Below, one piece after another: positions 1-54,660 of a stretch of DNA of 54,660 nucleotides. The DNA is from Propionibacteriaceae bacterium. Its GTDB lineage: Bacteria > Actinomycetota > Actinomycetes > Propionibacteriales > Propionibacteriaceae. The position numbers and the translations under genes were made by a program. Position 1 is the first letter of the stretch. Every line of letters begins with the position of its first letter. The stretch is from assembly GCA_009778725.1 (NCBI GenBank), contig WRFP01000001.1, positions 1 through 54,660 on the forward strand. Direction: 5' to 3'. Below the pieces are notes generated by a model, which was not told the DNA's origin, did not search any database, and saw only the letters and a list, made by a program, of their open reading frames with translations.

Positions 1-303
1 GATACATCCGTACCGCCCGAGCCCTAAACTCCAATGAATATCTATTATGCGTGTTCGACATGACTCCAAACCTTCCTTTCCATCACGAAAGAGTCAAGTC
101 TCCGGACACACCGGGGGGATTCACCCTGCCAGCGGACCTTCGATTCGCACACTACCAGCATCAAACACAATGATCTCCTCTCGAAATCCGATAAGAAGAC
201 CACTCTCCACCAGCCTGTGATTATGCCGAACACCCAGCCCACCAAACCAACCTGACAAGCACCAACGTCAACAACATCGGCATAACCAAAACATCAGGAT
301 AAT

Positions 304-333
304 GGATGTTATGCCGACATCGGCATAACATCC
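304..333. repeat. 30-bp near-perfect palindrome (13-bp arms, 4-nt centre) at the 5' truncation point of the transposase remnant
   Basis: ggatgttatgccg-acat-cggcataacatcc read directly. The right arm already encodes the first residues retained from the transposase (..HNIH..). Related TTATGCCGA/TCGGCATAA copies lie at 221-229 and 277-285. Confidence 0.8.
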
Positions 334-792
334 ACCTGCTGCGAAACACGTTCACATACGCCTCCAAGAAAGACTGGGACCACGTCGCCAAAGCGATCCG
401 CCCGGGTCTATGAAGCCGATACCGTCGACGCTGCCGAGGCCCGGTTCGCCGAGTTCACCGATGCGTGGGGCGGCACGTATCCGGCCATCGTGAAGCTGTG
501 GCACGACGCGTGGGAGCAGTTCACCCCGTTCCTCGCCTGGGACAAAGAGATCCGCAAGATCATCTGCACCACCAACGCTATCGAATCACTAAACGTCAGG
601 TATCGGGGCGCTGTCAACGCCAGGGGTCATTTCCCCAACGACCAAGCAGCGTTAAAATGCCTGTATCTGGTCACCAGGTCTCTCGACCCCACCGGTCGAG
701 GGAAAGCGAGATGGGCGATACGGTGGAAGCCAGCCCTGAACGCTTTCGCAATAGCCTTCGACGGGCGCATCAACCCGGCGGAGAACAACTAA
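330..792 (+). pseudogene. IS256-family (mutator-type) transposase, C-terminal fragment with a frameshift
   Basis: Frame 3 reads IHLLRNTFTYASKKDWDHVAKAIRP up to about 404. One extra G in the CCCGGG run shifts the reading to frame 1: VYEADTVDAAEARFAEFTDAWGGTYPAIVKLWHDAWEQFTPFLAWDKEIRKIICTTNAIESLN..., with a stop at 790-792. These are conserved C-terminal IS256 transposase motifs. The N-terminal two thirds are missing. Confidence 0.8.
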
Positions 793-878
793 AAATGACA
801 CACCGCCAGAACCCCAACCCACCATTAATGGGATACTCCCGGCTAGCAATGAATCGGTGCATCCGGGTAAACCTCGGC

Positions 879-1601
879 TTATTCCACATCGTCATCGCGG
901 ACGGCGCTGGGGTCGTCTAGCAGGGTGAGGTCATCTGCGGTGACGAAACCGGTTGACACGGCCCACTCGACTAGGCGGGAGCGGCGGCCTGAGGCGTGTT
1001 GGCGTACTCCGCCGCGCATGCCGTCAACTCCTAGGTTGTCCAGTTTCATACAGATGTTGTCGATTTTCTTTTCGTAGCGTTTGACGGTCCAGCCGATGCG
1101 GTCGGCGGCGTCGGCGTTGGAGGGGACGTGGATCATGCCGAAGCCTTCGCGCCTGAGGGCGGGTTCGGCCAGGGCCACGATGGCGAGGCGCTGGGGCATG
1201 GTCCATCCCACTCCCCCGATCGTTGTGCCGGACTCGACATCGGCGGTTCCCAGGCCTTCTTTCCAGAGGGGGATTTCATTGACCAGGTGGATTTGGTACG
1301 TGCAAGGGCCCGCTGTGAACACCACGTCGACGGAGCCGAACACCAGGGGCAGCCGTGTGGAGGGGCCCAGCCATGCCTGGAGGCTCGTCTTGCGGTCATA
1401 AACGGTGGCTGCCGTCGTGCCACCGATGTTGACCAGCCACCACAGGTCGTACTCGTACACCAAACGCAGGAAGCGGCGGTGGAGGTACGGGTTGGCGTCG
1501 AGGACCATGTCTGCCTCGCGGCCGATGTCGAAAACGTGGCCGGGACTGACCACGTGGGTGCGTCCCTCGAACTCGATGCGAACAGTTGACTCCTCCGCCA
1601 T
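879..1601 (-). CDS. FHA-like N-terminal domain fused to a LuxR/FixJ-type HTH; last gene of the operon
   Basis: ATG at 1601 is preceded by GAGGAGGA. The ORF-track start at 1700 would overlap the kinase gene. The N-terminal part has the GR pair (DIGREADMVL) and NIGGTT, resembling FHA. The C-terminal part, SNADAADRIGWTVKRYEKKIDNICMKLDNLGV, resembles the LuxR HTH signature. Confidence 0.6.
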   Translation of the reverse strand: MAEESTVRIEFEGRTHVVSPGHVFDIGREADMVLDANPYLHRRFLRLVYEYDLWWLVNIGGTTAATVYDRKTSLQAWLGPSTRLPLVFGSVDVVFTAGPCTYQIHLVNEIPLWKEGLGTADVESGTTIGGVGWTMPQRLAIVALAEPALRREGFGMIHVPSNADAADRIGWTVKRYEKKIDNICMKLDNLGVDGMRGGVRQHASGRRSRLVEWAVSTGFVTADDLTLLDDPSAVRDDDVE

Positions 1602-1626
1602 ACGTCCTCCTCTTCTCGTATCAACC

Positions 1627-3327
1627 TCAGGCAACAGCACAATGTTTCGTTGTGTCCGATGGTACCCCGTGACGGACGACCTGCACATCGAGACAGACAT
1701 AACTTTCCTGGTCAGGCCACGGCACGCTCACTGTCGTCTGGTCTGTGATCTTGGCGCTGACATCGGCCGACCCATCGACGGTGTAACGATACTGGTCGCC
1801 TTGCTGAGGGGCTGGATTAACCCAGGTGAACACAGCATTACCAGCAGGATCATGGGTGCCGGTCATATTTGTGACCGCCTGGGGGATGGTCGAATTCACA
1901 ATGGGATTCTGGGGTGTGGCCGTGGTGGGGGTGTCCTCAGGAGCAGGGGGTACGTCAGGTGCACCGCGCAGAACCACGATGAGTACGACTGCGGCGATGG
2001 CGACGATCACGACCGCGAGGGTGACCAGTGCCCATCGGCGTCTCCTGGGTGGCTGAGGGGAAACCGGTTCGGTCGGTGCCGGTTCCGGGGGGGCGGGTTG
2101 TTCCAGCGTCATCGGGCGTACTTGGGTGGGTTCGAGCACGCCACCACCATCCGGATCCGTTGTCGGACGGGCGGCAGGGGCTGTTGGCGCTTTGTCTGCC
2201 TGCCCGGGCACGGAGGAGATGGGCAATGCCGCTTTGGCAGTGGGTGTCCGGTCGTGGACCGCGTTGCGAGCCATGTCAGACGCTTGCGACAATCCCGCGA
2301 GTTGTACCGGGTCTGGGTCCAAGGTGGGGTCGATGGTGTGCTCGACGTGGGGGTCGATCACTGTCAGCGGGCGAAGACTGGTGCCGGCAGTCTCGTCATC
2401 GCCGAACCGGTCATCAATGTCGGCATCTTCCAGGATGTCCATCTGGGTAGCCGGAAGGTGGAGTTCGGACTCGACCTCGCGCAAGGCCATCCCGAAGGCC
2501 TTCATCGACGAATACCGGGCCTGAGGAGACTTGGCCATGGCGGTGGACAGGACCTGGTCCAAGGAGGCCGGGGCGTCAACCCGGCCGAGTGGCTGGTAGG
2601 GGGTATTGCGGATCCGGTCGATCATTACGTGCTGCCGGTTGTCGCCGCCGGGAATCTCGAAGGGAGCCCTGCCTGTCAGCAAAGCGTAAATGGTCGCGGC
2701 CAGGCTCCAGATGTCGGATTGGCGGGTCGGACGAGGGTTCGCGTCGAAGGACTCGGGCGGGCTCCACGGGATCGACATCCCTTCCGCGCCGCCCTTGGCC
2801 GCCTCGACGTCCGTCATCGCGATGCCGAAGTCGCCGAGGACCGGACGCGAGAAACGATCCATCAAGATGTTGGCCGGCTTGACATCCCTGTGCAAAATCC
2901 CTTGTGAATCGGCTACCAGGCCCGGACTGGTGTAGCGATGAGCCGATTCCAGGGCACCGGCCAGTTGGATGCCTATCTTCAGAACATTGGCCAAGGACCA
3001 CTGGGTCTTGCGCAGTCCCTGGGACAAGGCCGCCCCCGGGTAGTACTCCATCACCAAGTACGGACGCCCGTCCATCGCGACCCCGGAGGAAAACACGGTC
3101 ACGATGTTCTGGTGCCCGGACAGACCGGCCATGGCGTCCGCCTCTTTGTTGAGCCGGGCGGCGGCCTGGGTTCCCGCCATGTCAGAGTGCAGGACTTTCA
3201 CCGCCACCTGGCGGCGCGGGGTATCTTGCGAATAGAGATAGACATCGGCGAAACCGCCGTGTCCCAGGTCTCGCAGATAGGAGAAACCGGGAATCTGCGG
3301 AGGCGATTCACGCCGGGCAGAACTCAT
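1627..3327 (-). CDS. Hanks-type Ser/Thr protein kinase: one TM helix and a roughly 110-aa FN3-like ectodomain, no PASTA repeats
   Basis: Motifs seen: GHGGFADVY, VAVKVL, HRDVKPANIL, DFGIA, SPPE. A Pro-rich linker follows, then the TM helix WALVTLAVVIVAIAAVVLIVVL and an extracytoplasmic beta-rich tail. The ATG overlaps the upstream stop (ATGA). Confidence 0.9.
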   Translation of the reverse strand: MSSARRESPPQIPGFSYLRDLGHGGFADVYLYSQDTPRRQVAVKVLHSDMAGTQAAARLNKEADAMAGLSGHQNIVTVFSSGVAMDGRPYLVMEYYPGAALSQGLRKTQWSLANVLKIGIQLAGALESAHRYTSPGLVADSQGILHRDVKPANILMDRFSRPVLGDFGIAMTDVEAAKGGAEGMSIPWSPPESFDANPRPTRQSDIWSLAATIYALLTGRAPFEIPGGDNRQHVMIDRIRNTPYQPLGRVDAPASLDQVLSTAMAKSPQARYSSMKAFGMALREVESELHLPATQMDILEDADIDDRFGDDETAGTSLRPLTVIDPHVEHTIDPTLDPDPVQLAGLSQASDMARNAVHDRTPTAKAALPISSVPGQADKAPTAPAARPTTDPDGGGVLEPTQVRPMTLEQPAPPEPAPTEPVSPQPPRRRRWALVTLAVVIVAIAAVVLIVVLRGAPDVPPAPEDTPTTATPQNPIVNSTIPQAVTNMTGTHDPAGNAVFTWVNPAPQQGDQYRYTVDGSADVSAKITDQTTVSVPWPDQESYVCLDVQVVRHGVPSDTTKHCAVA

Positions 3328-4772
3328 GCCAACTCCTCGATGGAGACCATCAAGTCATGGCTGAGGAAGTAGATGTCCTGCTCCTGGGCGATCTCCTGCT
3401 GCCCGTCGGTCAGGCGGCGGTCGGGCTCACCGGCCCGGCGAAGGATGGTCCCGTTGCGGCCCAGACTGGTCACCAGGACACTCCAGTCCTCCAGGTCGAC
3501 TCTCAGGTGGGTCGCAGACACGTGAGGATCATCGATGGTGATCAGGTTGGGGATGTCCAGGTTGGAGAAACGGGTTGCCTCGGGACGGCGACCGATGACG
3601 AAGGGATGGTCGATCGGCCTCACATCTCCCCCAGGCAGTTTCAGCCGGCCCAGGATCGGGCGCGGAACCTGAGTGGCGTCGACATCCAGGGGCGCGTCGC
3701 ATGCCCGGCAGGTGACTCGCCGGGTCGAGTTGGGGGTGTGGCAGTGCGGACACACCCGTGCCGACACCATGGGACCCAGGACGGGAGGTGGTTGAGGGCC
3801 CGCGGCTACCTGGTCGCCGACCCAGGTGTGGGTGGTCATCTCGTCGTGGTCAGTCGAGTGATCATCGCCGGAACCGGACACCGACATCACTGTCATACCG
3901 TCGTGGTCATCGGCGTCTCCATACGGAAGGTCTGTTGTTGGAATCACCAGTTCGTTGGTCTCCGTATTGGATGGCGGAGCAATGGTCATTTGTGTTTCGG
4001 CATGGACATCGGCCGCGTCGGGTACGGGGGTCTCAGGGACGGGATTTCGAGCCGCAGGGTCCTCAAAGAAGGACCGATACAGCGTGGTGTAGTGGAGGTC
4101 TTGCTCGTCACGCGACTGGACAGGGGTGGACGGCTCGCCTGACGGTGCAGGAACATCTGCACCGAGTTCTACGGAAGCTTTCGCTTCGTCACCTAAAGCC
4201 GACGTGACAACGCCCGACTCAACCAGACTCGGCGCTTCAGCAGTAGGCACAGGCAGGCTTGGAGTATCCGTCACTAAGACACCATTACTTGTCGTACTGG
4301 GCTCAACCCTCTGGACCACTACTGGGGCTGGCGTTGGTTCTGCCTCAAAGAGCACCTCGATGAGACAGACCGGCGCCATGCCATCGTTGAGCACCCAGGA
4401 CGGCTGACCACTGTCCTCGTTGTCGGCCAGGCTGAGCTGACTGGGTGCCAGGATCCTGTCTTCTCTCCAGGTCAGGACATCGGCGCCACTGATCCGTACA
4501 GGTCCTGGAGCCGTCATTGCTCGTACGGACAAGGGGCCACGTACTGCGACATGGAAACCGTCTGATTCGGGTACGGCGATGGCGAAGGCGGGCAAGGAGG
4601 TCAGGTCCGCAGCCGCATCGCCCACCACGGTCTGGAGGAGTTGGGCAAACCCGAGGCCGCCCCGCAGAGCCGCCCACACGGACATCACCGTGTCCCCCGG
4701 GCAATCTGGCGCGAGAACAACACAGCGTGCCCCCGACACGAGGCCGTACCACCGTCCCGTCGCGTACCTCAT
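3324..4772 (-). CDS. FHA domain protein with an internal zinc ribbon and an unassigned N-terminal domain
   Basis: Zinc ribbon: CPHCHTPNSTRRVTCRACDAPL. C-terminal FHA motifs: VIGRRPEA, VSATHLRV, SLGRNGTILRR. ATGA overlaps occur at both ends. Confidence 0.85.
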   Translation of the reverse strand: MRYATGRWYGLVSGARCVVLAPDCPGDTVMSVWAALRGGLGFAQLLQTVVGDAAADLTSLPAFAIAVPESDGFHVAVRGPLSVRAMTAPGPVRISGADVLTWREDRILAPSQLSLADNEDSGQPSWVLNDGMAPVCLIEVLFEAEPTPAPVVVQRVEPSTTSNGVLVTDTPSLPVPTAEAPSLVESGVVTSALGDEAKASVELGADVPAPSGEPSTPVQSRDEQDLHYTTLYRSFFEDPAARNPVPETPVPDAADVHAETQMTIAPPSNTETNELVIPTTDLPYGDADDHDGMTVMSVSGSGDDHSTDHDEMTTHTWVGDQVAAGPQPPPVLGPMVSARVCPHCHTPNSTRRVTCRACDAPLDVDATQVPRPILGRLKLPGGDVRPIDHPFVIGRRPEATRFSNLDIPNLITIDDPHVSATHLRVDLEDWSVLVTSLGRNGTILRRAGEPDRRLTDGQQEIAQEQDIYFLSHDLMVSIEELA

Positions 4773-5581
4773 GGTCTGTCTTTCTCGCCGGAGCGTTCCA
4801 CGTCTTCCAGTCCCATCATATCGTCGAGAGTGGCCTCGCCTGGTTCGTCCACGGAATCTTCCACATCCACGATGACAACCGACACGTTGTCACGCCCGCC
4901 CGCGGCCAGAGCGGCGTCAACCAACTCGTTGACTGCGTCGCCAGCCGGCAGCGGCTGGATCAGGATGCGGGCGATCTCGGCCTCGGTCAGCTCTGAGGTC
5001 AGCCCGTCCGAACAGATCATCCAGCGTTGTGGGCCCGTGACCGGGATCAGCCAATAGTCGGGTCGTTCGATGGTGTGCGCCCCCAACACACGAGTGATGA
5101 CATTGCGCCGGGAGTACGTTCTCGCCGCCTCGGCGTCCAATTCTCCGGCCTCGATCATCTCCTGGGCTTCGGAATGGTCCACCGACACCTGGCTGACCTG
5201 GTCACCGACGACCCGGTAGGTGCGCGAGTCCCCCAGATTGATCACCAACCAGTACGGCCACCCGTCTTGCCTCACCAGGACGATGCCACTGACCGTTGTG
5301 CCGGCCGCTCGCCACAGATGTGAAGCTTCGAGGGAGTCGATAGTCCAGCGGGCCCGGTTCAGGGCATCCCGGACAGCTTCGACACTGGGATCTGAACCCA
5401 GTTTGCCCATCTCGTCGATCAGGATGGCGCTGGCACGGTCACCGGCGTCATGGCCGCCCATGCCATCGGCCACAATGAACACAGGGCGCTCAGCCAAGAT
5501 GGCGTCCTCGTTGAAGGCACGGCGATGGCCGATATTGGTCGCGGATGCGACACTCAGTTTCACATCATCCACCACGGTCAT
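4769..5581 (-). CDS. PP2C-family Ser/Thr phosphatase (soluble, 270 aa)
   Basis: MTVVDDVKLSVASATNIGHRRAFNEDA...VADGMGGHDAGDRAS...GDSR..CSDGL..GGRDNVSVVIVDV. The ATG at 5581 overlaps the stop of the upstream gene (ATGA). I treat the longer ORF-track start at 5962 as a GC-rich extension. Confidence 0.88.
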   Translation of the reverse strand: MTVVDDVKLSVASATNIGHRRAFNEDAILAERPVFIVADGMGGHDAGDRASAILIDEMGKLGSDPSVEAVRDALNRARWTIDSLEASHLWRAAGTTVSGIVLVRQDGWPYWLVINLGDSRTYRVVGDQVSQVSVDHSEAQEMIEAGELDAEAARTYSRRNVITRVLGAHTIERPDYWLIPVTGPQRWMICSDGLTSELTEAEIARILIQPLPAGDAVNELVDAALAAGGRDNVSVVIVDVEDSVDEPGEATLDDMMGLEDVERSGEKDRP

Positions 5582-6156
5582 GATTCTTGGGCTCTCTCGA
5601 CATGGACTCGTCTGCGTCCCAGGATCAGCGCGTCGCCGATCGACACGCTGACAGGCTCTCCGGGGACCAGGCGGACCGGTTGAGCTCCCTTCCGTACAAG
5701 ATCCGTACCATTGGTGGATCCCCGGTCTCGGAACCATAACCCCTGGTCGTCGAGGCCATACTCCGCATGGGTCTTCGACAATGACCGCTCGGGGTCGTCG
5801 ACTGCCGTACACACTACGGATGGGTTCTGGGACTCGGGATGGCGTCCGAGCAGACCATGGCCACTCACGTGGATTCGTTGGCCAGTGTCGAACACCAAAT
5901 CGATGGAAGGCCTGCCCACCGCGGGCCCGGCTGGCCTGGTGGGAGCGACGGGCCCCGACCATGGGGGCAACGACGGTGGTGCCACCACAGGCGAGTCGTC
6001 ATCAGTTGGTCCGTTGTCGAAGAACTCCGGAGTCCTGGTGCCTGGAACATCCCAGATCAGGAAACCACCGGGATTCGAGGCCACGGGGCGCCCACAGGAT
6101 GGACAGGTGACGCCCGATTCCAGCAACTGAGCCCCGCAGTGCGCACACGTTCCCAT
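5578..6156 (-). CDS. Zinc-ribbon plus FHA domain protein
   Basis: N-terminal CAHCGAQLLESGVTCPSCG. C-terminal FHA motifs: LLGRHP, SLSKTHAEY, GSTNGTDLV. Confidence 0.85.
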   Translation of the reverse strand: MGTCAHCGAQLLESGVTCPSCGRPVASNPGGFLIWDVPGTRTPEFFDNGPTDDDSPVVAPPSLPPWSGPVAPTRPAGPAVGRPSIDLVFDTGQRIHVSGHGLLGRHPESQNPSVVCTAVDDPERSLSKTHAEYGLDDQGLWFRDRGSTNGTDLVRKGAQPVRLVPGEPVSVSIGDALILGRRRVHVERAQES

Positions 6157-6158
6157 TT

Positions 6159-8453
6159 TTACAGCCCTCCATGGGTGGTGACGGTCGGCCTGGGATGTCG
6201 TCTCAGGGATGTCACAGCGATTTTAGCCCGGAATCGCCGCCACCAGGATCGTGTCCCGCCCAAGCCCGCGGCAGCCGCGACGGCCTCTTCCCAGAAGGCG
6301 TCCGTCTGTGCCGGAGTTGGGGGCGAGCCGGAGAAGGTTCCCTGATCGGCCGCATCGGCAAGCCCATTCATCGAACTGACGGAAAAGACTGAGGATACGA
6401 TCGCCGCAGCCTGTCGCCGGGTGGCAGAAGGTGGAATGACGGTGCCCAGGTCAGCCGCCCGGTCGAGGATCTCCTGCCAGGCGAAGGCCATCCGCCACGG
6501 CAGACGCTCGTCGGTTCTTCGACGGGTCCTTCGGGTTGACTTGAGGGCGATGATGACGACCATCGGGCCCACAATCACGATGACCGGGATGGCACCGACC
6601 CCGATGTACCCGAGGATTGCACGCCAGGCGATGGCGTGCTGCTGGTCCTTCTTCTGGTTCTTGTTCTGCGAGTCGGGATCGGCTTGGAGCGACTGGTCGT
6701 CGTGAGAGGTTGTCGATGGCGGAGGCTGAAGGATTTGTGGTTTGGGCTTGGCCCTCGACTTGTTCTGCTGTTGCTGGGGTTGTTGGTTCTTGTCCGGTGT
6801 GGGGAAGAAGGCGAACCAGCCGACGCCGTCAAAGGGAACCTCGACCCAGGCATGCGCGTCTGACCCCTTCACCGACCAGGTGGTGCCGTCCAGGGTGGAA
6901 TCGGCATCGGCCTTGAATCCCATCACCACACGGGCCGGAATCCCGATCTTCATCAGCATCAGGGCGGCGGCAACGGCGTACTGTTCGTCATCTCCGACCA
7001 TTCTGGAGGGGTTGGCCAGGAGTTTGTCGATCCGGTACGAGGAATGCCCCGGCAGGGATGGATCCTCGGATTCCAACCCATGGGAGAAGTACCCGGTCGT
7101 CCGCAGCGTGTTGACGATGTCATTGACCTGATCCAGAGCTGAGGTGTCCTCGCCCGTCCACTGGACCGCCAGAGCCCCGACGGAATCGGGAACCCATTCA
7201 GGTGAGGGAAGTGTCACACGGGTCACCGGCGTGGCAGGCGTGGGAACCGCTGTGGGGATCAGTGACTGAACCGTGTACGACGCCCCTGCCGACAGTCCAG
7301 TCGGGTCGATCAGGGAATCTGACTGCGGGTTGTAGTACAGTGACGCGGTCAGGTCATTGGCTGACGGGCCACTGAAGGTGAGGTCGCGGTTCTGGCTGAC
7401 CGACGGCACCCAGACTCCCGAATAGTCGTCGTCTGTGACCGTGACCGTCACCGGCTTCCCGTCGGCAGGCGCGGGCGAATCACCCAGATCAGGCCCGACC
7501 CGGTCGTAGCGCGAGGCTCCCGTCGCCTCGCCGACGTTATAAACCATGCCATCGTAGGAGTCCATCACGGCCAGGCGAAGCAGGTAGTCCGGACTCCATC
7601 CGTCCACGGTGAACAAGACAGTGTCCTTCTGAGTGTCCACGAGGTTCCGGTACGAGATTAGGGGGCTGGCGAAAGTGGTCATGTCCAGGGGCGGGGTGAC
7701 GTGCTTACGCAAGACATCCCGGTCGATGCCCGTGTAGAGGGCCGGACCCGCCACACCGGCCACCAGCGTTGCCACCCCGAGCAGGACCCCGGCCTTGGCC
7801 AGCCAGGATTTCCCCGCCAACGACGACTGGCGGCGACGACCGGACATGGTGCCCGAGGACTGACGGTTGCGCCACACGATCCAGCAGATGCCGGCCAACG
7901 CGAGGACCACCGCCTGGACGGTGGGGTAGAAGGCGTTCGATGTCCCTAAGAGGATCACCAACGCGGTCAGGAGCGCGACCGGGATCAGCGCGACGGCAGG
8001 CCGCTTGGCCCGCCAGGCAGCCGTGAAGGCTCCCACCGAGGCCACCAAGGCAACGATGAAGGGTACGAGCATGAACGGGTAGAAGGTGGCCACCGGAGTC
8101 GTGGCCGTGACGAACTGTCTCCACACCGACACTGAGGAGAAAACTAGGGTTTTCACACAAGCGATGTTGGGCACCAGTCCGGCGATCCCACGGTTCCACA
8201 AGGCGGCAGCCGTACCGAAGACGAAGTAGGCCACCACTGTGGCGACGGCCATCGTGACTGTCGACCACCGGCGCCAGGCCCCCAGCCAGGCGGCTCCAGC
8301 CCCGACGACAACGCCAATGACGACTGGCCGGATGAACCCCGGCCCGCCGAAGACCGGCCAGAACCCCGCCAGCGCTGCGGTGAGCAGCACTGTCACCGCA
8401 GCGGCGTCGACCGCTGCCGGCCAGGTCAGGGGGCGAGGTTTCAGTGCGTGCAT
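6159..8453 (-). CDS. Polytopic membrane protein with a transglutaminase-like core (non-canonical triad) and a DUF4129-like C-terminal tail
   Basis: About 6 N-terminal TM helices precede a large ectodomain. The core reads GDDEQYAVAAALMLMKIGIPARVVMGF...SDAHAWVEVPFDGVGWFAFFPTP. A Q/N/K-rich linker, a TM helix and a cytoplasmic tail follow. Confidence 0.8.
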   Translation of the reverse strand: MHALKPRPLTWPAAVDAAAVTVLLTAALAGFWPVFGGPGFIRPVVIGVVVGAGAAWLGAWRRWSTVTMAVATVVAYFVFGTAAALWNRGIAGLVPNIACVKTLVFSSVSVWRQFVTATTPVATFYPFMLVPFIVALVASVGAFTAAWRAKRPAVALIPVALLTALVILLGTSNAFYPTVQAVVLALAGICWIVWRNRQSSGTMSGRRRQSSLAGKSWLAKAGVLLGVATLVAGVAGPALYTGIDRDVLRKHVTPPLDMTTFASPLISYRNLVDTQKDTVLFTVDGWSPDYLLRLAVMDSYDGMVYNVGEATGASRYDRVGPDLGDSPAPADGKPVTVTVTDDDYSGVWVPSVSQNRDLTFSGPSANDLTASLYYNPQSDSLIDPTGLSAGASYTVQSLIPTAVPTPATPVTRVTLPSPEWVPDSVGALAVQWTGEDTSALDQVNDIVNTLRTTGYFSHGLESEDPSLPGHSSYRIDKLLANPSRMVGDDEQYAVAAALMLMKIGIPARVVMGFKADADSTLDGTTWSVKGSDAHAWVEVPFDGVGWFAFFPTPDKNQQPQQQQNKSRAKPKPQILQPPPSTTSHDDQSLQADPDSQNKNQKKDQQHAIAWRAILGYIGVGAIPVIVIVGPMVVIIALKSTRRTRRRTDERLPWRMAFAWQEILDRAADLGTVIPPSATRRQAAAIVSSVFSVSSMNGLADAADQGTFSGSPPTPAQTDAFWEEAVAAAAGLGGTRSWWRRFRAKIAVTSLRRHPRPTVTTHGGL

Positions 8454-9838
8454 CAGACCTCCAGCGACCGCATCATCCGTGGCAGTTGGTCAAGGCTGCC
8501 CAGGGTTAGCACCGGAGAGTCGCCCAGGGTGGTACGGCCCATGGCAATTCCCAACTCACACCGCAGGACGACGGTCAGAACATCGACGCCGAAACGCACG
8601 CACGCGGCATGCATCCGGCCCGGGTCGACCTGGGCTCCGGTGATCATCACTGCCACTGACGCATCCGGGGCGACCTTCGCAGCGTCGAGGGCGACGGTCT
8701 CGATGGGCAGGGGCCGCTCAGCCAGTTCCAGGCGGGAGAAGCCATCCAGCATGATCATTGCGGTGACTGTGTTCAGAAAGCTTCCGGGAACGGCGATGGT
8801 CAGGTCTTTCTCTTGAGTGATCGCCTGTTGGCCCAGGGAAGCGGCGACCGACACGGCCAATTCGAAATCCTCCGCGGTCGCGTAATCCAAGGCGGAGCAC
8901 GACAAGCAGACCACGAGGTGGGAACGTCGGGTTTCTTCGAACTGACGGACAACCAGCCTGCCTGTGCGGGCCGAGGTCTTCCAGTGGACGTGCCTCAAAT
9001 CGTCGCCCACGACGTAGTCCCGCAGCGCGTGGAATGCTATGTCCGAAGATGACAAGGTGTCGGTCGGGCGACCCTCCAAATCCCTGAGGAACCCTGCCGA
9101 CGAGTCCGCCAAGGACACTGTCTTCGGGTGGACGAAGAGTTCCTGAACCTCAGTCCACTTCTGTTCGCGTCTCAACAGCCCCAACCCGTCGCCACGGGAG
9201 GATCGTACTGGTCCCACAGGGATGACGGCCCGCTTGCTGGTATCCACCGCGAAAGGCTCGTAGAAGCAGTCTTGCCCAGTCAGGTGGCCGACATCGAAGA
9301 CCCGGGTGGCCTGACCGATGGGAACCAGGAAGACCGAGGGGCGCAAGTTTCTGTCGGAGGTGTTGCGAACCGTCAGCGCTCCGTGGGCGTCGTCACCCAC
9401 TCGGACTCGCATCCGGGTCATGTCCACCTGGACCGCGTAGGAGAACCGGCCGAGGACGAAGTACACCGAGCCCACCACGAGGACGAGGAGGAATAGAGCA
9501 ATAACCAAGAATTCATGCCATTTGAGCCAGTCCCCCACTGCCAAGGCCACCACGACCACCGCTATCACCACCCAGCCGATGGGTTGGATGATCCCCAGGA
9601 TGGGCCGGGCCTCATCGACGACTGGCCTCAGGTAGCGGCCCACAGTCTGCGCTCCGCGACGTACTGGGGCTATCAGTTGACTTGCCTTGTCCTTTGCCGA
9701 CCACAAACCTGCCAACAATCGCGACGGCACTCTCGCTGGTGAGGCTAACTCGTCGGTTCTGGCAGCCTTCGATGGACCAGCCGGTTGCCGCCGACGGTCC
9801 TTGTCCGGCAGTGCCCTGGTGGGGGCAAGAGGGGTCAT
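8453..9838 (-). CDS. DUF58 (vWA-like) domain protein with N-terminal TM helices
   Basis: LRDYVVGDDLRHVHWKTSARTGRLVVRQFEE matches the DUF58 signature. Two TM helices lie near residues 90-130. The ATGA overlap with MoxR and a 1-nt overlap with the next gene indicate tight coupling. Confidence 0.85.
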   Translation of the reverse strand: MTPLAPTRALPDKDRRRQPAGPSKAARTDELASPARVPSRLLAGLWSAKDKASQLIAPVRRGAQTVGRYLRPVVDEARPILGIIQPIGWVVIAVVVVALAVGDWLKWHEFLVIALFLLVLVVGSVYFVLGRFSYAVQVDMTRMRVRVGDDAHGALTVRNTSDRNLRPSVFLVPIGQATRVFDVGHLTGQDCFYEPFAVDTSKRAVIPVGPVRSSRGDGLGLLRREQKWTEVQELFVHPKTVSLADSSAGFLRDLEGRPTDTLSSSDIAFHALRDYVVGDDLRHVHWKTSARTGRLVVRQFEETRRSHLVVCLSCSALDYATAEDFELAVSVAASLGQQAITQEKDLTIAVPGSFLNTVTAMIMLDGFSRLELAERPLPIETVALDAAKVAPDASVAVMITGAQVDPGRMHAACVRFGVDVLTVVLRCELGIAMGRTTLGDSPVLTLGSLDQLPRMMRSLEV

Positions 9839-10806
9839 GGGGCGATCTCCGTCTGGGGAATGGGAACCTCATCAATGACCCGGTCGATAACCGAGGCAGC
9901 CGTGACACCTGCGAACTCCGCCTCCGGATCGAGGATGAGCCGGTGGTCCCACACCTGATGGCGGAGATCTTTCACGTCGTCACAGGTGACGTAGGGCCGC
10001 CCTTGGGATGCTGCCCAGACCTTTGCTGTCCTGGTCATGGCCAGAGCCCCTCGTACTGAGACTCCAATCCGGGTTTGGTCGCTCAGGCGGGTCTGCTCGG
10101 CCACGGTGGCGATATAGGTCAGTACGGCGTCAGCGACATGCACAGTTGTGGCGAGGTCGGCCATTTCCGCGACCTTGTCAGCGGGGATGACCGGGGAAAT
10201 CAGCGAGGACCGGTTCTTCAAGGCCGCCCCCGAGAGGATCTCGACGGTATGAGCCATGTCCGGGTAACCGATGGAGGTCTTCATCAGGAAACGGTCCAAC
10301 TGGGCTTCAGGCAGCCGATAGGTTCCGGCTTGCTCAATCGGGTTCTGGGTCGCGATCACCATGAAGGGCCGGCCCACTTTCCGAGTCACGCCGTCGACCG
10401 TGACCTGGCCTTCCTCCATGACCTCCAGGAGAGCCGACTGGGTCTTGGGCGAGGCGCGGTTGATCTCGTCAGCCAACAGAATGTGGGCAAACACCGGGCC
10501 TGGAAGGAATTCGAAGTCACCTTTGCGCTGGTCGAAGACCGTCACACCCGTGACATCGGTCGGCAGCAGGTCGGGAGTGAACTGGATGCGCTTGCTCGTC
10601 CCGGCGACTGTGACGGCCAGCGCCCGGGCCAATTGGGTCTTGCCGGTCCCCGGGGCGTCTTCCAGGAGAATGTGGCCTTCCGCCAGCATGGCAGCGACCG
10701 CGTAGCGAACTTCACGGTCTTTGCCTAAGACGGCCTTGCCGACACTGGCGACGATCTGGTTGACAGCCTGGGCGAACCACTGAGCTTGATCGGGAGTCAT
10801 GGTCAT
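9835..10806 (-). CDS. MoxR-family AAA+ ATPase
   Basis: Walker A is LLEDAPGTGKTQLARALA. Walker B / sensor region is LLADEINRASPKTQSALLEVMEE..TVDG. VIATQNP is present. The size (323 aa) is typical of MoxR. Confidence 0.92.
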   Translation of the reverse strand: MTMTPDQAQWFAQAVNQIVASVGKAVLGKDREVRYAVAAMLAEGHILLEDAPGTGKTQLARALAVTVAGTSKRIQFTPDLLPTDVTGVTVFDQRKGDFEFLPGPVFAHILLADEINRASPKTQSALLEVMEEGQVTVDGVTRKVGRPFMVIATQNPIEQAGTYRLPEAQLDRFLMKTSIGYPDMAHTVEILSGAALKNRSSLISPVIPADKVAEMADLATTVHVADAVLTYIATVAEQTRLSDQTRIGVSVRGALAMTRTAKVWAASQGRPYVTCDDVKDLRHQVWDHRLILDPEAEFAGVTAASVIDRVIDEVPIPQTEIAP

Positions 10807-10862
10807 GGGTCACGATGTCCTTTCCTGGAGATTTCGGCGAAAAGTCGCCACGAATACCGTTG

Positions 10863-13800
10863 TCATGCGCGGGTACAATCGACAATTTTAGGTGAACTAG
10901 CGTCGCCATGGGCGAACCAGATGGACACGGAATGGGTCTGCAGGTTGACACCTGTTTCCCATCCAACAAGGGCGTACGTTCCCGAGCCCGCATGAACCCA
11001 GCACCCCGGGGGTGTTCCGGTATTGCTGTCACAGCCGGAGGTGTTGTACTTCCACCACTGGGTGGCGTCGGCGGGCATATTGGAGAAAGTAACCGACATG
11101 TTTGTGGGCCCGCTGATGTGATAGGTACAACTGGGAGGTTTCGGACAGGCCGCCGCAGTCGCACTCGCACTGGCCACCGAACTGGTCTGGCCCGCGGAGT
11201 CGACCGCACGTACCTGAATCGAGTGCGATTGCGCACAGGTGCTGCCCACCGACTGGGACCCATTCGAGGCTGCCACGGCTGTCCATCCGCCGTTGTCGAT
11301 GTTAACTTCCAGCTTGGAGATCGCCCTCCCGTTTTCCGCCGGCATGGACCATGACACGGTGACCGCATTGCCATTCTGGGCCGCCTTCGCACCAGGCTGG
11401 TTGGGAGGACCGTACGGACGGCAATTCCCGACACTGGTGGTCGGCCCTTTCTGACTGGTCGATTGAACCGTTGTGACAGCCCACACCTGGATCGTGTAGC
11501 CGGTGCTGCTGTTCTTTAAAGCCGCGGTGCCTGAGGTCGACCCACCGAAGGAACCCGACGTCCCATCGGAAGCTTGCCACTGGTACGACACCTCTGAGGC
11601 CTTCGCGCCATTGAGCGGGGCCGCGCTGAAGGACAGCGCACAACCGCCGTTCTTGTCCGCACTGGTCAAGCCCGACACCGTGCCCGGAGGTACGATCGAC
11701 CGGAACCCGGCAGACTGCGCCGAGACCGCACCTGTCCCGGCTTTGTTGGTGGCAGACACGGTGAAGGTGTACTCCGTCTGGCTGGTGGGCAAGGTCGTCG
11801 TCTGACAGACCTGAGTTCCGCCCGTAGCCGAGACTGTGTAGACATTGCCGGTTGAGGATGTCAGTGTGTAGGTCGAGATCGCTGCCCCGTTGTCCGATGG
11901 TACGCTCCAGCACACCTGTGCGCGGCCCTGGTTGCCGACCGGGTCGAGCCGGGTCCACGTCGGTGCGGAAGGAGTGGCAGGCGGACCAGCCGGGGTCTGT
12001 TCCACAGAGTACGGCGACCACTGGCTGGGATCCGTACAAACGTTAGGCGCCGAGTTGACCGCACAGACCTGGACCTTGTAAGCCGTACCGTTCTTCAGCC
12101 CGGTCCACGAGTACGAGAGCCCTGTCACCCCAGTGACCATCTGCTGACCCGACGGCGGTGCCGGGGAGATGCGCAGGTTGTACGAGGTGATCGGCGACCC
12201 GTGACTGTTGCCCGCCAGCCAACTCAGGCTCACGGATTGGTCACCCCAGTTGATTCCCGGTGTTTTCATCGGGTCCGGCACGGCATCTGGGCGTACCTCC
12301 TGGGACGGCAACGATGGATCCGACACCCCAACCTCGTTCGTCGCCGTGACAGTAAAGGTGTACGTCGTATCGTTCGTCAGTCCATTGAGAACGCAGGTCG
12401 TCCCCGAACATTGTTTGGTGTACCCCGGGACTCCTGTCACCGTGTATCCAGTGATGGCAGCGCCGTGATTGTCCGGCGGGGTCCATTTCAGGGTGGCCTG
12501 CTGGTCGCCGATTTGAACCACACTGATTCCGCTGGGTGCTGCCGGACGTCCTCGCACAGTCAGATAGATGCGGCCCTGAGCCTGGCGATCCGGGTCCGCA
12601 GTCTGGTCCTGGATCGTGTACCGGACCACCATCTGCCCGAGGAAGGAGTCAGCAGGTGTCACGGACACGCCATTGCCATTACATCCCGTACTGACCGTCC
12701 CCTGTCCGGATTCGACGACCGCACCGACCACAGTCAGACTGCTGCCAGGAAAAGGATTGACGTCGTTGGCCGTCACGTTCACACACGTCGCCACACCCTG
12801 GCTGGCTTTCGGGACCTGGTCGTCGACAGCCACGGGCAAGGGCTTGGTCGTTCCCACGACGGTTACCGCAATCGGTGCCTGAGCCGTCGACTGTCCATCC
12901 GTGACCTCGACTGTCACCGTGGCTTTCGTTCCCTTTGCCACGCTGATGTCAGCCGCAACGGTCATGGTCACACTGCTGATCGAAGCGGTGATTCCCTTAA
13001 CATTGGGCGGCTGGGCCACCGAGAATGACAGCTTGGCCGCCGGGTCCGAATCCTTGGCCAAGGCCGCCAGGTCGACAGGCGTCGATTGGCCCGCCTCGAC
13101 GGTGACAGTGGCGTTGCCCATCGAGACCACCGGTGGAGTATGGGCCTGGTCCGACGGCAAAACGGTGACCGGAATCGTGACCACCGCGGTCAGCCCGGTG
13201 TCGTCTTCCAGGCTGGACCCATCGGTCACCTCGACCAGAATGGCCGCCGGCCCGGTGTAGTCGGCAGGGGCATGGAAAGTGACCTGAGTCGCGGAGGGTG
13301 CTTCTGCCGAACCGTTCCAAGCCGAGACCTTCTCGGCCTGCGTCACTTTCGCAGTACGCCCTGGACGCACGAGGATCTGGTCCGACAAAGAAACTGTCAC
13401 CGACTCGCCCTGCTTGACCTGGAGGGCATTCGCCGACGGGTTGTACTGGGGCGGGATGGTATCCACCCCAGGAACAGTGATGAAACCGTGTCCGACAAGG
13501 TTGTCCGGGTCGGTCAGCGTGTAGTCGATGATCTGGAGATCCGAGGTGATCGGAACCGTGACAATGCCATCGTTGACGTGGACTGTCGGGTCTGCCACCG
13601 CCACCGTGTCCTGGCTCACGTCTCCATCGGGATCGCGGTCGTTGTCCCGTACGGACACGTCGACGGACGTGTGCATCAGGGCGTCGGTCAACGAAACCGT
13701 GTCGTCACCGAGAATCGGGGCTTTCAGGGCCACATCCGGGCTGACCGACACCGTGATGATCCCCGTGGACTGCAACCCGGCGCCGTTGGTGATCGCGTAG

Positions 13801-16800
13801 GTTCCCCAGTACGAACCGGACTGGCCGGGAGCAGTGATGACCACATTGTTGCCCTGTGTCGTGGCGGTGAAACTGTCCGATGTCGCAGAGTCGGCCACCA
13901 GCGAACAGCATGTATTGCCATGCTGGTCAAAGTCATTGGCCGTCACGGGCACGATCACCTGCCGCCCTGGTCTGGTCTCCACCGTGTCTGTCACAGCGAT
14001 GGGTGGTTCGTTCTGGTCGCTGGCTGGTGCGATGCCGACGAGGACCTGGCCGGTGGCCTCCAACCCCTTGCGATCGCGGACGAGATAGGTGAACGAGTCG
14101 CTGCCGGTCGTGGTGTCCCCCGGAGCGTAGACGAAGCCAGTCGAACTGACGGCTGTGATCAGCCCCTGCGAAGGAGCCGATCCGATACCCACCAGGGAGA
14201 CGAAGTCACCGTTGGGATCGATGCCGTCAAGCGGGATCGTGACTGCCACCGGCTGGCCGGCCAACGTGCGTACCTCGACCTGTTTGGGCTTGGGAGCGTC
14301 ATTTCCCGTGTCATCTCCTACAACATGAATTGTCAATCGTCCAGTGTCGGGTTCCGCCGAGCCCGTCTGGTTGGCAACCTTGTACAAAGCCGTGTAGGTC
14401 CCGGGATTCTGGCGGGCGTGGACCCGCACGACGTTGCCTGAGGTGAAGACCAGAGCTTCGGAGTCGGGATTGGGAGTCTGGGTGAGGTCGGGCAGCAGCT
14501 TCAGGGGAATCCCATTGGGCTGGGTGTCATTGGCCAGGACATCGACGGTGGCGATGTCGCCCACCCGAACAGTCACCTGATCGTCCGCGGCCACCGGCGA
14601 CATGATGCGGTCGGGAGCCGGTACGGGGACCACGGTGACGCGGCTGGTGGCGTACCCCTTGCCATTGGAGATCGTGTAATCGAAACTGACCGGCGAGGTG
14701 AATTCCTTCTCGGGGGTGATCTTCACCCGCTCGTGGTCGATGACCGACACGACGAACGGCAGATCGGCAGTCGCATCCACCGAGGTCACGACCAGGGGAT
14801 ATCCCATCGGATTGACGTCATTGTCCAAGACGTTGACATAGGTCTCCTGTCCGGCGGAGACCAGAACCGTGTCTGGAACGGCCACGGGAAGCGCGTCCTG
14901 ATCGGGTGCTGGCAGGACGAGAATGCGGATCCAACTCTCCTGATTGGTCGAGGGCCCGTCCGTCACCGTGTACGTCAGGTAGACCGATCCCGCCTCATTG
15001 CAGACCGCCGTGATGGTCCCCGCGATAGTGTCGGCCGCCACCGAACACCTCGGGTCCGAGCTGACATTCGTCAACTGCAGGGCGTCGCCGTCGGGATCGG
15101 TGTCATTGTCCAGCGGGTGAATGACGATCTGCGAACCGACAGTGCCAGAGACCAGGTCGGGGGTCGGATCCGGGGGCCGGTTGCCCGGTGGGAGAACATT
15201 GACCGTGATGTCGCCATCGGCCACGGCCTGTCCGTCGGAGACCTGGATGTGAATCGTCTTCACGCCGGTGGAAATCCCGCCGTCCTGGAATGCCAGAGAA
15301 CCGTCTTCGAGGGCCTGGACGGAGTCCTCGGGTGAACAGGAAGCCCCGACCAGAAAGATGGTGTCACCATCGGGGTCGCGCCAGTTGGACAAGACGTTGT
15401 ACGACACGGTGTGACCACTGGTCACAGTCAACGATGTGGCCCGGATCGCGGCAGGCGGTGAGTTGACAGAATCGGGATGGACGTCCACCTCGACATGGGC
15501 ATCCGACGTGCCGCCGCGCCCGTCAGAGACCTGATAGGTGAACCCGAGTGTTCCCGACGCGGTGGCGGGAACGTTCATCTGGAAGACGGATTGGGAATAC
15601 ACCAGGGACAGTTGTGTGCCCGCCGGGGCATCGCCGACTAGGGAAGCCGTCAGCAGGTCGCCGTCCTCGTCAGTGTCATTCTCCACCACGGGCAATAGCA
15701 CCGACGACCCGGCCCGGGCACCGAACTGGTCGTCTACCGCCTGGGGCGGATGGTTCTCAGCAGTACGATCGGGCTTGATCGATTCATCGATCTCCTCTTT
15801 GGCCTGGGTGTCCTGATTGCCCTTGTCAGCATCCATCATGGAGTTCCAGTTGTCCACTTTGACCACCCGGTCGGCCACCGACCACACCGCACCCGATGTC
15901 AGTTCGTTGAGGAGGATGTGCCCCCAGTTGACGCGGAAGCGCAGTTCGCTGGTGGCGGTGATTTTGTCGATGGTGGTGGTCAGATCGTTGCTGTCGCCGG
16001 GGCAATCGCGTAAGAACGCCCCCGTGCCAGACCAGACCGCGTAGGTACATCCGTCAAGTTGGACCGGAGGGCTGGCCACCCCGACTCCCCCCTTGCTGCC
16101 CGCCTGGGTGACTGTAGCTTGACTGCCGTTCAGGGGTTGGGAAACCAGAGCGGTGGGCGTCTCATAGACCACGGAACCCGCTTCCGCTGAGACCATCTGG
16201 AGTGAGACGGACGTCGCGTCGGTCGCGCCGTCATCGGCCAGTAGACCCACTGTCTTCCCGGAGGCCAGGTGGATCGTGGAATCCTTCTGGCTGAGCAGGA
16301 CCGGTTGACTGCCGACAACCGTCATGGCATAGGTCCCATCCGGCACCAAACCGGCCATAGCCTTGTCCGTCACGACAGGATCGCCTCCGGCTGAGCCCAC
16401 GCGTACTGTTTTTTCTATCCCTGCGACGGGGTCGACGACATAAGCCGTCCCATCTTGGCCCACGGCCATCGCCGCGTTTTTGGGCAGATCGGTCACGGCA
16501 GCGGGCATGGCTTGCGATGTTGGGTCGAAGCTTTGGACCACAGCCGCTGGGAGAAGCCAGAAGGAGCCTTTGTCCGGAATCAATATCCCGACCATTCCAC
16601 CACCAAGCTCAATGCCGGTTCCCCCGCCCAGCATCATGGTGTGACCCAGGGTCAGGTTGGCCGGATTGAGAGGAGCGACGGAACCGTCGTCGGGGTCCAC
16701 GACGAAGACATTCGCGTTTTCTTGGAGAACATCGAAATGGGACATGTCCGTGACGTAGGCAATTGAGTCGAGTTGCTGGGCGGAATAGTTGAAACGGCCC

Positions 16801-16997
16801 ACGGCCTGGACTTTTTGGCTCGTCACCCACACACCGGAATCATTCAAGTGCAACTGCGCGACCGGAAACCCCTGACTGGCGACAGCCATTGCTGTGAAGC
16901 CAGTTGCCAAAACGGTGACAAATCCCACAGAGAGAATCTTTCGCCATCTGCGTGATAGCAGGCCCATGACAGTACCTCTAGTTCCCCAGTCCGCCAT
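10863..16997 (-). CDS. Giant N-terminally anchored surface protein (2,044 aa) with cadherin/Ig-like modules and FN3 domains
   Basis: Single uninterrupted ORF. The basic N-terminus plus TM helix is RRWRKILSVGFVTVLATGFTAMAVA. An unassigned ectodomain of about 340 aa comes next, then about 11 modules carrying ND-x-D/N-P-x-G motifs, 5 FN3-like domains and a Cys-containing C-terminal cap. There is no LPXTG signal. The ATG at 16967 (MGLLSRRW, RBS GAGG 7 nt upstream) may be the true start. Confidence 0.9.
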   Translation of the reverse strand: MADWGTRGTVMGLLSRRWRKILSVGFVTVLATGFTAMAVASQGFPVAQLHLNDSGVWVTSQKVQAVGRFNYSAQQLDSIAYVTDMSHFDVLQENANVFVVDPDDGSVAPLNPANLTLGHTMMLGGGTGIELGGGMVGILIPDKGSFWLLPAAVVQSFDPTSQAMPAAVTDLPKNAAMAVGQDGTAYVVDPVAGIEKTVRVGSAGGDPVVTDKAMAGLVPDGTYAMTVVGSQPVLLSQKDSTIHLASGKTVGLLADDGATDATSVSLQMVSAEAGSVVYETPTALVSQPLNGSQATVTQAGSKGGVGVASPPVQLDGCTYAVWSGTGAFLRDCPGDSNDLTTTIDKITATSELRFRVNWGHILLNELTSGAVWSVADRVVKVDNWNSMMDADKGNQDTQAKEEIDESIKPDRTAENHPPQAVDDQFGARAGSSVLLPVVENDTDEDGDLLTASLVGDAPAGTQLSLVYSQSVFQMNVPATASGTLGFTYQVSDGRGGTSDAHVEVDVHPDSVNSPPAAIRATSLTVTSGHTVSYNVLSNWRDPDGDTIFLVGASCSPEDSVQALEDGSLAFQDGGISTGVKTIHIQVSDGQAVADGDITVNVLPPGNRPPDPTPDLVSGTVGSQIVIHPLDNDTDPDGDALQLTNVSSDPRCSVAADTIAGTITAVCNEAGSVYLTYTVTDGPSTNQESWIRILVLPAPDQDALPVAVPDTVLVSAGQETYVNVLDNDVNPMGYPLVVTSVDATADLPFVVSVIDHERVKITPEKEFTSPVSFDYTISNGKGYATSRVTVVPVPAPDRIMSPVAADDQVTVRVGDIATVDVLANDTQPNGIPLKLLPDLTQTPNPDSEALVFTSGNVVRVHARQNPGTYTALYKVANQTGSAEPDTGRLTIHVVGDDTGNDAPKPKQVEVRTLAGQPVAVTIPLDGIDPNGDFVSLVGIGSAPSQGLITAVSSTGFVYAPGDTTTGSDSFTYLVRDRKGLEATGQVLVGIAPASDQNEPPIAVTDTVETRPGRQVIVPVTANDFDQHGNTCCSLVADSATSDSFTATTQGNNVVITAPGQSGSYWGTYAITNGAGLQSTGIITVSVSPDVALKAPILGDDTVSLTDALMHTSVDVSVRDNDRDPDGDVSQDTVAVADPTVHVNDGIVTVPITSDLQIIDYTLTDPDNLVGHGFITVPGVDTIPPQYNPSANALQVKQGESVTVSLSDQILVRPGRTAKVTQAEKVSAWNGSAEAPSATQVTFHAPADYTGPAAILVEVTDGSSLEDDTGLTAVVTIPVTVLPSDQAHTPPVVSMGNATVTVEAGQSTPVDLAALAKDSDPAAKLSFSVAQPPNVKGITASISSVTMTVAADISVAKGTKATVTVEVTDGQSTAQAPIAVTVVGTTKPLPVAVDDQVPKASQGVATCVNVTANDVNPFPGSSLTVVGAVVESGQGTVSTGCNGNGVSVTPADSFLGQMVVRYTIQDQTADPDRQAQGRIYLTVRGRPAAPSGISVVQIGDQQATLKWTPPDNHGAAITGYTVTGVPGYTKQCSGTTCVLNGLTNDTTYTFTVTATNEVGVSDPSLPSQEVRPDAVPDPMKTPGINWGDQSVSLSWLAGNSHGSPITSYNLRISPAPPSGQQMVTGVTGLSYSWTGLKNGTAYKVQVCAVNSAPNVCTDPSQWSPYSVEQTPAGPPATPSAPTWTRLDPVGNQGRAQVCWSVPSDNGAAISTYTLTSSTGNVYTVSATGGTQVCQTTTLPTSQTEYTFTVSATNKAGTGAVSAQSAGFRSIVPPGTVSGLTSADKNGGCALSFSAAPLNGAKASEVSYQWQASDGTSGSFGGSTSGTAALKNSSTGYTIQVWAVTTVQSTSQKGPTTSVGNCRPYGPPNQPGAKAAQNGNAVTVSWSMPAENGRAISKLEVNIDNGGWTAVAASNGSQSVGSTCAQSHSIQVRAVDSAGQTSSVASASATAAACPKPPSCTYHISGPTNMSVTFSNMPADATQWWKYNTSGCDSNTGTPPGCWVHAGSGTYALVGWETGVNLQTHSVSIWFAHGDASSPKIVDCTRA
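11148..12548 (-). repeat. Five tandem FN3-like domains within the giant protein (coding repeats)
   Basis: Residues ~1484-1950. Repeated pattern: P..P..v.v......a.l.W..P.dnG.aIt.Y.v.......C......C...GL.N.t.Y.F.V.A.N..G.S. Confidence 0.7.
12558..15752 (-). repeat. About 11 tandem ~97-aa cadherin/Ig-like modules within the giant protein (coding repeats)
   Basis: Recurrent motifs and their residue positions: VENDTDEDGD (439), WRDPDGD (539), LDNDTDPDGD (629), LDNDVNPMGY (724), LANDTQPNG (821), DGIDPNGD (924), ANDFDQHGN (1020), DNDRDPDGD (1118), ANDVNPFPG (1410). Spacing is 92-101 aa. Confidence 0.7.
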
Positions 16998-17069
16998 GCC
17001 TCGCGCGGACCGATACAGCCCTCATCATCCAGACACGATGGTAACATACGTGACTTATTGAGATTCCAT

Positions 17070-17083
17070 GGGGATTAATCCCC
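17070..17083. promoter_or_regulatory. Perfect 14-bp palindrome GGGGATTAATCCCC in the divergent intergenic region (possible operator)
   Basis: Read directly. It is nested inside a 9-bp inverted repeat, ATTCCATGG (17064-17072) / CCATGGAAT (17103-17111). It sits between the giant-protein operon and the PLDc_N gene. Confidence 0.35.
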
Positions 17084-17136
17084 AAACAACTCATACCAAC
17101 AACCATGGAATTGACAGATCACGTAGAATTGCTTTC

Positions 17137-17376
17137 ATGACACGGGGTCTTCCGTTACTGCTCCTGATCGCCTGCACGATTTACACGGCTGTGCATGTGG
17201 TGCAGTCCGATTCTGAGCGTGTACGGGTGCTGCCGAAATTCCTCTGGCTGATCATCGTCCTTATCGTGCCCATTTTTGGGATGGTGGCATGGTGGATTTT
17301 CGGGCGGCCGATCAACACCCAGTACGTGCCACCCCAGGCTCCCGATGACGACACCGATTTCCTGCGACGTCTCTAG
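17137..17376 (+). CDS. Small membrane protein, PLDc_N (cardiolipin-synthase N-terminal-like) family
   Basis: Two TM helices. KFLWLIIVLIVPIFGMVAWWIFGRP is the PLDc_N signature. The ATG at 17137 is preferred over the track start at 17068, which begins inside the palindrome. Confidence 0.7.
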   Translation: MTRGLPLLLLIACTIYTAVHVVQSDSERVRVLPKFLWLIIVLIVPIFGMVAWWIFGRPINTQYVPPQAPDDDTDFLRRL

Positions 17377-17377
17377 G

Positions 17378-17414
17378 AGCGCAACCACACCTGGCAGACA
17401 ACCTCTGGTGCGCT
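17378..17414. terminator. Imperfect hairpin between convergent genes (possible bidirectional terminator)
   Basis: agcgcaacca ... tggtgcgct: 9 of 10 nt complementary with an 18-nt loop and no clear U-tract. Confidence 0.2.
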
Positions 17415-17457
17415 GACAAATAACCCTTGTCGGCCCTGTTCCGCTTGCGTGATTTCA

Positions 17458-17865
17458 TCAATCGTCGCGCACGGTCAACGCCCAGGAATCGGTTCCCAGA
17501 GCATAGGCACCTCGCCACACCCCATTCTGAAAGGTCACGCCACCAGGAGCGTTGCCGGTGATGGTCCAGCCCAGGCCCGGGAGCGTCTGGACCAGGTACG
17601 CCTGGACGACCGATGCCTGGGCCGACGGCCCGACCACGATCAACAGATTCGGCTGATCGGCGGTGTACGTCAGCGTCACTCCTGCCGGAAGCCAGATGTC
17701 ATCGCCTGGCCCGTTGGTCAAGCCGAGTCCCGCCAATGACCGGCCATGATCAGGCACCGACACCGATGGGCTCGGCGTGGACCCAGCCTGGCCTGCGGCT
17801 GCCGAACATCCGGCTACACCACCAGCGAGAGCCACGACGGCGAGCCATGCGAGAAGCGTCGTCAT
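17458..17865 (-). CDS. Hypothetical lipoprotein
   Basis: MTTLLAWLAVVALAGGVAGCSAAAG gives a lipobox (AGC). I recognised no family for the mature part. The track start at 17907 is an alternative. Confidence 0.6.
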   Translation of the reverse strand: MTTLLAWLAVVALAGGVAGCSAAAGQAGSTPSPSVSVPDHGRSLAGLGLTNGPGDDIWLPAGVTLTYTADQPNLLIVVGPSAQASVVQAYLVQTLPGLGWTITGNAPGGVTFQNGVWRGAYALGTDSWALTVRDD

Positions 17866-18167
17866 CGCACCCGGCCCGCGCCGATGTCGTACGGATCCAA
17901 ATGGCACTGCTTAGTTCCTTCCAGGCGGGGTTCCCACGAGCGGGCATCCTAGGAGCGTGCTGAAAGATTCGGACACCCTCCACAATGGACCAGCCGATAC
18001 GGCTCACCTCGCCTGCACCAGATTACTACCGCTGTGATTCGTACTGGAGGAATAACAATCAGCCATCATTTCAAGCCGTACTGTAGTAATCAGGGTGTTG
18101 ATAAGTCCAAGGCTTCCAAACCCCATCCCCTATACTCGACTGGGAGCAACAAACAGGAGGGTGTGGG

Positions 18168-19148
18168 ATGACAGTGTTGGGTTTGATGGGCGAACAGGCT
18201 CCGAAGATTCGCCCGTCCGATCTGTTGACCGAAGACCATCCGGTTCGCCCGTACCCCTCGCTGACACCAGTACGAAACTCAGCCTGGGTGCGAGCCGGGA
18301 TCTTCATTCTTGTCTTCATCGTTGGAGCCATACTGTATTTCTCCATCAACCTCGCCATCACAACCAGCCCCTTCATCTCGGATGTCACGGTGGAAATGAT
18401 GGAACTCATCGGCGCCGTGCTCGCCTATCTGGTGCTCGTCATGCTCACGGAACGGCGTGTGTGGCCCCATGAACTCGCGCCACGCAGAATCCTCGGACTG
18501 TTCAAGGGCATGCTCTTAGGCTTCCTGCTCGTGTCGGTGTGCATCGGGGTGCTGGCGCTCATCGGCACCTATCGGATCACGGCCTTTAACCCGTCCTACG
18601 TACCGTGGAGCGACTTGTTGGGGATGGGAGTCGTGGCCGGCATCGCCGAGGAGATCATGTTCCGCGGCATCGTCTTCCGCCTGGTCGAAGAAGGACTGGG
18701 CACCTGGGGCGCGGTCATCGTCTCCGGGTTCGTCTTCGGGATCATGCACTGGTCCAATCCCGACGGAACCCTCTGGGGCGGTATCGCGATCGCCATTGAG
18801 GCAGGGATCCTCTTCGCCGCCGTCTACACCGTGACCCGGTCGTTGTGGTGGACCATTGGACTGCATTTCGCGTGGAATATCACCGAAGGCCCGATCTTCG
18901 GCTCGATCGTGTCAGGCAACGGAGCGCAGAACAGTTGGCTGACCAGCACCTGGTCCGGCCCTCAGATCCTCTCCGGCGGCCAATTCGGCCTGGAGGGGTC
19001 GATCGTGCCCGTGATCCTGCTCGGGGCACTCGGAGTCTTTCTTCTTGTCCATGCACAGCGCAAGGGTCTGATGGTGGCCCCCTTGTGGATCCGGAAACGG
19101 GCTCTCACCCGCGCGCCAGCAGGTCCAACCCCCGGTCCTGCCAAGTAA
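18168..19148 (+). CDS. CPBP-family intramembrane glutamic endopeptidase (CAAX protease-like)
   Basis: Motifs EEIMFRGIVFR, FGIMHW and HFAWN in a polytopic protein. AGGAGG lies 7 nt upstream of the ATG. Confidence 0.85.
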   Translation: MTVLGLMGEQAPKIRPSDLLTEDHPVRPYPSLTPVRNSAWVRAGIFILVFIVGAILYFSINLAITTSPFISDVTVEMMELIGAVLAYLVLVMLTERRVWPHELAPRRILGLFKGMLLGFLLVSVCIGVLALIGTYRITAFNPSYVPWSDLLGMGVVAGIAEEIMFRGIVFRLVEEGLGTWGAVIVSGFVFGIMHWSNPDGTLWGGIAIAIEAGILFAAVYTVTRSLWWTIGLHFAWNITEGPIFGSIVSGNGAQNSWLTSTWSGPQILSGGQFGLEGSIVPVILLGALGVFLLVHAQRKGLMVAPLWIRKRALTRAPAGPTPGPAK

Positions 19149-19572
19149 TCGCCCGCCTCACACCGGCGCGGGCACAGGCCCCGCAGTGGACTGGACCCGA
19201 CGGCCGGCGGTGGCGCAAAACCTCGTGCCCGGCTGAGCAGACCCCCCTCCACCGGGCCGACAACCTGGCCTCCGGCACTTCGATGGTACGCCCGCCGTCG
19301 TACCCCAGGGCGCGGGCCTGCTGCTTCCACACCCGTCCGTGGCCGGCTCGAGGACCGGCCAAACCGTGCGCGATCTCGTGGAGGATCACCTGTTCGACCT
19401 CGTCGTCGGCCAGATAGGCCACCAAATACCGCGAGCAGGTGATCGTCTTGTCGCAATAGTGACAACATCCCAAGCGAGTACGGGCGTGGTCGAGCCCGAA
19501 GGACCATGACCCGCCGAGATGCCGGTGCACCAGATCGGCACCAAGGACCAAAGTTTGTTTCGCTGTCGCCAT
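19105..19572 (-). CDS. SprT-like zinc metalloprotease domain protein with a C-terminal zinc ribbon
   Basis: VILHEIAHGLAG..GHGRVWK, then CSAGHE...HCGACARAG. The ATG at 19572 (MATAKQ) is preferred over the GTG at 19587. Confidence 0.7.
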   Translation of the reverse strand: MATAKQTLVLGADLVHRHLGGSWSFGLDHARTRLGCCHYCDKTITCSRYLVAYLADDEVEQVILHEIAHGLAGPRAGHGRVWKQQARALGYDGGRTIEVPEARLSARWRGVCSAGHEVLRHRRPSGPVHCGACARAGVRRAITWQDRGLDLLARG

Positions 19573-19596
19573 GTCGTCACTCGTCACGCGGTGGGG

Positions 19597-20049
19597 CTAC
19601 GCGGTCACGGGAGCATCGGCCACGAACGTGGCGGCCACGTGGGCCAGCGCATAGTCGTACCCGGCCAAGCCGAGCCCGGCGATGACACCGGTGGCCACAC
19701 CGGAGATCACGGAATGGTGCCGGAACTCCTCGCGCGCATGGATATTGGAGATGTGGACCTCGACCAGGAAAGACACCTCGCGAGCCGCGTCGGCCAGGGC
19801 GTACGAATAATGGGTCCACGCCCCCGGATTGATCACCACCGGTGTCTGGCGGTCCGCCGCCTCATGGAGCCAGGAGATCATCTCTGGTTCCGAATCCGTC
19901 TGGCGTACGTCCACCGCCAAACCGAGACCATTTCCCGTACCCACCAGGTGTTCTGCCAGCTGGGCATAGGTCAGCGTCCCGTAGACACCCGGGTCACGGA
20001 CACCCAAACGCCCCAGATTGACCCCGTTCAAAACCAAGACCTGTGTCAT
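19597..20049 (-). CDS. aroQ: Type II 3-dehydroquinate dehydratase
   Basis: [37 protein letters not shown] and [27 protein letters not shown] lies 5 nt upstream of the ATG at 20049. Confidence 0.92.
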
Positions 20050-20085
20050 CACGACTCCTTCCGACTGCCTCCATCCAGGCAGGCT

Positions 20086-21072
20086 CTATTCTCTCACCGT
20101 GGCCAGATCCAGGTACGCCGCCGCGAACAGCCCCTGATGCAACAAACACGCGTACCGTTCGACCGGATTGCCGTCCGGGTACCGGATCGTCTCCACCCGG
20201 ACATCCCGGCTTTCCGCCAATCGGGCCAGGTCCACCCCATACGGGACATACTCCTCGTCGTCGAGGACGAGCAGGCAGAACCGTGTGGCGTCCGTGCCGC
20301 CTTCGACCGGGTCGGCGAACAGGTCGCGCGGCTCAGACTTCAGCAGCAGGGGGGCCAGAGCATGCTCGTCGGCCGCCAGCACCGGCAGTCCGGTGACTTC
20401 GCGCAACGCCTCGGCCACACGTCGCGAGGCCCGGGCCGCCAGGACCGACCCTCCCCACAGCAGTGGTACGGTGTCGGCCAGCGCACAGGCCAGATTCTTG
20501 GCCGGATTGACCTCCAGCCCGTAGCGCGGTCCACAGGTCTCAGCCACCGAGTCCAAGACCGCAGCCGTGTCGTCCAAATCCAGCCCAGGGCCAAGGTGCA
20601 GCAGATCCAGGACTTTCAGAGCGAGCAGCGCGGACACGAAAGGATCGTCCTGATGGACCGACAACATTTCTATCGACACGGACTCGTCCAGGATCGGACA
20701 CCCATCAGGGGCGACCACGAGCAGCCAGCAACCGCGCTTGTGCGCCTCCACACAGGCCGGCAGCAGGCGCGAATCGGCCCCGGCCAGGATGATCACCAGG
20801 TCTAAAGGCCCAGCCCACGGCGGCAGAACCGTCATCGGCCAGGCAATACACGGAACCGGGCACGAGGGCTCGACGACAGCCCTGATCAACCGCGCTTCGG
20901 CCCCGAGGACCAGCACCGAGCGCGGACGAAGCCCCCCCAGATGCGTGGCGACTTCCGACAAATCATCGGTGTCCTCCAACCTGAGTCGGGCCCCGGCCAG
21001 AGCCAGGGCGTGCACCCGCTCTCCCTTGGCCTGCAAAGCCACAGGATCATCCAACAGCGAATCGTCGAACAT
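20086..21072 (-). CDS. SIS-domain phosphosugar-isomerase-like protein (the type found next to pmm/manA in actinobacteria)
   Basis: The size and its position downstream of pmm-Trm112 match the conserved actinobacterial arrangement. I read no catalytic motif with confidence. Confidence 0.5.
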   Translation of the reverse strand: MFDDSLLDDPVALQAKGERVHALALAGARLRLEDTDDLSEVATHLGGLRPRSVLVLGAEARLIRAVVEPSCPVPCIAWPMTVLPPWAGPLDLVIILAGADSRLLPACVEAHKRGCWLLVVAPDGCPILDESVSIEMLSVHQDDPFVSALLALKVLDLLHLGPGLDLDDTAAVLDSVAETCGPRYGLEVNPAKNLACALADTVPLLWGGSVLAARASRRVAEALREVTGLPVLAADEHALAPLLLKSEPRDLFADPVEGGTDATRFCLLVLDDEEYVPYGVDLARLAESRDVRVETIRYPDGNPVERYACLLHQGLFAAAYLDLATVRE

Positions 21073-21084
21073 CGGCGTGGGTAG

Positions 21085-21285
21085 TCAGGACCGCCTGGGC
21101 GGCAGTCGCGTGTCACGGGCCTCTTCGACGAGCATGACCGGAATCCCGCCGCGAATCGGGTACGCCAACCCGCACGACACGGAATTGCACACCAATTCCT
21201 TGGCGTCATAGTCCACACTCAGATTCGAGTGGCAGATCGGACAAGCCAGGATCTCCAACAGAGTCGAGTCCAGTTCCAAGGCCAT
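21085..21285 (-). CDS. Trm112-family small zinc-ribbon protein
   Basis: [24 protein letters not shown]...[27 protein letters not shown]. The ATG shares 1 nt with the pmm stop (TGATG). Confidence 0.8.
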
Positions 21286-22637
21286 CAGTTCTCCTTCACC
21301 AGATCCAGCACACGATCGCGCAGCCGGGCCATCAGATCCGGGTCGCGAGCTTCCACATTCAGTCGCAGCAGGGGTTCGGTATTCGATCCCCGCAAAGATA
21401 TCCACCACTGGTCACCGAGGATCTTCACCCCGTCGCCCCACTCAACGATAGCATCCTTGCCCATTGTCTCGGCCACGTGGGTCATGGACGCCTGCTGGTC
21501 TCGTACGCGGGAATTGATCTCCCCCGACGAGGCATACCGGATGTACCGGCTGACCAGGGACGACAAGGGTTGATCGGACTTCCCCAGGGCCGACAGGACG
21601 TGCAGGGCCGCCAAGATACCCGTATCCGCACCGAAGAAGTCGCGGAAATAATAGTGGGCCGAGTGTTCGCCCCCGAAGATGGCGTTGTGTTCGGCCATCA
21701 GAGCCTTCATGTAGGTGTGCCCCACGCGCGAGGTGACCACCTGGCCCCCATGTTCCGAAACGATCTGGGGCACCGCCGACGAGGTGATGGTGTTGATCAC
21801 GATCGTTCCCCCGGGTTCGAGGGCCAACTCGTCGACTGCGATCAAAGCAGTGATGGCGGACGCGGGAACGACGTCGCCGCGTTCGTCGATCATGAACGCT
21901 CTGTCCGCGTCCCCGTCGAAGACGATCCCGAGGTCGGCTCCATGGGCTCTGACGGCCTTCTGCGCGTCGACCAGGTTCTCCGGTTCCAGCGGATTGGGCT
22001 GATGGTTGGGGAAGGCGCCGTCCAGGTCCAGATACAGGCCGACCAGTTCGACGTCGAGATGGGACAGTACGGCGGGAGCCGTCTGGCCGCCCATGCCATT
22101 ACCCGCGTCGACCACGACCTTCAGATGTCTCATGCCCTTCAGGTCGACCAATCCCAGCAGAAACGCGACGTACTGGTCCAGGGTGTCCCGGTGTTCGACC
22201 GTGCCGGCCTCGGCGGTCCGGACAGGCTGGTGGATGCCCGTATCGATGTCCTGTGCCAGACCGGCCAGCTTGGTCAGGAAGTCGGGAGTCACCGGTTTGG
22301 CCCCCGCTTCGCAGAACTTCATCCCGTTGTAGGCGCTGGGATTGTGGCTCGACGTGATCTGCACCCCGGGCAGATCCAGCGAGCCGGATGCGAACCACAG
22401 TCCGTCGGTCGAGGCCAGCCCGGCATCCACCACGGATATCCCGCCCTGGGTCACTCCTTGTACAAATGCTTCTTGAATCTCGGGCCCGGTGATCCGCATG
22501 TCCCGACTGACAACGATCGTACGTTCTGGCTGCAGAATGGCGTACGCGCACCCGATGGCCCAGGCCCCCTCACCATCCCAGTCCTGTCCGACAATGCCGC
22601 GAATGTCGTTGGCTTTGAAGATGTCGGGTTGTAGCAC
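21285..22637 (-). CDS. manB: Phosphomannomutase/phosphoglucomutase
   Basis: IFKANDIRG, the active-site loop [14 protein letters not shown], metal loop FDGDADR, and [13 protein letters not shown] start at 22637. Confidence 0.9.
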
Positions 22638-22709
22638 GATGTTATTTTAGCCCGATCACTTGTCCACCTCATCGAATTCCGGTGTGCGTCCCGCCGTTGA
22701 ATCTTGGAG

Positions 22710-22738
22710 TTGACAGCGTCCTCAACCTTATTGATAAT
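22710..22738 (+). promoter_or_regulatory. Candidate promoter TTGACA-17 nt-GATAAT for the zinc operon
   Basis: TTGACA at 22710-22715 and GATAAT at 22733-22738. The predicted TSS is about 22744-22746, at or next to the ATG at 22746, suggesting a leaderless mRNA. Confidence 0.45.
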
Positions 22739-22746
22739 GATTCTCA
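22732..22746. promoter_or_regulatory. Zur box (7-1-7 palindrome TGATAAT-G-ATTCTCA)
   Basis: One mismatch from a perfect palindrome. It resembles the actinobacterial Zur operator (TGAAAATGATTTTCA-like). It overlaps the -10 element and the start codon of the zinc-binding lipoprotein gene, and a zur gene closes the operon. Confidence 0.7.
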
Positions 22747-23645
22747 TGAAACTTCGCATCCTGCCCGTCGTCGCGATCGTACCCTTGCTTCTTGCCGGAT
22801 GCCAGACAGCCCCCACGGCATCGCCCCAGACGCTGTCCGTCGTCGTGGGGCTGTATCCGTACGCCTATCTGGCCCAGACCATCGGTGGCAGCCATGTCAC
22901 GGTGACCGACCTGACCCAGCCGGGCGCGGAGCCCCACGACCTCGAACTGACCGCCCAGCAGGTCGCCGCGATCGCCAAATCGGACCTGACGATCTATGAA
23001 GCCGGATTGCAACCGGCAGTCGACGCCGCCGTCCAGCAGGGCAAGCCGGCCAACACCATCGACACGACCACCGTCGTACCGCTGGAAGACCACGGGACCG
23101 GGATCGACGACACCGGTTCGGGCAACCTCGATCCACATATCTGGCTGGATCCGACCAAGATGGTCACGGTGGCCCAGAGCATCGCCCAGAAACTCATCCA
23201 GCTCGACCCGGCCAACCAGCCGACGTACGCCCAGGGCCTGGTCACACTGACTTTCACCCTGTCCGGCATCGACTCTCAGTACACCGCGGGACTGGCCTCC
23301 TGCCAGCGCACCGATTTCCTCACCACCCACGCTGCCTTCGGTTACATGGCCGAGCGCTACGGCCTGACTCAAATCTCCATCGAGGGCCTCTCCCCCGACG
23401 CCGAGCCCGGTCCGGACCGTATCGCCGAAATCCACCAGATCGTCCAGGACAAGGGTCTGACCACCGTCTTCTTCGAACCCCTGACCTCGCCCTCACTGGC
23501 CCAAACCATTGCCTCCGATCTCGGTCTGGCCACCGACCAGTTGGACCCCATCGAAGGCCTGACGAGCCAGTCCCGGGGCAGCGACTACGCCCAGATCATG
23601 GCCTCCAACCTCACCGCCTTGCGCCAGGCGAATGGATGCTCATGA
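22746..23645 (+). CDS. znuA: Zinc ABC transporter substrate-binding lipoprotein (ZnuA/TroA cluster 9)
   Basis: MKLRILPVVAIVPLLLAGC gives a lipobox. EPHDLELT, DPHIWLDP and HAAFGYMAERYGL are cluster-9 SBP motifs. ATG 22737 and TTG 22704 are alternative starts. Confidence 0.85.
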   Translation: MKLRILPVVAIVPLLLAGCQTAPTASPQTLSVVVGLYPYAYLAQTIGGSHVTVTDLTQPGAEPHDLELTAQQVAAIAKSDLTIYEAGLQPAVDAAVQQGKPANTIDTTTVVPLEDHGTGIDDTGSGNLDPHIWLDPTKMVTVAQSIAQKLIQLDPANQPTYAQGLVTLTFTLSGIDSQYTAGLASCQRTDFLTTHAAFGYMAERYGLTQISIEGLSPDAEPGPDRIAEIHQIVQDKGLTTVFFEPLTSPSLAQTIASDLGLATDQLDPIEGLTSQSRGSDYAQIMASNLTALRQANGCS

Positions 23646-24382
23646 ACCTCATCGAGGTCGATTCACTCAGCTTGAGCCTGGGCGGGCTGCCCATCCTCAA
23701 GGACATCTCCTTCGCCGTCGCGGAAGGCCAGACCATCGGCTTGCTCGGTGCCAACGGATCGGGCAAATCCACCCTGGTGAAGGCCATCCTCGGCCTCTAC
23801 CGCCGTCAACTGGGGACCGTGTCCCTCCTGGGCCAGCCTCTGGAACGGTTTTCAGCGTGGGACAAGATCGGGTACGTCCCGCAGCGGGCTTCGGTGTCCC
23901 TGCACTCGACGACCGTCATGGAAGTCGTCGCCTCGGGTACCCTGGCCAAGCGACCCGTGGGCTGGATCCGATCACGGCAGCGGGCGGCGGCCCTGGAGGC
24001 CCTGGCACTGGTGGGACTGGCCGATCAGGCCCACGAACTGTATCTCCACTTGTCAGGAGGCCAACAGCAGCGCGTTCTGATCGCCCGGGGTATCGTCAAT
24101 CATCCGCGGCTGCTCATCATGGACGAACCCTTCGCCGGTGTCGACATCGCCAACCAGGGCGAGATCGCGGCCACCTTGACCCGGTCCGAGGCCACCTTGC
24201 TGGTCGTCCTGCATGAAACCGAAGCCCTGTCCTCCAGCATCGACCGTTGCCTGGTTCTGCGCGAAGGCCGCCTGGTCCACGACGGCCCTCTGACACCGCC
24301 GAGCGCGCACGATCCCCACGAGACCCCCGCCCCCCAACACACCCATCTCCTGACGGGAATGGAGCCACAATGGACCTCCTAG
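23642..24382 (+). CDS. znuC: Zinc ABC transporter ATP-binding protein
   Basis: Walker A GANGSGKST, signature LSGGQQQRV, Walker B LLIMDEP. ATGA overlap with znuA; ATG 23636 is an alternative start. Confidence 0.88.
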   Translation: MNLIEVDSLSLSLGGLPILKDISFAVAEGQTIGLLGANGSGKSTLVKAILGLYRRQLGTVSLLGQPLERFSAWDKIGYVPQRASVSLHSTTVMEVVASGTLAKRPVGWIRSRQRAAALEALALVGLADQAHELYLHLSGGQQQRVLIARGIVNHPRLLIMDEPFAGVDIANQGEIAATLTRSEATLLVVLHETEALSSSIDRCLVLREGRLVHDGPLTPPSAHDPHETPAPQHTHLLTGMEPQWTS

Positions 24383-25353
24383 CATTCGCCTTCATCCAAC
24401 GTGCCCTCCTGGCCTCCGCCCTGGTCGGAGTGTCGGCGCCCACCATCGGAACCTACATCGTACAACGCCGCTTGTCCCTGCTGGGTGACGGTCTGGGCCA
24501 CGTCGCCATCGCCGGAGTCGGCCTGGCCCTCATGACCGGCACGGCGCCCCTGCCGTGGGCGGTGGCCATCTGCATGGTCGGGGCCATCCTGATCGAGGCC
24601 CTGCGCCAATCCGGACGGGCCACCGGGGATGTCGGGCTGGCTGTACTCTTTTATGGCGGCCTGGCGGCTGGTGTCCTGATGGCGTCGGTCGCCGGTCAGG
24701 GCGCAGGAGGGTTGTCCAGCTACCTGTTCGGTTCCCTCAACACCATCTCGGTGTCGGACCTGTGGGTGGTCGGCGGGCTGACGATCCTGATCCTGGTGGT
24801 CGCCCTGGGCCTGTCCCCGCAGTTGTTCGCCCTCAGCGCCGACGAAGACTTCGCCAAGACTTTGGGCTTGCCAGTAAGGGTGTACAACTACGTCATCGTC
24901 GTCCTTGCCGCCATCACCGTCACCACGGCCATGAGAACAGTGGGACTGTTGCTCGTGAGCGCGCTGATGGTCATCCCGGTCGCCGCCGCGCAGAACATCT
25001 TCCGTGGTTTCTGGCGCGGCATGTGGGGGGCGATGGGCATCGGCCTGATCGCATCGGTCGGCGGATACCTCGCGTCCATCTACGCCAACCTGGCCCCCGG
25101 AGCCATGATCGTGTTGATCACCATCGCCTTCTTTATCGTCTCCTGGCCGCTGGCCGGCCTGCTGCACCGCCACTGGCACCGCAGCCAGGATGCCACCGAC
25201 CCCCTGCCCGCAGTCCATGAACCGGTCGGGAACCATGCCCATGTCCACGGCCCGGGCTGCGGACACGACATGGTCCACCACGGAGACCACATCGATTACA
25301 TCCACTCCGGCGAACTGCACTCTCCCCACCAGGACCACTATGACCAGCACTGA
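24370..25353 (+). CDS. znuB: Zinc ABC transporter permease with a His-rich C-terminal extension
   Basis: MDLLAFAFIQRALLASALVG... is a polytopic ZnuB/TroCD-type permease. The last 64 residues contain 16 His. Confidence 0.85.
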   Translation: MDLLAFAFIQRALLASALVGVSAPTIGTYIVQRRLSLLGDGLGHVAIAGVGLALMTGTAPLPWAVAICMVGAILIEALRQSGRATGDVGLAVLFYGGLAAGVLMASVAGQGAGGLSSYLFGSLNTISVSDLWVVGGLTILILVVALGLSPQLFALSADEDFAKTLGLPVRVYNYVIVVLAAITVTTAMRTVGLLLVSALMVIPVAAAQNIFRGFWRGMWGAMGIGLIASVGGYLASIYANLAPGAMIVLITIAFFIVSWPLAGLLHRHWHRSQDATDPLPAVHEPVGNHAHVHGPGCGHDMVHHGDHIDYIHSGELHSPHQDHYDQH

Positions 25354-25807
25354 CACGCCCCTGGCCAAGACCACGACTGATGACCGGGAAGACACCCGCA
25401 TCACCAAGGCTGTCGCCGATCAGCCTCGCCGTACTCGCCAAAGAACGCTGATCTGGGATTATCTGTGCACCCGATCCGAATTCCTCACCGCCCAACAGAT
25501 TCACGACGCCTTGCGGACCGGGGGAACACCGGTGAGCCTGCCCACGGTCTACCGCACCCTGACCGCCATGGCCGAGTCCGGTGACCTCGATGTCCTGACC
25601 ACGGACGGCCAGTCCGCCTACCGGCGTTGCTCCTCCCACCATCACCACCACCTCGTCTGCCGTGGCTGTGGCCGGACCATCGAAGTGACCGGCACGGTGG
25701 TCGAGCAGTGGGCCGAAGCCGTCGCCCACCAGTACGGATTCGCGGACATCACCCACATCACCGAATTCTCGGGAATCTGCCCCGCTTGCCAGGAGTCACA
25801 CCGCTAA
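25340..25807 (+). CDS. zur: Fur-family zinc uptake regulator
   Basis: RQRTLIWDYL..LTAQQIHDAL......VSLPTVYRTL is a winged helix. HHHHHLVCRGCG and CPAC supply the metal sites. The ATG at 25340 overlaps the end of znuB. Confidence 0.85.
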   Translation: MTSTDTPLAKTTTDDREDTRITKAVADQPRRTRQRTLIWDYLCTRSEFLTAQQIHDALRTGGTPVSLPTVYRTLTAMAESGDLDVLTTDGQSAYRRCSSHHHHHLVCRGCGRTIEVTGTVVEQWAEAVAHQYGFADITHITEFSGICPACQESHR

Positions 25808-25914
25808 ATTCACCGATCTGTGAGAGCGATATCTGATCGACCACGAGCATGTAAAGTGTGCTGTATTCACCCGTCATGATTCATAGCGGGTAGGAACCGG
25901 AAAGGGACGGCATC

Positions 25915-27456
25915 ATGGATGCTCCACTAGACAGGTTGGGCAATAAGCGTTTCGTACTCCCCATCGTTGGCATCATCGGCGTGTTCTGCGTCTTGGCGCT
26001 GGTCTTGTACCCCATGCTCCACGCGGCGCCGAAGGACGTGCCCTTCGCCATCGTGAACCTGGATGAGGGGTTGACCACTCCTCAGGGCCAGGTCAATGTC
26101 GGCGACTCGGTGGTGTCGGCGATAACAACCGCCCCATCTCCGATTTCTTGGACCCAACTGGACGACCAGATGACGCTGAATCAGGCAATGGACAACAACA
26201 ACTACTACGGCGCGATCATCCTGCCGGACACCTTAACCGAGACTCAACTCGCCATTGCCAGCGGTGTCGTCACCGCTTCCCACGTCCAGTTGATCATCAA
26301 CCAGGGTAAAAATGCCACCCTGGCTTCGGCGATGCAGTCCAACCTGACTACGGCTCTGCAACAAAAGGGCCTGCTCGTCGATGTCACGGTCATCCATGCC
26401 GCGGACATCGGTGGCGGAGCCCTGGGGACCCTGCTCTTGATCCTCCCCTTGCTGATCATGATGCCGGTGGTGTCCATCATGATCTTCTTCATCCTGCGCC
26501 CGCCCAGAGGGGCTCCACGCCAAGTACGTGCGGTCACGTACGTCAAGCAACTAGTCTCGACCGTTGTCATGTCAGCTCTGGTGGCCGGAGCCGTGATCCT
26601 CATGGCAACGTGGGTCGGCAGTCTGACCATCCCCGCCGGAACGCTCTTCCTCTTCCTCTGGTTGGCCGCCTTCTGCGTCATGACCTTGTTCCTCGGCGCC
26701 TTGGACATCGCGGCGCCGCTGGGCGGTTTGGTGATCTTCGTCATCTTCGCCTGCGGGCTGTCCTCAGCCGTCCTCGCCCCCGAGATGCTGCCCTCGTTCT
26801 GGCGGACCTGGTTCTACCCCTGGGTGCCCCAACACTTCATCGGCGGTGGGGTCTCCTCGATCGTCTCCATGGGCGACGGCATGTGGAACAGTTCCAGCGG
26901 TCCGCTGGCGATCACCGCCGGTGTCGGGATCGTCCTCATGCTGGTCGCCGTCGCGATCGGCGCCGGGAGGCGCAAGCCCCAGGTGGCTGCCCCGGTCGAC
27001 CACAAATCGGCTGTTCCCCCCACCACTTTGTCACCGAGTCTGTCTGACACCACGCCACACCCTGCCGACACCACCGGACAGAATCTGGACAGTACGGAAA
27101 AATCCGCGTCCGGGGAAACGTCATCGTCGGCCGCTGATCCGGATGCTCCCAGCACAACGGAATCCGCCACGGTGGCGTCAAGCACCGATGAGACCCCGGA
27201 AAGTACCGACCAGGACGATCCGCAGGAAACCGCACCACTGAAAGACGAGCCGGATGCGCTCATGACCGCTGATCTCTCCAGCTCAGGTGATGTATCCAGC
27301 CCCACGGACAACACCGATGAGGTCCCCGGAACTGAGGAAGAACACGAGCCCGAGGTGACGCCCCCGCCCGTCGACAAACCCGATGCTTCCGACACCAGCG
27401 ACACGTTAAACCAGACGGAAAAACCCGACAGCGACCCAGAAACTACCAAAAAGTAA
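25915..27456 (+). CDS. YhgE/Pip-like or DUF3533-type polytopic membrane protein with a long acidic S/T/P/D/E-rich tail
   Basis: N-terminal TM helix, then a loop of about 150 aa (PFAIVNLDEG...), then 5-6 TM helices. The C-terminal ~155 aa are low-complexity (TESATVASSTDETPESTDQDDPQETAPLKDEPD...). Confidence 0.55.
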   Translation: MDAPLDRLGNKRFVLPIVGIIGVFCVLALVLYPMLHAAPKDVPFAIVNLDEGLTTPQGQVNVGDSVVSAITTAPSPISWTQLDDQMTLNQAMDNNNYYGAIILPDTLTETQLAIASGVVTASHVQLIINQGKNATLASAMQSNLTTALQQKGLLVDVTVIHAADIGGGALGTLLLILPLLIMMPVVSIMIFFILRPPRGAPRQVRAVTYVKQLVSTVVMSALVAGAVILMATWVGSLTIPAGTLFLFLWLAAFCVMTLFLGALDIAAPLGGLVIFVIFACGLSSAVLAPEMLPSFWRTWFYPWVPQHFIGGGVSSIVSMGDGMWNSSSGPLAITAGVGIVLMLVAVAIGAGRRKPQVAAPVDHKSAVPPTTLSPSLSDTTPHPADTTGQNLDSTEKSASGETSSSAADPDAPSTTESATVASSTDETPESTDQDDPQETAPLKDEPDALMTADLSSSGDVSSPTDNTDEVPGTEEEHEPEVTPPPVDKPDASDTSDTLNQTEKPDSDPETTKK

Positions 27457-27465
27457 CCAGACCTG

Positions 27466-28290
27466 TTACCGACCGGTGAGCCACCCGCGGGGAGCCCACC
27501 CTGACGGCATCAGTTCTCCGATGTGTTCGGGCAGGAACTCGGCCATCCGATCCGGTGTGTACGGCCCCATGTGACGGGTCGACACGTACGCTTGCATACC
27601 CGCTGCCAGCAGTCCGGCCATCTCCGCCCCCACACCCTGGGCAAGAAGGGTTCCCGCCATCCCGGCCAGGACGTCGCCCGACCCGGCCCGGGCCGGCCAC
27701 GAGGTCCCCTCCTGGGGCTGAGTCACTTTGCCCAAGGGCGTCGCCACGTACTGAATGTGTCCCTTGAGCAAGACGGTGGTCTGAAATTTCTGGGCTGCCA
27801 GGATCGCGTGCTCGACCGGTTCAGCCTCGACGGCGGACCGCTCCACGTCCAGCAGACGGGCCAACTCTCCCGCATGCGGCGTCATCAGCGATCCCTCAGG
27901 ACAACCATCCTTGGCAAACATGAGCGCCCCGGCGTCGACGACGACTGGCACATTGTCCTTGGTCACCCGTGCCCACAGTTGCTTATTCCCGGCCCGGTCC
28001 TGATCGTCCCAGCCGCTGCCTGCCACCCACGAACCGACTCGTCCCGCCCCGAAGGTCACGGAGGGAATCCGGGTCAGGATCGCCGCCTGGGCAGCGTCCG
28101 TCCCGCAATAGCGTACGAAACCGGCACCGGAGTTCACAGCACCCAAGACCGTCAGCACGGCGGCTCCCGGGAAGCGTTGAGATCCTGTCATGAGCCCGAC
28201 CACACCGCGGGCATACTTGTCGGCGTCACGTTCGAAGCGGGGCCAACTCCCGGCCAATCCCACGAAGCTGAAGAGTGATATCGGGGCCAT
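27466..28290 (-). CDS. nnrD: ADP-dependent NAD(P)H-hydrate dehydratase (YjeF C-terminal type)
   Basis: DKYARGVVGLMTGSQRFPGAAVL, VVDAGAL, TPHAGELARLL, LLKGHIQYV, AGSGDVLAGMAG. Confidence 0.85.
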   Translation of the reverse strand: MAPISLFSFVGLAGSWPRFERDADKYARGVVGLMTGSQRFPGAAVLTVLGAVNSGAGFVRYCGTDAAQAAILTRIPSVTFGAGRVGSWVAGSGWDDQDRAGNKQLWARVTKDNVPVVVDAGALMFAKDGCPEGSLMTPHAGELARLLDVERSAVEAEPVEHAILAAQKFQTTVLLKGHIQYVATPLGKVTQPQEGTSWPARAGSGDVLAGMAGTLLAQGVGAEMAGLLAAGMQAYVSTRHMGPYTPDRMAEFLPEHIGELMPSGWAPRGWLTGR

Positions 28291-28299
28291 TGCGCGAGC

Positions 28300-30144
28300 T
28301 TACTCCACGGTCACCGATTTGGCCAGGTTCCTCGGCTGGTCGACGTCGTACCCCTTGAGGGTGGCGATTTCGCACGAAAAGACCTGCAGGGGCAGGACTG
28401 CCAGGACCGGCTGGAACAAGGTGGGGACCACCGGCAGCGGGAGGAAGGTGTCGGCGAACTCTTCCGCCAGTTCGTCTCCCCGCTCGGCCAAGACGATGGT
28501 ACGGGCGCCGCGTGCTCGTACTTCTTGGATGTTGGACACCATCTTGTCGTGGAGTTGGTCCCGGCCCTGTGGGGCGACGACGACGAACACTGGAAGCCCT
28601 TCCTCAATGAGGGCGATCGGGCCGTGTTTGAGTTCTCCCGCCGCGAAACCCTCGGCATGCAGGTAGGAAATCTCCTTCAGCTTCAGGGCCCCCTCCAGAG
28701 CCACCGGGAAGCCGACGTGACGGCCGAGGAACAAGACAGTGTGTTCGGTGAGCATGTCGCGGGCCAGGGCCAGGGTCGTGTCCAGGTCGTGCAGAACCTC
28801 GTCCATCTTCGCGGGAAGGGCTTCCAGTTCGCGTACCTGGGCGACGATCTCATCGCCGAACTTGGTCCCTTTGACCTGGGCCAGGTACAAACCCAGCAAG
28901 TAACAGGCAATGAGTTGGGTTGTGAACCCTTTGGTCGACGCCACGCCGATCTCGGGCCCGGCGTGGGTGTAGATCACGGCGTCGGACTCGCGCGGGATGG
29001 TGGCGCCGTTGGTGTTGCAGATGCTGACCACCTTGGCGTGCTGTTCACGGGCGTGACGGATCGCCATCAAGGTGTCGGCGGTCTCCCCCGACTGGGAGAT
29101 CGTCACCACCATCGTGGTCCGCGTGATGATCGGGTCGCGGTACCGGAACTCGGAGGCGATCTCGACCTCCACCGGAATGCGCGTCCAGTGCTCGATGGCG
29201 TACTTGGCGATCAGTCCGGCATGATAGGCGGTCCCACAAGCGACGACGATGATCTTGTCGACGCTGCGCAACTGTGAGGTGTCGATGCGCATCTCGTCCA
29301 GGGTCAACTGTCCATCGGCGTTGATCCGCCCGAGCAGGGTGTCCGCGACGGCCTTGGGCTGCTCGAAGATTTCTTTACGCATGAACCAGTCGTAGCCACC
29401 CTTTTCTGCCGCCGACAGATCCCAGTCGATATGGTACGGCCGGGTGGTGGCGGGCGTGCCGTCGAAATTGGTCACGGTCACACTGGTCGGGGTCAACTCG
29501 ACGATCTGGTCCTGGCCCAGTTCAATGGCCTCACGGGTGTATTCGATGAAACTGGCCACATCGGAGGCGAGGAAGTTTTCGCCCTCGCCCACGCCGACCA
29601 CCAGCGGCGAACTGCGCCGGGCCGCCACCACCGTGTCAGGGGTGCCGGCGTCGATGGCCACCAGCGTGAAGGCCCCTTCGAGCCTCCCCACCGTGGCCCG
29701 CATGGCGTCCAGAAGAGACTGGCCCGAAGCCACCTCGCGCTCCAGCAGCAGGGCCACCACCTCGGTGTCCGTGTCTGAGGTGAAGGTGGCGGCTTGGTCG
29801 GCCAATTCAGCCTTCAGTGTGGCGAAGTTCTCGATGATCCCGTTGTGGACCAGTGCCACCCGTCCGGTTTGACCGAGGTGGGGGTGCGCGTTCTGATCGG
29901 TCGGGCCGCCGTGGGTCGCCCAGCGGGTGTGCCCGATGCCCTGACAGGAACTCGCCAAAGGATGAGCCTGGAGTTCGTTCTCCAGGTTGACCAGCTTGCC
30001 AGACTTCTTGCACACGTCGATCCCGTGATCGGTCACGAGAGCGATTCCAGCAGAGTCGTACCCTCTGTATTCCATCCGCTTCAGGCCTGAGATGATGACC
30101 GTCTGGGCGTCACGTTCCCCGACGTATCCGATGATTCCACACAT
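28300..30144 (-). CDS. glmS: Glutamine--fructose-6-phosphate aminotransferase
   Basis: Starts MCGIIGYVGERDA (N-terminal nucleophile Cys) and ends ...DVDQPRNLAKSVTVE. The gene encodes 614 aa. The track ORF runs 118 codons further upstream without homology. Confidence 0.95.
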   Translation of the reverse strand: MCGIIGYVGERDAQTVIISGLKRMEYRGYDSAGIALVTDHGIDVCKKSGKLVNLENELQAHPLASSCQGIGHTRWATHGGPTDQNAHPHLGQTGRVALVHNGIIENFATLKAELADQAATFTSDTDTEVVALLLEREVASGQSLLDAMRATVGRLEGAFTLVAIDAGTPDTVVAARRSSPLVVGVGEGENFLASDVASFIEYTREAIELGQDQIVELTPTSVTVTNFDGTPATTRPYHIDWDLSAAEKGGYDWFMRKEIFEQPKAVADTLLGRINADGQLTLDEMRIDTSQLRSVDKIIVVACGTAYHAGLIAKYAIEHWTRIPVEVEIASEFRYRDPIITRTTMVVTISQSGETADTLMAIRHAREQHAKVVSICNTNGATIPRESDAVIYTHAGPEIGVASTKGFTTQLIACYLLGLYLAQVKGTKFGDEIVAQVRELEALPAKMDEVLHDLDTTLALARDMLTEHTVLFLGRHVGFPVALEGALKLKEISYLHAEGFAAGELKHGPIALIEEGLPVFVVVAPQGRDQLHDKMVSNIQEVRARGARTIVLAERGDELAEEFADTFLPLPVVPTLFQPVLAVLPLQVFSCEIATLKGYDVDQPRNLAKSVTVE

Positions 30145-30460
30145 AAACACCACTGTACCCGAGGACCTGGCGCCACCCGGACAGGCACGACGCCAACCCA
30201 CAGGTGGGTCCCACCCGAACCCACCGATGTACGCTCCACAGGCCAGGCCACGAATTAGGGGCAACCCCGGATGAACCGATTCATGGCTGCTGCGCGACGC
30301 TGCGGCGGCACGCTGGCTCGTCGGGTGTCGCTCAACAGACGTCCAGTCTGCCCTCACGCCACCCGCCGACCCATCGCACCCCCACAGTGTCGCTCGCGAC
30401 GCCAGCAATCGGTGCATCCGGGGTAACAATCCTGCGGGCTCCCATGTGAAAGAATGAGGC

Positions 30461-31417
30461 GTGAGGACTTCCCAGCTGAACACGAAATCTGCCCCCACCG
30501 GAGCCTATCTGACCCTGACCAGGGACCATTGGGCGAACCTGGCTCAAGAGCGCAATCTCAGCCTGACAGCCCAGACCCTGGCCGGACTGCTGGCCATGGG
30601 AGATCCCTTGAATATGGACGGGGTACGGCAGGTCTACCTCCCCTTGACCGAACTCATCAACGTTTATATCGACAATACGTCTTCTCTGTCCGCCCAGTCC
30701 AACGCCTACCTCGCACTCGACGAACACCCCACCCCGTTCATCATCGGCATCGGAGGCTCGGTTGCGGTGGGCAAGTCCACCACCGCACGCCTACTTCGCG
30801 AATTGCTCAGTGTCAATCGGCGCGTCGACCTGGTCACCACAGACGGTTTCCTCTACCCCAACTCGGTCCTGGAAGCCAAGGGCCTGATGGAGCACAAGGG
30901 GTTCCCCGAGTCGTACGACCAGGCCGCGCTGACCCAATTCGTCATCGACGTGAAATCCGGCATACCTGAGGTGGAGTCGCCGGTGTACTCCCACATCACC
31001 TACGACATCGTCCCCGGCGAAACAATGACCATCCGCCACCCCGATGTCCTGATCATCGAAGGCCTCAACGTCCTCCAACCGCCTCGCACCCGCATGAGCG
31101 GCGAGATGGGCCCGGCGGTGTCCGACTTCTTCGACTTCTCCGTCTACGTCGACGCCCCCGAACAAGCCATCAAACAATGGTTCCTCGACCGCTTCAAGAA
31201 ACTACGCCAAACAGCGTTCACCGACCCCCAATCGTACTTCCGCCAATTCGCCCACATCCCCGACGACGAAGCTCTCGTCCTGGCCAGCGAAATCTGGGAC
31301 ACCACCAACGGCCCGAACCTGCGCTACAACATCCAGCCCACCCGCGACCGCGCCACCGTCGTCATCGGCAAAGGCCCCGACCACGACATCGAGTGGATCC
31401 GCATCCGCAAGATCTGA
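30461..31417 (+). CDS. coaA: Type I pantothenate kinase
   Basis: P-loop GIGGSVAVGKSTTARLL, YLPLTELINVYI, VLIIEGLNVLQ. GTG start. Confidence 0.9.
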   Translation: MRTSQLNTKSAPTGAYLTLTRDHWANLAQERNLSLTAQTLAGLLAMGDPLNMDGVRQVYLPLTELINVYIDNTSSLSAQSNAYLALDEHPTPFIIGIGGSVAVGKSTTARLLRELLSVNRRVDLVTTDGFLYPNSVLEAKGLMEHKGFPESYDQAALTQFVIDVKSGIPEVESPVYSHITYDIVPGETMTIRHPDVLIIEGLNVLQPPRTRMSGEMGPAVSDFFDFSVYVDAPEQAIKQWFLDRFKKLRQTAFTDPQSYFRQFAHIPDDEALVLASEIWDTTNGPNLRYNIQPTRDRATVVIGKGPDHDIEWIRIRKI

Positions 31418-31464
31418 GAGCTGACCCTTACGCGCCAGCCTCAACTTCGGGTAGGCTTGATTTC

Positions 31465-31713
31465 ATGAGTGTTGCGGTTGGGGATGTCACCGAAGCGGCG
31501 CTGGCCATGTCTGAACGACAGCGGGCCGCGCTGGCTGATGCCCTGCTAGACAGTCTGGACGGTCACATTGGCCCCCAGGCTAATGTTGATGACGCATGGA
31601 CAACGGAAATTCGTTCCCGCGTGGACGACATTGTCGCCGGGCGCGTGCAGACACTCTCTCGTGAACAGGTTGATGCTCGTGTCGCCGCCTCCTTGGCAAC
31701 GAGACGCCTTTGA
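31465..31713 (+). CDS. Addiction-module antitoxin (TIGR02574-like putative addiction module component)
   Basis: 82 aa. ...AMSERQRAALADALLDSLDG....VDDAWTTEIRSRVDDIVAGRVQTLSREQV follows the family pattern. The stop overlaps the TTG of the downstream toxin-like frame (TTGA). Confidence 0.7.
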   Translation: MSVAVGDVTEAALAMSERQRAALADALLDSLDGHIGPQANVDDAWTTEIRSRVDDIVAGRVQTLSREQVDARVAASLATRRL

Positions 31714-31886
31714 GCCTGACACTCAGATATCATCCCGAGGCTGCCGCCGAACTTGATGCCGAGGTCGTGTGGTATGAAGACCGACTGGGTGGTTTAGGCT
31801 CCCGTTTCAAGAGCAACGTCGACACTGTCTTGGATGATCTGCTGGCAATCGGTGCATTCGGGTGTAAGTGTGTTCATGACACCTGA
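31710..31886 (+). pseudogene. RelE/ParE-family toxin, truncated or decayed (58 codons)
   Basis: The TTG-initiated frame reads LSLTLRYHPEAAAELDAEVVWYEDRLGGLGSRFKSNVDTVLDDLLA, a typical ParE/RelE N-terminal half. It then ends early (..IGAFGCKCVHDT*). An out-of-frame remnant (WQSVHSGVSVFMTPDLRQVPP) follows. It is too short for the ORF track. Confidence 0.55.
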
Positions 31887-31979
31887 CTTACGCCAGGTCC
31901 CCCCATGACCAGCCCCATGGTTTACCAAAAGTGACATTTCCGATGCCTGGTGTTTGATGAAAAGATAGAATATTTCTCC

Positions 31980-32744
31980 ATGAAATGGTCTCAGAAGAAC
32001 GCCAACCACCGGATCCAGCACGTCGTAGGGATATCTGCTCTCCTCCTGGTCATCACTGTCACAGTTGCCGGATGCTCGTCGACTCCCTCCGGAGATGCGG
32101 GCCTGGTCTCGTCGGGCTCGGTCACGGCTTCGGTGACCCCTGGTCAGTCACCAACCACCCAGGATAACCAGAACACCGCAACGACAATGCCCAACCAGCA
32201 GGCAGTGGCGAATTTCGAGCAGTTGTGCCAGGAGAAGATTGGGACTGACACACATGCCACGGGAACTGTGACGATCGACCACAAAGCCTGGGGTGCGACA
32301 ACGATCGTGTCCTGTGGTCCTACAGATGTCGTACCCAGCACTGCCGAAGGCGTGCTCGCCGTCGACTCGACTGGAACAGTCACCTGGAACTCAGGCGTAC
32401 CCGCTGACGTCAACAGCCAAGAGTTCGCCCTGGCCAACCCCGCCACAGACGCAAGCGGCAACATCTTCATCACCTACAACCCGGGCCGCTACGACGGAGT
32501 CATGATCCTCCACCCGACCGACACCGGGATGGAAATCCTCGCCGGCAGCTACTACGAGGACATCGACCCCGCGGCAACGACGAGCTATCCCAACGACTTC
32601 TACCAATCACAGTTGGTCGGCCCAGGTTCCGACGGCCTCTATCAGATCGCCAAGTCCGTCAACGACTGCGTCCCCGACTGTGCCAGCGGACAAACCACCA
32701 CCCAGGTGTACGCCTGGAACGGCCAGTCGTACGAAACGAAGTGA
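31980..32744 (+). CDS. Hypothetical lipoprotein
   Basis: MKWSQKNANHRIQHVVGISALLLVITVTVAGCSSTP gives a lipobox. I recognised no family for the mature part. Confidence 0.6.
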   Translation: MKWSQKNANHRIQHVVGISALLLVITVTVAGCSSTPSGDAGLVSSGSVTASVTPGQSPTTQDNQNTATTMPNQQAVANFEQLCQEKIGTDTHATGTVTIDHKAWGATTIVSCGPTDVVPSTAEGVLAVDSTGTVTWNSGVPADVNSQEFALANPATDASGNIFITYNPGRYDGVMILHPTDTGMEILAGSYYEDIDPAATTSYPNDFYQSQLVGPGSDGLYQIAKSVNDCVPDCASGQTTTQVYAWNGQSYETK

Positions 32745-32898
32745 TCGACGCTCACACCCTGATCTGATGAACCTGTCTTCCTGGCAACACTGATCGCCAA
32801 GTCCTAGACGTAAATCAAGGCACTCAAGAATTCGATAGTAGCGGCTGGGAACTCACGTGGCTAGGATGTGGTAAAACCACGAGGCAAGGAGGCCAATC

Positions 32899-34023
32899 AT
32901 GGTCCATTCTGTTCCGCGCATTCTTAGTTTTGTGTGCTCTGGTGCACTGGTTGTGGGATGTCTTTCCATTCCAGTTCTTGCGCAAGCCGACGAGACCAAT
33001 ATCGTTCCCGATGCGGCCCTGCGTCAGTGCCTTGCCACCGCGATGCACACTGCGGGAACGGGAGCTTCCCCGGGGTCACCAGAATATGCAACAGAGGCTG
33101 ACTCTATTTCCCAAGCTGACCTCGATGCCCTCGCAGCCGCAACCACATGGCCCTACGGGATCAGTTGCACAGGTGTGGCTTCATTGGAGGGTTTGCAGTA
33201 TCTTCATGATCCAGAGCTGATGTACTTACGAATACCCACCACAGGAGTCTTCATTCCCCCAGTGGCGTCGCAGGTCACACTTACTTCGGACGACCCGAAT
33301 ATCGTTCAACAGGATGATTCCTATCGAACAACCCCAGTTGAGGAGTGGCCTGAACCGTACTGGACCAACAAGGATGTGACCGTGACTGCCACCAGTACGG
33401 ATCCAGCGGCTGCCATCCGCTACACATCGGTTTTCCCATATACCGATGTCGTGGACCCGCAATCCGCATCCGTCGAAAACTACTTCACAGGGCCTCTGAC
33501 CTTTTCAACTGAAGGTGTACGTCTTATAACTGCCTGGGCAACATCCTGCGATTGCGCCCTTGATGTTTTGTCGCCTGCTTCCATGCTTGTTGCCATCGAC
33601 AAGACACCCCCAACAGTTGATTCTATGCAGGTCGACGGAGGTTTCACCCTTGTCGCACATGACAATCTGTCAGGTGTCGCATCCGTAGAATACATCGGTA
33701 GTGAAAATGGCCCATCAGACTGGACACCATACACCAGCCAAGTCCTCGCCCTGAAAGGAATTGGCGGAACATTCGGGTATCGTGCAACTGACAAAGCTGG
33801 CAATGTCTTCACTTCACCCATCGTCCTTTACGACAATGGAGATCTCTACGTTCCGGGTAATCCTGACTCTGATTCCAACGCATCAGGACCATCTGCCATC
33901 CCCAGTGGAGGCTCAGTGGCTGATCCGACGCATGGATCTGCACTAGCTGCAGCCCTCGGATTGCTGATCATCCTGGGGAGTGGGGCTGCTTTCTTCACTC
34001 GTCGCAACTTACAACACCCGTGA
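32899..34023 (+). CDS. Secreted cell-surface protein with Ig-like/OmpL47-type repeats and a C-terminal TM anchor
   Basis: AAGGAGG RBS. The signal peptide ends PVLAQA-DE. DKTPPTVDS....DNLSGVASVEY...W..Y....YRATDKAGNV resembles an Ig-like surface module. The C-terminus reads ALAAALGLLIILGSGAAFFTRRN, with no LPXTG or LAXTG. Confidence 0.65.
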   Translation: MVHSVPRILSFVCSGALVVGCLSIPVLAQADETNIVPDAALRQCLATAMHTAGTGASPGSPEYATEADSISQADLDALAAATTWPYGISCTGVASLEGLQYLHDPELMYLRIPTTGVFIPPVASQVTLTSDDPNIVQQDDSYRTTPVEEWPEPYWTNKDVTVTATSTDPAAAIRYTSVFPYTDVVDPQSASVENYFTGPLTFSTEGVRLITAWATSCDCALDVLSPASMLVAIDKTPPTVDSMQVDGGFTLVAHDNLSGVASVEYIGSENGPSDWTPYTSQVLALKGIGGTFGYRATDKAGNVFTSPIVLYDNGDLYVPGNPDSDSNASGPSAIPSGGSVADPTHGSALAAALGLLIILGSGAAFFTRRNLQHP

Positions 34024-34377
34024 TCTGAACAAGTAATACTGACACTATTGACACTAGTCAGCCCCAGATACCAGCATCACCCAGGGTGTCGTGAGGTGCC
34101 GCACGGTCGGATCCTCAACTCTCTGTCATAATGAGGGCTATTGCCAGTTCCAGTGAAGACGCGAAATCTGTGGGAGGTGATTGGTCGTCCGCGGTCATTG
34201 TACTTCTGTGTTGTGCGACGGCCATTCTTAGTGGCACCGATGCCCTCTTGTCTGTCCGGTATAAGCCCACTACTGCACCGGTATAAGGAGCTACCCTAGA
34301 CTGACTCTGTTGCCCTTGCCACCGATGACAACAAGTGGCTCACATGTCATCCACAAGGGTTACGGAGAGGATCACAG

Positions 34378-36342
34378 ATGGCCGGTACCGATGTCACTGT
34401 GCCACACAACACATTGCGGCAACGTTTACACACATGGCTCACAGCGCACCCTGCAACCTTGTGGATAACAATACCTATCGTCATCTATCTCGTACTCGTG
34501 GGTCTCGGAGTGACACAGTCGTCAATCGGCATCGACATGTTGAGACAAGATCCTTCGGCACCTTTGGGCCTCCAGATCGGCGCAGCACGTTCCATTCGAA
34601 GTGACGAATTCCTGACCGGGACCCCTAATGCCCTGGGCATCGCTGAAACTGGACAAAACCCTAATCTCAACCCCCTGACCAGCGGCGCTGGGGTTTTTTC
34701 CGGCTACCTCAGTGGCCCAATCTCATCAATTGTTCTGTTCGACCGATCTCTTCTCCGGCTTGGAACCATACTTCCTGTGGCCAATGTATTTTCGGCATAT
34801 TGGTGGCTACCAACCTTACTTCTGACGTTAGCCCTGCCTGCGCTCTTTAAGTTCTTGACCGGTAATCGTTGGTTGGGGCTGTTTGCGGCCGTACTCATGT
34901 TCGCTAATCCGTCCAACGTGTGGTGGAGTTTCTCGCTGACCAACACCCTTGGGTACGCAGTGGCAGGTTCTTTCTGCCTGGTTGCTGCCACTCGAGCCTG
35001 GCGACAGCGCGCATTTCTGAGATCGGTCTTGCTCATGATCCCCACATCAGTGCTCTTGGCGCGCACCGTTTTCCAGTATCAGCCATATGCCATCGTCATG
35101 GTTCCCGGAGTCCTCCTTCCCATCGTTGTGGCGTTGTGGGCGAAAAAGAAGACTCGCATACCAAGCATTATTGCCGTCGGGCTTTCTGGCATCCTCACTC
35201 TCGCATGGGTCGGCATCGTCCTCATTGAGGCACATTCTGAGCTTTCTGCACTGACTGAAACCGTTTATCCAGGGTCACGACGATCCACCGGGTTACCATC
35301 ATCTCCGGGGTCACTCTTCGGCGCTCCGGCGCTGTTCGATCTGGAACATGCCTCAGTGGTCGCAAGCAATCAGTCTGAAATAACGTCTGGCTATAACATC
35401 TTGATTGTTCTCGCACTTGTGCTCGCCCTTTCGGGCCTTCGTTTCACTAGTAGACGACTCGCTTGGGCCTGGCGGGCAGGCGTTGTGGTGTGTGGAATCT
35501 GGCTCGCTTGGTGCATGGTATACACCGGGAGTTGGAGCTCAAGGTTGCCCCTGTTTAACCTCATACCACCGGACAGAGCAAGACAATCAGTAGGAGAAGT
35601 GATTGCGTTCCTGCTGTGCCTGACACTTGCGGCCGCTCCAAAGAAGGGCAAACCAAGAATCGTTTTAATGGGTACTCTCATCACAGCAGGCATCACCGCC
35701 TGGGCTGCTTCCAATCTCAGAGTTGAGAACATTCCGTCACTGGGCTTTCGCGACATCGCCCTGGCCACTATTGGTGTCGGCGCCATCAGTGCACTCCTGC
35801 TCTGGCGGCCACGGCACTGGGCCGGTTATGGCCTGACTGTCATCCTTAGTGCCGCAACAGTGATAACCGTCAACCCGATACTGTTCGGTTTGGGTGATTT
35901 GTACACATCAAGTACCGCTGTGTATTTTCGGGATGCAGGAGTTCAAGCGCGACAAACAGACCACCTGTGGGCAACGGATGACACTGGACTTATCTCTTTA
36001 ATGACAGCCTCAGGTGTACCAACAATCAACAGTCGAATCCTCTCCGGGCCAAACCACGCCGCCTGGAGTCGTCTGGACCCCAACCCGCAGGACATCGACT
36101 TGTGGAACCGTGGTGGTGGCACTCATATCTGGATTCAATGGGACGAGAATGCCACTGATGTCTCACTGTCCAATCCATCACCCGACATCATTCTGATCGA
36201 CTCATCGCCCTGTGTTCTGGCTGCCAGGATACCGAACCTCGAGATGATAACTTCTCACCAACCCCTGAACGCTTCATGCCTCACGTCAGCCGGTACACTC
36301 GAATGGGCTGGCCAAACCAACTACGTGTATTCGGTTAACTAG
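34378..36342 (+). CDS. Large polytopic membrane protein (654 aa), candidate GT-C-type extracytoplasmic glycosyltransferase
   Basis: GGAGAGGA RBS. At least 10 predicted TM helices. An acidic motif lies in the first outside loop after TM1 (ARSIRSDEFL). The C-terminal domain of about 150 aa is soluble. I recognised no family. Confidence 0.5.
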   Translation: MAGTDVTVPHNTLRQRLHTWLTAHPATLWITIPIVIYLVLVGLGVTQSSIGIDMLRQDPSAPLGLQIGAARSIRSDEFLTGTPNALGIAETGQNPNLNPLTSGAGVFSGYLSGPISSIVLFDRSLLRLGTILPVANVFSAYWWLPTLLLTLALPALFKFLTGNRWLGLFAAVLMFANPSNVWWSFSLTNTLGYAVAGSFCLVAATRAWRQRAFLRSVLLMIPTSVLLARTVFQYQPYAIVMVPGVLLPIVVALWAKKKTRIPSIIAVGLSGILTLAWVGIVLIEAHSELSALTETVYPGSRRSTGLPSSPGSLFGAPALFDLEHASVVASNQSEITSGYNILIVLALVLALSGLRFTSRRLAWAWRAGVVVCGIWLAWCMVYTGSWSSRLPLFNLIPPDRARQSVGEVIAFLLCLTLAAAPKKGKPRIVLMGTLITAGITAWAASNLRVENIPSLGFRDIALATIGVGAISALLLWRPRHWAGYGLTVILSAATVITVNPILFGLGDLYTSSTAVYFRDAGVQARQTDHLWATDDTGLISLMTASGVPTINSRILSGPNHAAWSRLDPNPQDIDLWNRGGGTHIWIQWDENATDVSLSNPSPDIILIDSSPCVLAARIPNLEMITSHQPLNASCLTSAGTLEWAGQTNYVYSVN

Positions 36343-36436
36343 TGGTATTCCGGGTGCCTGACACCGGTGGAATCTAAATACCAGAATTATCCAGGTGTCA
36401 TGAGTTACCGCACGAGGAGATGCTAAACTCGCGGTC

Positions 36437-38278
36437 ATGACGGGGGCCACTTCCAATTCTGGTGACGACACGCCATCTGTGGGGGTGAGGGGTCGTTCGC
36501 AGCCATCGTTCACACGAGTAGCCGTGGTGATACTGGGTGTGTTTGTACTCGCTCTCATCGTCGCACTTGTCTTCCATATCGGCGCTCCCCTGCTCCTGCT
36601 GACAGTCGTCCTCCTCTATGTTGTCGTACCGCTACCACGGGCGGGTGACCACGTCATCACAAGAGTGGCGGCACTAGGACTGTTCCTCCCGGTGGGGTAC
36701 AACATCCTGGGTACGGTGGGGTATCTCGTTGGACTTCACGTATCGGCCGACGTGTTCAATGCTTCTTTCGCTGCTGTTCTCACCCCGATACTTCTCCTCC
36801 GCATACGTCGAAATCCCAACCTGAACCTACCCAGGTGGTCATCTTTCGACTCCATAGTCATACTGCCTGTTTTCCTCATTCTGGCTATGGTGTTTATCAC
36901 CGTTTTTCATACCGACTTGTCGCTCGGTGACAACATCATCCGTTACATCGCGAGTTCCTCAGATGGTACGCGGCATCTGGCAATGTTCAATGACCATCTT
37001 CGATATGGCGGTAACTTCACCCTCACCATGGACTCCCGGACCACAGGAGGCACGAGCGGATACCCCACTGGTTGGCACCAAGGCTTCTCGATCATCTTCC
37101 TCAGTGTGTTCACATTCACCTCGTCCACCCCTTTTCACTACGTGGCCTACTCCTACTTCGTGGCAGCCATGATCACCTTGGTAGGCACTTCCTTGTGGGT
37201 CAGTCTTCTGACACTCACCGTCTCTCAACGGATCTCGCCCACTCAGGGCATTCTGTTCACGACATTCACATCCACGGCCGCAACGATGGTGTCACTGTGG
37301 GCAACGGTGGTGATAAGTTTCATTGTTGGCGGTTACGTCAATTTCTACCTTGTGGTTTCCTACTTCGTATGCGCAGTAACAATCGTACTTTGGTCTGACA
37401 TGCTTAACGTCCAGGAGGTGTGTCGCGCAACACTGACTGTCCTCCTCCTCTCGTGTGGCATGTCTGCGACGTGGACCATCCCCGATGTCTTCCTGGCAAT
37501 ACTCCTCATCCCCTTGGGCTATCAACTGATCACAAAACAACGCACGCAGGTGACCTGGCGAGAAGTCACCATGATTGCCTGGGGCGGGCTTGCTGCTGTT
37601 GTCACTGGGTTGACCTGGTTATATGTCATTCTGATCCACACGTCGAACGATGCCATCACTGTTCAAGGAAAAGCGGCCGGGACACCTGACCTGTGGGTGG
37701 TTCTCGTTCTCACAGTGCTATCCGTGCTCACTGCATTCAGGTCAGACTGGCTCACACTCAAGGTGGTGATCACCACCTCGATCGTCGTTTTAGCGGCCAC
37801 TGCCGGGGTCTTCTGGATGATCGCCGGACGGACCCTGCCGTACTACTTTGACAAGATCATGTTAACGATCCTTGCTGTGATCGCACCAATCGGATCATTG
37901 TTCATCATGAACATATTCAAGCGCCGACGCCTGGCAACGGTCTTAGCCATCGTTCTGGTCTTGCCCTTCATCGGGTTACTTGAGTATGTCATGGTCACCC
38001 TCATCAGTTCGGAAGCACTCCTACCTGCAACAGATAAGGAACTCGCGATCGTCACCGAAGCATATCAACGACCATTCAATGAAGGAACACGACAATACAT
38101 CGAAATCACCGATTTTCGGAGAAGTGAATTCTACAATGACATGTTACAAGCTCAATTTGTCAACCCAGGGACCTGTTACTCGGACATTACCTTTCCCTTG
38201 ATGAACCAGGATTGGGATAAGGCCCACCAGGCCGCGCGTACATGCTACGGCGATGATGTTGTTTTCATCGTGCCATAA
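36437..38278 (+). CDS. Large polytopic membrane protein (613 aa), unknown family (polymerase or GT-C-like candidate)
   Basis: At least 12 hydrophobic segments and a C-terminal soluble domain of about 110 aa. This is the lowest-GC stretch of the window. Confidence 0.45.
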   Translation: MTGATSNSGDDTPSVGVRGRSQPSFTRVAVVILGVFVLALIVALVFHIGAPLLLLTVVLLYVVVPLPRAGDHVITRVAALGLFLPVGYNILGTVGYLVGLHVSADVFNASFAAVLTPILLLRIRRNPNLNLPRWSSFDSIVILPVFLILAMVFITVFHTDLSLGDNIIRYIASSSDGTRHLAMFNDHLRYGGNFTLTMDSRTTGGTSGYPTGWHQGFSIIFLSVFTFTSSTPFHYVAYSYFVAAMITLVGTSLWVSLLTLTVSQRISPTQGILFTTFTSTAATMVSLWATVVISFIVGGYVNFYLVVSYFVCAVTIVLWSDMLNVQEVCRATLTVLLLSCGMSATWTIPDVFLAILLIPLGYQLITKQRTQVTWREVTMIAWGGLAAVVTGLTWLYVILIHTSNDAITVQGKAAGTPDLWVVLVLTVLSVLTAFRSDWLTLKVVITTSIVVLAATAGVFWMIAGRTLPYYFDKIMLTILAVIAPIGSLFIMNIFKRRRLATVLAIVLVLPFIGLLEYVMVTLISSEALLPATDKELAIVTEAYQRPFNEGTRQYIEITDFRRSEFYNDMLQAQFVNPGTCYSDITFPLMNQDWDKAHQAARTCYGDDVVFIVP

Positions 38279-38448
38279 CCCGGATCAGACATCTGACCTG
38301 CACGGTTCACCAAAACCTTCGAATGCCGGGACGATGGTCGGGTATTGGCCCTGATTTAAGGAAGATTTACGATAGGGTGAGTTTCGGTCAGGCCTACAAT
38401 TTGGTCTATAACATATCACCCCTTGTCGAATGGAAAAGGAGAAATCGC

Positions 38449-39303
38449 GTGAAGGTGCTTGTCCTGGGAGCTGGTGGAATGGCTGGGCATGTCATGGCGA
38501 TGGTGTTGGCTGACTGTGGCCTTGATGTGACTGGGCTGGCACGAGAACCGGTAGCTTGGGTGGAGAGCATCGTCGCGGATGTGCGGGATGTCGAAAGTTT
38601 GTCCGTGGTGACTCAGTTCGACGCTGTCGTGAACTGTGTCGGCGTACTGAACCGGGCTGTCGATGCCAGTCCCTACTCAGGCATCTGGGTGAATTCCTGC
38701 CTACCTCACCTCCTTGTCGAATTGGCCCGTGACAGCCATACCCGGGTGATCCACCTCAGCACCGACTGTGTCTTCTCCGGGCACGAGGGCGGTGGTTATC
38801 GCGAAGACAGCTTCAGGTCGGCTGACACTCTCTATGGCCGGTCAAAAGCACTGGGCGAAGTGGTCGATGAAAAGAATCTCACACTGAGAACCTCCATTGT
38901 CGGGCCCGACATCAATTCAAACGGGATTGGCCTGTTCACATGGTTCATGCAGCAATCGGGCAGCGTCCCAGGTTACACGCGCGTACCCTGGTCGGGCGTG
39001 ACGACCATTGCACTCGCAAGCGCCGTCGACGCGGCACTGAAGCAGGAACTGACAGGGCTCTACCATCTGGTCAACAACACCACGATCAGCAAGTACGATT
39101 TGCTGGGGCTGTTCAACGATCTGAGGGATGTTCCAGTCACCCTTGCCGCATCGGACGTGGTTCAAGAAGACAAATCTCTGATCGACACCCGTCACGATCT
39201 TAATTTTACAGTCCCAACATATGCCGATATGGTACATGATATGGGGAAATGGATAAACGAACATTCTCAACTCTATCCTCACTATCAAATGAAGACACTC
39301 TGA
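38449..39303 (+). CDS. RmlD-like SDR reductase (dTDP-4-dehydrorhamnose reductase family; WbvR-type candidate)
   Basis: GTG at 38449 with AAGGAG 7 nt upstream. Rossmann motif VLVLGAGGMAGHV, plus STDCVFSG and YGRSK (YxxxK). 284 aa. Confidence 0.7.
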   Translation: MKVLVLGAGGMAGHVMAMVLADCGLDVTGLAREPVAWVESIVADVRDVESLSVVTQFDAVVNCVGVLNRAVDASPYSGIWVNSCLPHLLVELARDSHTRVIHLSTDCVFSGHEGGGYREDSFRSADTLYGRSKALGEVVDEKNLTLRTSIVGPDINSNGIGLFTWFMQQSGSVPGYTRVPWSGVTTIALASAVDAALKQELTGLYHLVNNTTISKYDLLGLFNDLRDVPVTLAASDVVQEDKSLIDTRHDLNFTVPTYADMVHDMGKWINEHSQLYPHYQMKTL

Positions 39304-39370
39304 AGACCAGATCACCCTACCGAGGGTCCTCCTTTGGCACTTCCAAACGCAATGAACGATACATGTGACT

Positions 39371-39392
39371 GGAACCTGATCGTCAGGTTTCC
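39371..39392 (+). terminator. Possible stem-loop downstream of the reductase gene
   Basis: ggaacctga-tcg-tcaggtt(t)cc: a 9-bp stem with one bulge and no U-tract. Confidence 0.2.
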
Positions 39393-39431
39393 CCATACCA
39401 TTCGCATAGAGGACCTAAGGATGGCGCCTAC

Positions 39432-40583
39432 ATGATGACAAATGTACTTGTTTTTGTCGGGGCTTATCCCCCGGCATTCCGCGCCGGAGGACCCATCCGA
39501 GCAATTGAGGCGATGGTGGCCCGGGCTTCCTCCAATTTCGCACCATACATTGTGACCAGTGACAGGGATCTGGGAGAACCGCTTCCTGCCACGGTACGGC
39601 GCAACACGTGGGTGAGTCGGGGCGTTGCGAAGGTCAACTATGTGAACCTGCGTTCGGCGGCAGCTGTCGTACGCTGTCTGAAAATGGCACGAGCGGCCAA
39701 ACCAGGTTTCCTCTACTTCAACAGTTTGTTCGACCCCAGGCTGACCATGTTACCGATTCTCTTGTGGCGACTGGGATTCTGGGGTCCTGTCACAGCGGTG
39801 CTGGCGCCCAGAGGGGAACTCGCGGACCAAGCCCTGCGAAACCGTTCTCCGATCAAGAAGATCTACCTGGGGATATTCCGGATGCTCGGCCTATCCCGAA
39901 AGGTCCTCTGGCACTCCACCTCGGCCCAGGAGACAACTGACATATGCACCATGTTCGGAGACAAAACCGCTATTGTTCTGCGTCACGATGACATCCTACT
40001 TCCCGACAATCCTCCGCCGTTAGACAGGTGTACCTCGAAAGAGCTCAGAATCGTCTTCATTGGAAGGCTGACCGCACATAAAGGACTTCATCTGGCGCTT
40101 CAAGGACTTATCCGGGCTGGCTGCGATACCGTCATGGACATCTTCGGACCTGAGGAAAACGCCGCATATGTCCGGCAGTGTCGGCAACTGGCAGAGTCCA
40201 TGCCTTCTAATGTTCACGTGCAGTTTCGCGGAGTGGTGGTCCCAGATCAGGTGGTGGACACCTTGGCTCAGTACGATGTGCTTCTCTCCCCGACGGCGAG
40301 TGAGAATTTCGGATACACCATTGTGGAAGGATTGTGTGCCTCGTGTATCGTCGTGACGACCGCGTCGACTCCCTGGACACAGATTTTGGAGGATGGAGCC
40401 GGCATTGTCTTGGATGAGCGGTCGGCCGATGCTGTTGCCGACGCCATCAGACAGCTGGCGGGACTCACCACTGAAGAACTCACGCAATGGAGGAGCAGGG
40501 CCAGAGAGGCTTACCTGACCTGGTTGGGCAATTATCACCCCGAACATCTGTGGAATCTCGTCCCGCTCGGCGATACGCGGTAA
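39432..40583 (+). CDS. GT4-family (GT-B) glycosyltransferase
   Basis: C-terminal half: RIVFIGRLTAHKG...LLSPTASENFGYTIVEGLCASCIVV (the E-x7-E motif). Confidence 0.75.
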   Translation: MMTNVLVFVGAYPPAFRAGGPIRAIEAMVARASSNFAPYIVTSDRDLGEPLPATVRRNTWVSRGVAKVNYVNLRSAAAVVRCLKMARAAKPGFLYFNSLFDPRLTMLPILLWRLGFWGPVTAVLAPRGELADQALRNRSPIKKIYLGIFRMLGLSRKVLWHSTSAQETTDICTMFGDKTAIVLRHDDILLPDNPPPLDRCTSKELRIVFIGRLTAHKGLHLALQGLIRAGCDTVMDIFGPEENAAYVRQCRQLAESMPSNVHVQFRGVVVPDQVVDTLAQYDVLLSPTASENFGYTIVEGLCASCIVVTTASTPWTQILEDGAGIVLDERSADAVADAIRQLAGLTTEELTQWRSRAREAYLTWLGNYHPEHLWNLVPLGDTR

Positions 40584-40697
40584 ACGCAGACCCCCGTTAT
40601 TAACCAGTGTGGCCTGAGTGCCGTTGCGTCTCCTGAACCCCACTGGCATGGCCGGGGCGGCCACCTCCCGCGAAGGCCAAGATGATACGATGGCCGA

Positions 40698-41726
40698 GTG
40701 AAAATCCACGTTCTCAATCACCACTTCTGGCCAGATGGATCACCGTCGGCAGTGCTTGAAGAAGAGTTGGCGGACAGCTTGTGCCAGATGGGATATGAGA
40801 CTGTTCTCGTGGGTGGGTCTGGGTCATTCCACCACACCACTCGTCCGTCACCGCAGTCTCCCGTGCTCCGACTGCGGTCGGGAGAACGGGGGAAGCGCAA
40901 CTCACAATTTGCCATCTTGTACGACTATTGGCGTTTCTGGAAGGCGGCTTGGGCGTACATCAAGACCCAGGTATCTCCTGGGGACGCGCTCCTAGCAACC
41001 TCGTCACCGTTCCTCAATGTCTTCCTAGTCCGAGTTGTCCGCCGGTCTGACCCCGGAGTGGTTACCATCTTTCACCTTCATGACTACCTTCCCAGCAATC
41101 TGCGTTCCCTCAGCATCGTTCATCGTCTTGCAGCTCCGTTTGTCAAACTGGTGACCGACCACTTCCTCAAACAATGGGATCTCGTCCTGTCATGCGCAGG
41201 CAACATCGCATATAAAAAATCGAATTGTGTTGTGGCTCGCTTCTGGCCCACGATACAAGGACCCATCACCAAGAAACCATCGCCAGCCCGTCGAGCTCTC
41301 TACGCCGGAAACCTGGGAATTGCACACGATGTCGATGCACTGATCCGGCAAATGGGGCGCCTCCACGCCGACGGATGGGGAATCGACTTCTTCGGGGATG
41401 GACCCATGGCTGACAAACTCCCCTCCTTCGTTGACAAACATCCTTTTGTCTCTGGAGATGACTACGTTGAGACCCTTAGATCCCACCCCATCCACTTCGT
41501 CACCGGTGTCGGGCGGGACGGCACTGGCGCGTTCCCGTCGAAGACTTTTAATTCCCTGTACGTGGGAGCACAGGTCGTGCCGTGTGGATTCAGCCCTGAA
41601 ATGCTCGAAGAACTGGAATACCTGCGCAAGGTTCCTGATCTGGCCGACAACCGACGTTACGCCGCTTCGGTGGTGGACCGATTTCTGAAAAGAGCTCCAG
41701 CCTCCGGGATCAGATCATGGTCGTGA
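40698..41726 (+). CDS. GT-B glycosyltransferase, WbuB-like (candidate L-hexosamine transferase)
   Basis: MKIHVLNHHFWPDGSPSAVLEEELA is a WbuB-like N-terminus. YAGNLGIAHD is present. It lies next to FnlA/FnlC-type genes. GTG start. Confidence 0.55.
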   Translation: MKIHVLNHHFWPDGSPSAVLEEELADSLCQMGYETVLVGGSGSFHHTTRPSPQSPVLRLRSGERGKRNSQFAILYDYWRFWKAAWAYIKTQVSPGDALLATSSPFLNVFLVRVVRRSDPGVVTIFHLHDYLPSNLRSLSIVHRLAAPFVKLVTDHFLKQWDLVLSCAGNIAYKKSNCVVARFWPTIQGPITKKPSPARRALYAGNLGIAHDVDALIRQMGRLHADGWGIDFFGDGPMADKLPSFVDKHPFVSGDDYVETLRSHPIHFVTGVGRDGTGAFPSKTFNSLYVGAQVVPCGFSPEMLEELEYLRKVPDLADNRRYAASVVDRFLKRAPASGIRSWS

Positions 41727-42839
41727 GAATAATCCTTGTCGCCGCTGGTGTGAATGCACCGTGCCGACGATGAAGGAAACGACTCGTATCGAGGTATCGT
41801 CAACCTGATAGTCGACCGGCGGACGCGGCCGGGGAAGCGCAAGGACCAAGTCCAACGCAGCCAGCACACTGTTTACCTCCAACCCGGCGGTGATGATGGA
41901 CCCCGTGTCAAGCGCTTCGGGGCGCTCGACAAAGTCCCTCAAGGTGATAGCTGGAAAAGACAGGATTGAGGATTCTTCGCTGATCGTCCCCGAGTCTGAC
42001 AAGACGGCTTTGGCTTCGCACTGGAGTTTGACATAGTCATGGAAACCAAACGGCGGGTGGAAAATCAGCCCGTCGGTTGTCGCCTCGGGCAACGCCTCAA
42101 GTCGTTTGCGGGTCCTCGGGTGAGTCGACACGAGTACGGGCATGTTATAGGCCTCATGGACCACCCTCAGACACTCCAAGCCCGCCCGGAGGCGGTCAGG
42201 GTAGTCGACGTTCTCCTCCCTGTGCAGACTCACCAGGAAGTACTCCCCAGGCACGAGTCCTTGGTTTGACAAAACCTGGCTAGCCTCAATCTGCTCGCGG
42301 TTATTGTCCAGCACCTCAACCATCGGCGATCCCGTCACGAGGATTGTGGAGGGGTGGATGCCCTCAGCCAGCAAATTGCGGCGGGCATGCTCGGTGTAAG
42401 CGAGATTGTAGTCAGCCAGATGGTCGATGATGCGCCGGTTTGTTTCCTCGGGCACATTCTGGTCGAATGAGCGATTCCCAGCCTCCATGTGAAACACCGG
42501 AACGCGCATCTTTTTTGCCATGATCGCGGACATACATGAATTGGTGTCTCCCAAGATCAAGAAGGCATCCGGTCTGACGCTCGTGATCGCTTGCTCGGTC
42601 TTGGCGATGATCGACCCCAGGGCGGCTCCCAACGACGACACGTCAGCATCAAGGAAGAGGTCTGGCGAACGCAACCCCAAGTCTTCAAAGAAAACTTCGT
42701 TCAACTCGTAGTCATGATTCTGGCCTGTGTGGACCAACACATGGTTCACGTGCTTGTCCAACAGCTTGATCGTCGGAGTCAGCCGGATGATTTCCGGGCG
42801 TGTCCCCACTACGGTCATCACTGTGAGGGCAGCCATCAC
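41715..42839 (-). CDS. UDP-N-acetylglucosamine 2-epimerase, non-hydrolysing (FnlC/CapG/WbvD type)
   Basis: MTVVGTRPEIIRLTPTIKLLDKHVNHVLVHTGQNHDYELNEVFFEDLGL and HMEAGNRSFDQNVPEETNRRIIDH. The start (GTG 42839 or ATG 42836) overlaps the upstream stop. Confidence 0.85.
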   Translation of the reverse strand: MMAALTVMTVVGTRPEIIRLTPTIKLLDKHVNHVLVHTGQNHDYELNEVFFEDLGLRSPDLFLDADVSSLGAALGSIIAKTEQAITSVRPDAFLILGDTNSCMSAIMAKKMRVPVFHMEAGNRSFDQNVPEETNRRIIDHLADYNLAYTEHARRNLLAEGIHPSTILVTGSPMVEVLDNNREQIEASQVLSNQGLVPGEYFLVSLHREENVDYPDRLRAGLECLRVVHEAYNMPVLVSTHPRTRKRLEALPEATTDGLIFHPPFGFHDYVKLQCEAKAVLSDSGTISEESSILSFPAITLRDFVERPEALDTGSIITAGLEVNSVLAALDLVLALPRPRPPVDYQVDDTSIRVVSFIVGTVHSHQRRQGLFSRP

Positions 42840-43867
42840 TCCACTCCCGCCCGTCGCAACTCTTCCTGTACCTCAGGAAGCTCCATCAGCAAAGCCTTAG
42901 TCTGGTCGACATCCAACCGGGTCGTGTTGGCCGAAGTGTACGCCTCGGCCTCCGCATCTTGGCGTCCCTGGTCGAAGTATTTCTCGTACTGGAGTCCGCG
43001 AGCGTCGACTGGGACCCGGAAGTAGGCGCCCTCATCCATCGCTCCTACTCTCTCCTCAGCCGACAACAATGTCTCATGGAGCTTTTCCCCATGACGATGA
43101 CCGATCACTCGGATCTCGGGCTCATCCACCCCGAATAATGACGCCACCGCCCGGGCCAAGACTTCGATCGTCGCTGCGGGCGCTTTCATCACGAACAAAT
43201 CACCTGGCTCGGCATGTTCAAACGCATACTCAACCAATTGCACTGACTGAGCCAGGGACATCAAGAAACGTGTCATCTGCCCATCGGTCACAGTCAACTC
43301 TTGCCCAGATGTCACCTGACGTACGAACAACGGGATCACCGACCCTCGTGAATACATCACGTTCCCGTACCGGGTCAACGCCACAGTCAATTCTGAACCT
43401 GGGTTGTTCCGGGCAAAGGCCTGGACGGTTTTTTCCATGAGTGCTTTGGTCATTCCCATGGCATTGATGGGATAGACAGCCTTATCCGTACTGAGACACA
43501 CCAGAGACTTCACGCCAGATTGCGATGCGACAGCCACGACATTTTCGCTGCCGATCACGTTGGTGGCGACCGCTTGGCCTGGGAAGAACTCGCACGACGG
43601 GACTTGCTTCAATGCCGCCGCATGAAAGACATAGTCAACTCCCCGTAGTGCCGGCCGTAGACTCTCCCGATCCCGGGTGTCGCCGATAAAGAACCGCACT
43701 CGCTCGTCACCGACACGACGGCGCATATCATCCTGCTTGGCCTCATCACGACTCAGCACATGCACACCTGCCACTCCCGACTCCAACGCATGACGAGTCA
43801 TCGTCGACCCGAATGATCCGGTGCCTCCTGTAATCGCAACGACTTTGCCCTGCAACGTGAGACTCAT
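42836..43867 (-). CDS. UDP-GlcNAc 4,6-dehydratase/5-epimerase (FnlA/CapE/WbvB type)
   Basis: GKVVAITGGTGSFGSTMTRH...VLSRDEAKQDDMRRR...FFIGDTRD and STDKAVYPINAMGMTKALMEK. ATG at 43867 with GGAGTGGAG upstream; the track start is a TTG at 43882. Confidence 0.85.
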   Translation of the reverse strand: MSLTLQGKVVAITGGTGSFGSTMTRHALESGVAGVHVLSRDEAKQDDMRRRVGDERVRFFIGDTRDRESLRPALRGVDYVFHAAALKQVPSCEFFPGQAVATNVIGSENVVAVASQSGVKSLVCLSTDKAVYPINAMGMTKALMEKTVQAFARNNPGSELTVALTRYGNVMYSRGSVIPLFVRQVTSGQELTVTDGQMTRFLMSLAQSVQLVEYAFEHAEPGDLFVMKAPAATIEVLARAVASLFGVDEPEIRVIGHRHGEKLHETLLSAEERVGAMDEGAYFRVPVDARGLQYEKYFDQGRQDAEAEAYTSANTTRLDVDQTKALLMELPEVQEELRRAGVE

Positions 43868-43945
43868 CTCCACTCCAATCAATCAGACCAATTCTGAAGC
43901 TTGTGACAACTTTTATCCGCAGCCCATCAGCTTAGTACACACCGG

Positions 43946-44314
43946 TCACTCCTCAGATGCACCCGACGTCTCATCACCTGGAGGGTTCTCCAGAGCATGC
44001 CTGAGGAGAGCCGACTCCTCCGCCAGACGACGAACGCGGTCTTCCAAGCGCGTGACTTCCAATGACAAATGAATACAAACTCCCAACAGCAGTATCAGCG
44101 CCAACGCGAAGAGCAGGTTCGATGCAACCTGTACCCCCACCAACCTGGCCACATACCCCAGGAGGGCTGGAAATGCTGCCAAGACGATGGCGATGACACC
44201 GACACCCAACCACAGAATGGCATATTTCTCTGATATTCTCCGCGACCGTAACAGTGCAACAATGATGGCTACGACAATTAATGCCAAAAACAAGAACAAT
44301 ATCGTAGTGCGCAC
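43946..44314 (-). CDS. DUF2304 small membrane protein
   Basis: Four hydrophobic segments followed by a C-terminal amphipathic coil (LEVTRLEDRVRRLAEESALLRHALE). It sits immediately downstream of a GT2 gene, the usual DUF2304 context. Confidence 0.7.
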   Translation of the reverse strand: MRTTILFLFLALIVVAIIVALLRSRRISEKYAILWLGVGVIAIVLAAFPALLGYVARLVGVQVASNLLFALALILLLGVCIHLSLEVTRLEDRVRRLAEESALLRHALENPPGDETSGASEE

Positions 44315-44318
44315 AGCT

Positions 44319-45047
44319 TCAATCCTTTGGTGGAGTCGTTGGCCTGGTCAGCGCGATGAGCAGAGCAAGCAGACTTCGACCCAGATAGATGACTGACTTC
44401 ACCGGTGAGGTCGAGGGTTTGCCTGCCTGACGCTGTCGCATCTGGACAGGAACCTGGGTCACGGTGAGTCCTGATCGAACTGCCATGACCAAGGAGTCTA
44501 CGGTGTCACCCAGATACTCCGTTGGAAAATGAATTCTATACTGCTCGATCGCTCGTCGGTTTCCGGCACGAAATCCACTCGTGACATCGGTAAGCCGCGT
44601 GTGTGCCAAACCTGAAATGACGCGGGCAAGGATCCCCATCATGAGACGCCGGGAGGCTCCGGCAGAGTAACTTCCCACACCAGCGAACCTAGCCCCAATG
44701 GCAATGTCTGCTTCTCCCAGTGCTTCGAGAATACGGGGAATGTCTCTCGGATCATGCTGACCGTCTGCGTCCAACTGGAGAACTTGGTCATAGTCGTTAC
44801 GGTGGGCGTACTCGAACCCAGCTCGTAAGGCTCCCCCCACACCCAGATTGAAGGGGAGGCGCAACACCGAAACCCCAGAGTTTTGAGCGATGTCGGCGGT
44901 GTCATCACGGGAACCATCGTCGACGACCAAAGTGTCGATTGCGAGGTGTTGACTGCCCAATTCAGCCAGTGTCTCACCAATCACAGCTCCTTCATTCCAA
45001 GCCGGAATGATCACGAGGGTTCGAGGAGATGCGTCAGGATCGACCAT
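44319..45047 (-). CDS. GT2 polyprenyl-phosphate glycosyltransferase (DPM1/GtrB/PpgS-like)
   Basis: LVIIPAWNEGAVIG, VVDDGSRDDT and QLDADGQHDP (the DxD). It is 242 aa and soluble, with no C-terminal TM domain. Confidence 0.8.
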   Translation of the reverse strand: MVDPDASPRTLVIIPAWNEGAVIGETLAELGSQHLAIDTLVVDDGSRDDTADIAQNSGVSVLRLPFNLGVGGALRAGFEYAHRNDYDQVLQLDADGQHDPRDIPRILEALGEADIAIGARFAGVGSYSAGASRRLMMGILARVISGLAHTRLTDVTSGFRAGNRRAIEQYRIHFPTEYLGDTVDSLVMAVRSGLTVTQVPVQMRQRQAGKPSTSPVKSVIYLGRSLLALLIALTRPTTPPKD

Positions 45048-45084
45048 GGTCTACACACTACCTCACCTTCAGTCACGCCTGATG

Positions 45085-46353
45085 TCATTGTTCTTCGGTC
45101 CCACGATCTGATGTGCGAGGGATCGCCATCATGCCAGTGACATGGACAATAACTCCACACGAGGATCCGCCGATGAGGGCCACGATGACTGTGACTGAAA
45201 GGGTCCACGGAATCCACAACATCCCGATCGTCACCACGATGGCGACGACCCACCCCGTCATGTAGACCGTATGTTGATTATTGGCCAGGGCCAATGTTCC
45301 TGTCAGAACGACGAGACATAAGAAGGCTGCACCTAAGGTCAGCCCACCCACTAGTAGTGGTCCGAGTCGATATTCGGGGCGCACCAAACCCAGCAGAGGC
45401 GGCCCAATGATCCCTGCCACAATCGACGCCAGAACGCCCAGCCCCAGAACAGCAAGCACGATTCGACCAACGACTCGAGGACTTCCTCCCCGCTTGACGA
45501 AGTGAGCAACGATCATCGACTGGAAGGCGTTCAGAGGCAGCATCAATGGAGCCCGTGTCATAGAAATTGCGAAGAGCAACCCGGCCGATTCTTGGATGAT
45601 GCTGTTGCCCTCGACAAGTCCCAAAAGCGTGGGAAAACCAACCACCAATGCTGTACTGGCTAAAGTCGCCACGACCGCTTGGCTAGTTTTCCCAACATAT
45701 TCACGCACATTAGTGTCACCTCGGCTGCCGAGAATCGAACGGTATCCTTTGAAGACGAGAACCAGCACCACCCAGGTCAACGTTGCCACACCCGCCGCCA
45801 GCTTCACACCGACTAGACCTGACAATGCCAATGCAGCAATGACGATAGCGACACTGCGAACAAGCGGATCAGCCACCATGAGTACGGCCGCAGACACCCA
45901 CCGTCCCTGTCCGCCAAGAACCCCCACGACCGAGGTGTACCCCCCGTAGACGATTGCAGCCAATGCGACAACGACCACTGACAACAGCCAGTCCGAGCCA
46001 AAAACCCGCGGAGCCCACAGCAACGATGACAAGAAGAAGATCGCAACAACCCCTGTGGCAACGCCAAGTCCCGCAGGCACGACACGGACGTGATGCGTGG
46101 CTGGCACCACCATGGCTTCATCTCCAGCAAGAGCCGCAGTACGAGTGGATCGTACTGTTTCGAATTGGATGCCGCCCAAGGATCCAAAGACCCAGAAGAG
46201 CACAGACCAAAAAACAAGGAACTGGGCATTGAGTTCAGGGGACAAGACCTTCGCCATCACTACCATGAGAACGAAGCCGGCTACTCCGGCAATGCCACCT
46301 GCCAAGCCCACGGACCCCACACCAGTGAGGGTCTGCCTCGTCGGTAACTTCAC
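45085..46353 (-). CDS. Polysaccharide flippase-like (Wzx/MOP-type) membrane protein
   Basis: 422 aa with about 12 TM helices, located inside the glycan locus. I read no diagnostic motif. Confidence 0.55.
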   Translation of the reverse strand: MKLPTRQTLTGVGSVGLAGGIAGVAGFVLMVVMAKVLSPELNAQFLVFWSVLFWVFGSLGGIQFETVRSTRTAALAGDEAMVVPATHHVRVVPAGLGVATGVVAIFFLSSLLWAPRVFGSDWLLSVVVVALAAIVYGGYTSVVGVLGGQGRWVSAAVLMVADPLVRSVAIVIAALALSGLVGVKLAAGVATLTWVVLVLVFKGYRSILGSRGDTNVREYVGKTSQAVVATLASTALVVGFPTLLGLVEGNSIIQESAGLLFAISMTRAPLMLPLNAFQSMIVAHFVKRGGSPRVVGRIVLAVLGLGVLASIVAGIIGPPLLGLVRPEYRLGPLLVGGLTLGAAFLCLVVLTGTLALANNQHTVYMTGWVVAIVVTIGMLWIPWTLSVTVIVALIGGSSCGVIVHVTGMMAIPRTSDRGTEEQ

Positions 46354-46535
46354 GTGTTCGGGTCTCCCCTCAAAACCGAAACTTGAGAAGGCACAGCAGC
46401 GCTTGATGTATAGGTACCCACAGACACCTGCGACGACGCCATGGTGAACACCTTATCGCACAGACCACTATCGGGGCCGACTCTCCAATTCACAACAGAA
46501 GAATCCACATGTGCAAGTCTCCCGCCAGGGGGAAC

Positions 46536-47528
46536 TCATCGAATACCTTCTTGCCGCATGACAACCATCATGTAATTTGAACCCAAGCGGGTGTGTTTAC
46601 GAATCTCCCGGCGAGAGCGTGCGTACATCGGCAGCCGAAGCAGACCGATCACGTAAGTACCAAGTACTTTGCGCATGCCCTTGACTCCGTGATCGTGCTT
46701 GACTTGTTGCAGGAAATCCTTGATCCCTTTGAGTAACTCAGGCATGGACAGGAAGATCAAACGCCATGGTGTGTTTTTGTACACCACAGCCAGATGGTTG
46801 CGGGCCGTCATGATCACCGGGTACATCTTCATGTTCTTCTTGGCACTCACCGATCCCATATGGTACGCAACTGCCGTTGGCACAAAGAACGAGTCATATC
46901 CTGCCACCAAGGCGCGATACGCGACATCGACGTCTTCGTAGTACATGTAAAAGCGCTCGTCGAAGAAGTAACTGTCGGGGTCAGGTTGGTGCTCGATGAA
47001 ATCGCGGCTGAACATCGCCGCTGCGGCATTGACACCAAAGACCTTTCGAGGATAGTACGCCTCGTGATCCACCAGTTCGGTGTAGCCGTACTGAATCCCC
47101 TGGAGTCGCTTCGACACATAGATATGGCGGGAATCGACAATGTGATGGTCGTAATAATCTAAGGTCAAACCCTGGGCCGCTGCCACAGAAGGTTTGCCGT
47201 CAACGTAGTCCAAAATGTTGCGGGTCCACTGCGTGTCCAACACCGCATCCGAATTGATCAGTGCCACCCACTGCACATCTGGATTTCGCAGAGCGTGCCG
47301 AATGAGAACATTGTTTCCCTTAGCGAACCCGAGGTTACGCGTGGACTTGAGAAGATGAACCTTGCGATACTTGCGCACCTGTGTGATCGTGTCGTCTGAG
47401 GAATCATTGTCCAGAACATAGACATCAGACTTCACACCGGCCTGCGCAAAGATGGAATCGATGCATCCGGCAATGATGTCCGCATTGTTCCAGGTGACGA
47501 TCAGGTACGCTACTGTCCGATTTTCCAT
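46536..47528 (-). CDS. GT2-family glycosyltransferase (WbbL/rhamnosyltransferase-like)
   Basis: YLIVTWNNADIIAGCIDSI and YVLDNDSSDDT, with LINSDAV as the DxD region. Confidence 0.75.
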   Translation of the reverse strand: MENRTVAYLIVTWNNADIIAGCIDSIFAQAGVKSDVYVLDNDSSDDTITQVRKYRKVHLLKSTRNLGFAKGNNVLIRHALRNPDVQWVALINSDAVLDTQWTRNILDYVDGKPSVAAAQGLTLDYYDHHIVDSRHIYVSKRLQGIQYGYTELVDHEAYYPRKVFGVNAAAAMFSRDFIEHQPDPDSYFFDERFYMYYEDVDVAYRALVAGYDSFFVPTAVAYHMGSVSAKKNMKMYPVIMTARNHLAVVYKNTPWRLIFLSMPELLKGIKDFLQQVKHDHGVKGMRKVLGTYVIGLLRLPMYARSRREIRKHTRLGSNYMMVVMRQEGIR

Positions 47529-47532
47529 GTCG

Positions 47533-49131
47533 CTATATCCCTACCGTATCTTTCAGGACGACAAGCGCGTCGCGGGGGGAGAGATTGTCGTTCAACAGGG
47601 TGTCACGGAAGGGCATCGCAGCCGGATACAACCTGATCAGCCCCCACAGAACAAGACGGTCAGACCATGTTCTGCCATCGACGACACCGGTGAGGAAGAG
47701 CTCGGGATGGTCAGTATTCACCGGGAATGCCACCACCGCATCGTCGAGTCCATCAACGTCGCGAAGCAGATCCGGCAAGCCTGCCAGTCCGGAGAACGTC
47801 ACATCACCGCGGTGATACAGCGGACGAAGCTGACCCTTGTGCTCCATGAAGCCGGCGTTGGCCACCAAATTATCGTTGCCGGTCATCAACAACGGAGCCA
47901 CCGCCGCAGTCTGCGGCAGTCTGAGCGCCCCGACCAACTCATCGAGCCAACTACGGTCTTTCGGAAGATACATGGCCCGCATGACGACCACCGCATCAGC
48001 CTCACTGGCAGTGCACTGCTCGGAAATATCTGCTGTCGGTGGAAGGCACCTGAAACGTGGAACAACCCACGTGGCACCGGTCGCGGCTCGCAGTTGTTCT
48101 TCGAAACGACTATTCACCCTGACGTCGTCCGAGACCATCACGACGACATCGACCCGACACGACCACCGAGGATGGCAGTGATACCATGCTGGCTTGTCAG
48201 GAAGGATATCGACGCCATCATGGTCCACACCGATGGCATCGAGATAGTCTGTCACCGCAGCCGTGCCTGCTTTCATTGCGTACGACTTTTGGCCGATCGC
48301 ACGCGAGGACGAGAACTGCGCCTCTCGCCAGTGGTAGAGAATCTTCGGAATATGCACAGTTGTGATCTCACGCGGCAGAGCATGAATCCTCAACAACAGG
48401 TCATAATCCTGGGCACCATCGCGATCCGGACGCAACAGCCCCACTTCCCGTACCAGATCTGCCCGGATGACCGACAAGTGATTCGTGTAGTTCATCTCCA
48501 GGAACATATGCGGCGACCAGGATGGCTTGAACGAGGGGCGCTTGCGATACCACCCGTCATCGCTGATCGCATCCTCATCGGAGTAGATGACATCCACATC
48601 CTCGTGATCGGCGATCACCACAGCGGCCTCGTTCAGCGCATGGTGTGACAAGGTGTCGTCATGGTCGACGAACACAATGAACCGACCGCGCGCCTGCTGA
48701 ATCCCGGTATTGGTGTTACTCGCGATTCCTGCGTTCGTACCCAGACGGACATATCGGAACCGCGAGTCACCATGCGACAACTCTTCCAGACGAACAGATC
48801 GATCCCGGTCAGTTGAGGCATCAGCCATGATCATTTCCCAATCGGCAAATGACTGCGACGCCACGGAGTCGAGCAGTGGGATGAGGTATTCATCTGGCGT
48901 GTTAAAGAAGGGTACGACGATGCTGAACAATGGCTGTTCTGCGTTCGGTTCAGTTCTCAACGGCGCATGGAAGACAAAAGGTTCGACATTCTTGATGTAT
49001 GCCTCGAAGGGGTGTGTCCAGGACAATTCGCGAGTCAAACCCATCCGCGAGGTCACTTTGCGAATGGTTTGTCCCCGCGCTGAATAGACAGGAAACAAGA
49101 TTGCGATCCCTCTTCGGAATAATGATGGCAT
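47533..49131 (-). CDS. Two-domain GT2 glycosyltransferase (532 aa), paralog A
   Basis: FSIVVPFFNTPDEYLIPLLDSVASQSF, VFVDHDDTLS and YSDEDAIS, plus a second C-terminal domain of about 230 aa. Confidence 0.8.
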   Translation of the reverse strand: MPSLFRRGIAILFPVYSARGQTIRKVTSRMGLTRELSWTHPFEAYIKNVEPFVFHAPLRTEPNAEQPLFSIVVPFFNTPDEYLIPLLDSVASQSFADWEMIMADASTDRDRSVRLEELSHGDSRFRYVRLGTNAGIASNTNTGIQQARGRFIVFVDHDDTLSHHALNEAAVVIADHEDVDVIYSDEDAISDDGWYRKRPSFKPSWSPHMFLEMNYTNHLSVIRADLVREVGLLRPDRDGAQDYDLLLRIHALPREITTVHIPKILYHWREAQFSSSRAIGQKSYAMKAGTAAVTDYLDAIGVDHDGVDILPDKPAWYHCHPRWSCRVDVVVMVSDDVRVNSRFEEQLRAATGATWVVPRFRCLPPTADISEQCTASEADAVVVMRAMYLPKDRSWLDELVGALRLPQTAAVAPLLMTGNDNLVANAGFMEHKGQLRPLYHRGDVTFSGLAGLPDLLRDVDGLDDAVVAFPVNTDHPELFLTGVVDGRTWSDRLVLWGLIRLYPAAMPFRDTLLNDNLSPRDALVVLKDTVGI

Positions 49132-49238
49132 TCTCGATGGCCTCTCTATGCTCCGCCAATGAGTGAGTCTACAACACCTCTCCTGGGGCCTTGACGCTCG
49201 GTGTTCATCCTGATTGCTGGCCGACTACGCACGACAGC

Positions 49239-50834
49239 TCAGTTCTTCCACGTGGATTTCCTCAACACAACAGATGCGCCATTGAGGACGAGATTGTCGT
49301 TGAAACGCGTGTCACCGAAGGGAACCTTGGCTGGGAGGAAGCGCACCGGGCTCCACAGCACGAGATTGTCACGCCAGTGTCTTCCATCGACGACACCGGA
49401 AACGAAGAGCTCGGGATGATTCGCCTGCGTGCGAAAGGCCACAACGGCATCGCTCAGCCCATCGACATCGCGAACGAGATCCGCCGGGCCAGCAAGAGGA
49501 AAACCAGTGGTGTGGGCTCCTGGGTACAAGGGTCTCAACTGACCCTGGAACTCAACCCAACCCGAATCAACCACCCGATCACGAACGGCGCCCATCAACA
49601 GTGGGGCAACAGCCGCCGTCTGGGGCAATGCCAGTACCCCCACCAGCTCATCGAGCCAAGTGGAATCTTGCGGGAGAAACATGGATCTGATCACCACCAC
49701 CGCGTCAGCGGACGCGTCACAATGCTCCCGGACATCAGCACTGGGTGGGATGGACACAAACCTCGGTGTGACCCATCGGGGGGTAGTCGCCTCACGTAAC
49801 AGTTTCTCAAATTGGCGGTTCGTCCGGGCATCTGGTGACACCATGACGATGACATCGGTGCGGCATGACCACCGGGGATGACAGTGATACCACCAGGGTT
49901 TGTCCGGCAAAAGACTCACACCCTCGTGCTCCACCCCGATGGCATCCAGATAGTCACGCAACGCGACTCGTCCAGCCTCCACTGCGTACGACTTGGTGTC
50001 CAAAGTTCGCAACGTCGAGTTCTCCGCCTTCCTCCAGTGGTAGAGGACCTTCGGGATATGCACCACTGTCAATTCTTGCAAGGTGTGAATCCTCAGCAGC
50101 AGATCGTAGTCCTGCGCACCGTCGAGTTCAGGGCGAAACCCTCCGATCCGCCTGATCAGTTCGGCGCGAATCACCGACAGATGATTGACATAGTTCATTT
50201 CAAGGAGCATGTGAACCGACCAGGACGGCTTGAACAATGGACGCATCCGGCGCTTCCCGTCATCGCTCAACACATCCTCGTCGCTGTAGACCACATCCAC
50301 GTCCCGATGGTCTGCGATCACGGCGGCGACCTCATTGAGCGCATGTGGTGAGATCGTGTCATCGTGATCGACGAATACGATGAACTGCCCGCGCGCCTGT
50401 TTCAACGCTTCGTTCGTGTTGGCCGAAATTCCCAGGTTCCCAGGCAGACGGACGTAGTGAAACCTCGAGTCCAGACCAGACAATTCCTGGATCCGATCTG
50501 CCCTCGTCTCATCGGTCGACGCATCGGCGATGATGAGTTCCCAATCCTGGAAAGACTGAGCACGCAGGCAGTCAAACAACGGATTCAGGTACTTGTCGGC
50601 AGTGTTAAAAAACGGGATGACAATGCTGAACAGAGGCTGATCCGTGGCATTCGGCGTGGCAACCGGTGAAAGAAACGAGAATGGTTCTACAGCCTTGATG
50701 TACTTCTGGTACGGATTTGTCGCCAAGAACTCACACAGGGCGCTCAGCCGGGACATCGCCACTCGAACCACCTGTCCTCGTGCAGTATGCACGGGAAACA
50801 CACGCTGAAGTCGGCGTCCGATCAATCGTTGCAT
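49239..50834 (-). CDS. Two-domain GT2 glycosyltransferase (531 aa), paralog B
   Basis: FSIVIPFFNTADKYLNPLFDCLRAQSF, VFVDHDDTIS and YSDEDVLS. It is collinear with paralog A over its full length. Confidence 0.8.
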   Translation of the reverse strand: MQRLIGRRLQRVFPVHTARGQVVRVAMSRLSALCEFLATNPYQKYIKAVEPFSFLSPVATPNATDQPLFSIVIPFFNTADKYLNPLFDCLRAQSFQDWELIIADASTDETRADRIQELSGLDSRFHYVRLPGNLGISANTNEALKQARGQFIVFVDHDDTISPHALNEVAAVIADHRDVDVVYSDEDVLSDDGKRRMRPLFKPSWSVHMLLEMNYVNHLSVIRAELIRRIGGFRPELDGAQDYDLLLRIHTLQELTVVHIPKVLYHWRKAENSTLRTLDTKSYAVEAGRVALRDYLDAIGVEHEGVSLLPDKPWWYHCHPRWSCRTDVIVMVSPDARTNRQFEKLLREATTPRWVTPRFVSIPPSADVREHCDASADAVVVIRSMFLPQDSTWLDELVGVLALPQTAAVAPLLMGAVRDRVVDSGWVEFQGQLRPLYPGAHTTGFPLAGPADLVRDVDGLSDAVVAFRTQANHPELFVSGVVDGRHWRDNLVLWSPVRFLPAKVPFGDTRFNDNLVLNGASVVLRKSTWKN

Positions 50835-51171
50835 GTACGATGGCCTCTCCGTTTTTATGGGCTCGTGAGTTTACAGTACGACTCGCACGCGCCTGGAGCA
50901 ACATCGATACGTGTTCACGCCGGGAAAGCCTCTCATCGATTTTATCGAGCATCTATACTCTGTATGGATGGTGCTGTCATTGGGAGTCCCAATGGCGTGG
51001 CCTCATGGTCACCACGCGCGCAGGATATCTGCCCGTCTCAGGCTGGTTCAGCATCTTGGACCGCAATGGCTACACGTGGTTGACTTATCTGGTCAACACA
51101 GGAAGGCGGATCAGACATTGAGCACAGCCAGTGATCGAGCCGATCGCCTGTCACAGGAACCTCTCCATGAC

Positions 51172-52017
51172 ATGTTCCCGCGACACACGATGCTGAAGGG
51201 ATCTCTTGGCTCCATCCAAGAAATCTGGAAGCGCCGAGAATTGGTCAACCTGCTCGTACGCCGCGAGATCCGGGCCAAGTACAAGGACTCTGCCCTCGGC
51301 CTGGTCTGGAGTTTGATCCGCCCCTTGGTGCTGCTGGCGATCTACTACGTCGTCATCGGCAAGTTCCTGGGAGCCACCAGGATGATCGCGAACTTCCCCA
51401 TCCACCTCTACGCCGGGCTGACCCTGTGGACCTTGTTCCAAGAGGCGGTCTTCGCCGGAACCGGGTCGATCCTCGCCAATTCGGCCATCGTCAAGAAGAC
51501 GGCACTGCCCCGTGAGATCTTCCCGCTGACCAGCATCGGCGCGGCTGGTTTCAATTTCACCATCCAGTTGGTGATCCTCATCGTGGCCGTCTCCTTCACC
51601 ACCGGGTTCGACTGGTCGATCGGCTTCCTCCACTTCCCCCTGGCCATCGTGACGATCGTCACCTGGGCGACCGCCTTCGCCCTGCTGCTGTCCGCCCTCA
51701 ACGTCTACATGCGCGACGTCCAGCACCTGGTCGAAGTGGTCCTGATGATCGGATTCTACGTATCACCGGTCATCTACAGCTGGGGAATGGCCGCTCCCCA
51801 CCTGTCCGGGGTGTTGCAGGAAATCTACCTGGCCAACCCGATCACACTGGCTGTGATGGGCACCCAACGAGTCGTCTGGGACGCCACTCCACCCTTCCCG
51901 TGGCCCACCCACTTGGGAACCCGTCTGCTCATCGCGTGGATCGTCGGTCTCGTGGCAGTTTTCTTGGCACAACGCCTCTTCAATCGCCTTCAAAGCAACT
52001 TTGCCCAGGAGATCTAG
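51172..52017 (+). CDS. ABC-2 type polysaccharide export permease (Wzm/TagG/RfbD-like)
   Basis: EIWKRRELVNLLVRREIRAKYKDSALGLVWSLIRPL is the ABC-2 N-terminal signature. Six TM helices. The start is uncertain (TTG 51118, ATG 51172 or ATG 51190). Confidence 0.8.
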   Translation: MFPRHTMLKGSLGSIQEIWKRRELVNLLVRREIRAKYKDSALGLVWSLIRPLVLLAIYYVVIGKFLGATRMIANFPIHLYAGLTLWTLFQEAVFAGTGSILANSAIVKKTALPREIFPLTSIGAAGFNFTIQLVILIVAVSFTTGFDWSIGFLHFPLAIVTIVTWATAFALLLSALNVYMRDVQHLVEVVLMIGFYVSPVIYSWGMAAPHLSGVLQEIYLANPITLAVMGTQRVVWDATPPFPWPTHLGTRLLIAWIVGLVAVFLAQRLFNRLQSNFAQEI

Positions 52018-53220
52018 ATGGGTGTTGAGGTCGTACGGGTCACGGATGTCAACAAGACATTCACCATCAAGAAACAAAAGTCTCTCAAAGAGCGCTTGGT
52101 CAATTACCGTACTGGCAAACTCCATGAAGAGACCTTCGCCGCGTTGAAAGACATTAACCTGTCCATCGATCTGGGAGAGTCGGTCGGTTTGATCGGCCCG
52201 AACGGATCCGGGAAATCGACTCTGTTGAAAATCATCGGCGGGATCCTGTCTCCAGACTCCGGCCAGGTCTTCACCAGAGGACGAGTTGCGGCACTGCTCG
52301 AATTGGGGGCAGGTTTCCATCCAGACTTGTCGGGCCGGGAGAACACCTTCCTGAACGCATCCGTGCTCGGATTGACCCGCGAGGAGACTGAGCAGCATTT
52401 CGACGAGATTGTTGAATTCTCCGGTATCGGGAACTTCATCGACACCCAAGTCAAGTTCTACTCCTCGGGGATGTACGTCCGCCTCGCCTTCGCCGTCGCT
52501 GTCCATGTCGATCCGGACATCCTGCTCGTTGACGAGGTCCTCGCCGTCGGCGATGAGCCCTTCCAGAAGAAATGCATGGATAAGATCCATAGTTTCCAGG
52601 AGGAGGGCCGGACCATAGTCTTCGTGTCTCACTCGCCGGGCCAAGTGGCGGATGTGTGTGACCGCGCGATCGTGCTCGAACAAGGATCGCTGGTCGAGGA
52701 CTCGACCCCCATCGTCGCCCTCGGGCGGTTGCGCCGGGACTACCAGGAGGTCATTGCCGCCGATCAGGCGGACCAGGAATCCTCCTCCTCCCCCTATGAG
52801 GCCAAGATCGACCGCATCTACCTCACCGACTCCCGTGGTTCTCCCCACGACTCCGATTTCCAGGTGGTGATGCCACCGGGATCCGACCTTGAAATCAACT
52901 GCGAGGTAGCCTTCCCTCAGGCCGTCCCGAACTGGGCCTTTTCAGTCATCATCGAAGACTTTCTTGGCCGTACCATGGTGGAAACAGACACCCGAGAAAC
53001 TCTGCACGTGAACATGCCTTCTCAAGCCGGCACAGTACGTTTTCAGATCGCCTTGCCCGCTCTGCAACTCGGGGAGGGTGAGTACACCGTTCGGGTCAGC
53101 GTTCGTGACGATCAGGACCGGGTTCTGGATCTGCTCACTCACGCCGGTAATTTCGCCGTACGAAGCTTGAAACATGTCCTGGGACCTGTCTATTGCGAGC
53201 CCCAAGTCACCATTTTGTGA
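52018..53220 (+). CDS. Polysaccharide export ABC ATPase (Wzt/TagH/RfbE-like) with a C-terminal extension of about 150 aa
   Basis: Walker A GPNGSGKST, signature YSSGMYVRLAFA, Walker B LLVDEVLAVGD. A beta-rich C-terminal domain follows (residues ~255-400). Confidence 0.88.
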   Translation: MGVEVVRVTDVNKTFTIKKQKSLKERLVNYRTGKLHEETFAALKDINLSIDLGESVGLIGPNGSGKSTLLKIIGGILSPDSGQVFTRGRVAALLELGAGFHPDLSGRENTFLNASVLGLTREETEQHFDEIVEFSGIGNFIDTQVKFYSSGMYVRLAFAVAVHVDPDILLVDEVLAVGDEPFQKKCMDKIHSFQEEGRTIVFVSHSPGQVADVCDRAIVLEQGSLVEDSTPIVALGRLRRDYQEVIAADQADQESSSSPYEAKIDRIYLTDSRGSPHDSDFQVVMPPGSDLEINCEVAFPQAVPNWAFSVIIEDFLGRTMVETDTRETLHVNMPSQAGTVRFQIALPALQLGEGEYTVRVSVRDDQDRVLDLLTHAGNFAVRSLKHVLGPVYCEPQVTIL

Positions 53221-53273
53221 CCGGCTGTCAGCGCCAGGAGCGTGCTGAAGACATTGTCACTATGACGGCGATG

Positions 53274-54620
53274 TCACAGTGTCAAACGTTGTTTCACAAC
53301 CCGGGCCAGGCTCTCCGCCACCTCGCGGGCCCGTTCTTCGGTGTCCGCCTCGACCATCACTCTGACCAGGGGTTCTGTGCCCGAGGGACGCAACACCACT
53401 CGTCCGGCTCCCTTGAGTTCGGCCTCTGCGGCGGTGACCGCCTGGACGACTCCCTGGTCCAGATTCGCCCGAGTGCGATCCACTCCGGCCACGTTGATCA
53501 TCACCTGGGGCAGACGCTTCATGATGGAGGCCAGTTCCGCCAGGGACTTGCCCGTACGCACCAGTTGAGCGGCCACGTGCAGCCCGGTCAGCGTGCCATC
53601 GCCCGTACTGGCGAACTCGTTCATCACGACATGCCCCGACTGCTCGCCCCCCAGGGTGAAACCGTTGGCGTTCATCGACTCCACGACGTAGCGGTCCCCC
53701 ACCTTCGTCACATCCACGTGGATCCCGTGGGCCGCCATCGCCCTCAAGAAACCCAGATTGCTCATCACCGTGGCAACCACCGTGTCCTGATGGAGGCGTC
53801 CCGACTCCTTCATGGCCAGGGCGAGGATGGCCAGAATCTGGTCACCGTCCACCACCCGGCCGTTGGCGTCGACCGCGATGCACCGGTCGGCATCCCCGTC
53901 GAGCCCGATCCCCAGATCGGCCCCCGAGGAGATGACCTCAAGTTGGAGGGCCTCGATGTGCGTGGACCCACAATTGTCGTTGATATTGAGCCCGTCCGGC
54001 TTGTTGTGGATGGCCGTGACCGACGCGCCAGCCGTCATGAAAGCCTTCACAGCAGTACGGGACGCAGCACCGTTGGCCGGATCCACAACGACTTTCACGC
54101 CACTGAGAGGACGATCTGAGCCAAGCGACGCCACCAGGTGGTTGACGTAGCGGTCCACCAGTTCGGGATTGTTGCACACCCGCCCGACCTCGGCGCCGGT
54201 GGGACGAACCCAAGCCTGGCCCATCTCGGCCTCGATCAGGTCCTCGACGTCGTCGGGAAGTTTGATGCCTCCGTGAGCGAAGAACTTGATGCCGTTGTCG
54301 GGCATGGGATTGTGAGACGCGGACAGCATGACACCGAAGTCGACTCCAACCTCGGTCACCAGGAAAGCCAGGCCCGGAGTGGGAACGATACCCAGCCGGA
54401 TGACATCGACACCGGCACTGGCCAAACCAGCAACTACTGCGGCTTCGAGAAATTCTCCGGAGGCTCTGGGGTCGCGTCCGACGACTGCGCGTAGGCGGGT
54501 TCCTGGATCGGCCTCCGCTAAAACATGGGCTGCCGCAACTGACAAGGACAGGGCCAGTTCCGCGGTCAACTCCTCGTTGGCCCGGCCCCGTACCCCATCG
54601 GTGCCGAACAGGCGAGACAT
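53274..54620 (-). CDS. glmM: Phosphoglucosamine mutase
   Basis: [33 protein letters not shown] and GGEQSGH. Confidence 0.95.
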
Positions 54621-54660
54621 CAGCGCTTCGAGTACTGCGGTGCTTTGCGGGCCTTCTTCA
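54620..54660 (-). CDS. rpsI: 30S ribosomal protein S9, 3' end only (partial at the window edge)
   Basis: The reverse complement reads ..[12 protein letters not shown]. Its TGA shares 1 nt with the glmM ATG. Confidence 0.8.

What the first reader, a model, noticed from the sequence alone, without database searches (positions are those of the whole stretch)
879..16997. Nine-gene coupled operon: giant cadherin/FN3 surface protein + MoxR-DUF58-transglutaminase-like triad + full pThr signalling module ending in an FHA-HTH protein
All nine minus-strand genes are packed tightly. The junctions are ATGA overlaps at 9835, 5578, 4769 and 3324, a 1-nt overlap at 8453, a 2-nt gap at 6157, and gaps of only 25 and 56 nt elsewhere. 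That packing argues for one transcription and translation unit. Three kinds of component are combined. (a) A 2,044-aa ectoprotein anchored only by an N-terminal TM helix. (b) A MoxR AAA+ ATPase, a membrane DUF58 (vWA-like) protein and a polytopic transglutaminase-like protein; this triad is widespread but functionally unsolved. (c) Two zinc-ribbon FHA proteins, a soluble PP2C, a receptor Ser/Thr kinase with an FN3-like ectodomain, and an FHA-like/LuxR-HTH protein. The architecture reads as an extracellular sensor or scaffold, an ATP-driven remodelling unit, a reversible pThr relay and a transcriptional output. It differs from the classical FhaA-FhaB-PstP-RodA-PbpA-PknAB cell-division cluster. 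I cannot tell from the sequence alone whether this exact combination has been described. I know of no assigned function for it. Possible roles, as inference only, are envelope or matrix assembly control or surface surveillance such as phage or contact sensing.
Basis: partly seen in the sequence, partly recalled or inferred. Interest (0 to 1): 0.85.

Follow-up and report, generated by a model that had tools for sequence, protein, structure and literature searches.

The report
Esr/PFNA-type surface-sensing phosphothreonine gene cluster
The nine tightly packed genes are real, but they are a Propionibacteriaceae copy of an already described actinobacterial surface-sensing pathway (the "PFNA" cluster of bifidobacteria, the "Esr" epibiont-sensing pathway of Schaalia), with a few new details such as a conserved FHA-plus-DNA-binding-like last gene and a transglutaminase-like protein that has no catalytic cysteine.

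Summary
Nine minus-strand genes (879-16997) have exactly the junctions reported, and eight of the nine domain calls hold; the LuxR-HTH call and the FN3-like kinase ectodomain have weak or no support.

The combination is not random. With the last gene as probe, 80 metagenome loci and five genomes or MAGs show the same set:
- kinase directly upstream in 50/55;
- PP2C in 39/41;
- MoxR/DUF58/TGase within 10 kb in 16/20.

It is not undescribed. It matches, gene for gene, the PFNA cluster of Bifidobacterium (2018-2025 papers; co-transcription shown in B. longum). It also matches the Esr "epibiont sensing and response" pathway of Schaalia odontolytica (bioRxiv, Sept 2026). That pathway comprises an Ig-repeat surface protein with a beta-propeller, MoxR, vWA, transglutaminase, Ser/Thr kinase, PP2C and an FHA output protein, and is often next to Esx/T7SS genes. 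Relatives of this window carry an FHA-FtsK T7SS ATPase and WXG100 right after the cluster. The window itself ends in a transposase fragment.

New details:
- The last gene is a large, conserved family with an FHA fold and a weakly LuxR-like helical domain. It is a candidate for the unexplained transcriptional output.
- The TGase-like protein has Asp in place of the catalytic Cys in all 35 orthologs.
- The EsrG-like protein carries a conserved DHDGxT motif.

Verdict: a new member of a known kind.

The parts
10863..16997 (-). EsrA/FN3-type giant surface protein (2,044 aa). It has an N-terminal signal/TM helix (aa 21-39), a beta-propeller (aa ~55-385), about 11 Big_9/cadherin-like Ig domains (aa ~415-1480), FN3 repeats (aa ~1487-1930) and a Cys-containing C-terminal domain. 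There is no LPXTG motif.
   Evidence: ORF and translation. Pfam Big_9 9e-75, Cadherin_5, fn3. TM helix. Same size and FN3 position as B. longum FN3 (1,994 aa, FN3 at 1494-1671; PMC10688814).
15843..16835 (-). N-terminal beta-propeller domain of the giant protein (aa ~55-385), the presumed ligand-sensing head.
   Evidence: No Pfam hit. AlphaFold2 model with a 5-sequence alignment: pLDDT about 78-92 across the domain, about 28 strands. All top Foldseek PDB hits are beta-propellers (1l0q YVTN, NirN/NirF, BamB, AztD; E 2e-9 to 2e-6, TM about 0.5-0.65). The domain is conserved, including Cys317/Cys332, in a Bifidobacteriaceae MAG, in Cellulosimicrobium, and in stand-alone LRV_2-TM proteins.
9835..10806 (-). 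MoxR-family AAA+ ATPase (323 aa), with Walker A GTGKT and Walker B DE present.
   Evidence: Pfam AAA_3 1.5e-61, AAA_lid_2, and bpMoxR 35.5 bits (cut-off 27). 61-70% identity to orthologs in other families.
8453..9838 (-). DUF58 (vWA-like) protein with two TM helices (461 aa).
   Evidence: Pfam DUF58 2.4e-12. TM helices at aa 83-129. Conserved position next to MoxR.
6159..8453 (-). EsrD/Tgm-type polytopic transglutaminase-like protein (764 aa). It has about 7 N-terminal TM helices, an extracytoplasmic Transglut_core domain, one TM helix, and a cytoplasmic DUF4129. Catalytic Cys is replaced by Asp489; His534 is kept; Phe550 replaces the triad Asp.
   Evidence: Pfam TgpA_N, Transglut_core, DUF4129. 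Alignment to P. aeruginosa TgpA, PDB 6G49. GD[DE]EQ[YF]A in 35/35 orthologs. The only cysteines are at 99 and 190, in TM helices.
5578..6156 (-). Zn-ribbon / disordered linker / canonical FHA protein (192 aa). In Micrococcales relatives the same position holds an RDD-membrane-domain/FHA protein.
   Evidence: Pfam FHA 2.7e-4, Zn_Ribbon_1 1.9e-4. GR, SxxH and NG motifs read from the sequence. RDD+FHA in relatives.
4769..5581 (-). Soluble PP2C phosphatase (270 aa) with the metal-binding motifs intact (DGMGG, GDSR, SDG, DN).
   Evidence: Pfam PP2C_2 and PP2C. Motifs read. Orthologs 42-50% identical. Found upstream of the last gene in 39/41 loci.
3324..4772 (-). EsrG-like output/adaptor protein (482 aa). 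It has a conserved N-terminal domain (aa ~1-145), a Thr/Ser/Pro-rich disordered region (aa ~146-340) with DHDGMT (aa 289-294) and DHDEMT (308-313) motifs, a CxxC...CxxC zinc ribbon (aa 341-358), and a canonical FHA domain (aa ~385-482).
   Evidence: Pfam FHA. Ortholog sequences and alignment. D[HD]DGxT in 28/41 orthologs. Composition. The architecture matches EsrG1 as described in PMC13622651.
1627..3327 (-). Receptor Ser/Thr kinase (566 aa). It has an active-looking kinase domain (VAVK, HRD, DFG), a disordered linker, a TM helix (aa 434-452), and an ectodomain of about 114 aa from no known family.
   Evidence: Pfam Pkinase 8.5e-33. TM helix. Ectodomain without hits. Directly upstream of the last-gene family in 50/55 loci.
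879..1601 (-). Conserved 240-aa protein. It has a divergent FHA domain (aa 1-110) and a five-helix C-terminal domain (aa 135-228) with weak LuxR/GerE-type HTH similarity. It is the candidate transcriptional output.
   Evidence: No Pfam or PDB sequence hit. AF2 model pLDDT 88. Foldseek finds FHA domains (6ccd 1.8e-6, GarA, OdhI, EmbR). hhalign against E. coli UvrY/SdiA/NarL/RcsB HTH is colinear over 73 columns, P about 0.009; 2/200 shuffles reach the score. The family has 920 clusters at 50% identity and is 46-51% identical across families.
16998..17457 (-). 460-nt non-coding region upstream of the giant gene. It is the only sizeable gap and therefore the likely promoter region of the unit (inference).
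   Evidence: Sequence read. No sigma-70-type consensus match was found, which is uninformative for Actinomycetota.

Best explanation
This is a Propionibacteriaceae member of the actinobacterial Esr/PFNA class: a cell-surface threat or contact sensor wired to a phosphothreonine relay.

**Proposed mechanism.**
1. The giant protein is exported. It displays an N-terminal beta-propeller on a stalk of about 15 Ig/FN3 domains and is the ligand sensor. The anatomy is shown here; the sensing role is shown only in Schaalia.
2. The giant protein is held at the surface, and coupled to the membrane, by the polytopic TGase-like protein together with the two-TM DUF58 (vWA-like) protein and the cytoplasmic MoxR ATPase. 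Retention by the TGase-like protein is shown in Schaalia. Here it cannot use thiol chemistry, so I infer non-covalent binding or scaffolding, with MoxR/vWA acting as an ATP-driven remodelling pair.
3. Ligand engagement activates the single-pass Ser/Thr kinase. The kinase phosphorylates threonine(s) in the disordered region of the EsrG-like protein. This is shown in Schaalia (T152). Here I infer the conserved DHDGxT motif as a candidate site.
4. The PP2C phosphatase resets the signal.
5. The phosphothreonine is read by FHA domains: the EsrG-like protein's own FHA, the Zn-ribbon-FHA protein, and the last gene's divergent FHA.
6. The output is transcriptional. I propose it runs through the helical, LuxR-like C-terminal domain of the last gene (inferred). 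In relatives there is probably also direct control of the adjacent Esx/T7SS ATPase, which itself carries N-terminal FHA domains.
For: - **Domain content and tight coupling:**
- **N-terminal beta-propeller plus Ig repeats, no LPXTG:**. This is the architecture given for EsrA1.
- **MoxR of the bpMoxR type:**
- **EsrG-like architecture** (N-domain, IDR, FHA, here with a zinc ribbon; the preprint lists zinc-finger variants as prominent).
- **Same nine genes in the same order** in a Propionibacteriaceae MAG, Brachybacterium, a Microbacteriaceae isolate and Xylanimonas, and permuted in Nakamurella.
- **Statistics over 80 metagenome loci:**
- **An FHA-FtsK/SpoIIIE T7SS ATPase, WXG100 and T7SS_signal proteins** directly after the cluster in relatives. 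This matches the reported Esr-Esx linkage (40% of 3,502 pathways).
- **Taxonomy:** the preprint finds Esr prevalent in Actinomycetales and Propionibacteriales. The window's nearest relative is a Propionibacteriaceae MAG.
- **Operon status of the PFNA equivalent in B. longum:**
- **FHA fold of the last gene and its invariant adjacency to the kinase:**
Against: - No sequence of the S. odontolytica Esr proteins or the B. longum PFNA proteins could be retrieved. Membership therefore rests on architecture, gene order, taxonomy and the published descriptions, not on direct alignment.
- The N-terminal domain of the EsrG-like protein shows no profile similarity to PP2C, whereas EsrG1 is described as having a pseudophosphatase domain.
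- The TGase-like protein lacks the catalytic Cys. This contradicts the covalent-anchoring step hypothesised for EsrD.
- Esx linkage cannot be seen in the window itself, which ends 878 nt after the last gene in a transposase fragment.
- The HTH assignment of the last gene is weak (hhalign probability 2-5%, empirical P about 0.01). There is no Pfam or PDB sequence hit.
- The Esr work is a single preprint.
Confidence: 0.78

Rival explanations
1. Adhesin biogenesis and quality control. The MoxR/DUF58/TGase-like triad is a chaperone machine that folds, inserts or retains the 2,044-aa adhesin. The kinase, phosphatase and FHA proteins merely tune that assembly (for example by phosphorylating MoxR). 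There is no external threat-sensing role.
For: - MoxR/vWA pairs are generally chaperone/co-chaperone pairs (PMC7159879).
- In B. longum, Pkb2 phosphorylates the MoxR ATPase, and FN3 is reported as an adhesin.
- Loss of the TGase-like protein releases EsrA1 into the supernatant.
- The cysteine-less TGase-like domain fits a binding or scaffold role.
Against: - In Schaalia, deleting esrA1 abolishes a genome-wide transcriptional and proteomic response and EsrG1 phosphorylation. That is a signalling phenotype, not a biogenesis phenotype.
- The strict conservation of an FHA/HTH-like protein and the Esx linkage are not explained by a pure assembly role.
Confidence: 0.12
2. PFNA reading: the cluster senses host immune signals. 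The FN3 domains of the giant protein bind cytokines such as TNF-alpha and the kinase relays this, as proposed for gut bifidobacteria.
For: The gene content is the same as the PFNA cluster, and the giant protein has the same size and FN3 position as B. longum FN3. A fragment of that protein bound TNF-alpha in vitro.
Against: - The same cluster occurs in Brachybacterium alimentarium, Xylanimonas, Isoptericola, Nakamurella, Microbacteriaceae and many metagenome contigs. By prior knowledge, several of these genera are not restricted to vertebrate hosts.
- It is therefore not Bifidobacterium-specific.
- The most variable and distal element is the propeller, not the FN3 repeats.
Confidence: 0.04
3. 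Phage or other invader conflict system of the MoxR-vWA 'ternary' type described by Kaur, Burroughs, Iyer and Aravind. Sensing would lead to an effector or abortive response rather than to gene regulation.
For: The MoxR matches the bpMoxR profile of the MoxR-vWA-beta-propeller ternary systems. A beta-propeller, kinase and FHA domains are present, and the preprint itself draws this analogy.
Against: - No toxin or effector domain is fused to the vWA/DUF58 protein or encoded in the cluster.
- The preprint states that its clusters were not detected in that study.
- The sensor is extracellular, which suits surface-attached threats better than intracellular phage sensing.
Confidence: 0.05
4. Chance adjacency of unrelated genes.
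For: None beyond the lack of transcript data for this organism.
Against: Identical order in five genomes or MAGs from four families, plus the counts over 80 loci. Four 4-nt start/stop overlaps.
Confidence: 0.01

Closest known systems
Esr (epibiont sensing and response) pathway of Schaalia odontolytica F0309, Esr1/Esr2 (Wang et al., bioRxiv 2026, PMC13622651)
   Same: - A secreted filamentous Ig-repeat protein with an N-terminal beta-propeller and no LPXTG.
- MoxR, a vWA-type protein and a transglutaminase-like membrane protein.
- A Ser/Thr kinase and a PP2C.
- An output protein with an N-terminal domain, a disordered Thr-bearing region and a C-terminal FHA.
- Linkage to Esx/T7SS genes in relatives.
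- Occurrence in Propionibacteriales.
   Different: - No direct sequence comparison was possible.
- The TGase-like protein here has Asp in place of the catalytic Cys.
- The EsrG-like protein carries a zinc ribbon, and its N-domain shows no PP2C similarity by profile comparison.
- There are two extra conserved genes: a Zn-ribbon-FHA (RDD-FHA in relatives), and an FHA plus helical-domain protein after the kinase. The preprint text mentions neither gene and contains no occurrence of 'helix-turn-helix' or 'DNA-binding'.
- The Esx neighbourhood is not visible in the window.
PFNA cluster/operon of Bifidobacterium (pkb2-fn3-aaa-atp-duf58-tgm-prpC-hyp-fha; Danilenko group, PMC8430577, PMC6803598, PMC10688814)
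   Same: - All five core genes and the three accessory genes have counterparts here.
- The giant protein has nearly the same length and FN3 placement.
- The genes are unidirectional and tightly packed.
   Different: - Gene order: in PFNA the kinase comes first, here it is eighth. The PFNA-like order (kinase first, then the giant, MoxR, DUF58 and TGase genes) with the g9-family gene inserted after the kinase is seen in Nakamurella; the giant gene directly follows the g9-family gene in 9/54 loci.
- PFNA is described as Bifidobacterium-specific and host-cytokine-directed. The cluster is in fact spread over many Actinomycetes.
- The Esr preprint does not cite PFNA, so the equivalence is my inference from architecture.
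MoxR-vWA-centred ternary conflict systems, beta-propeller subtype (Kaur et al., eLife 2020, PMC7159879)
   Same: A MoxR (bpMoxR profile match), a vWA-like partner and a beta-propeller sensor, with kinase and FHA signalling domains in the neighbourhood.
   Different: - The vWA partner is a membrane DUF58 without fused effectors.
- The propeller is the head of an extracellular giant protein.
- No toxin or effector domains are present.
PknH-EmbR (M. tuberculosis): a Ser/Thr kinase controlling an FHA-containing transcription factor
   Same: A receptor Ser/Thr kinase encoded next to a protein that combines an FHA domain with a DNA-binding-type domain. The EmbR FHA is among the structural matches of the last gene (2ff4).
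   Different: - EmbR is wHTH-BTAD-FHA with the FHA at the C-terminus.
- The protein here is FHA at the N-terminus followed by a LuxR-like four-helix unit with two loop insertions.
- There is no sequence similarity outside the FHA fold.

Membership tests
Esr pathway (PMC13622651) | EsrA: a Sec-exported filamentous protein of repeated Ig-like domains with an N-terminal beta-propeller and no LPXTG. | tested here: met
   Signal/TM helix at aa 21-39. Big_9/cadherin/fn3 repeats. Propeller model and Foldseek hits. The C-terminus has no LPXTG.
Esr pathway (PMC13622651) | A MoxR AAA+ ATPase and a vWA-type protein encoded together. | tested here: met
   AAA_3 1.5e-61 and DUF58 2.4e-12, overlapping by ATGA. 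That DUF58 belongs to the vWA-like superfamily is from Pfam clan knowledge and was not re-tested.
Esr pathway (PMC13622651) | EsrD: a transglutaminase-domain membrane protein. | tested here: met
   TgpA_N 2.2e-21 and Transglut_core 6e-16. About 8 TM helices.
Esr pathway (PMC13622651) | EsrD acts as a catalytic transglutaminase that covalently links EsrA (the authors' hypothesis). This requires the Cys-His-Asp triad. | tested here: not met
   The Cys404 equivalent is Asp489 and the Asp464 equivalent is Phe550. GD[DE]EQ[YF]A in 35/35 orthologs. No Cys in the ectodomain.
Esr pathway (PMC13622651) | EsrE Ser/Thr kinase and EsrF PP2C phosphatase in the cluster. | tested here: met
   Pkinase 8.5e-33 and PP2C_2 5e-7. 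Catalytic motifs read.
Esr pathway (PMC13622651) | EsrG: a C-terminal FHA domain preceded by a long disordered region that carries the phospho-threonine. | tested here: met
   FHA at aa 392-446. 200-aa region with 67% P/S/T/A/E/D/G/Q and 22 Thr. Phosphorylation itself is not testable here.
Esr pathway (PMC13622651) | EsrG N-terminal pseudophosphatase domain. | tested here: inconclusive
   A conserved N-domain of about 145 aa exists. It has no Pfam hit, and hhalign against the cluster's PP2C gives probability 0.2%.
Esr pathway (PMC13622651) | Frequent adjacency to Esx/T7SS genes. | tested here: inconclusive
   The window ends in a transposase fragment 878 nt past the cluster. Relatives have an EssC-like ATPase directly downstream in 21/54 loci and within 10 kb in 13/20. 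The closest MAG has it convergently oriented.
Esr pathway (PMC13622651) | Sequence homology to the S. odontolytica F0309 EsrA-G proteins. | not testable with these tools
   The preprint's supplements are not held.
PFNA cluster of Bifidobacterium | [quoted passage not shown] | tested here: met
   All five domain types are present. Definition taken.
PFNA cluster of Bifidobacterium | Fixed gene order with pkb2 first. | tested here: not met
   The kinase is the eighth gene here. The PFNA-like order (kinase first, then the giant, MoxR, DUF58 and TGase genes) with the g9-family gene inserted after the kinase is seen in Nakamurella L005; the giant gene directly follows the g9-family gene in 9/54 loci.
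PFNA cluster of Bifidobacterium | An FN3 protein of about 2,000 aa with FN3 domains near residues 1,490-1,670. | tested here: met
   2,044 aa with fn3 from 1487, against 1,994 aa with FN3 at 1494-1671.
PFNA cluster of Bifidobacterium | Restricted to the genus Bifidobacterium ('species-specific'). | tested here: not met
   The same cluster occurs in Propionibacteriaceae, Dermabacteraceae, Microbacteriaceae, Promicromonosporaceae and Nakamurellaceae.
MoxR-vWA ternary conflict systems (PMC7159879) | A vWA component carrying variable C-terminal effector domains, plus a third component (VMAP, iSTAND, FtsH or beta-propeller). | tested here: not met
   bpMoxR profile hit and propeller are present. 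However, DUF58 has no effector domains.
FhaA-FhaB-PstP-RodA-PbpA-PknA/B division cluster | RodA (FtsW/SEDS) and PbpA genes between the phosphatase and the kinases. | tested here: not met
   None of the nine products has a SEDS or transpeptidase domain.
LuxR/GerE-type HTH (for the last gene) | A significant match to the GerE/LuxR_C family profile. | tested here: not met
   - No Pfam hit even at E<=10 for 17 members.
- No PDB sequence hit.
- Only a weak profile-profile signal: score 18.6, P about 0.009, 2/200 shuffles reach it.
- The two hhalign gaps overlap the two long loops of the AF2 model: one coincides almost exactly (aa 150-161 against loop 151-161), the other largely (aa 195-206 against loop 190-203). 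The topology is therefore compatible.
FHA domain (for the last gene) | An FHA beta-sandwich fold with the pThr-binding Gly-Arg, Ser-x-x-His and Asn-Gly residues. | tested here: inconclusive
   The fold criterion is met. G27-R28, H41 and N58/G60 are invariant in 37 sequences. The canonical Ser three residues before His is Pro38, which is variable. N37 is invariant instead.

The most novel reading that the evidence does not exclude
The 240-aa last gene defines a large family (920 clusters at 50% identity) with no Pfam family or descriptive annotation. It consists of a divergent FHA domain fused to a LuxR-like DNA-binding domain and is translationally coupled to the Esr/PFNA kinase. On this reading it is the missing link that converts phosphorylation of the EsrG-type protein into transcriptional reprogramming, a step the Esr authors state is unknown. 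In the same clade the 'transglutaminase' would be an obligate pseudoenzyme (Cys to Asp in every ortholog). The sensor would then be held by non-covalent capture rather than cross-linking. The bifidobacterial 'cytokine-sensing' PFNA operon would be the same pathway as the epibiont-sensing Esr.
Probability: 0.3. Interest if true: 0.7.

Novelty: new member of a known kind. Interest (0 to 1): 0.45.

Why it matters
The cluster itself is no longer a mystery, and knowing that saves effort. It belongs to a pathway that lets Actinomycetes detect organisms attached to their surface and switch on defences, including the Esx/T7SS.

This copy and its relatives add three testable leads on questions the Esr preprint leaves open:
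- A candidate DNA-binding reader of the phospho-signal (the FHA/HTH-like last gene).
- A conserved DHDGxT motif as a candidate phospho-acceptor and FHA ligand.
- Evidence that the transglutaminase-like anchor cannot work by thiol catalysis in this clade.

It also suggests that two separate literatures, PFNA in probiotic bifidobacteria and Esr in oral Schaalia, describe one system. That would change how the bifidobacterial 'cytokine receptor' claims are read.

Tried and rejected
- **Pfam on the last gene, the giant N-terminus, the EsrG-like N-domain and the kinase ectodomain:** no hits.
- **Profile search of the last gene's C-terminal domain against PDB sequences:** only chance hits.
- **Foldseek of the last-gene model against viral structures, to expose the C-terminal domain:** FHA and noise only.
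- **hhalign of the EsrG-like N-domain against PP2C:** nothing.
- **Widening the propeller alignment with a profile search:** only 2 hits, a wasted search.
- **Harvesting actinobacterial LuxR-type HTH domains from the roughly 1 Mb of fetched loci to build a richer profile:** none found.
- **The listing of cluster members on ten divergent family members to learn their taxonomy:** all unnamed metagenome proteins.
- **Looking up the window's own contig to see past the left end:** the ENA contig also stops at the transposase.
- **Preprint supplements:** not held.
- **Promoter and terminator scan:** uninformative.
- **tRNA and Rfam scans of the window:** empty.
- **Rejected readings:** the classical division cluster (no RodA/PbpA) and chance adjacency.

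Full report
**1. The observation**

The window holds nine consecutive minus-strand ORFs between 879 and 16997. I read every junction from the sequence:
- Giant to MoxR: 56-nt gap.
- MoxR/DUF58: ATGA overlap.
- DUF58/TGase: 1-nt overlap.
- TGase to Zn-FHA: 2-nt gap.
- Three further ATGA overlaps at 5578, 4769 and 3324.
- Kinase to last gene: 25 nt, containing GAGGAGG.

The last gene starts at 1601 rather than at the longest possible start of 1700. Thirty-six homologs begin at the equivalent position.

- Giant protein: Big_9/Cadherin_5/fn3.
- AAA_3 MoxR, which also matches bpMoxR.
- DUF58.
- TgpA_N + Transglut_core + DUF4129.
- Zn-ribbon + FHA.
- PP2C.
- FHA in a 482-aa protein.
- Pkinase.

The last gene has no Pfam match.

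A hydrophobicity scan gives one TM helix in the giant, two in DUF58, about eight in the TGase-like protein and one in the kinase. Promoter-like and terminator-like matches inside the unit are at the level of shuffled sequence. That says nothing either way about a single transcript.

**2. Organism and conservation**

The only close genomic relative in the species-level genome collection is a Propionibacteriaceae MAG, WREX01000001. It has all nine genes in the same order. Amino-acid identities to the window are:

| Gene | Identity |
|---|---|
| Last gene | 95% |
| MoxR | 93% |
| Giant, TGase-like, PP2C | 85-86% |
| Kinase, DUF58 | 81% |
| EsrG-like | 66% |
| Zn-FHA | 59% |

The last gene defines a family with more than 247 close homologs, about 50% identical across these groups:
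- Propionibacteriaceae
- Brachybacterium
- Microbacteriaceae
- Isoptericola
- Xylanimonas
- Myceligenerans
- Nakamurella
- a Bifidobacteriaceae MAG

An exhaustive profile search finds 920 clusters at 50% identity, 314 of them at E<=1e-30.

Neighbourhoods of family members show the identical gene order in Brachybacterium alimentarium, a Microbacteriaceae isolate and Xylanimonas ulmi. Nakamurella has a permuted order: PP2C, FHA, kinase, last gene, giant, MoxR, DUF58, TGase.

A metagenome scan with the family profile found 437 relatives. In the 80 best loci:
- The kinase lies directly upstream in 50/55 loci with enough sequence.
- PP2C lies upstream in 39/41.
- The EsrG-like FHA protein lies upstream in 37/41.
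- At least two of MoxR/DUF58/TGase lie within 10 kb in 16/20.

The unit is co-conserved.

**3. It is already described, twice**

A text search found two bodies of work.

*PFNA cluster of Bifidobacterium.*
- Its genes are pkb2, fn3, aaa-atp (MoxR), duf58 and tgm, plus prpC, a hypothetical protein and fha.
- In B. longum GT15 it is co-transcribed, with an extra start site before prpC (PMC8430577).
- The B. longum FN3 protein is 1,994 aa with FN3 domains at 1494-1671 (PMC10688814).
- The giant here is 2,044 aa with fn3 starting at 1487.

*Esr pathway of Schaalia odontolytica.* A September 2026 preprint describes it (PMC13622651).
- EsrA1 is a Sec-exported protein with 14 Ig-like repeats and an N-terminal beta-propeller, and has no LPXTG.
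- The cluster also encodes MoxR, a vWA protein, the transglutaminase EsrD, the kinase EsrE, the phosphatase EsrF, and EsrG (pseudophosphatase domain, disordered region, FHA).
- Deleting esrA1 abolishes the transcriptional and proteomic response to a Saccharibacteria epibiont.
- Deleting esrD1 releases EsrA1 into the supernatant.
- Thr152 in the disordered region of EsrG1 is phosphorylated on infection, and T152A phenocopies the esrA1 deletion.
- The authors found 3,502 Esr pathways, prevalent in Actinomycetales and Propionibacteriales, with 40% next to esx genes.
- The preprint does not mention PFNA, bifidobacteria, helix-turn-helix or DNA-binding.

**4. Membership tests done here**

*Beta-propeller of the giant protein.*
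- Residues 1-410 have no Pfam hit.
- An AlphaFold2 model gives a confident all-beta domain of about 28 strands at residues 55-385.
- All top PDB matches are beta-propellers.
- The alignment behind the model has only five sequences, but the domain's pLDDT is about 78-92.

*Esx linkage.*
- In Brachybacterium, Microbacteriaceae and Xylanimonas the cluster is followed directly by an FHA/YscD-FtsK/SpoIIIE ATPase, WXG100 and T7SS_signal proteins.
- In the closest MAG the ATPase and a protein with a weak, sub-threshold T7SS_signal match (LXG-like) are convergent, immediately downstream.
- In the 80 loci the ATPase is directly downstream in 21/54.
- The window itself cannot be judged. Positions 394-792 on the plus strand encode only the C-terminal quarter of a Mutator/IS256-family transposase.
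- The identical ENA contig stops at the same place.

*EsrG-like protein.*
- It has a conserved N-domain of about 145 aa, a 200-residue disordered segment, a CxxC...CxxC zinc ribbon and a canonical FHA.
- The preprint says zinc-finger variants of EsrG are prominent.
- The N-domain has no detectable PP2C similarity, so the pseudophosphatase feature is untested at the fold level.

I could not obtain the Schaalia or B. longum sequences. Membership therefore rests on architecture, order, linkage and taxonomy.

**5. New details**

*(a) The last gene.*
- The AF2 model (pLDDT 88, 37-sequence alignment) has an 11-strand N-terminal domain and five C-terminal helices.
- Foldseek places the N-domain firmly among FHA domains: Rv1747 FHA-1, GarA, OdhI, FhaA, EmbR.
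- Gly27-Arg28, His41 and Asn58/Gly60 are invariant. The canonical Ser is absent.
- The C-terminal domain has no sequence-level match.
- Against the real LuxR-type HTH domains of E. coli UvrY, SdiA, NarL and RcsB, hhalign gives a colinear 73-column alignment.
  - The score is 18.6 and P is about 0.009.
  - Column shuffles give 9.9 +/- 2.1, and 2 of 200 reach the real score.
- Its two gaps (aa 150-161 and 195-206) overlap the two long loops of the model (151-161 and 190-203). The first coincides almost exactly; the second extends about three residues into the following helix.
- The gene is almost always directly after the kinase. The Esr authors state that how EsrG phosphorylation changes transcription is unknown. 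It is therefore a reasonable candidate for that step.

*(b) The TGase-like protein.*
- Alignment to P. aeruginosa TgpA (PDB 6G49) places His448 and Asp464 on His534 and Phe550.
- The residue before the aligned block, Cys404, falls on Asp489.
- The motif GD[DE]EQ[YF]A is present in all 35 orthologs in the fetched loci.
- The protein's only cysteines are in TM helices. The Xylanimonas ortholog has none at all.
- Thiol-dependent cross-linking is therefore excluded in this clade.

*(c) A short motif, D[HD]DGxT.*
- It lies in the disordered region just before the FHA domain.
- It is found in 28 of 41 EsrG-like orthologs, and twice in the window protein.

**6. Mechanism and rivals**

The best-supported reading is the Esr model, adapted as set out in the Best explanation section.

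| Step | Status |
|---|---|
| Anatomy, conservation, Esx linkage in relatives | Shown here |
| Sensing by the giant protein | Shown only in Schaalia |
| Retention by the TGase-like protein | Shown only in Schaalia |
| Thr phosphorylation of EsrG | Shown only in Schaalia |
| Non-covalent retention | Inferred |
| DHDGxT as the phospho-site | Inferred |
| Last gene as DNA-binding output | Inferred |

Rivals:
- **Pure adhesin-biogenesis role.** It does not explain the signalling phenotypes.
- **PFNA host-cytokine reading.** It does not fit the wide taxonomic spread of the cluster in genera that, by prior knowledge, are not restricted to vertebrate hosts.
- **Aravind-type effector conflict system.** No effector domains are present.
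- **Chance adjacency.** It is refuted by the conservation data.

**7. Verdict**

This is a new member of a known kind. Interest is moderate, and it rests on the three leads in section 5 and on the PFNA-Esr unification.

Noticed in passing
window 394-792 (+): A C-terminal fragment (profile positions 280-373 of 379) of a Mutator/IS256-family transposase, preceded by stop codons. The window, and an identical 29-kb ENA contig, both end here. In the closest MAG the same position holds a convergent T7SS ATPase gene.
   Followed up: partly
window 6159-8453 (-), residues 487-550: The transglutaminase-like core has Asp489 where TgpA has the catalytic Cys404, and Phe550 where it has Asp464. The motif GD[DE]EQ[YF]A is invariant in 35 orthologs, and the ectodomain has no cysteine.
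   Followed up: yes
window 3324-4772 (-), residues 289-294 and 308-313; loci L009-L088: A conserved short motif, D[HD]DGxT, lies in the disordered region just before the FHA domain of EsrG-like proteins (28 of 41 orthologs). It may be a phospho-acceptor or FHA ligand.
   Followed up: partly
window ~31000-50000: G+C drops from about 63% to 54-57%. This stretch encodes glycosyltransferases (families 1 and 2), UDP-GlcNAc 2-epimerase, DUF7657/DUF7654 proteins and, just beyond it at 52018-53220, a Wzt-type ABC ATPase. It looks like a cell-wall polysaccharide cluster, possibly acquired horizontally. In Schaalia the Esr regulon includes cell-wall polysaccharide genes, but no link was tested here.
   Followed up: no
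proteins P0123, P0124 (metagenome): The propeller domain of the giant protein, including its two conserved cysteines, also occurs in stand-alone proteins of about 500 aa. In those it follows an LRV_2 repeat domain, a proline-rich linker and a TM helix.
   Followed up: no
window 5578-6156 (-) versus L002 3824-5341, L003 4849-5937, L004 4524-6119: The fifth gene is a soluble zinc-ribbon-FHA protein here and in the closest MAG. In Micrococcales relatives it is an RDD-membrane-domain-FHA protein. The FHA is kept while the N-terminal module is swapped.
   Followed up: partly
L001 14123-18544 (-), L002 10771-15234, L003 10756-15273, L004 11018-15484: The T7SS ATPases next to these actinobacterial clusters carry N-terminal FHA/YscD-like domains. 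This architecture is usually associated with Firmicutes EssC rather than with mycobacterial EccC.
   Followed up: no
window 17458-17907 (-) and 18168-19148 (+): Upstream of the cluster lie a 149-aa ORF with one TM helix and no family match, and a divergently oriented CAAX/Rce1-like membrane protease. Whether either belongs to the system is unknown.
   Followed up: no
window 21285-22637 (-) and 53274-54620 (-), 28300-30498 (-): There are two phosphoglucomutase/phosphomannomutase-family paralogs and a GlmS-type amidotransferase. These are amino-sugar precursor genes near the polysaccharide cluster.
   Followed up: no
whole window: No tRNA gene was found, and no Rfam family reached its gathering score.
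   Followed up: yes

Follow-up and report, generated by a model that had tools for sequence, protein, structure and literature searches.

Among surface-glycan islands, the classic cases are the O-antigen locus, flanked by galF and gnd, and the pneumococcal cps locus, flanked by dexB and aliA. The O-polysaccharide of Escherichia coli O8/O9a is exported in an ABC-transporter-dependent manner, with Wzt carrying a serotype-specific carbohydrate-binding domain, while mycobacterial arabinogalactan assembly combines Wzm/Wzt galactan export with AftA and other GT-C enzymes. Lopez-Perez, Martin-Cuadrado and Rodriguez-Valera (2014; PMC4033161) described replacement flexible genomic islands for surface glycans. 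Rhamnose-rich wall polysaccharides are represented by the streptococcal gacA-L genes and the lactococcal cwps genes, the latter for a 'dual-chain' rhamnan and PSP with WpsA/B/G/J (10.1101/180810; PMC10821137). The GacI/J/K/L system includes the DUF2304 protein GacJ (bioRxiv 10.1101/180810), and PpgS with Rv3632 provides the galactosamine decoration of mycobacterial arabinogalactan (cited in 10.1101/180810).

The window analysed here, a stretch of 54,660 nucleotides from a 70%-complete MAG (G000) of an uncultured Propionibacteriaceae lineage, contains a genomic island that clearly belongs to a well-known kind and does not represent a new kind of system. A low-GC segment of 21.9 kb (31418-53273) exactly fills the spacer that separates the stop codons of the convergent genes coaA and glmM, and is probably a replacement-type cell-wall glycan island exchanged by homologous recombination. 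The stop codon of coaA (type I pantothenate kinase; 30461..31417, plus strand; TIGR00554, 409 bits) is the left insertion boundary and that of glmM (phosphoglucosamine mutase; 53274..54620, minus strand; four PGM_PMM domains) the right. The flanks named in the sequence-only reading are as claimed: glmS (28300..30144, minus strand; NF001484, 859 bits; TIGR01135, 811 bits) forms the left backbone flank together with coaA, its start probably lying near 30144 rather than at the 30498 of the listed ORF because the family models align from residue 119, and glmM is followed by the last 13 codons of rpsI (54620..54660, minus strand; a C-terminal peptide of 12 letters at the window end), the remainder of which lies on a contig, C149, overlapping the last 107 nt of the window. 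The glmS and glmM products share 96% and 97% amino acid identity, respectively, with their counterparts in G019, which represents the sister species and is a Propionibacteriaceae MAG of termite-gut origin (Labiotermes labralis).

The neighbourhood itself is conserved, as had been proposed, with the glmS-coaA-glmM-rpsI arrangement holding across the order. The coaA-glmM spacer measures 18-272 bp in 12 of the 19 other species genomes of the genus, and the gap is mostly between 39 bp and 6 kb in other genera of the order. Among the other species genomes of the genus, an insert is found only in G019, where the gap is 16.3 kb; correspondingly, the island marker DUF7657 is present in 2 of the 20 genus genomes, G000 and G019. 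Universal conservation of the gene set at this site, named beforehand as evidence against a variable cassette, is hence not observed, most of the genus having an empty spacer, and alignment of the interval across species reveals modules that differ between the two occupied sites. Four genus genomes in which coaA and glmM lie deep inside different contigs were considered as possible carriers of alternative cassettes; the adjacent DNA is of native GC and non-glycan content, indicating rearrangements instead. The closest core copy outside this site consists of five genes adjoining rplS-lepB-rnhB on an unrelated metagenome contig (L026), with amino acid identities of 75% for Wzt, 67% for Wzm, 57% and 62% for the GT2 proteins (the latter for GT2_330) and 53% for DUF7657.

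The three transcription blocks described earlier are borne out, with the first plus-strand block truly beginning at 31950 (31462 with the antitoxin included), and the claimed glycan content also holds, about 16 of the 19 genes being glycan-related in NCBIfam, Pfam and fold searches. All genes of the left block are on the plus strand. At its edge, positions 31418-31961 lack a counterpart in G019 and carry an orphan, G000-only antitoxin gene (31462..31713; PF09720, 49.7 bits), 3' of which a 58-codon ORF (31710-31886) looks like a putative truncated ParE/RelE toxin. The toxin-antitoxin relic of the sequence-only reading is retained for the antitoxin; the toxin remnant has no Pfam match. The edge lipoprotein gene (orf264; 31950..32744; signal peptide, VAGC lipobox) is common to G019 and behaves like backbone, with 68% amino acid identity, a dS of 0.66 and symmetric GC3 changes. 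The gene at 32899..34023 is absent from G019 and has the island's minimum GC3, 0.50; its product is a secreted surface protein combining an OmpL47-type beta-barrel domain (NF047446, 41 bits) with a membrane anchor at the C-terminus. The DUF7657/DUF7654 membrane protein (34378..36342; PF24677, PF24672) has a GT-C fold, its AF2 model (pLDDT 92) giving AftA, ArnT, STT3, DPY19 and EmbB as top Foldseek matches; residues R74, D76 and E77 are invariant, and the protein is the candidate transferase acting outside the membrane with a polyprenyl-phosphate-linked donor. The next gene (36437..38278, G000-only) encodes an orphan polytopic membrane protein with 14 TM-like segments by hydropathy and no Pfam, PDB or homolog matches, a single 24% match being found among 401 family genomes; it might, as a guess, be a polymerase or second GT-C enzyme. 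Two further G000-only genes encode an RmlD-like 4-reductase of an L-sugar precursor set (38323..39303; PF04321, 68.8 bits; TIGR01214, 71 bits, under the equivalog cut-off; matches to RmlD in the PDB) and a GT4 glycosyltransferase without a G019 counterpart (39432..40583; PF00534, PF13692). The block ends with a soluble 342-aa protein common to G019 (orf342; 40698..41726; 84% amino acid identity, dS 0.81), which from weak matches to PF13439 and PF13579 (E about 3e-3) is probably a GT-B glycosyltransferase.

The minus-strand block includes G000-only genes for a WecB-type non-hydrolysing UDP-HexNAc 2-epimerase (41715..42839; TIGR00236, 226 bits, cut-off 210) and an FnlA/CapE-type UDP-GlcNAc 4,6-dehydratase/5-epimerase (42836..43882; TIGR04130, 414 bits, not reaching the cut-off of 730). 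The latter matches PDB entry 4j2o (E=3e-118) and CapE (3e-108), and its nearest relatives are 70-81% identical: the named ones (70-74%) are from Actinomycetota, mostly Propionibacteriaceae, and metagenome proteins reach up to 81%. A small DUF2304 membrane protein with three TM segments (43946..44314; PF10066, 84.8 bits) would, on family membership, be an activator of the GacJ/WpsB/Rv3632 type, and lies beside a GT2 polyprenyl-phosphate sugar synthase of the GacI/WpsA/PpgS type (44319..45047; NF058614 (PpgS), 104 bits, under the cut-off) with the motif DADGQ (DxDxQ) at residues 93-97. The 422-aa protein encoded at 45085..46353 shows the predicted fold of a Wzx-like (MOP superfamily) flippase of lipid-linked sugars (AF2 pLDDT 93; Foldseek TM 0.72-0.74 to WzxE 9g9n and 0.69 to MurJ), in a family without a Pfam model: it has 703 representatives, and none of the 46 tested had a meaningful Pfam match. 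The five-gene core member GT2_330 (330 aa; 46536..47528; PF00535) is followed by tandem GT2 paralogs of 532 aa (GT2_532; 47533..49131; PF00535) and 531 aa (49239..50834), sharing a 300-nt direct repeat at a 1703-nt offset. GT2_532 is a candidate backbone-chain transferase, its PDB matches spanning the GT2 domain only. Both paralogs map to one G019 gene, and the gene is single-copy in G019 and L026, the duplication being specific to G000. On the plus strand, the Wzm ABC-2 permease (50911..52017; PF01061, NF050109), whose true start is probably near 51100-51172, has a backbone-like divergence from G019 (dS 0.52, symmetric GC3 changes), and is followed by the Wzt ABC ATPase with a C-terminal carbohydrate-binding domain (52018..53220; PF00005, PF14524; dS 1.69).

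This content suggests an ABC-transporter (Wzm/Wzt) glycan pathway joined to a GacI/J/K/L-like lipid-linked side-chain system, with roles assigned from families, folds and the published GacI/J/K/L and WpsA/B/G/J systems. At the inner membrane face, the GT2 enzymes (46536-50834) would build a backbone chain on a lipid carrier, and Wzm/Wzt would export the chain, whose finished form Wzt would recognise through its C-terminal sugar-binding domain. Alongside this, polyprenyl phosphate would be loaded by the GacI-like GT2 and the DUF2304 protein with a sugar, which the GT4 enzyme and the GT-B-like orf342 may lengthen. Extension in G000 may use a UDP-L-6-deoxy-HexNAc of the L-RhaNAc, L-QuiNAc or L-FucNAc type from the FnlA-, RmlD- and WecB-like enzymes, a precursor set confined to the G000 island and not shared by that of G019. 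The Wzx-like protein would then flip the lipid-linked unit, and the DUF7657 GT-C protein would move it onto the exported chain. No chain-terminating enzyme or initiating transferase was found among the island genes; initiation and ligation to peptidoglycan would be encoded elsewhere in the genome, and LCP ligase genes and one PF00953 gene are located on other contigs of G000.

The GC content of 31890-53220 is 0.556, compared with 0.627 for positions 1-31000, 0.635 from 53221 to the end and 0.614 for the whole genome; in 1-kb windows it is 0.51-0.58 in the island and 0.61-0.66 in the backbone. The edges agree with those first described, GC falling just past coaA (31.4 kb) and recovering at about 53 kb. 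The drop is real, but the hand-counted lines by which it was recognised (40-48% against about 70%) exaggerate the contrast, which is about 7 points, or roughly 2 SD of 5-kb genome windows (SD 0.028), a moderate deviation. In the composition profile that had been proposed as a check, the deviation is significant: GC3 is reduced along with GC (0.641 in 16 island ORFs against 0.726 in 1535 other long ORFs; Mann-Whitney p=9e-5), although the codon-bias distance of island ORFs is not significantly different (p=0.17). GC1 and GC2 are likewise reduced, and protein composition hence accounts for part of the lower GC. Together with the finding that the other large low-GC tract of the G000 genome (C2) is also a glycan locus, and that the G019 island is nearly at host GC (0.605 against 0.633), these data lend something to the unlikely alternative that the low GC is not foreign: glycan loci would be AT-richer through the composition of membrane proteins and glycosyltransferases, low expression and weaker GC-favouring selection, and the island would have drifted towards AT in G000 after vertical inheritance.

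The level of variation was measured between two species, G000 and G019, which have about 86% DNA identity. Their islands are mosaics, in which four G000-only stretches and the extra tandem GT2 copy break up the shared genes, and two G019-only modules (GT1-like plus WsaF-like; DUF2142) lie among them. About 10 kb of the G000 island has no G019 counterpart (8.6 kb without a homolog and the 1.6 kb extra GT2 copy). Six shared genes (DUF2304, the GacI-like GT2, the Wzx-like gene, GT2_330, GT2_532 and Wzt) have saturated dS values of 1.4-2.3, compared with 0.26-0.66 in ten backbone genes, whereas orf264, DUF7657 and Wzm are backbone-like (0.52-0.66). Purifying selection is evident in dN/dS ratios of 0.07-0.32 throughout, and at most 0.19 in the six saturated genes. 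Island orthologs differ at third positions in a directional manner (771 against 351, p=1e-36); in backbone genes the differences are symmetric (529 against 493). DUF7657 combines a backbone-like dS (0.53) with a strong directional AT shift in G000, two features that simple replacement does not neatly explain and that speak for drift. However, dS three to four times that of the backbone, at such low dN/dS, implies old alleles and not fast drift; nor does drift account for the 10 kb without a counterpart, and an insertion at a site empty in 12 congeners cannot arise by it. The non-homologous modules and the six divergent genes instead uphold the horizontal exchange originally proposed.

Under the favoured reading of a replacement-type island, the cluster would have entered the coaA-glmM spacer in the common ancestor of G000 and G019; homologous recombination with related clusters of other Actinomycetota, gain and loss of modules and one tandem duplication would then have reshaped it. 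No donor genome for the island was found. Toxin-antitoxin pairs are frequent travellers with mobile elements, and the antitoxin with its possible truncated toxin, positioned exactly at the left boundary, could be the last trace of an integrative element, integrated plasmid or transposon that has since decayed. This origin is quite improbable, as the annotated ORFs include neither an integrase nor a transposase, and there is no relaxase, no tRNA gene in the island and no flanking repeat, direct or otherwise; furthermore, the antitoxin stretch is missing in G019, implying that it arrived later than the island, and the toxin remnant lacks a Pfam match. It is least probable, to the point of being very hard to credit, that the cluster was original to the site and lost independently in other lineages of the genus, for although reduced genomes often lose glycan loci and the genus includes several small genomes (1.6-2.1 Mb), this needs many independent precise deletions to leave such short spacers in 12 genus genomes, while gaps are similarly small in other genera of the order, DUF7657 is missing from the other 18 genus genomes and the nearest outside core copy is at a different locus.

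Compared with E. coli O8/O9a, the island shares a Wzt with a PF14524 C-terminal domain that diverges much faster than the ATPase domain (67-69% against 92-93% identity between G000 and G019), but differs in having no WbdD-like terminating kinase or methyltransferase and in belonging to a host with a Gram-positive type envelope. As in mycobacterial arabinogalactan assembly, an actinobacterial wall polysaccharide would be exported via Wzm/Wzt (with weak matches to galactan exporter models), a PpgS-like GT2 is paired with a DUF2304 partner, and AftA is the best structural match of the GT-C model; by contrast, matches to the mycobacterial equivalog models are all far under their cut-offs, GlfT1/GlfT2 and decaprenyl-phospho-arabinose genes are lacking, and the locus is a variable island rather than a conserved core cluster. 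The gac and cwps loci likewise combine an ABC exporter of the backbone chain with a GT2 polyprenyl-phosphate-sugar synthase and its DUF2304 activator, a flippase of the Wzx type, a GT-C transferase and variable cytoplasmic glycosyltransferases setting strain- or species-specific structure. Unlike them, the G000 island has no identified rmlABC (dTDP-rhamnose) genes or Rgp/Gac-type rhamnosyltransferases, its GT-C protein is DUF7657 and not GacL/WpsJ, its flippase belongs to the family without a Pfam model, and its host is an actinobacterium. On the favoured reading, the island behaves like the replacement islands of O-antigens, capsules and wall polysaccharides, and unlike an integrase-driven mobile element. 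It agrees with replacement islands (PMC4033161) in its fixed site between housekeeping genes, lower GC and lack of mobility genes, in having relatives of the same function with different gene content, and in a mosaic pattern of divergence that fits homologous recombination. That study covers neither the coaA-glmM site nor this host group, and the site departs from the pattern in that most of the genus carries no insert there, rather than alternative cassettes, which points to a lineage-specific gain followed by replacement.

The lower-GC glycan island occupies positions 31418-53273 and is inserted exactly between the stop codons of the convergent genes coaA (30461-31417, plus strand) and glmM (53274-54620, minus strand), which are consequently 21.9 kb apart in G000, the genome carrying the window. 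A comparison set of 20 species genomes of the genus provides the control for this insertion. In 12 of these (G001, G002, G005, G007, G008, G010 and G012-G017) coaA and glmM are adjacent, with a spacer of 18-272 bp. In the nearest relative, the sister species G019 (glmM 97% identical at the amino acid level), the gap is 16.3 kb. This genome is represented by WREX01000001.1, from Propionibacteriaceae bacterium isolate Lab288P4bin17, where Lab288 refers to Labiotermes labralis, a soil-feeding termite (PMC7024585). The DUF7657 marker is restricted to G000 and G019 among the 20 genomes, and the parsimonious reading of this distribution is a single gain in their ancestor. As the junctions are identical in G019, which is an independent MAG, an assembly chimera can be ruled out. 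The possibility that the genomes in which coaA and glmM lie deep within separate contigs (G004, G006, G009 and G018) carry alternative cassettes at this site was also rejected: the 5-20 kb beside each gene is of native GC with no abutting glycan cassette, which implies that rearrangements have separated them. Of the other two genomes, G003 has contigs that stop beside both coaA and glmM, and G011 lacks a coaA match.

In other genera of the order, the coaA-glmM gap ranges from 39 bp to 6 kb and holds unrelated genes of native GC; the contents of the 3-6 kb gaps (GH31, GNAT, an asparagine-synthase-like gene and a 1228-aa unknown) bear no relation to the island. The two genes are 40-47 kb apart in five 8-Mb genomes, G025 and four similar ones, all from a single genus in a different family of the order. 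This interval (contig C1 of G025, 3253800-3299300; L110-L112) was considered as a related island and discarded, since its GC is native (0.65-0.70) and it contains nothing homologous to the island genes. A glmM-based scan of metagenome contigs found no close relatives with informative flanks, the two moderately close contigs being one that is too short and one from a lineage of 70% GC in which the genes following glmM are unannotated.

On the left flank, coaA is preceded by glmS (28300-30144, minus strand). The ORF called for this gene (28300-30498) has a 118-codon N-terminal extension overlapping the coaA start; because alignment to the family models begins only at residue 119, the true start is probably near 30144. 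Beyond glmM, the last 13 codons of rpsI form the window's right edge, and the remainder of this gene is on contig C149, which shares the last 107 nt of the window (54554-54660). The G000 and G019 contigs break at the same point, 40 nt upstream of the glmM start and within the 3' end of rpsI. Inside the left edge of the island lie an orphan antitoxin gene (PF09720) and a 58-codon ORF (31710-31886) resembling a truncated ParE/RelE toxin, for which no Pfam match was found. These are followed by a lipoprotein gene (orf264, 31950-32744) and a gene whose surface-anchored product has an OmpL47-type domain. No tRNA gene or flanking repeats could be found at the island, and no integrase or transposase domain among its annotated ORFs.

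The G000 assembly is a 70% complete MAG of 2.27 Mb in 234 contigs, with a GC content of 0.614; the window corresponds to contig C1 in its entirety. The lower-GC segment noted at 31890-53220 in the sequence-only reading is real, having a GC content of 0.556 against flanks of about 0.63 (0.627 across 1-31000 and 0.635 at the right end), but the size of the contrast originally proposed (40-48% against about 70%) was overstated, because it derived from hand counts of single 60-nt lines. In 1-kb windows the segment ranges between 0.51 and 0.58, compared with 0.61-0.66 for the backbone, and the deficit of approximately 7 points is about twice the SD among 5-kb windows of the genome. Using 1551 long ORFs called genome-wide, GC3 is 0.641 in the 16 island ORFs and 0.726 (SD 0.086) in the rest (Mann-Whitney p = 9e-5), with GC1 and GC2 of the island ORFs lower as well, but a Karlin-type codon-bias distance does not differ significantly between the island and other ORFs (p = 0.17). 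The compositional deviation of the island is significant, yet moderate. A second, smaller dip in GC (to 0.557) is present at 16500-18500, just beyond the 5' end of a 2044-aa ORF (10863-16997, minus strand).

Among large tracts, the lowest GC (0.50-0.54) is found elsewhere in the genome, at positions 9001-29000 of contig C2 (L029), which is the second-largest low-GC tract and another Wzm/Wzt glycan cluster. It encodes a UDP-glucose dehydrogenase, GT2+GT4 (1073 aa) and GT8+GT2 fusion proteins, further GT2 proteins and a DUF7310 coiled-coil protein that might regulate chain length. Low GC is hence a general trait of the glycan loci in G000.

ORF, NCBIfam and Pfam results bear out both the gene content and the three transcription blocks described from the sequence. 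A DUF7657/DUF7654 membrane protein (34378-36342, plus strand) is followed by a 613-aa protein with 14 TM-like segments (orf613, 36437-38278, plus strand), an RmlD-like reductase (RmlD_sub_bind match), a GT4 glycosyltransferase and a probable GT-B protein (orf342, 40698-41726). The island also encodes a WecB-type 2-epimerase, with a profile score above cut-off, and a probable FnlA/CapE-type dehydratase, which scores 414 bits against TIGR04130, under the 730-bit cut-off, and matches FnlA in the PDB (4j2o, E = 3e-118). The RmlD-like and WecB-type proteins supply the 4-reductase and 2-epimerase partners of an L-sugar set, the product of which may be of the L-RhaNAc, L-QuiNAc or L-FucNAc type, among which sequence cannot discriminate. 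A PpgS/GacI-like GT2 gene, with DADGQ (a DxDxQ motif) at residues 93-97 and matches to the PpgS and AglJ models below their cut-offs, has immediately downstream of it a gene for a small DUF2304 membrane protein (minus strand; PF10066, 84.8 bits). Further components are a 422-aa protein with 11 TM segments (orf422, 45085-46353, minus strand) and three GT2 genes for putative backbone transferases, including a tandem pair of paralogs that encode 532 and 531 aa; GT2_330 lies at 46536-47528 and GT2_532 at 47533-49131. Export is represented by Wzm (50911-52017; ABC-2 permease, PF01061) and Wzt (52018-53220), which combines a PF00005 ATPase with a C-terminal carbohydrate-binding domain (PF14524, 47 bits); the pair matches TagH and galactan Wzt models under the equivalog cut-offs. 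Family searches of the island ORFs revealed no WbdD-like kinase or methyltransferase as a chain terminator. Candidates for the initiating transferase and LCP ligase are outside the island, the 70% complete genome containing three LCP genes and, on contig C51, a single PF00953 gene that may be MraY.

The islands of G000 and G019 align as a mosaic, within backbone DNA that is 84-89% identical. Both contain orf264, DUF7657, orf342, the trio of DUF2304, GacI-like GT2 and Wzx-like (orf422) genes, GT2_330 with one copy of the 53x-type GT2, wzm and wzt. Found in G000 alone are the antitoxin stretch, the OmpL47-like gene, orf613 with the RmlD-like and GT4 genes, the WecB-like and FnlA-like genes and the second copy of the 53x-type GT2. 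The modules restricted to G019 (L002:2541-5517 and 9114-10973) comprise a GT1-like gene paired with one for a WsaF-like rhamnosyltransferase homolog, and a gene for a DUF2142 membrane protein. In the two species compared, non-homologous modules are found at the same site with the same function, and the presence of the G019 modules in place of the G000 L-sugar set suggests a different polymer. Wzt is 92-93% identical between the two in its ATPase domain and 67-69% in its sugar-binding domain, as expected if they make different polymers.

Synonymous divergence between the two species, calculated by the Nei-Gojobori method, is 0.26-0.66 across ten backbone genes. Within the island, tracts with a dS of about 0.5 (orf264, 0.66; DUF7657, 0.53; Wzm, 0.52) alternate with six genes at 1.4-2.3 (DUF2304, 2.28; GacI-like GT2, 1.93; Wzx-like, 1.57; GT2_330, 1.76; GT2_532, 1.38; Wzt, 1.69), and orf342 has a value of 0.81. 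Since dN/dS is 0.07-0.32 for all genes compared, the six deeply diverged genes are not fast-evolving or decaying copies, but old functional alleles introduced through recombination. Third-position differences are symmetric in the backbone orthologs (529 vs 493); in the island orthologs G000 has A/T where G019 has G/C far more often than the reverse (771 vs 351, p = 1e-36). Directional GC3 differences are confined to the island and, together with the alternating dS tracts, form a divergence pattern indicative of homologous recombination. The G019 island is near the GC of its host (0.605 vs 0.633), unlike that of G000 (0.556 vs 0.627). DUF7657 has a backbone-like dS yet is strongly AT-shifted in G000, with a GC3 of 0.567 against 0.702 and 125 vs 37 directional third-position differences, a combination not cleanly explained by either vertical descent or replacement in their simple forms. 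A five-gene core (Wzt, Wzm, the 53x-type GT2, GT2_330 and DUF7657; 53-75% amino acid identity) is found beside rplS-lepB-rnhB on an unrelated metagenome contig, indicating that the cassette is portable. The named relatives of the FnlA-like dehydratase are Actinomycetota, mostly Propionibacteriaceae, at 70-74% identity, with unnamed metagenome proteins reaching 81%, which points to exchange within the phylum. The earlier interpretation of a horizontally exchanged cassette in a conserved amino-sugar neighbourhood is therefore supported, with variability shown at the level of species.

Searches of orf613, orf422, orf342 and DUF7657 against PDB sequences gave no match. A model of DUF7657 built from a 29-sequence alignment (pLDDT 92, pTM 0.90) has as its best PDB fold matches GT-C proteins exclusively (AftA, ArnT, STT3, DPY19 and EmbB), with a probability of 1.0 for the top ones, yet TM scores of just 0.35-0.40. 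Residues R74, D76 and E77 are invariant and lie right after the first transmembrane helix, placing the acidic pair in the first outer loop. DUF7657 is accordingly predicted to be a GT-C fold transferase. The orf422 model (pLDDT 93) matches the lipid III flippase WzxE (TM 0.72-0.74) and MurJ (0.69), and the protein is predicted, by fold only, to be a MOP flippase of the Wzx/MurJ type. Its family comprises at least 703 cluster representatives in a library of 1.84 billion proteins and is without a Pfam model, none of 46 members tested having a meaningful Pfam match. With the GacI-like GT2 and DUF2304, DUF7657 and orf422 complete the four component types of a GacI/J/K/L or WpsA/B/G/J system (10.1101/180810; PMC10821137), as judged from sequence and predicted folds. 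By sequence criteria orf613, which lies within a module present only in G000, is a true orphan: it has a single match (24% identity) among 401 family genomes, no homolog detected by word-seeded search in a collection of 5.8 billion proteins, and no relation to DUF7657 (hhalign) or the G019 DUF2142 protein (BLASTP).

The island belongs to a familiar kind, the replacement-type surface-glycan islands. The concept of low-GC, recombining surface-glycan islands is long established, and the result refines annotation rather than opening a new question. It nevertheless provides a well-delimited case of the gain and recombinational remodelling of a glycan locus in an uncultured gut actinobacterial lineage, in which the exact empty-site control and the sister-species comparison allow inherited tracts to be separated from replaced ones. 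It also yields predicted fold-level assignments for two functionally unannotated families, DUF7657 as GT-C and the Pfam-less Wzx-like flippase, both of which recur in Wzm/Wzt glycan loci.

From the anatomy, gene families and folds described here, the individual steps of a pathway can be inferred. Working at the membrane's inner face, the GT2 enzymes would assemble a backbone chain attached to a lipid carrier, for export by Wzm/Wzt, with initiation and LCP ligation presumably performed by genes elsewhere in the genome. The GacI-like GT2 and DUF2304 proteins would generate a polyprenyl-monophosphate sugar; cytoplasmic transferases may lengthen this unit, in G000 with a sugar of the L-RhaNAc, L-QuiNAc or L-FucNAc type. 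The lipid-linked unit would then be flipped by the Wzx-like protein and coupled to the exported chain by DUF7657. A broader proposal, by analogy and rather unlikely to hold as a whole, is that wall polysaccharide synthesis at this locus would follow an actinobacterial 'dual-chain' pathway resembling the lactococcal rhamnan plus PSP system. Three membrane proteins of uncharacterised function would take the steps outside the membrane: DUF7657 as the GT-C coupling the two chains, the Pfam-less Wzx-like flippase, and orf613 as a new polymerase or second GT-C protein. The coaA-glmM spacer would be a site of glycotype swapping in gut Propionibacteriaceae, perhaps under phage pressure.

Follow-up and report, generated by a model that had tools for sequence, protein, structure and literature searches.

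Two polytopic membrane proteins of an actinobacterial wall-polysaccharide locus as predicted outer-face GT-C glycosyltransferases

GT-C enzymes of multi-component systems determine which side chains the wall glycans of Gram-positive bacteria carry; the side chains are phage receptors and antigens. The enzymes are difficult to detect because they have almost no sequence in common. A 54,660-nucleotide stretch of the genome of an uncultured Propionibacteriaceae bacterium (contig WRFP01000001.1; the window) raises this problem in the form of two adjacent membrane proteins, P0001 and P0002, which a preliminary description had called orphans likely acting on the outer face of the membrane alongside a PpgS/DUF2304-like gene pair. 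We asked what these proteins are and with which partners they would work. Both open reading frames and the GT2-DUF2304 pair were found where they had been described, in a locus that also holds 6-deoxy-L-HexNAc genes and is composed as follows:

34378–36342, + strand: P0001, 654 aa, DUF7657 (13-TM membrane domain) and DUF7654 (outer beta-rich C-terminal domain), predicted GT-C
36437–38278, + strand: P0002, 613 aa, near-orphan, 15 TM helices and an outer C-terminal domain of ~85 aa with two invariant Cys
38323–39303, + strand: RmlD/WbvR-like 4-reductase, variable cassette
39432–40583, + strand: GT4 (GT-B fold) Leloir glycosyltransferase, variable cassette
40698–41726, + strand: soluble protein of 342 aa, weak matches to the GT4 N-terminal domain, 84% identity in relative L001
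41715–42839, − strand: WecB-type UDP-HexNAc 2-epimerase, FnlC/WbvD-like (226 bits, above the cut-off of 210)
42836–43882, − strand: FnlA/CapE/WbvB-like UDP-GlcNAc 4,6-dehydratase/5-epimerase (FnlA 414 bits, below the equivalog cut-off)
43946–44314, − strand: small 3-TM DUF2304 protein of the GacJ/Rv3632 type, presumed GT2 activator
44319–45047, − strand: 242-aa GT2, PpgS/GacI-like polyprenyl-phosphate sugar synthase
45085–46353, − strand: 422-aa protein with ~12 TM helices, candidate Wzx/GacK-like flippase
46536–47528, − strand: soluble 330-aa GT2
47533–50834, − strand: tandem pair of GT2 paralogs (532 and 531 aa, 62% identical), presumed backbone-polymerising enzymes
50911–53220, + strand: Wzm (ABC-2 permease) and Wzt (ATPase carrying the carbohydrate-binding domain Wzt_C), exporter of the completed backbone

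The P0001 gene has a ribosome-binding site, GGAGAGGA, upstream, and the public gene call of P0002 starts 29 codons further downstream, giving 584 aa. Promoter and terminator scans returned sites no more frequently than in shuffled sequence. The best NCBIfam match of the 242-aa GT2, whose gene adjoins that of the DUF2304 protein on the same strand, was PpgS (104 bits, below the equivalog cut-off). The 422-aa protein had no Pfam, NCBIfam or PDB match; its homologs carry the JGI name 'O-antigen/teichoic acid export membrane protein', and these names with one weak Pfam match make it a candidate Wzx-like flippase. Having no TM helix, the 330-aa GT2 was rejected as a possible second GtrB-like lipid-sugar synthase.

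The orphan label did not hold for P0001, which matched Pfam DUF7657 (E 3e-42, 145 bits against a cut-off of 26) and DUF7654 (E 1e-12, 48.1 bits against 27), had 36 homologs and was present in 14 of 401 genomes of the same class. An NCBIfam search gave no match, searches of the PDB with the sequence and family profile gave nothing meaningful, and a literature search found no paper naming DUF7657, DUF7654 or DUF6541. The AlphaFold (AF2) model of P0001 (pLDDT 91.7, pTM 0.90) contained 13 TM helices and a beta-rich domain of ~150 aa, and positive-inside counts read against the model helices placed this C-terminal domain and the long first loop outside the membrane. The acidic SDE motif noted earlier was located as R74-S75-D76-E77 in this first outer loop (43–133, after TM1), at the start of a helix spanning 75–91, with R74, D76 and E77 invariant across 37 sequences. 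The outer loop between core helices TM7 and TM8 (285–335, 51 aa), matching the long donor-gate loop of GT-C enzymes, carried short helices and the invariant residues T295, Y297, P298, G299 and R301, and conservation, model and topology together put nearly all invariant polar residues, R400 included, on the outer face. D76 and E77 are the candidate catalytic residues.

A Foldseek search of the PDB, in line with a check that had been proposed for both proteins, placed both models beside solved GT-C enzymes, that of P0002 more tentatively. The best PDB match of P0001 was AftA (E 3e-4, probability 1.0), followed by yeast and human STT3, DPY19, EmbB, ALG3 and Pmt4 (TM 0.25–0.41), with a modest E value and TM-scores below 0.5 throughout. 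None of the characterised GT-C families compared could be linked to P0001 by sequence; hhalign with the P0001 family profile gave probabilities of 0.2% against the P0002 family, 1.6% against the extended P0002 profile, 9% against DUF6541 and no more than 2% against either AftA or DUF2142. Because these comparisons gave no sequence link, the case for P0001 as a predicted GT-C glycosyltransferase is made at the level of the modelled fold only. The many TM helices, and a few MFS and secondary transporters far down the Foldseek rankings, could also point to one or both proteins being transporters or flippases for the glycan or its lipid intermediates, devoid of transferase activity. We consider this highly improbable, as those matches, in the P0001 list as elsewhere, had probabilities of at most 0.25 and TM-scores of at most 0.15, the bilayer core is not where the invariant polar residues cluster, these being found in outer loops and at the outer interface of the membrane, and the locus is already equipped with Wzm/Wzt and a Wzx-like candidate.

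Gene linkage associated P0001 with lipid-linked sugar synthesis. Across actinobacterial genera the DUF7657 gene lay beside PpgS-like GT2 and DUF2304 genes, often in one operon. Among 13 genomes searched, 12 of them with DUF7657 above cut-off, eight also encoded DUF2304 and five did not; the distance between DUF7657 and DUF2304 was within 10 kb in six of the eight (~1.3 kb or less in four), while contig ends broke the interval in the other two. GT2, DUF2304 and DUF7657 genes were contiguous on a single strand at loci L024, L025 and L026, in that order at the first two and reversed at the third, and were arranged divergently at L027. A 689-aa protein adjoining the DUF7657 gene at L004 was considered as a P0002 relative and rejected as unrelated, with two hydrophobic segments only. 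In other genera the DUF7657 gene was accompanied by Wzm/Wzt and polysaccharide GT genes, and not by conserved surface-protein genes, which bears on the idea that P0001 glycosylates proteins in the manner of PMT or PglB-like enzymes. STT3 and Pmt4 are among its fold matches, genes for a surface protein and a lipoprotein (31950–34023), the candidate substrates, lie directly upstream, and a Ppm1-like polyprenyl-P-mannose synthase is encoded beside an Lnt-like gene on contig C72. However, conservation of those upstream surface proteins already breaks down in an 87%-identical relative locus, and we judge protein glycosylation an unlikely role.

A close relative keeps the PpgS-like pair without P0002, so of the two proteins it is P0001 that is the conserved partner of the pair. 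At the 87%-identical relative locus a DUF2142 protein takes the place of P0002, such that the predicted second GT-C is exchanged together with the sugar cassette.

P0002 came close to the orphan it had been taken for, with no match in Pfam, NCBIfam or PDB, nothing meaningful in the PDB for its family profile either, and only itself recovered in a word-indexed search; 14 relatives emerged when HMMER was run in full against 1.84 billion representative proteins. The closest of these, P0040, has a neighbouring reductase gene whose product is 39% identical to the 4-reductase of the window; the GT4 adjoining P0040 was rejected as a counterpart of the window's GT4, the two not being similar. The AF2 model of P0002 (pLDDT 76.7, pTM 0.84) had 15 helices and, like that of P0001, agreed with the earlier account of polytopic proteins with a C-terminal soluble domain; positive-inside counts read against its helices again put that domain and the long first loop outside. 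AftA was the best Foldseek match, at a modest E value (E 0.03, probability 1.0), followed by ArnT (0.87) and PglB (0.75), with TM-scores of only 0.32–0.38. The loop after the fifth helix (158–233) contained an invariant D176, a nearly invariant H180 and the motif YPTGWH at 209–214.

A chain of profile comparisons connected these residues to a known active site. The P0002 family profile with five distant relatives aligned with DUF6541 at 94.4% probability (E 8.6e-8), over residues 73–224 only, and DUF6541 aligned with AftA at 97.3% (E 1.7e-11, 421 columns). Through this chain D176-x3-H180 and Y209-P-x-G-W-H of P0002 correspond to D-x3-R and YPPGW of AftA, whose catalytic Asp/Arg pair in M. tuberculosis is D128/R132 (PMC10265970). 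Direct hhalign comparison of the P0002 family and its extended profile with AftA gave 2% or less, which is not significant, so the link to AftA is transitive only. P0002 did not match the Pfam DUF6541 model (PF20176), one member of its family did so at E 0.017, and a paralog at L005 reached E 8.5e-5, below cut-off. By profile similarity P0002 is thus a remote homolog of DUF6541, and it is predicted to be a GT-C of an AftA/DUF6541-like superfamily with D176 and H180 as candidate catalytic residues.

These results also bear on a rival assignment of P0002, or of both proteins, as Wzy-type polymerases or WaaL-type ligases that would use repeat units carried on polyprenyl diphosphate, in place of GT-Cs with monophosphate donors. 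Wzy proteins are typically polytopic, weakly conserved and linked to a cassette, as these two are, and the locus includes a Wzx-like protein. No Wzy_C or O-antigen ligase Pfam match appeared at E values up to 1, however, the best 50 fold matches included no WaaL or RodA/FtsW structure and were led by AftA, ArnT, PglB and STT3, the motif chain ends at the AftA catalytic Asp, and a separate ABC exporter serves the main chain; we therefore regard such an assignment as improbable and retain the GT-C prediction.

DUF6541 genes in several genera adjoined a PpgS-like GT2, with or without DUF2304, and Wzm/Wzt, and in mycobacteria they occupy what we take, from synteny and M. tuberculosis gene order, to be the position of Rv3779. 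The DUF6541 family thus probably includes Rv3779, an assignment that stays one of synteny because a search of genome contigs for an M. tuberculosis DUF6541 copy recovered only closer Mycobacterium and Mycolicibacterium relatives.

On the observed fold resemblance, conserved outward residues, gene linkage and remote homology, we put at roughly 0.7 the probability that both proteins are outer-face GT-Cs of a multi-component system that decorates a wall polysaccharide with lipid-carried sugars; the donor sugar, the acceptor and the role of the flippase we infer. The outer-face role suggested earlier was thus largely borne out, and the gene set of the locus fits a glycosylation system of the GacIJKL/Wps type. 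The GT2 enzymes would assemble the wall polysaccharide in the cytoplasm for export by Wzm/Wzt. The 242-aa GT2, aided by the DUF2304 protein, would charge polyprenyl phosphate with a sugar taken from a UDP-sugar. The Leloir enzymes of the locus may lengthen this lipid-linked sugar, which would probably be flipped by the 422-aa Wzx-like protein. Use of a polyprenyl-phosphate-linked donor by P0001 and P0002 is predicted from their linkage to the PpgS-like GT2 and DUF2304 genes. How exactly the two enzymes would share the work is more tentative, at somewhat less than even odds. P0001, which is conserved with the GT2-DUF2304 pair across relatives, would move the sugar or oligosaccharide from lipid to exported glycan with D76/E77 as catalytic acid/base; P0002, which travels with the variable 6-deoxy-L-HexNAc cassette, would be a second, cassette-specific GT-C with D176 as base, either adding a further side-chain sugar or polymerising a lipid-linked unit as WpsI does.

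Streptococci, lactococci and mycobacteria already provide established examples of this mechanism, and it would not surprise a specialist. The four-component system that adds GlcNAc side chains to the S. pyogenes group A carbohydrate (GacI/GacJ/GacK/GacL; bioRxiv 10.1101/180810; PMC9574508) likewise combines an ABC transporter-dependent backbone and a GT2 that makes the polyprenyl-P-sugar with a DUF2304 activator; its 12-TM Wzx-like protein and its polytopic GT-C, which attaches the sugar on the outer face, would correspond to the candidate flippase and the predicted GT-Cs here. The present locus differs in being actinobacterial and in having two GT-C proteins per GT2/DUF2304 pair, and its DUF7657 and DUF6541-like proteins are dissimilar in sequence to each other and matched no Pfam or NCBIfam GT-C model. 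For DUF7657/DUF7654 we propose a function that can be tested: to supply the transferase that works with the PpgS/GacI-GacJ-type pairs of Actinobacteria.

AftA (Rv3792, GT85; solved structure 8if8, PMC10265970), the best structural match of both models, has several features in common with them. Additional TM helices at the N-terminus precede its GT-C core, its first long outer loop bears the catalytic Asp, followed four residues on by a basic residue, and it has YPPGW and, outside the membrane, a soluble C-terminal domain. Direct sequence homology is lacking, the extra N-terminal helices number four in P0002 and two in AftA, the C-terminal domains here are smaller and unrelated in sequence, and no decaprenyl-P-arabinose pathway was in evidence. 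A search for AftA_N in the window's own genome, a 70%-complete MAG, found no match, which argues against arabinogalactan as the acceptor; at that completeness, partner genes may be missing. The locus also recalls mycobacterial PpgS (Rv3631), Rv3632 and Rv3779, which decorate arabinogalactan with galactosamine (PMC3485146, PMC9671496), in the PpgS match of the GT2, the Rv3632 family membership of the DUF2304 protein and the remote DUF6541 homology of P0002, although P0002 falls below the DUF6541 Pfam model and the similarity is profile-to-profile over the aligned residues. We propose DUF6541 as an AftA-related family, to which the near-orphan P0002 is now tied with named candidate catalytic residues.

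The 'dual-chain' system of Lactococcus lactis (WpsA/B-WpsG-WpsI-WpsJ; PMC9574508) shares a GacI/J-like pair and extra Leloir glycosyltransferases with this locus; its Wzx-like flippase would match the candidate here, and of its two GT-C-fold proteins the conserved WpsJ, the ligase to the backbone, would parallel P0001, and WpsI, a polymerase found in certain variants only, P0002; the protein families differ, and no WpsH/Wzz-like co-polymerase was recognised here. A lactococcal-style assembly in Actinobacteria, in which a 6-deoxy-L-HexNAc oligosaccharide on polyprenyl monophosphate would be flipped by the Wzx-like protein, polymerised by P0002 as a new AftA/Rv3779-related GT-C polymerase and ligated by P0001 to the ABC-exported backbone, is a bolder proposal that we hold as doubtful. 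If it were true, swapping the second GT-C with its sugar cassette would drive serotype-like variation. As described earlier, the two genes lie in DNA of low GC content (0.535–0.545 vs 0.60–0.66 in the first 30 kb).

We recovered the two adjacent reading frames of the preliminary description, both encoding polytopic membrane proteins, at the following positions of the window:

34378-36342 (+): P0001, 654 aa
36437-38278 (+): P0002, 613 aa

As described, the region has the lowest GC content of the window (~0.54 vs. 0.60-0.66 upstream). A GGAGAGGA ribosome-binding site precedes P0001, and the public gene call sets the start of P0002 29 codons further downstream. A six-codon mini-ORF (ATG CTA AAC TCG CGG TCA TGA; window 36420-36440) lies directly after a GAGGAG sequence, and its stop codon and the ATG of P0002 overlap as ATGA. 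Translation of P0002 could be coupled to the mini-ORF or modulated by it; alternatively, the true start could be the GTG at 36524, as in the public gene call.

Both proteins had been described as orphans, which did not hold for P0001: it matched two Pfam families, DUF7657 (E 3e-42 over residues 31-417) and DUF7654 (E 1e-12 over residues 523-653). Its 36 homologs were led by a protein from a Propionibacteriaceae MAG with 87% identity, and 14 of the 401 genomes from its class contained it above cut-off. P0002, by contrast, is a near-orphan, as it had no match in Pfam, NCBIfam or PDB, a word-indexed search returned P0002 alone, and a full HMMER scan of 1.84 billion representative proteins yielded 14 relatives (E 9e-40 to 6e-5). 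The accompanying interpretation, that one or both act as GT-C enzymes on the outer face of the membrane together with the PpgS/DUF2304-like pair, was supported by Foldseek, gene linkage and a chain of profile alignments. We consider it probable (roughly 0.7) that P0001 and P0002 are GT-C enzymes of multi-component outer-face glycosylation as a general mechanism; this is an already known kind of enzyme, of which the two are new members.

The AlphaFold model of P0001, generated with an alignment of 37 sequences as input, was confident (pLDDT 91.7, pTM 0.90) and comprised 13 TM helices, a helix-containing first loop of 90 residues, a TM7-TM8 loop of 51 residues and a beta-rich C-terminal domain with two invariant Cys. 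Short Lys/Arg-rich loops (AKKKTR 254-259, RFTSRR 355-360, KKGKPR 421-426) mark the cytoplasmic side, and the long loops and C-terminal domain therefore face outward. Invariant residues were nearly all on this outer face, including R74, D76 and E77 where the first-loop helix begins, T295/Y297/P298/G299/R301 in the TM7-8 loop, and R400. Among PDB structures searched with Foldseek, the solved GT-C enzyme AftA (GT85) ranked first (E 3e-4, probability 1.0), followed by yeast and human STT3, DPY19, EmbB, ALG3 and Pmt4, all GT-C enzymes, while transporters in the list had TM values of 0.15 or less. The three GT-C hallmarks of the AftA structure (PMC10265970) were matched by P0001 features, and no sequence-level link was found between P0001 and AftA, DUF6541 (Pfam PF20176), DUF2142 or P0002.

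Gene linkage gives independent support for the P0001 assignment. We searched 13 genomes, 12 with DUF7657 above cut-off, and DUF2304 was also present in eight of the 13; the two genes were within 10 kb of each other in 6/8 and about 1.3 kb or less apart in 4/8, and contig ends interrupted the remaining two of the eight, the chance expectation per genome being roughly 0.5%. GT2, DUF2304 and DUF7657 genes were contiguous on one strand at three loci (in that order in L024 and L025, reversed in L026), divergently arranged in L027, and within 10 kb in L001, L004, L028, L029 and the window, often with Wzm/Wzt nearby.

P0002 was modeled at pLDDT 76.7 and pTM 0.84, with 15 helices, a 75-residue loop behind the fifth helix and a small C-terminal domain. 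Its family alignment showed R76, D138, D176, Y209, P210, G212, W213, Y240, W346, Y469, Y470, K473, C580 and C603 to be invariant, and H180 and H214 nearly so. Arg/Lys clusters at 122-125, 265, 367-375, 436 and 496-499 fix the topology, such that the long loop, the Y469/Y470/K473 site and the C-terminal domain lie outside. Foldseek again placed AftA first (E 0.03, probability 1.0), with ArnT at 0.87 and PglB at 0.75.

A direct comparison of P0002 with AftA was not significant, though the best local alignment spanned the same motifs as a chain running through DUF6541. The P0002 family profile extended by five distant relatives matched 20 actinobacterial DUF6541 proteins (94.4% probability, E 8.6e-8, P0002 residues 73-224), and DUF6541 matched AftA in hhalign (97.3%, E 1.7e-11, 421 columns). 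Along this chain, D176-x3-H180 of P0002 corresponds to D-x3-H in DUF6541 and to D-x3-R in AftA, the catalytic D128/R132 (PMC10265970), and YPTGWH corresponds to YPAAWH and YPPGW. Judged from these profiles, DUF6541 is clearly homologous to AftA, and the two have a YPxxW motif and the position of the catalytic Asp in common. The contig of the closest P0002 relative, P0040, bears a second paralog with a 98.6% match to the P0002 family profile and a weak one to Pfam DUF6541. On this metagenomic contig (L005), two distant P0002-superfamily paralogs (4139-6112 (-) and 9045-10949 (+)) occupy a single ABC-transporter glycan locus. The contig also encodes a PpgS-like GT2, its 120-aa partner, and a small EamA-like membrane protein of 118 aa that could be an ArnE/F-like flippase.

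DUF6541 was above cut-off in 36 of 301 genomes of the class, and we found no mention of it in the literature. In mycobacteria, the DUF6541 gene is 8-18 kb from aftA, and after it come a small gene and then genes for a Wzt-like and a Wzm-like protein, an order we take to be Rv3779-Rv3780-rfbE-glfT1-rfbD of M. tuberculosis. The DUF6541 model also matched C. glutamicum, in which the Rv3779 ortholog is Cgp_0658 (PMC9671496), and we infer that the Rv3779 family is DUF6541. In other genera, DUF6541 genes often adjoin a PpgS-like GT2, with or without DUF2304, and Wzm/Wzt, the same neighbors as those of DUF7657.

The window holds a complete wall-glycan locus.

Genes of the wall-glycan locus in the window
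47533-50834: two tandem GT2 genes (531 and 532 aa), paralogs 62% identical over 529 residues
Soluble GT2, 330 aa
Wzm and Wzt, the latter bearing a Wzt_C domain
GT2, 242 aa (best NCBIfam match PpgS), followed by a DUF2304 gene
422-aa protein, about 12 TM helices
FnlA-like, WecB-like and RmlD-like enzymes
GT4
342-aa protein, weakly GT-B-like

Given Wzm/Wzt and the GT2 genes, the backbone takes the ABC-transporter route, and the FnlA-like, WecB-like and RmlD-like enzymes jointly predict a UDP-2-acetamido-2,6-dideoxy-L-hexose. The 422-aa protein matched no curated model, and its homologs carry JGI names as O-antigen/teichoic acid export proteins. A GT2/DUF2304 pair is a hallmark of outer-face decoration. 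The DUF2304 proteins GacJ (bioRxiv 10.1101/180810) and Rv3632 (PMC3485146) each stimulate their GT2 partner. A 374-aa protein at window 32899-34023, which begins with a signal/anchor and has a TM helix at its C-terminus, barely attained the cut-off of an NCBIfam OmpL47-type beta-barrel domain (41.4 vs. 40 bits), and Pfam recognized no LPXTG motif in it (E 0.07).

The 87%-identical relative locus, L001, retains P0001, the 342-aa protein, DUF2304, the PpgS-like GT2, the Wzx-like 422-aa protein and the GT2 genes. Compared with window 36437-43882, L001 has a GT1 and a WsaF-like GT where the window has P0002, the reductase and GT4, and it has neither the FnlA-like nor the WecB-like gene; a DUF2142 membrane protein is added between its Wzx-like gene and the gene for the 330-aa GT2. 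P0001 therefore belongs to a conserved core and P0002 to a sugar cassette. Both of the closest P0002 relatives have an RmlD-like reductase within a few genes, the one adjoining P0040 being 39% identical to that of the window, and each overlaps a GT-B gene upstream. The lactococcal Wps system shows a similar pattern, with WpsA/B, WpsG and the GT-C ligase WpsJ as conserved members and the GT-C polymerase WpsI as a variant-specific one (PMC9574508). A specific division of labor between P0001 and P0002 can be proposed only tentatively on this basis; addition of a second monosaccharide by P0002 would be a simpler reading. Elsewhere in the same genome, a Ppm1-like GT2 (polyprenyl-P-mannose synthase-like) adjoins an Lnt-like (apolipoprotein N-acyltransferase-like) gene (C72:6110-8659), and another glycan gene group includes a DUF2142 membrane protein that shares 51% identity with that of L001 (C82:1856-3424), so that other donors are available. 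Contig C2 of this genome carries a second Wzm/Wzt pair.
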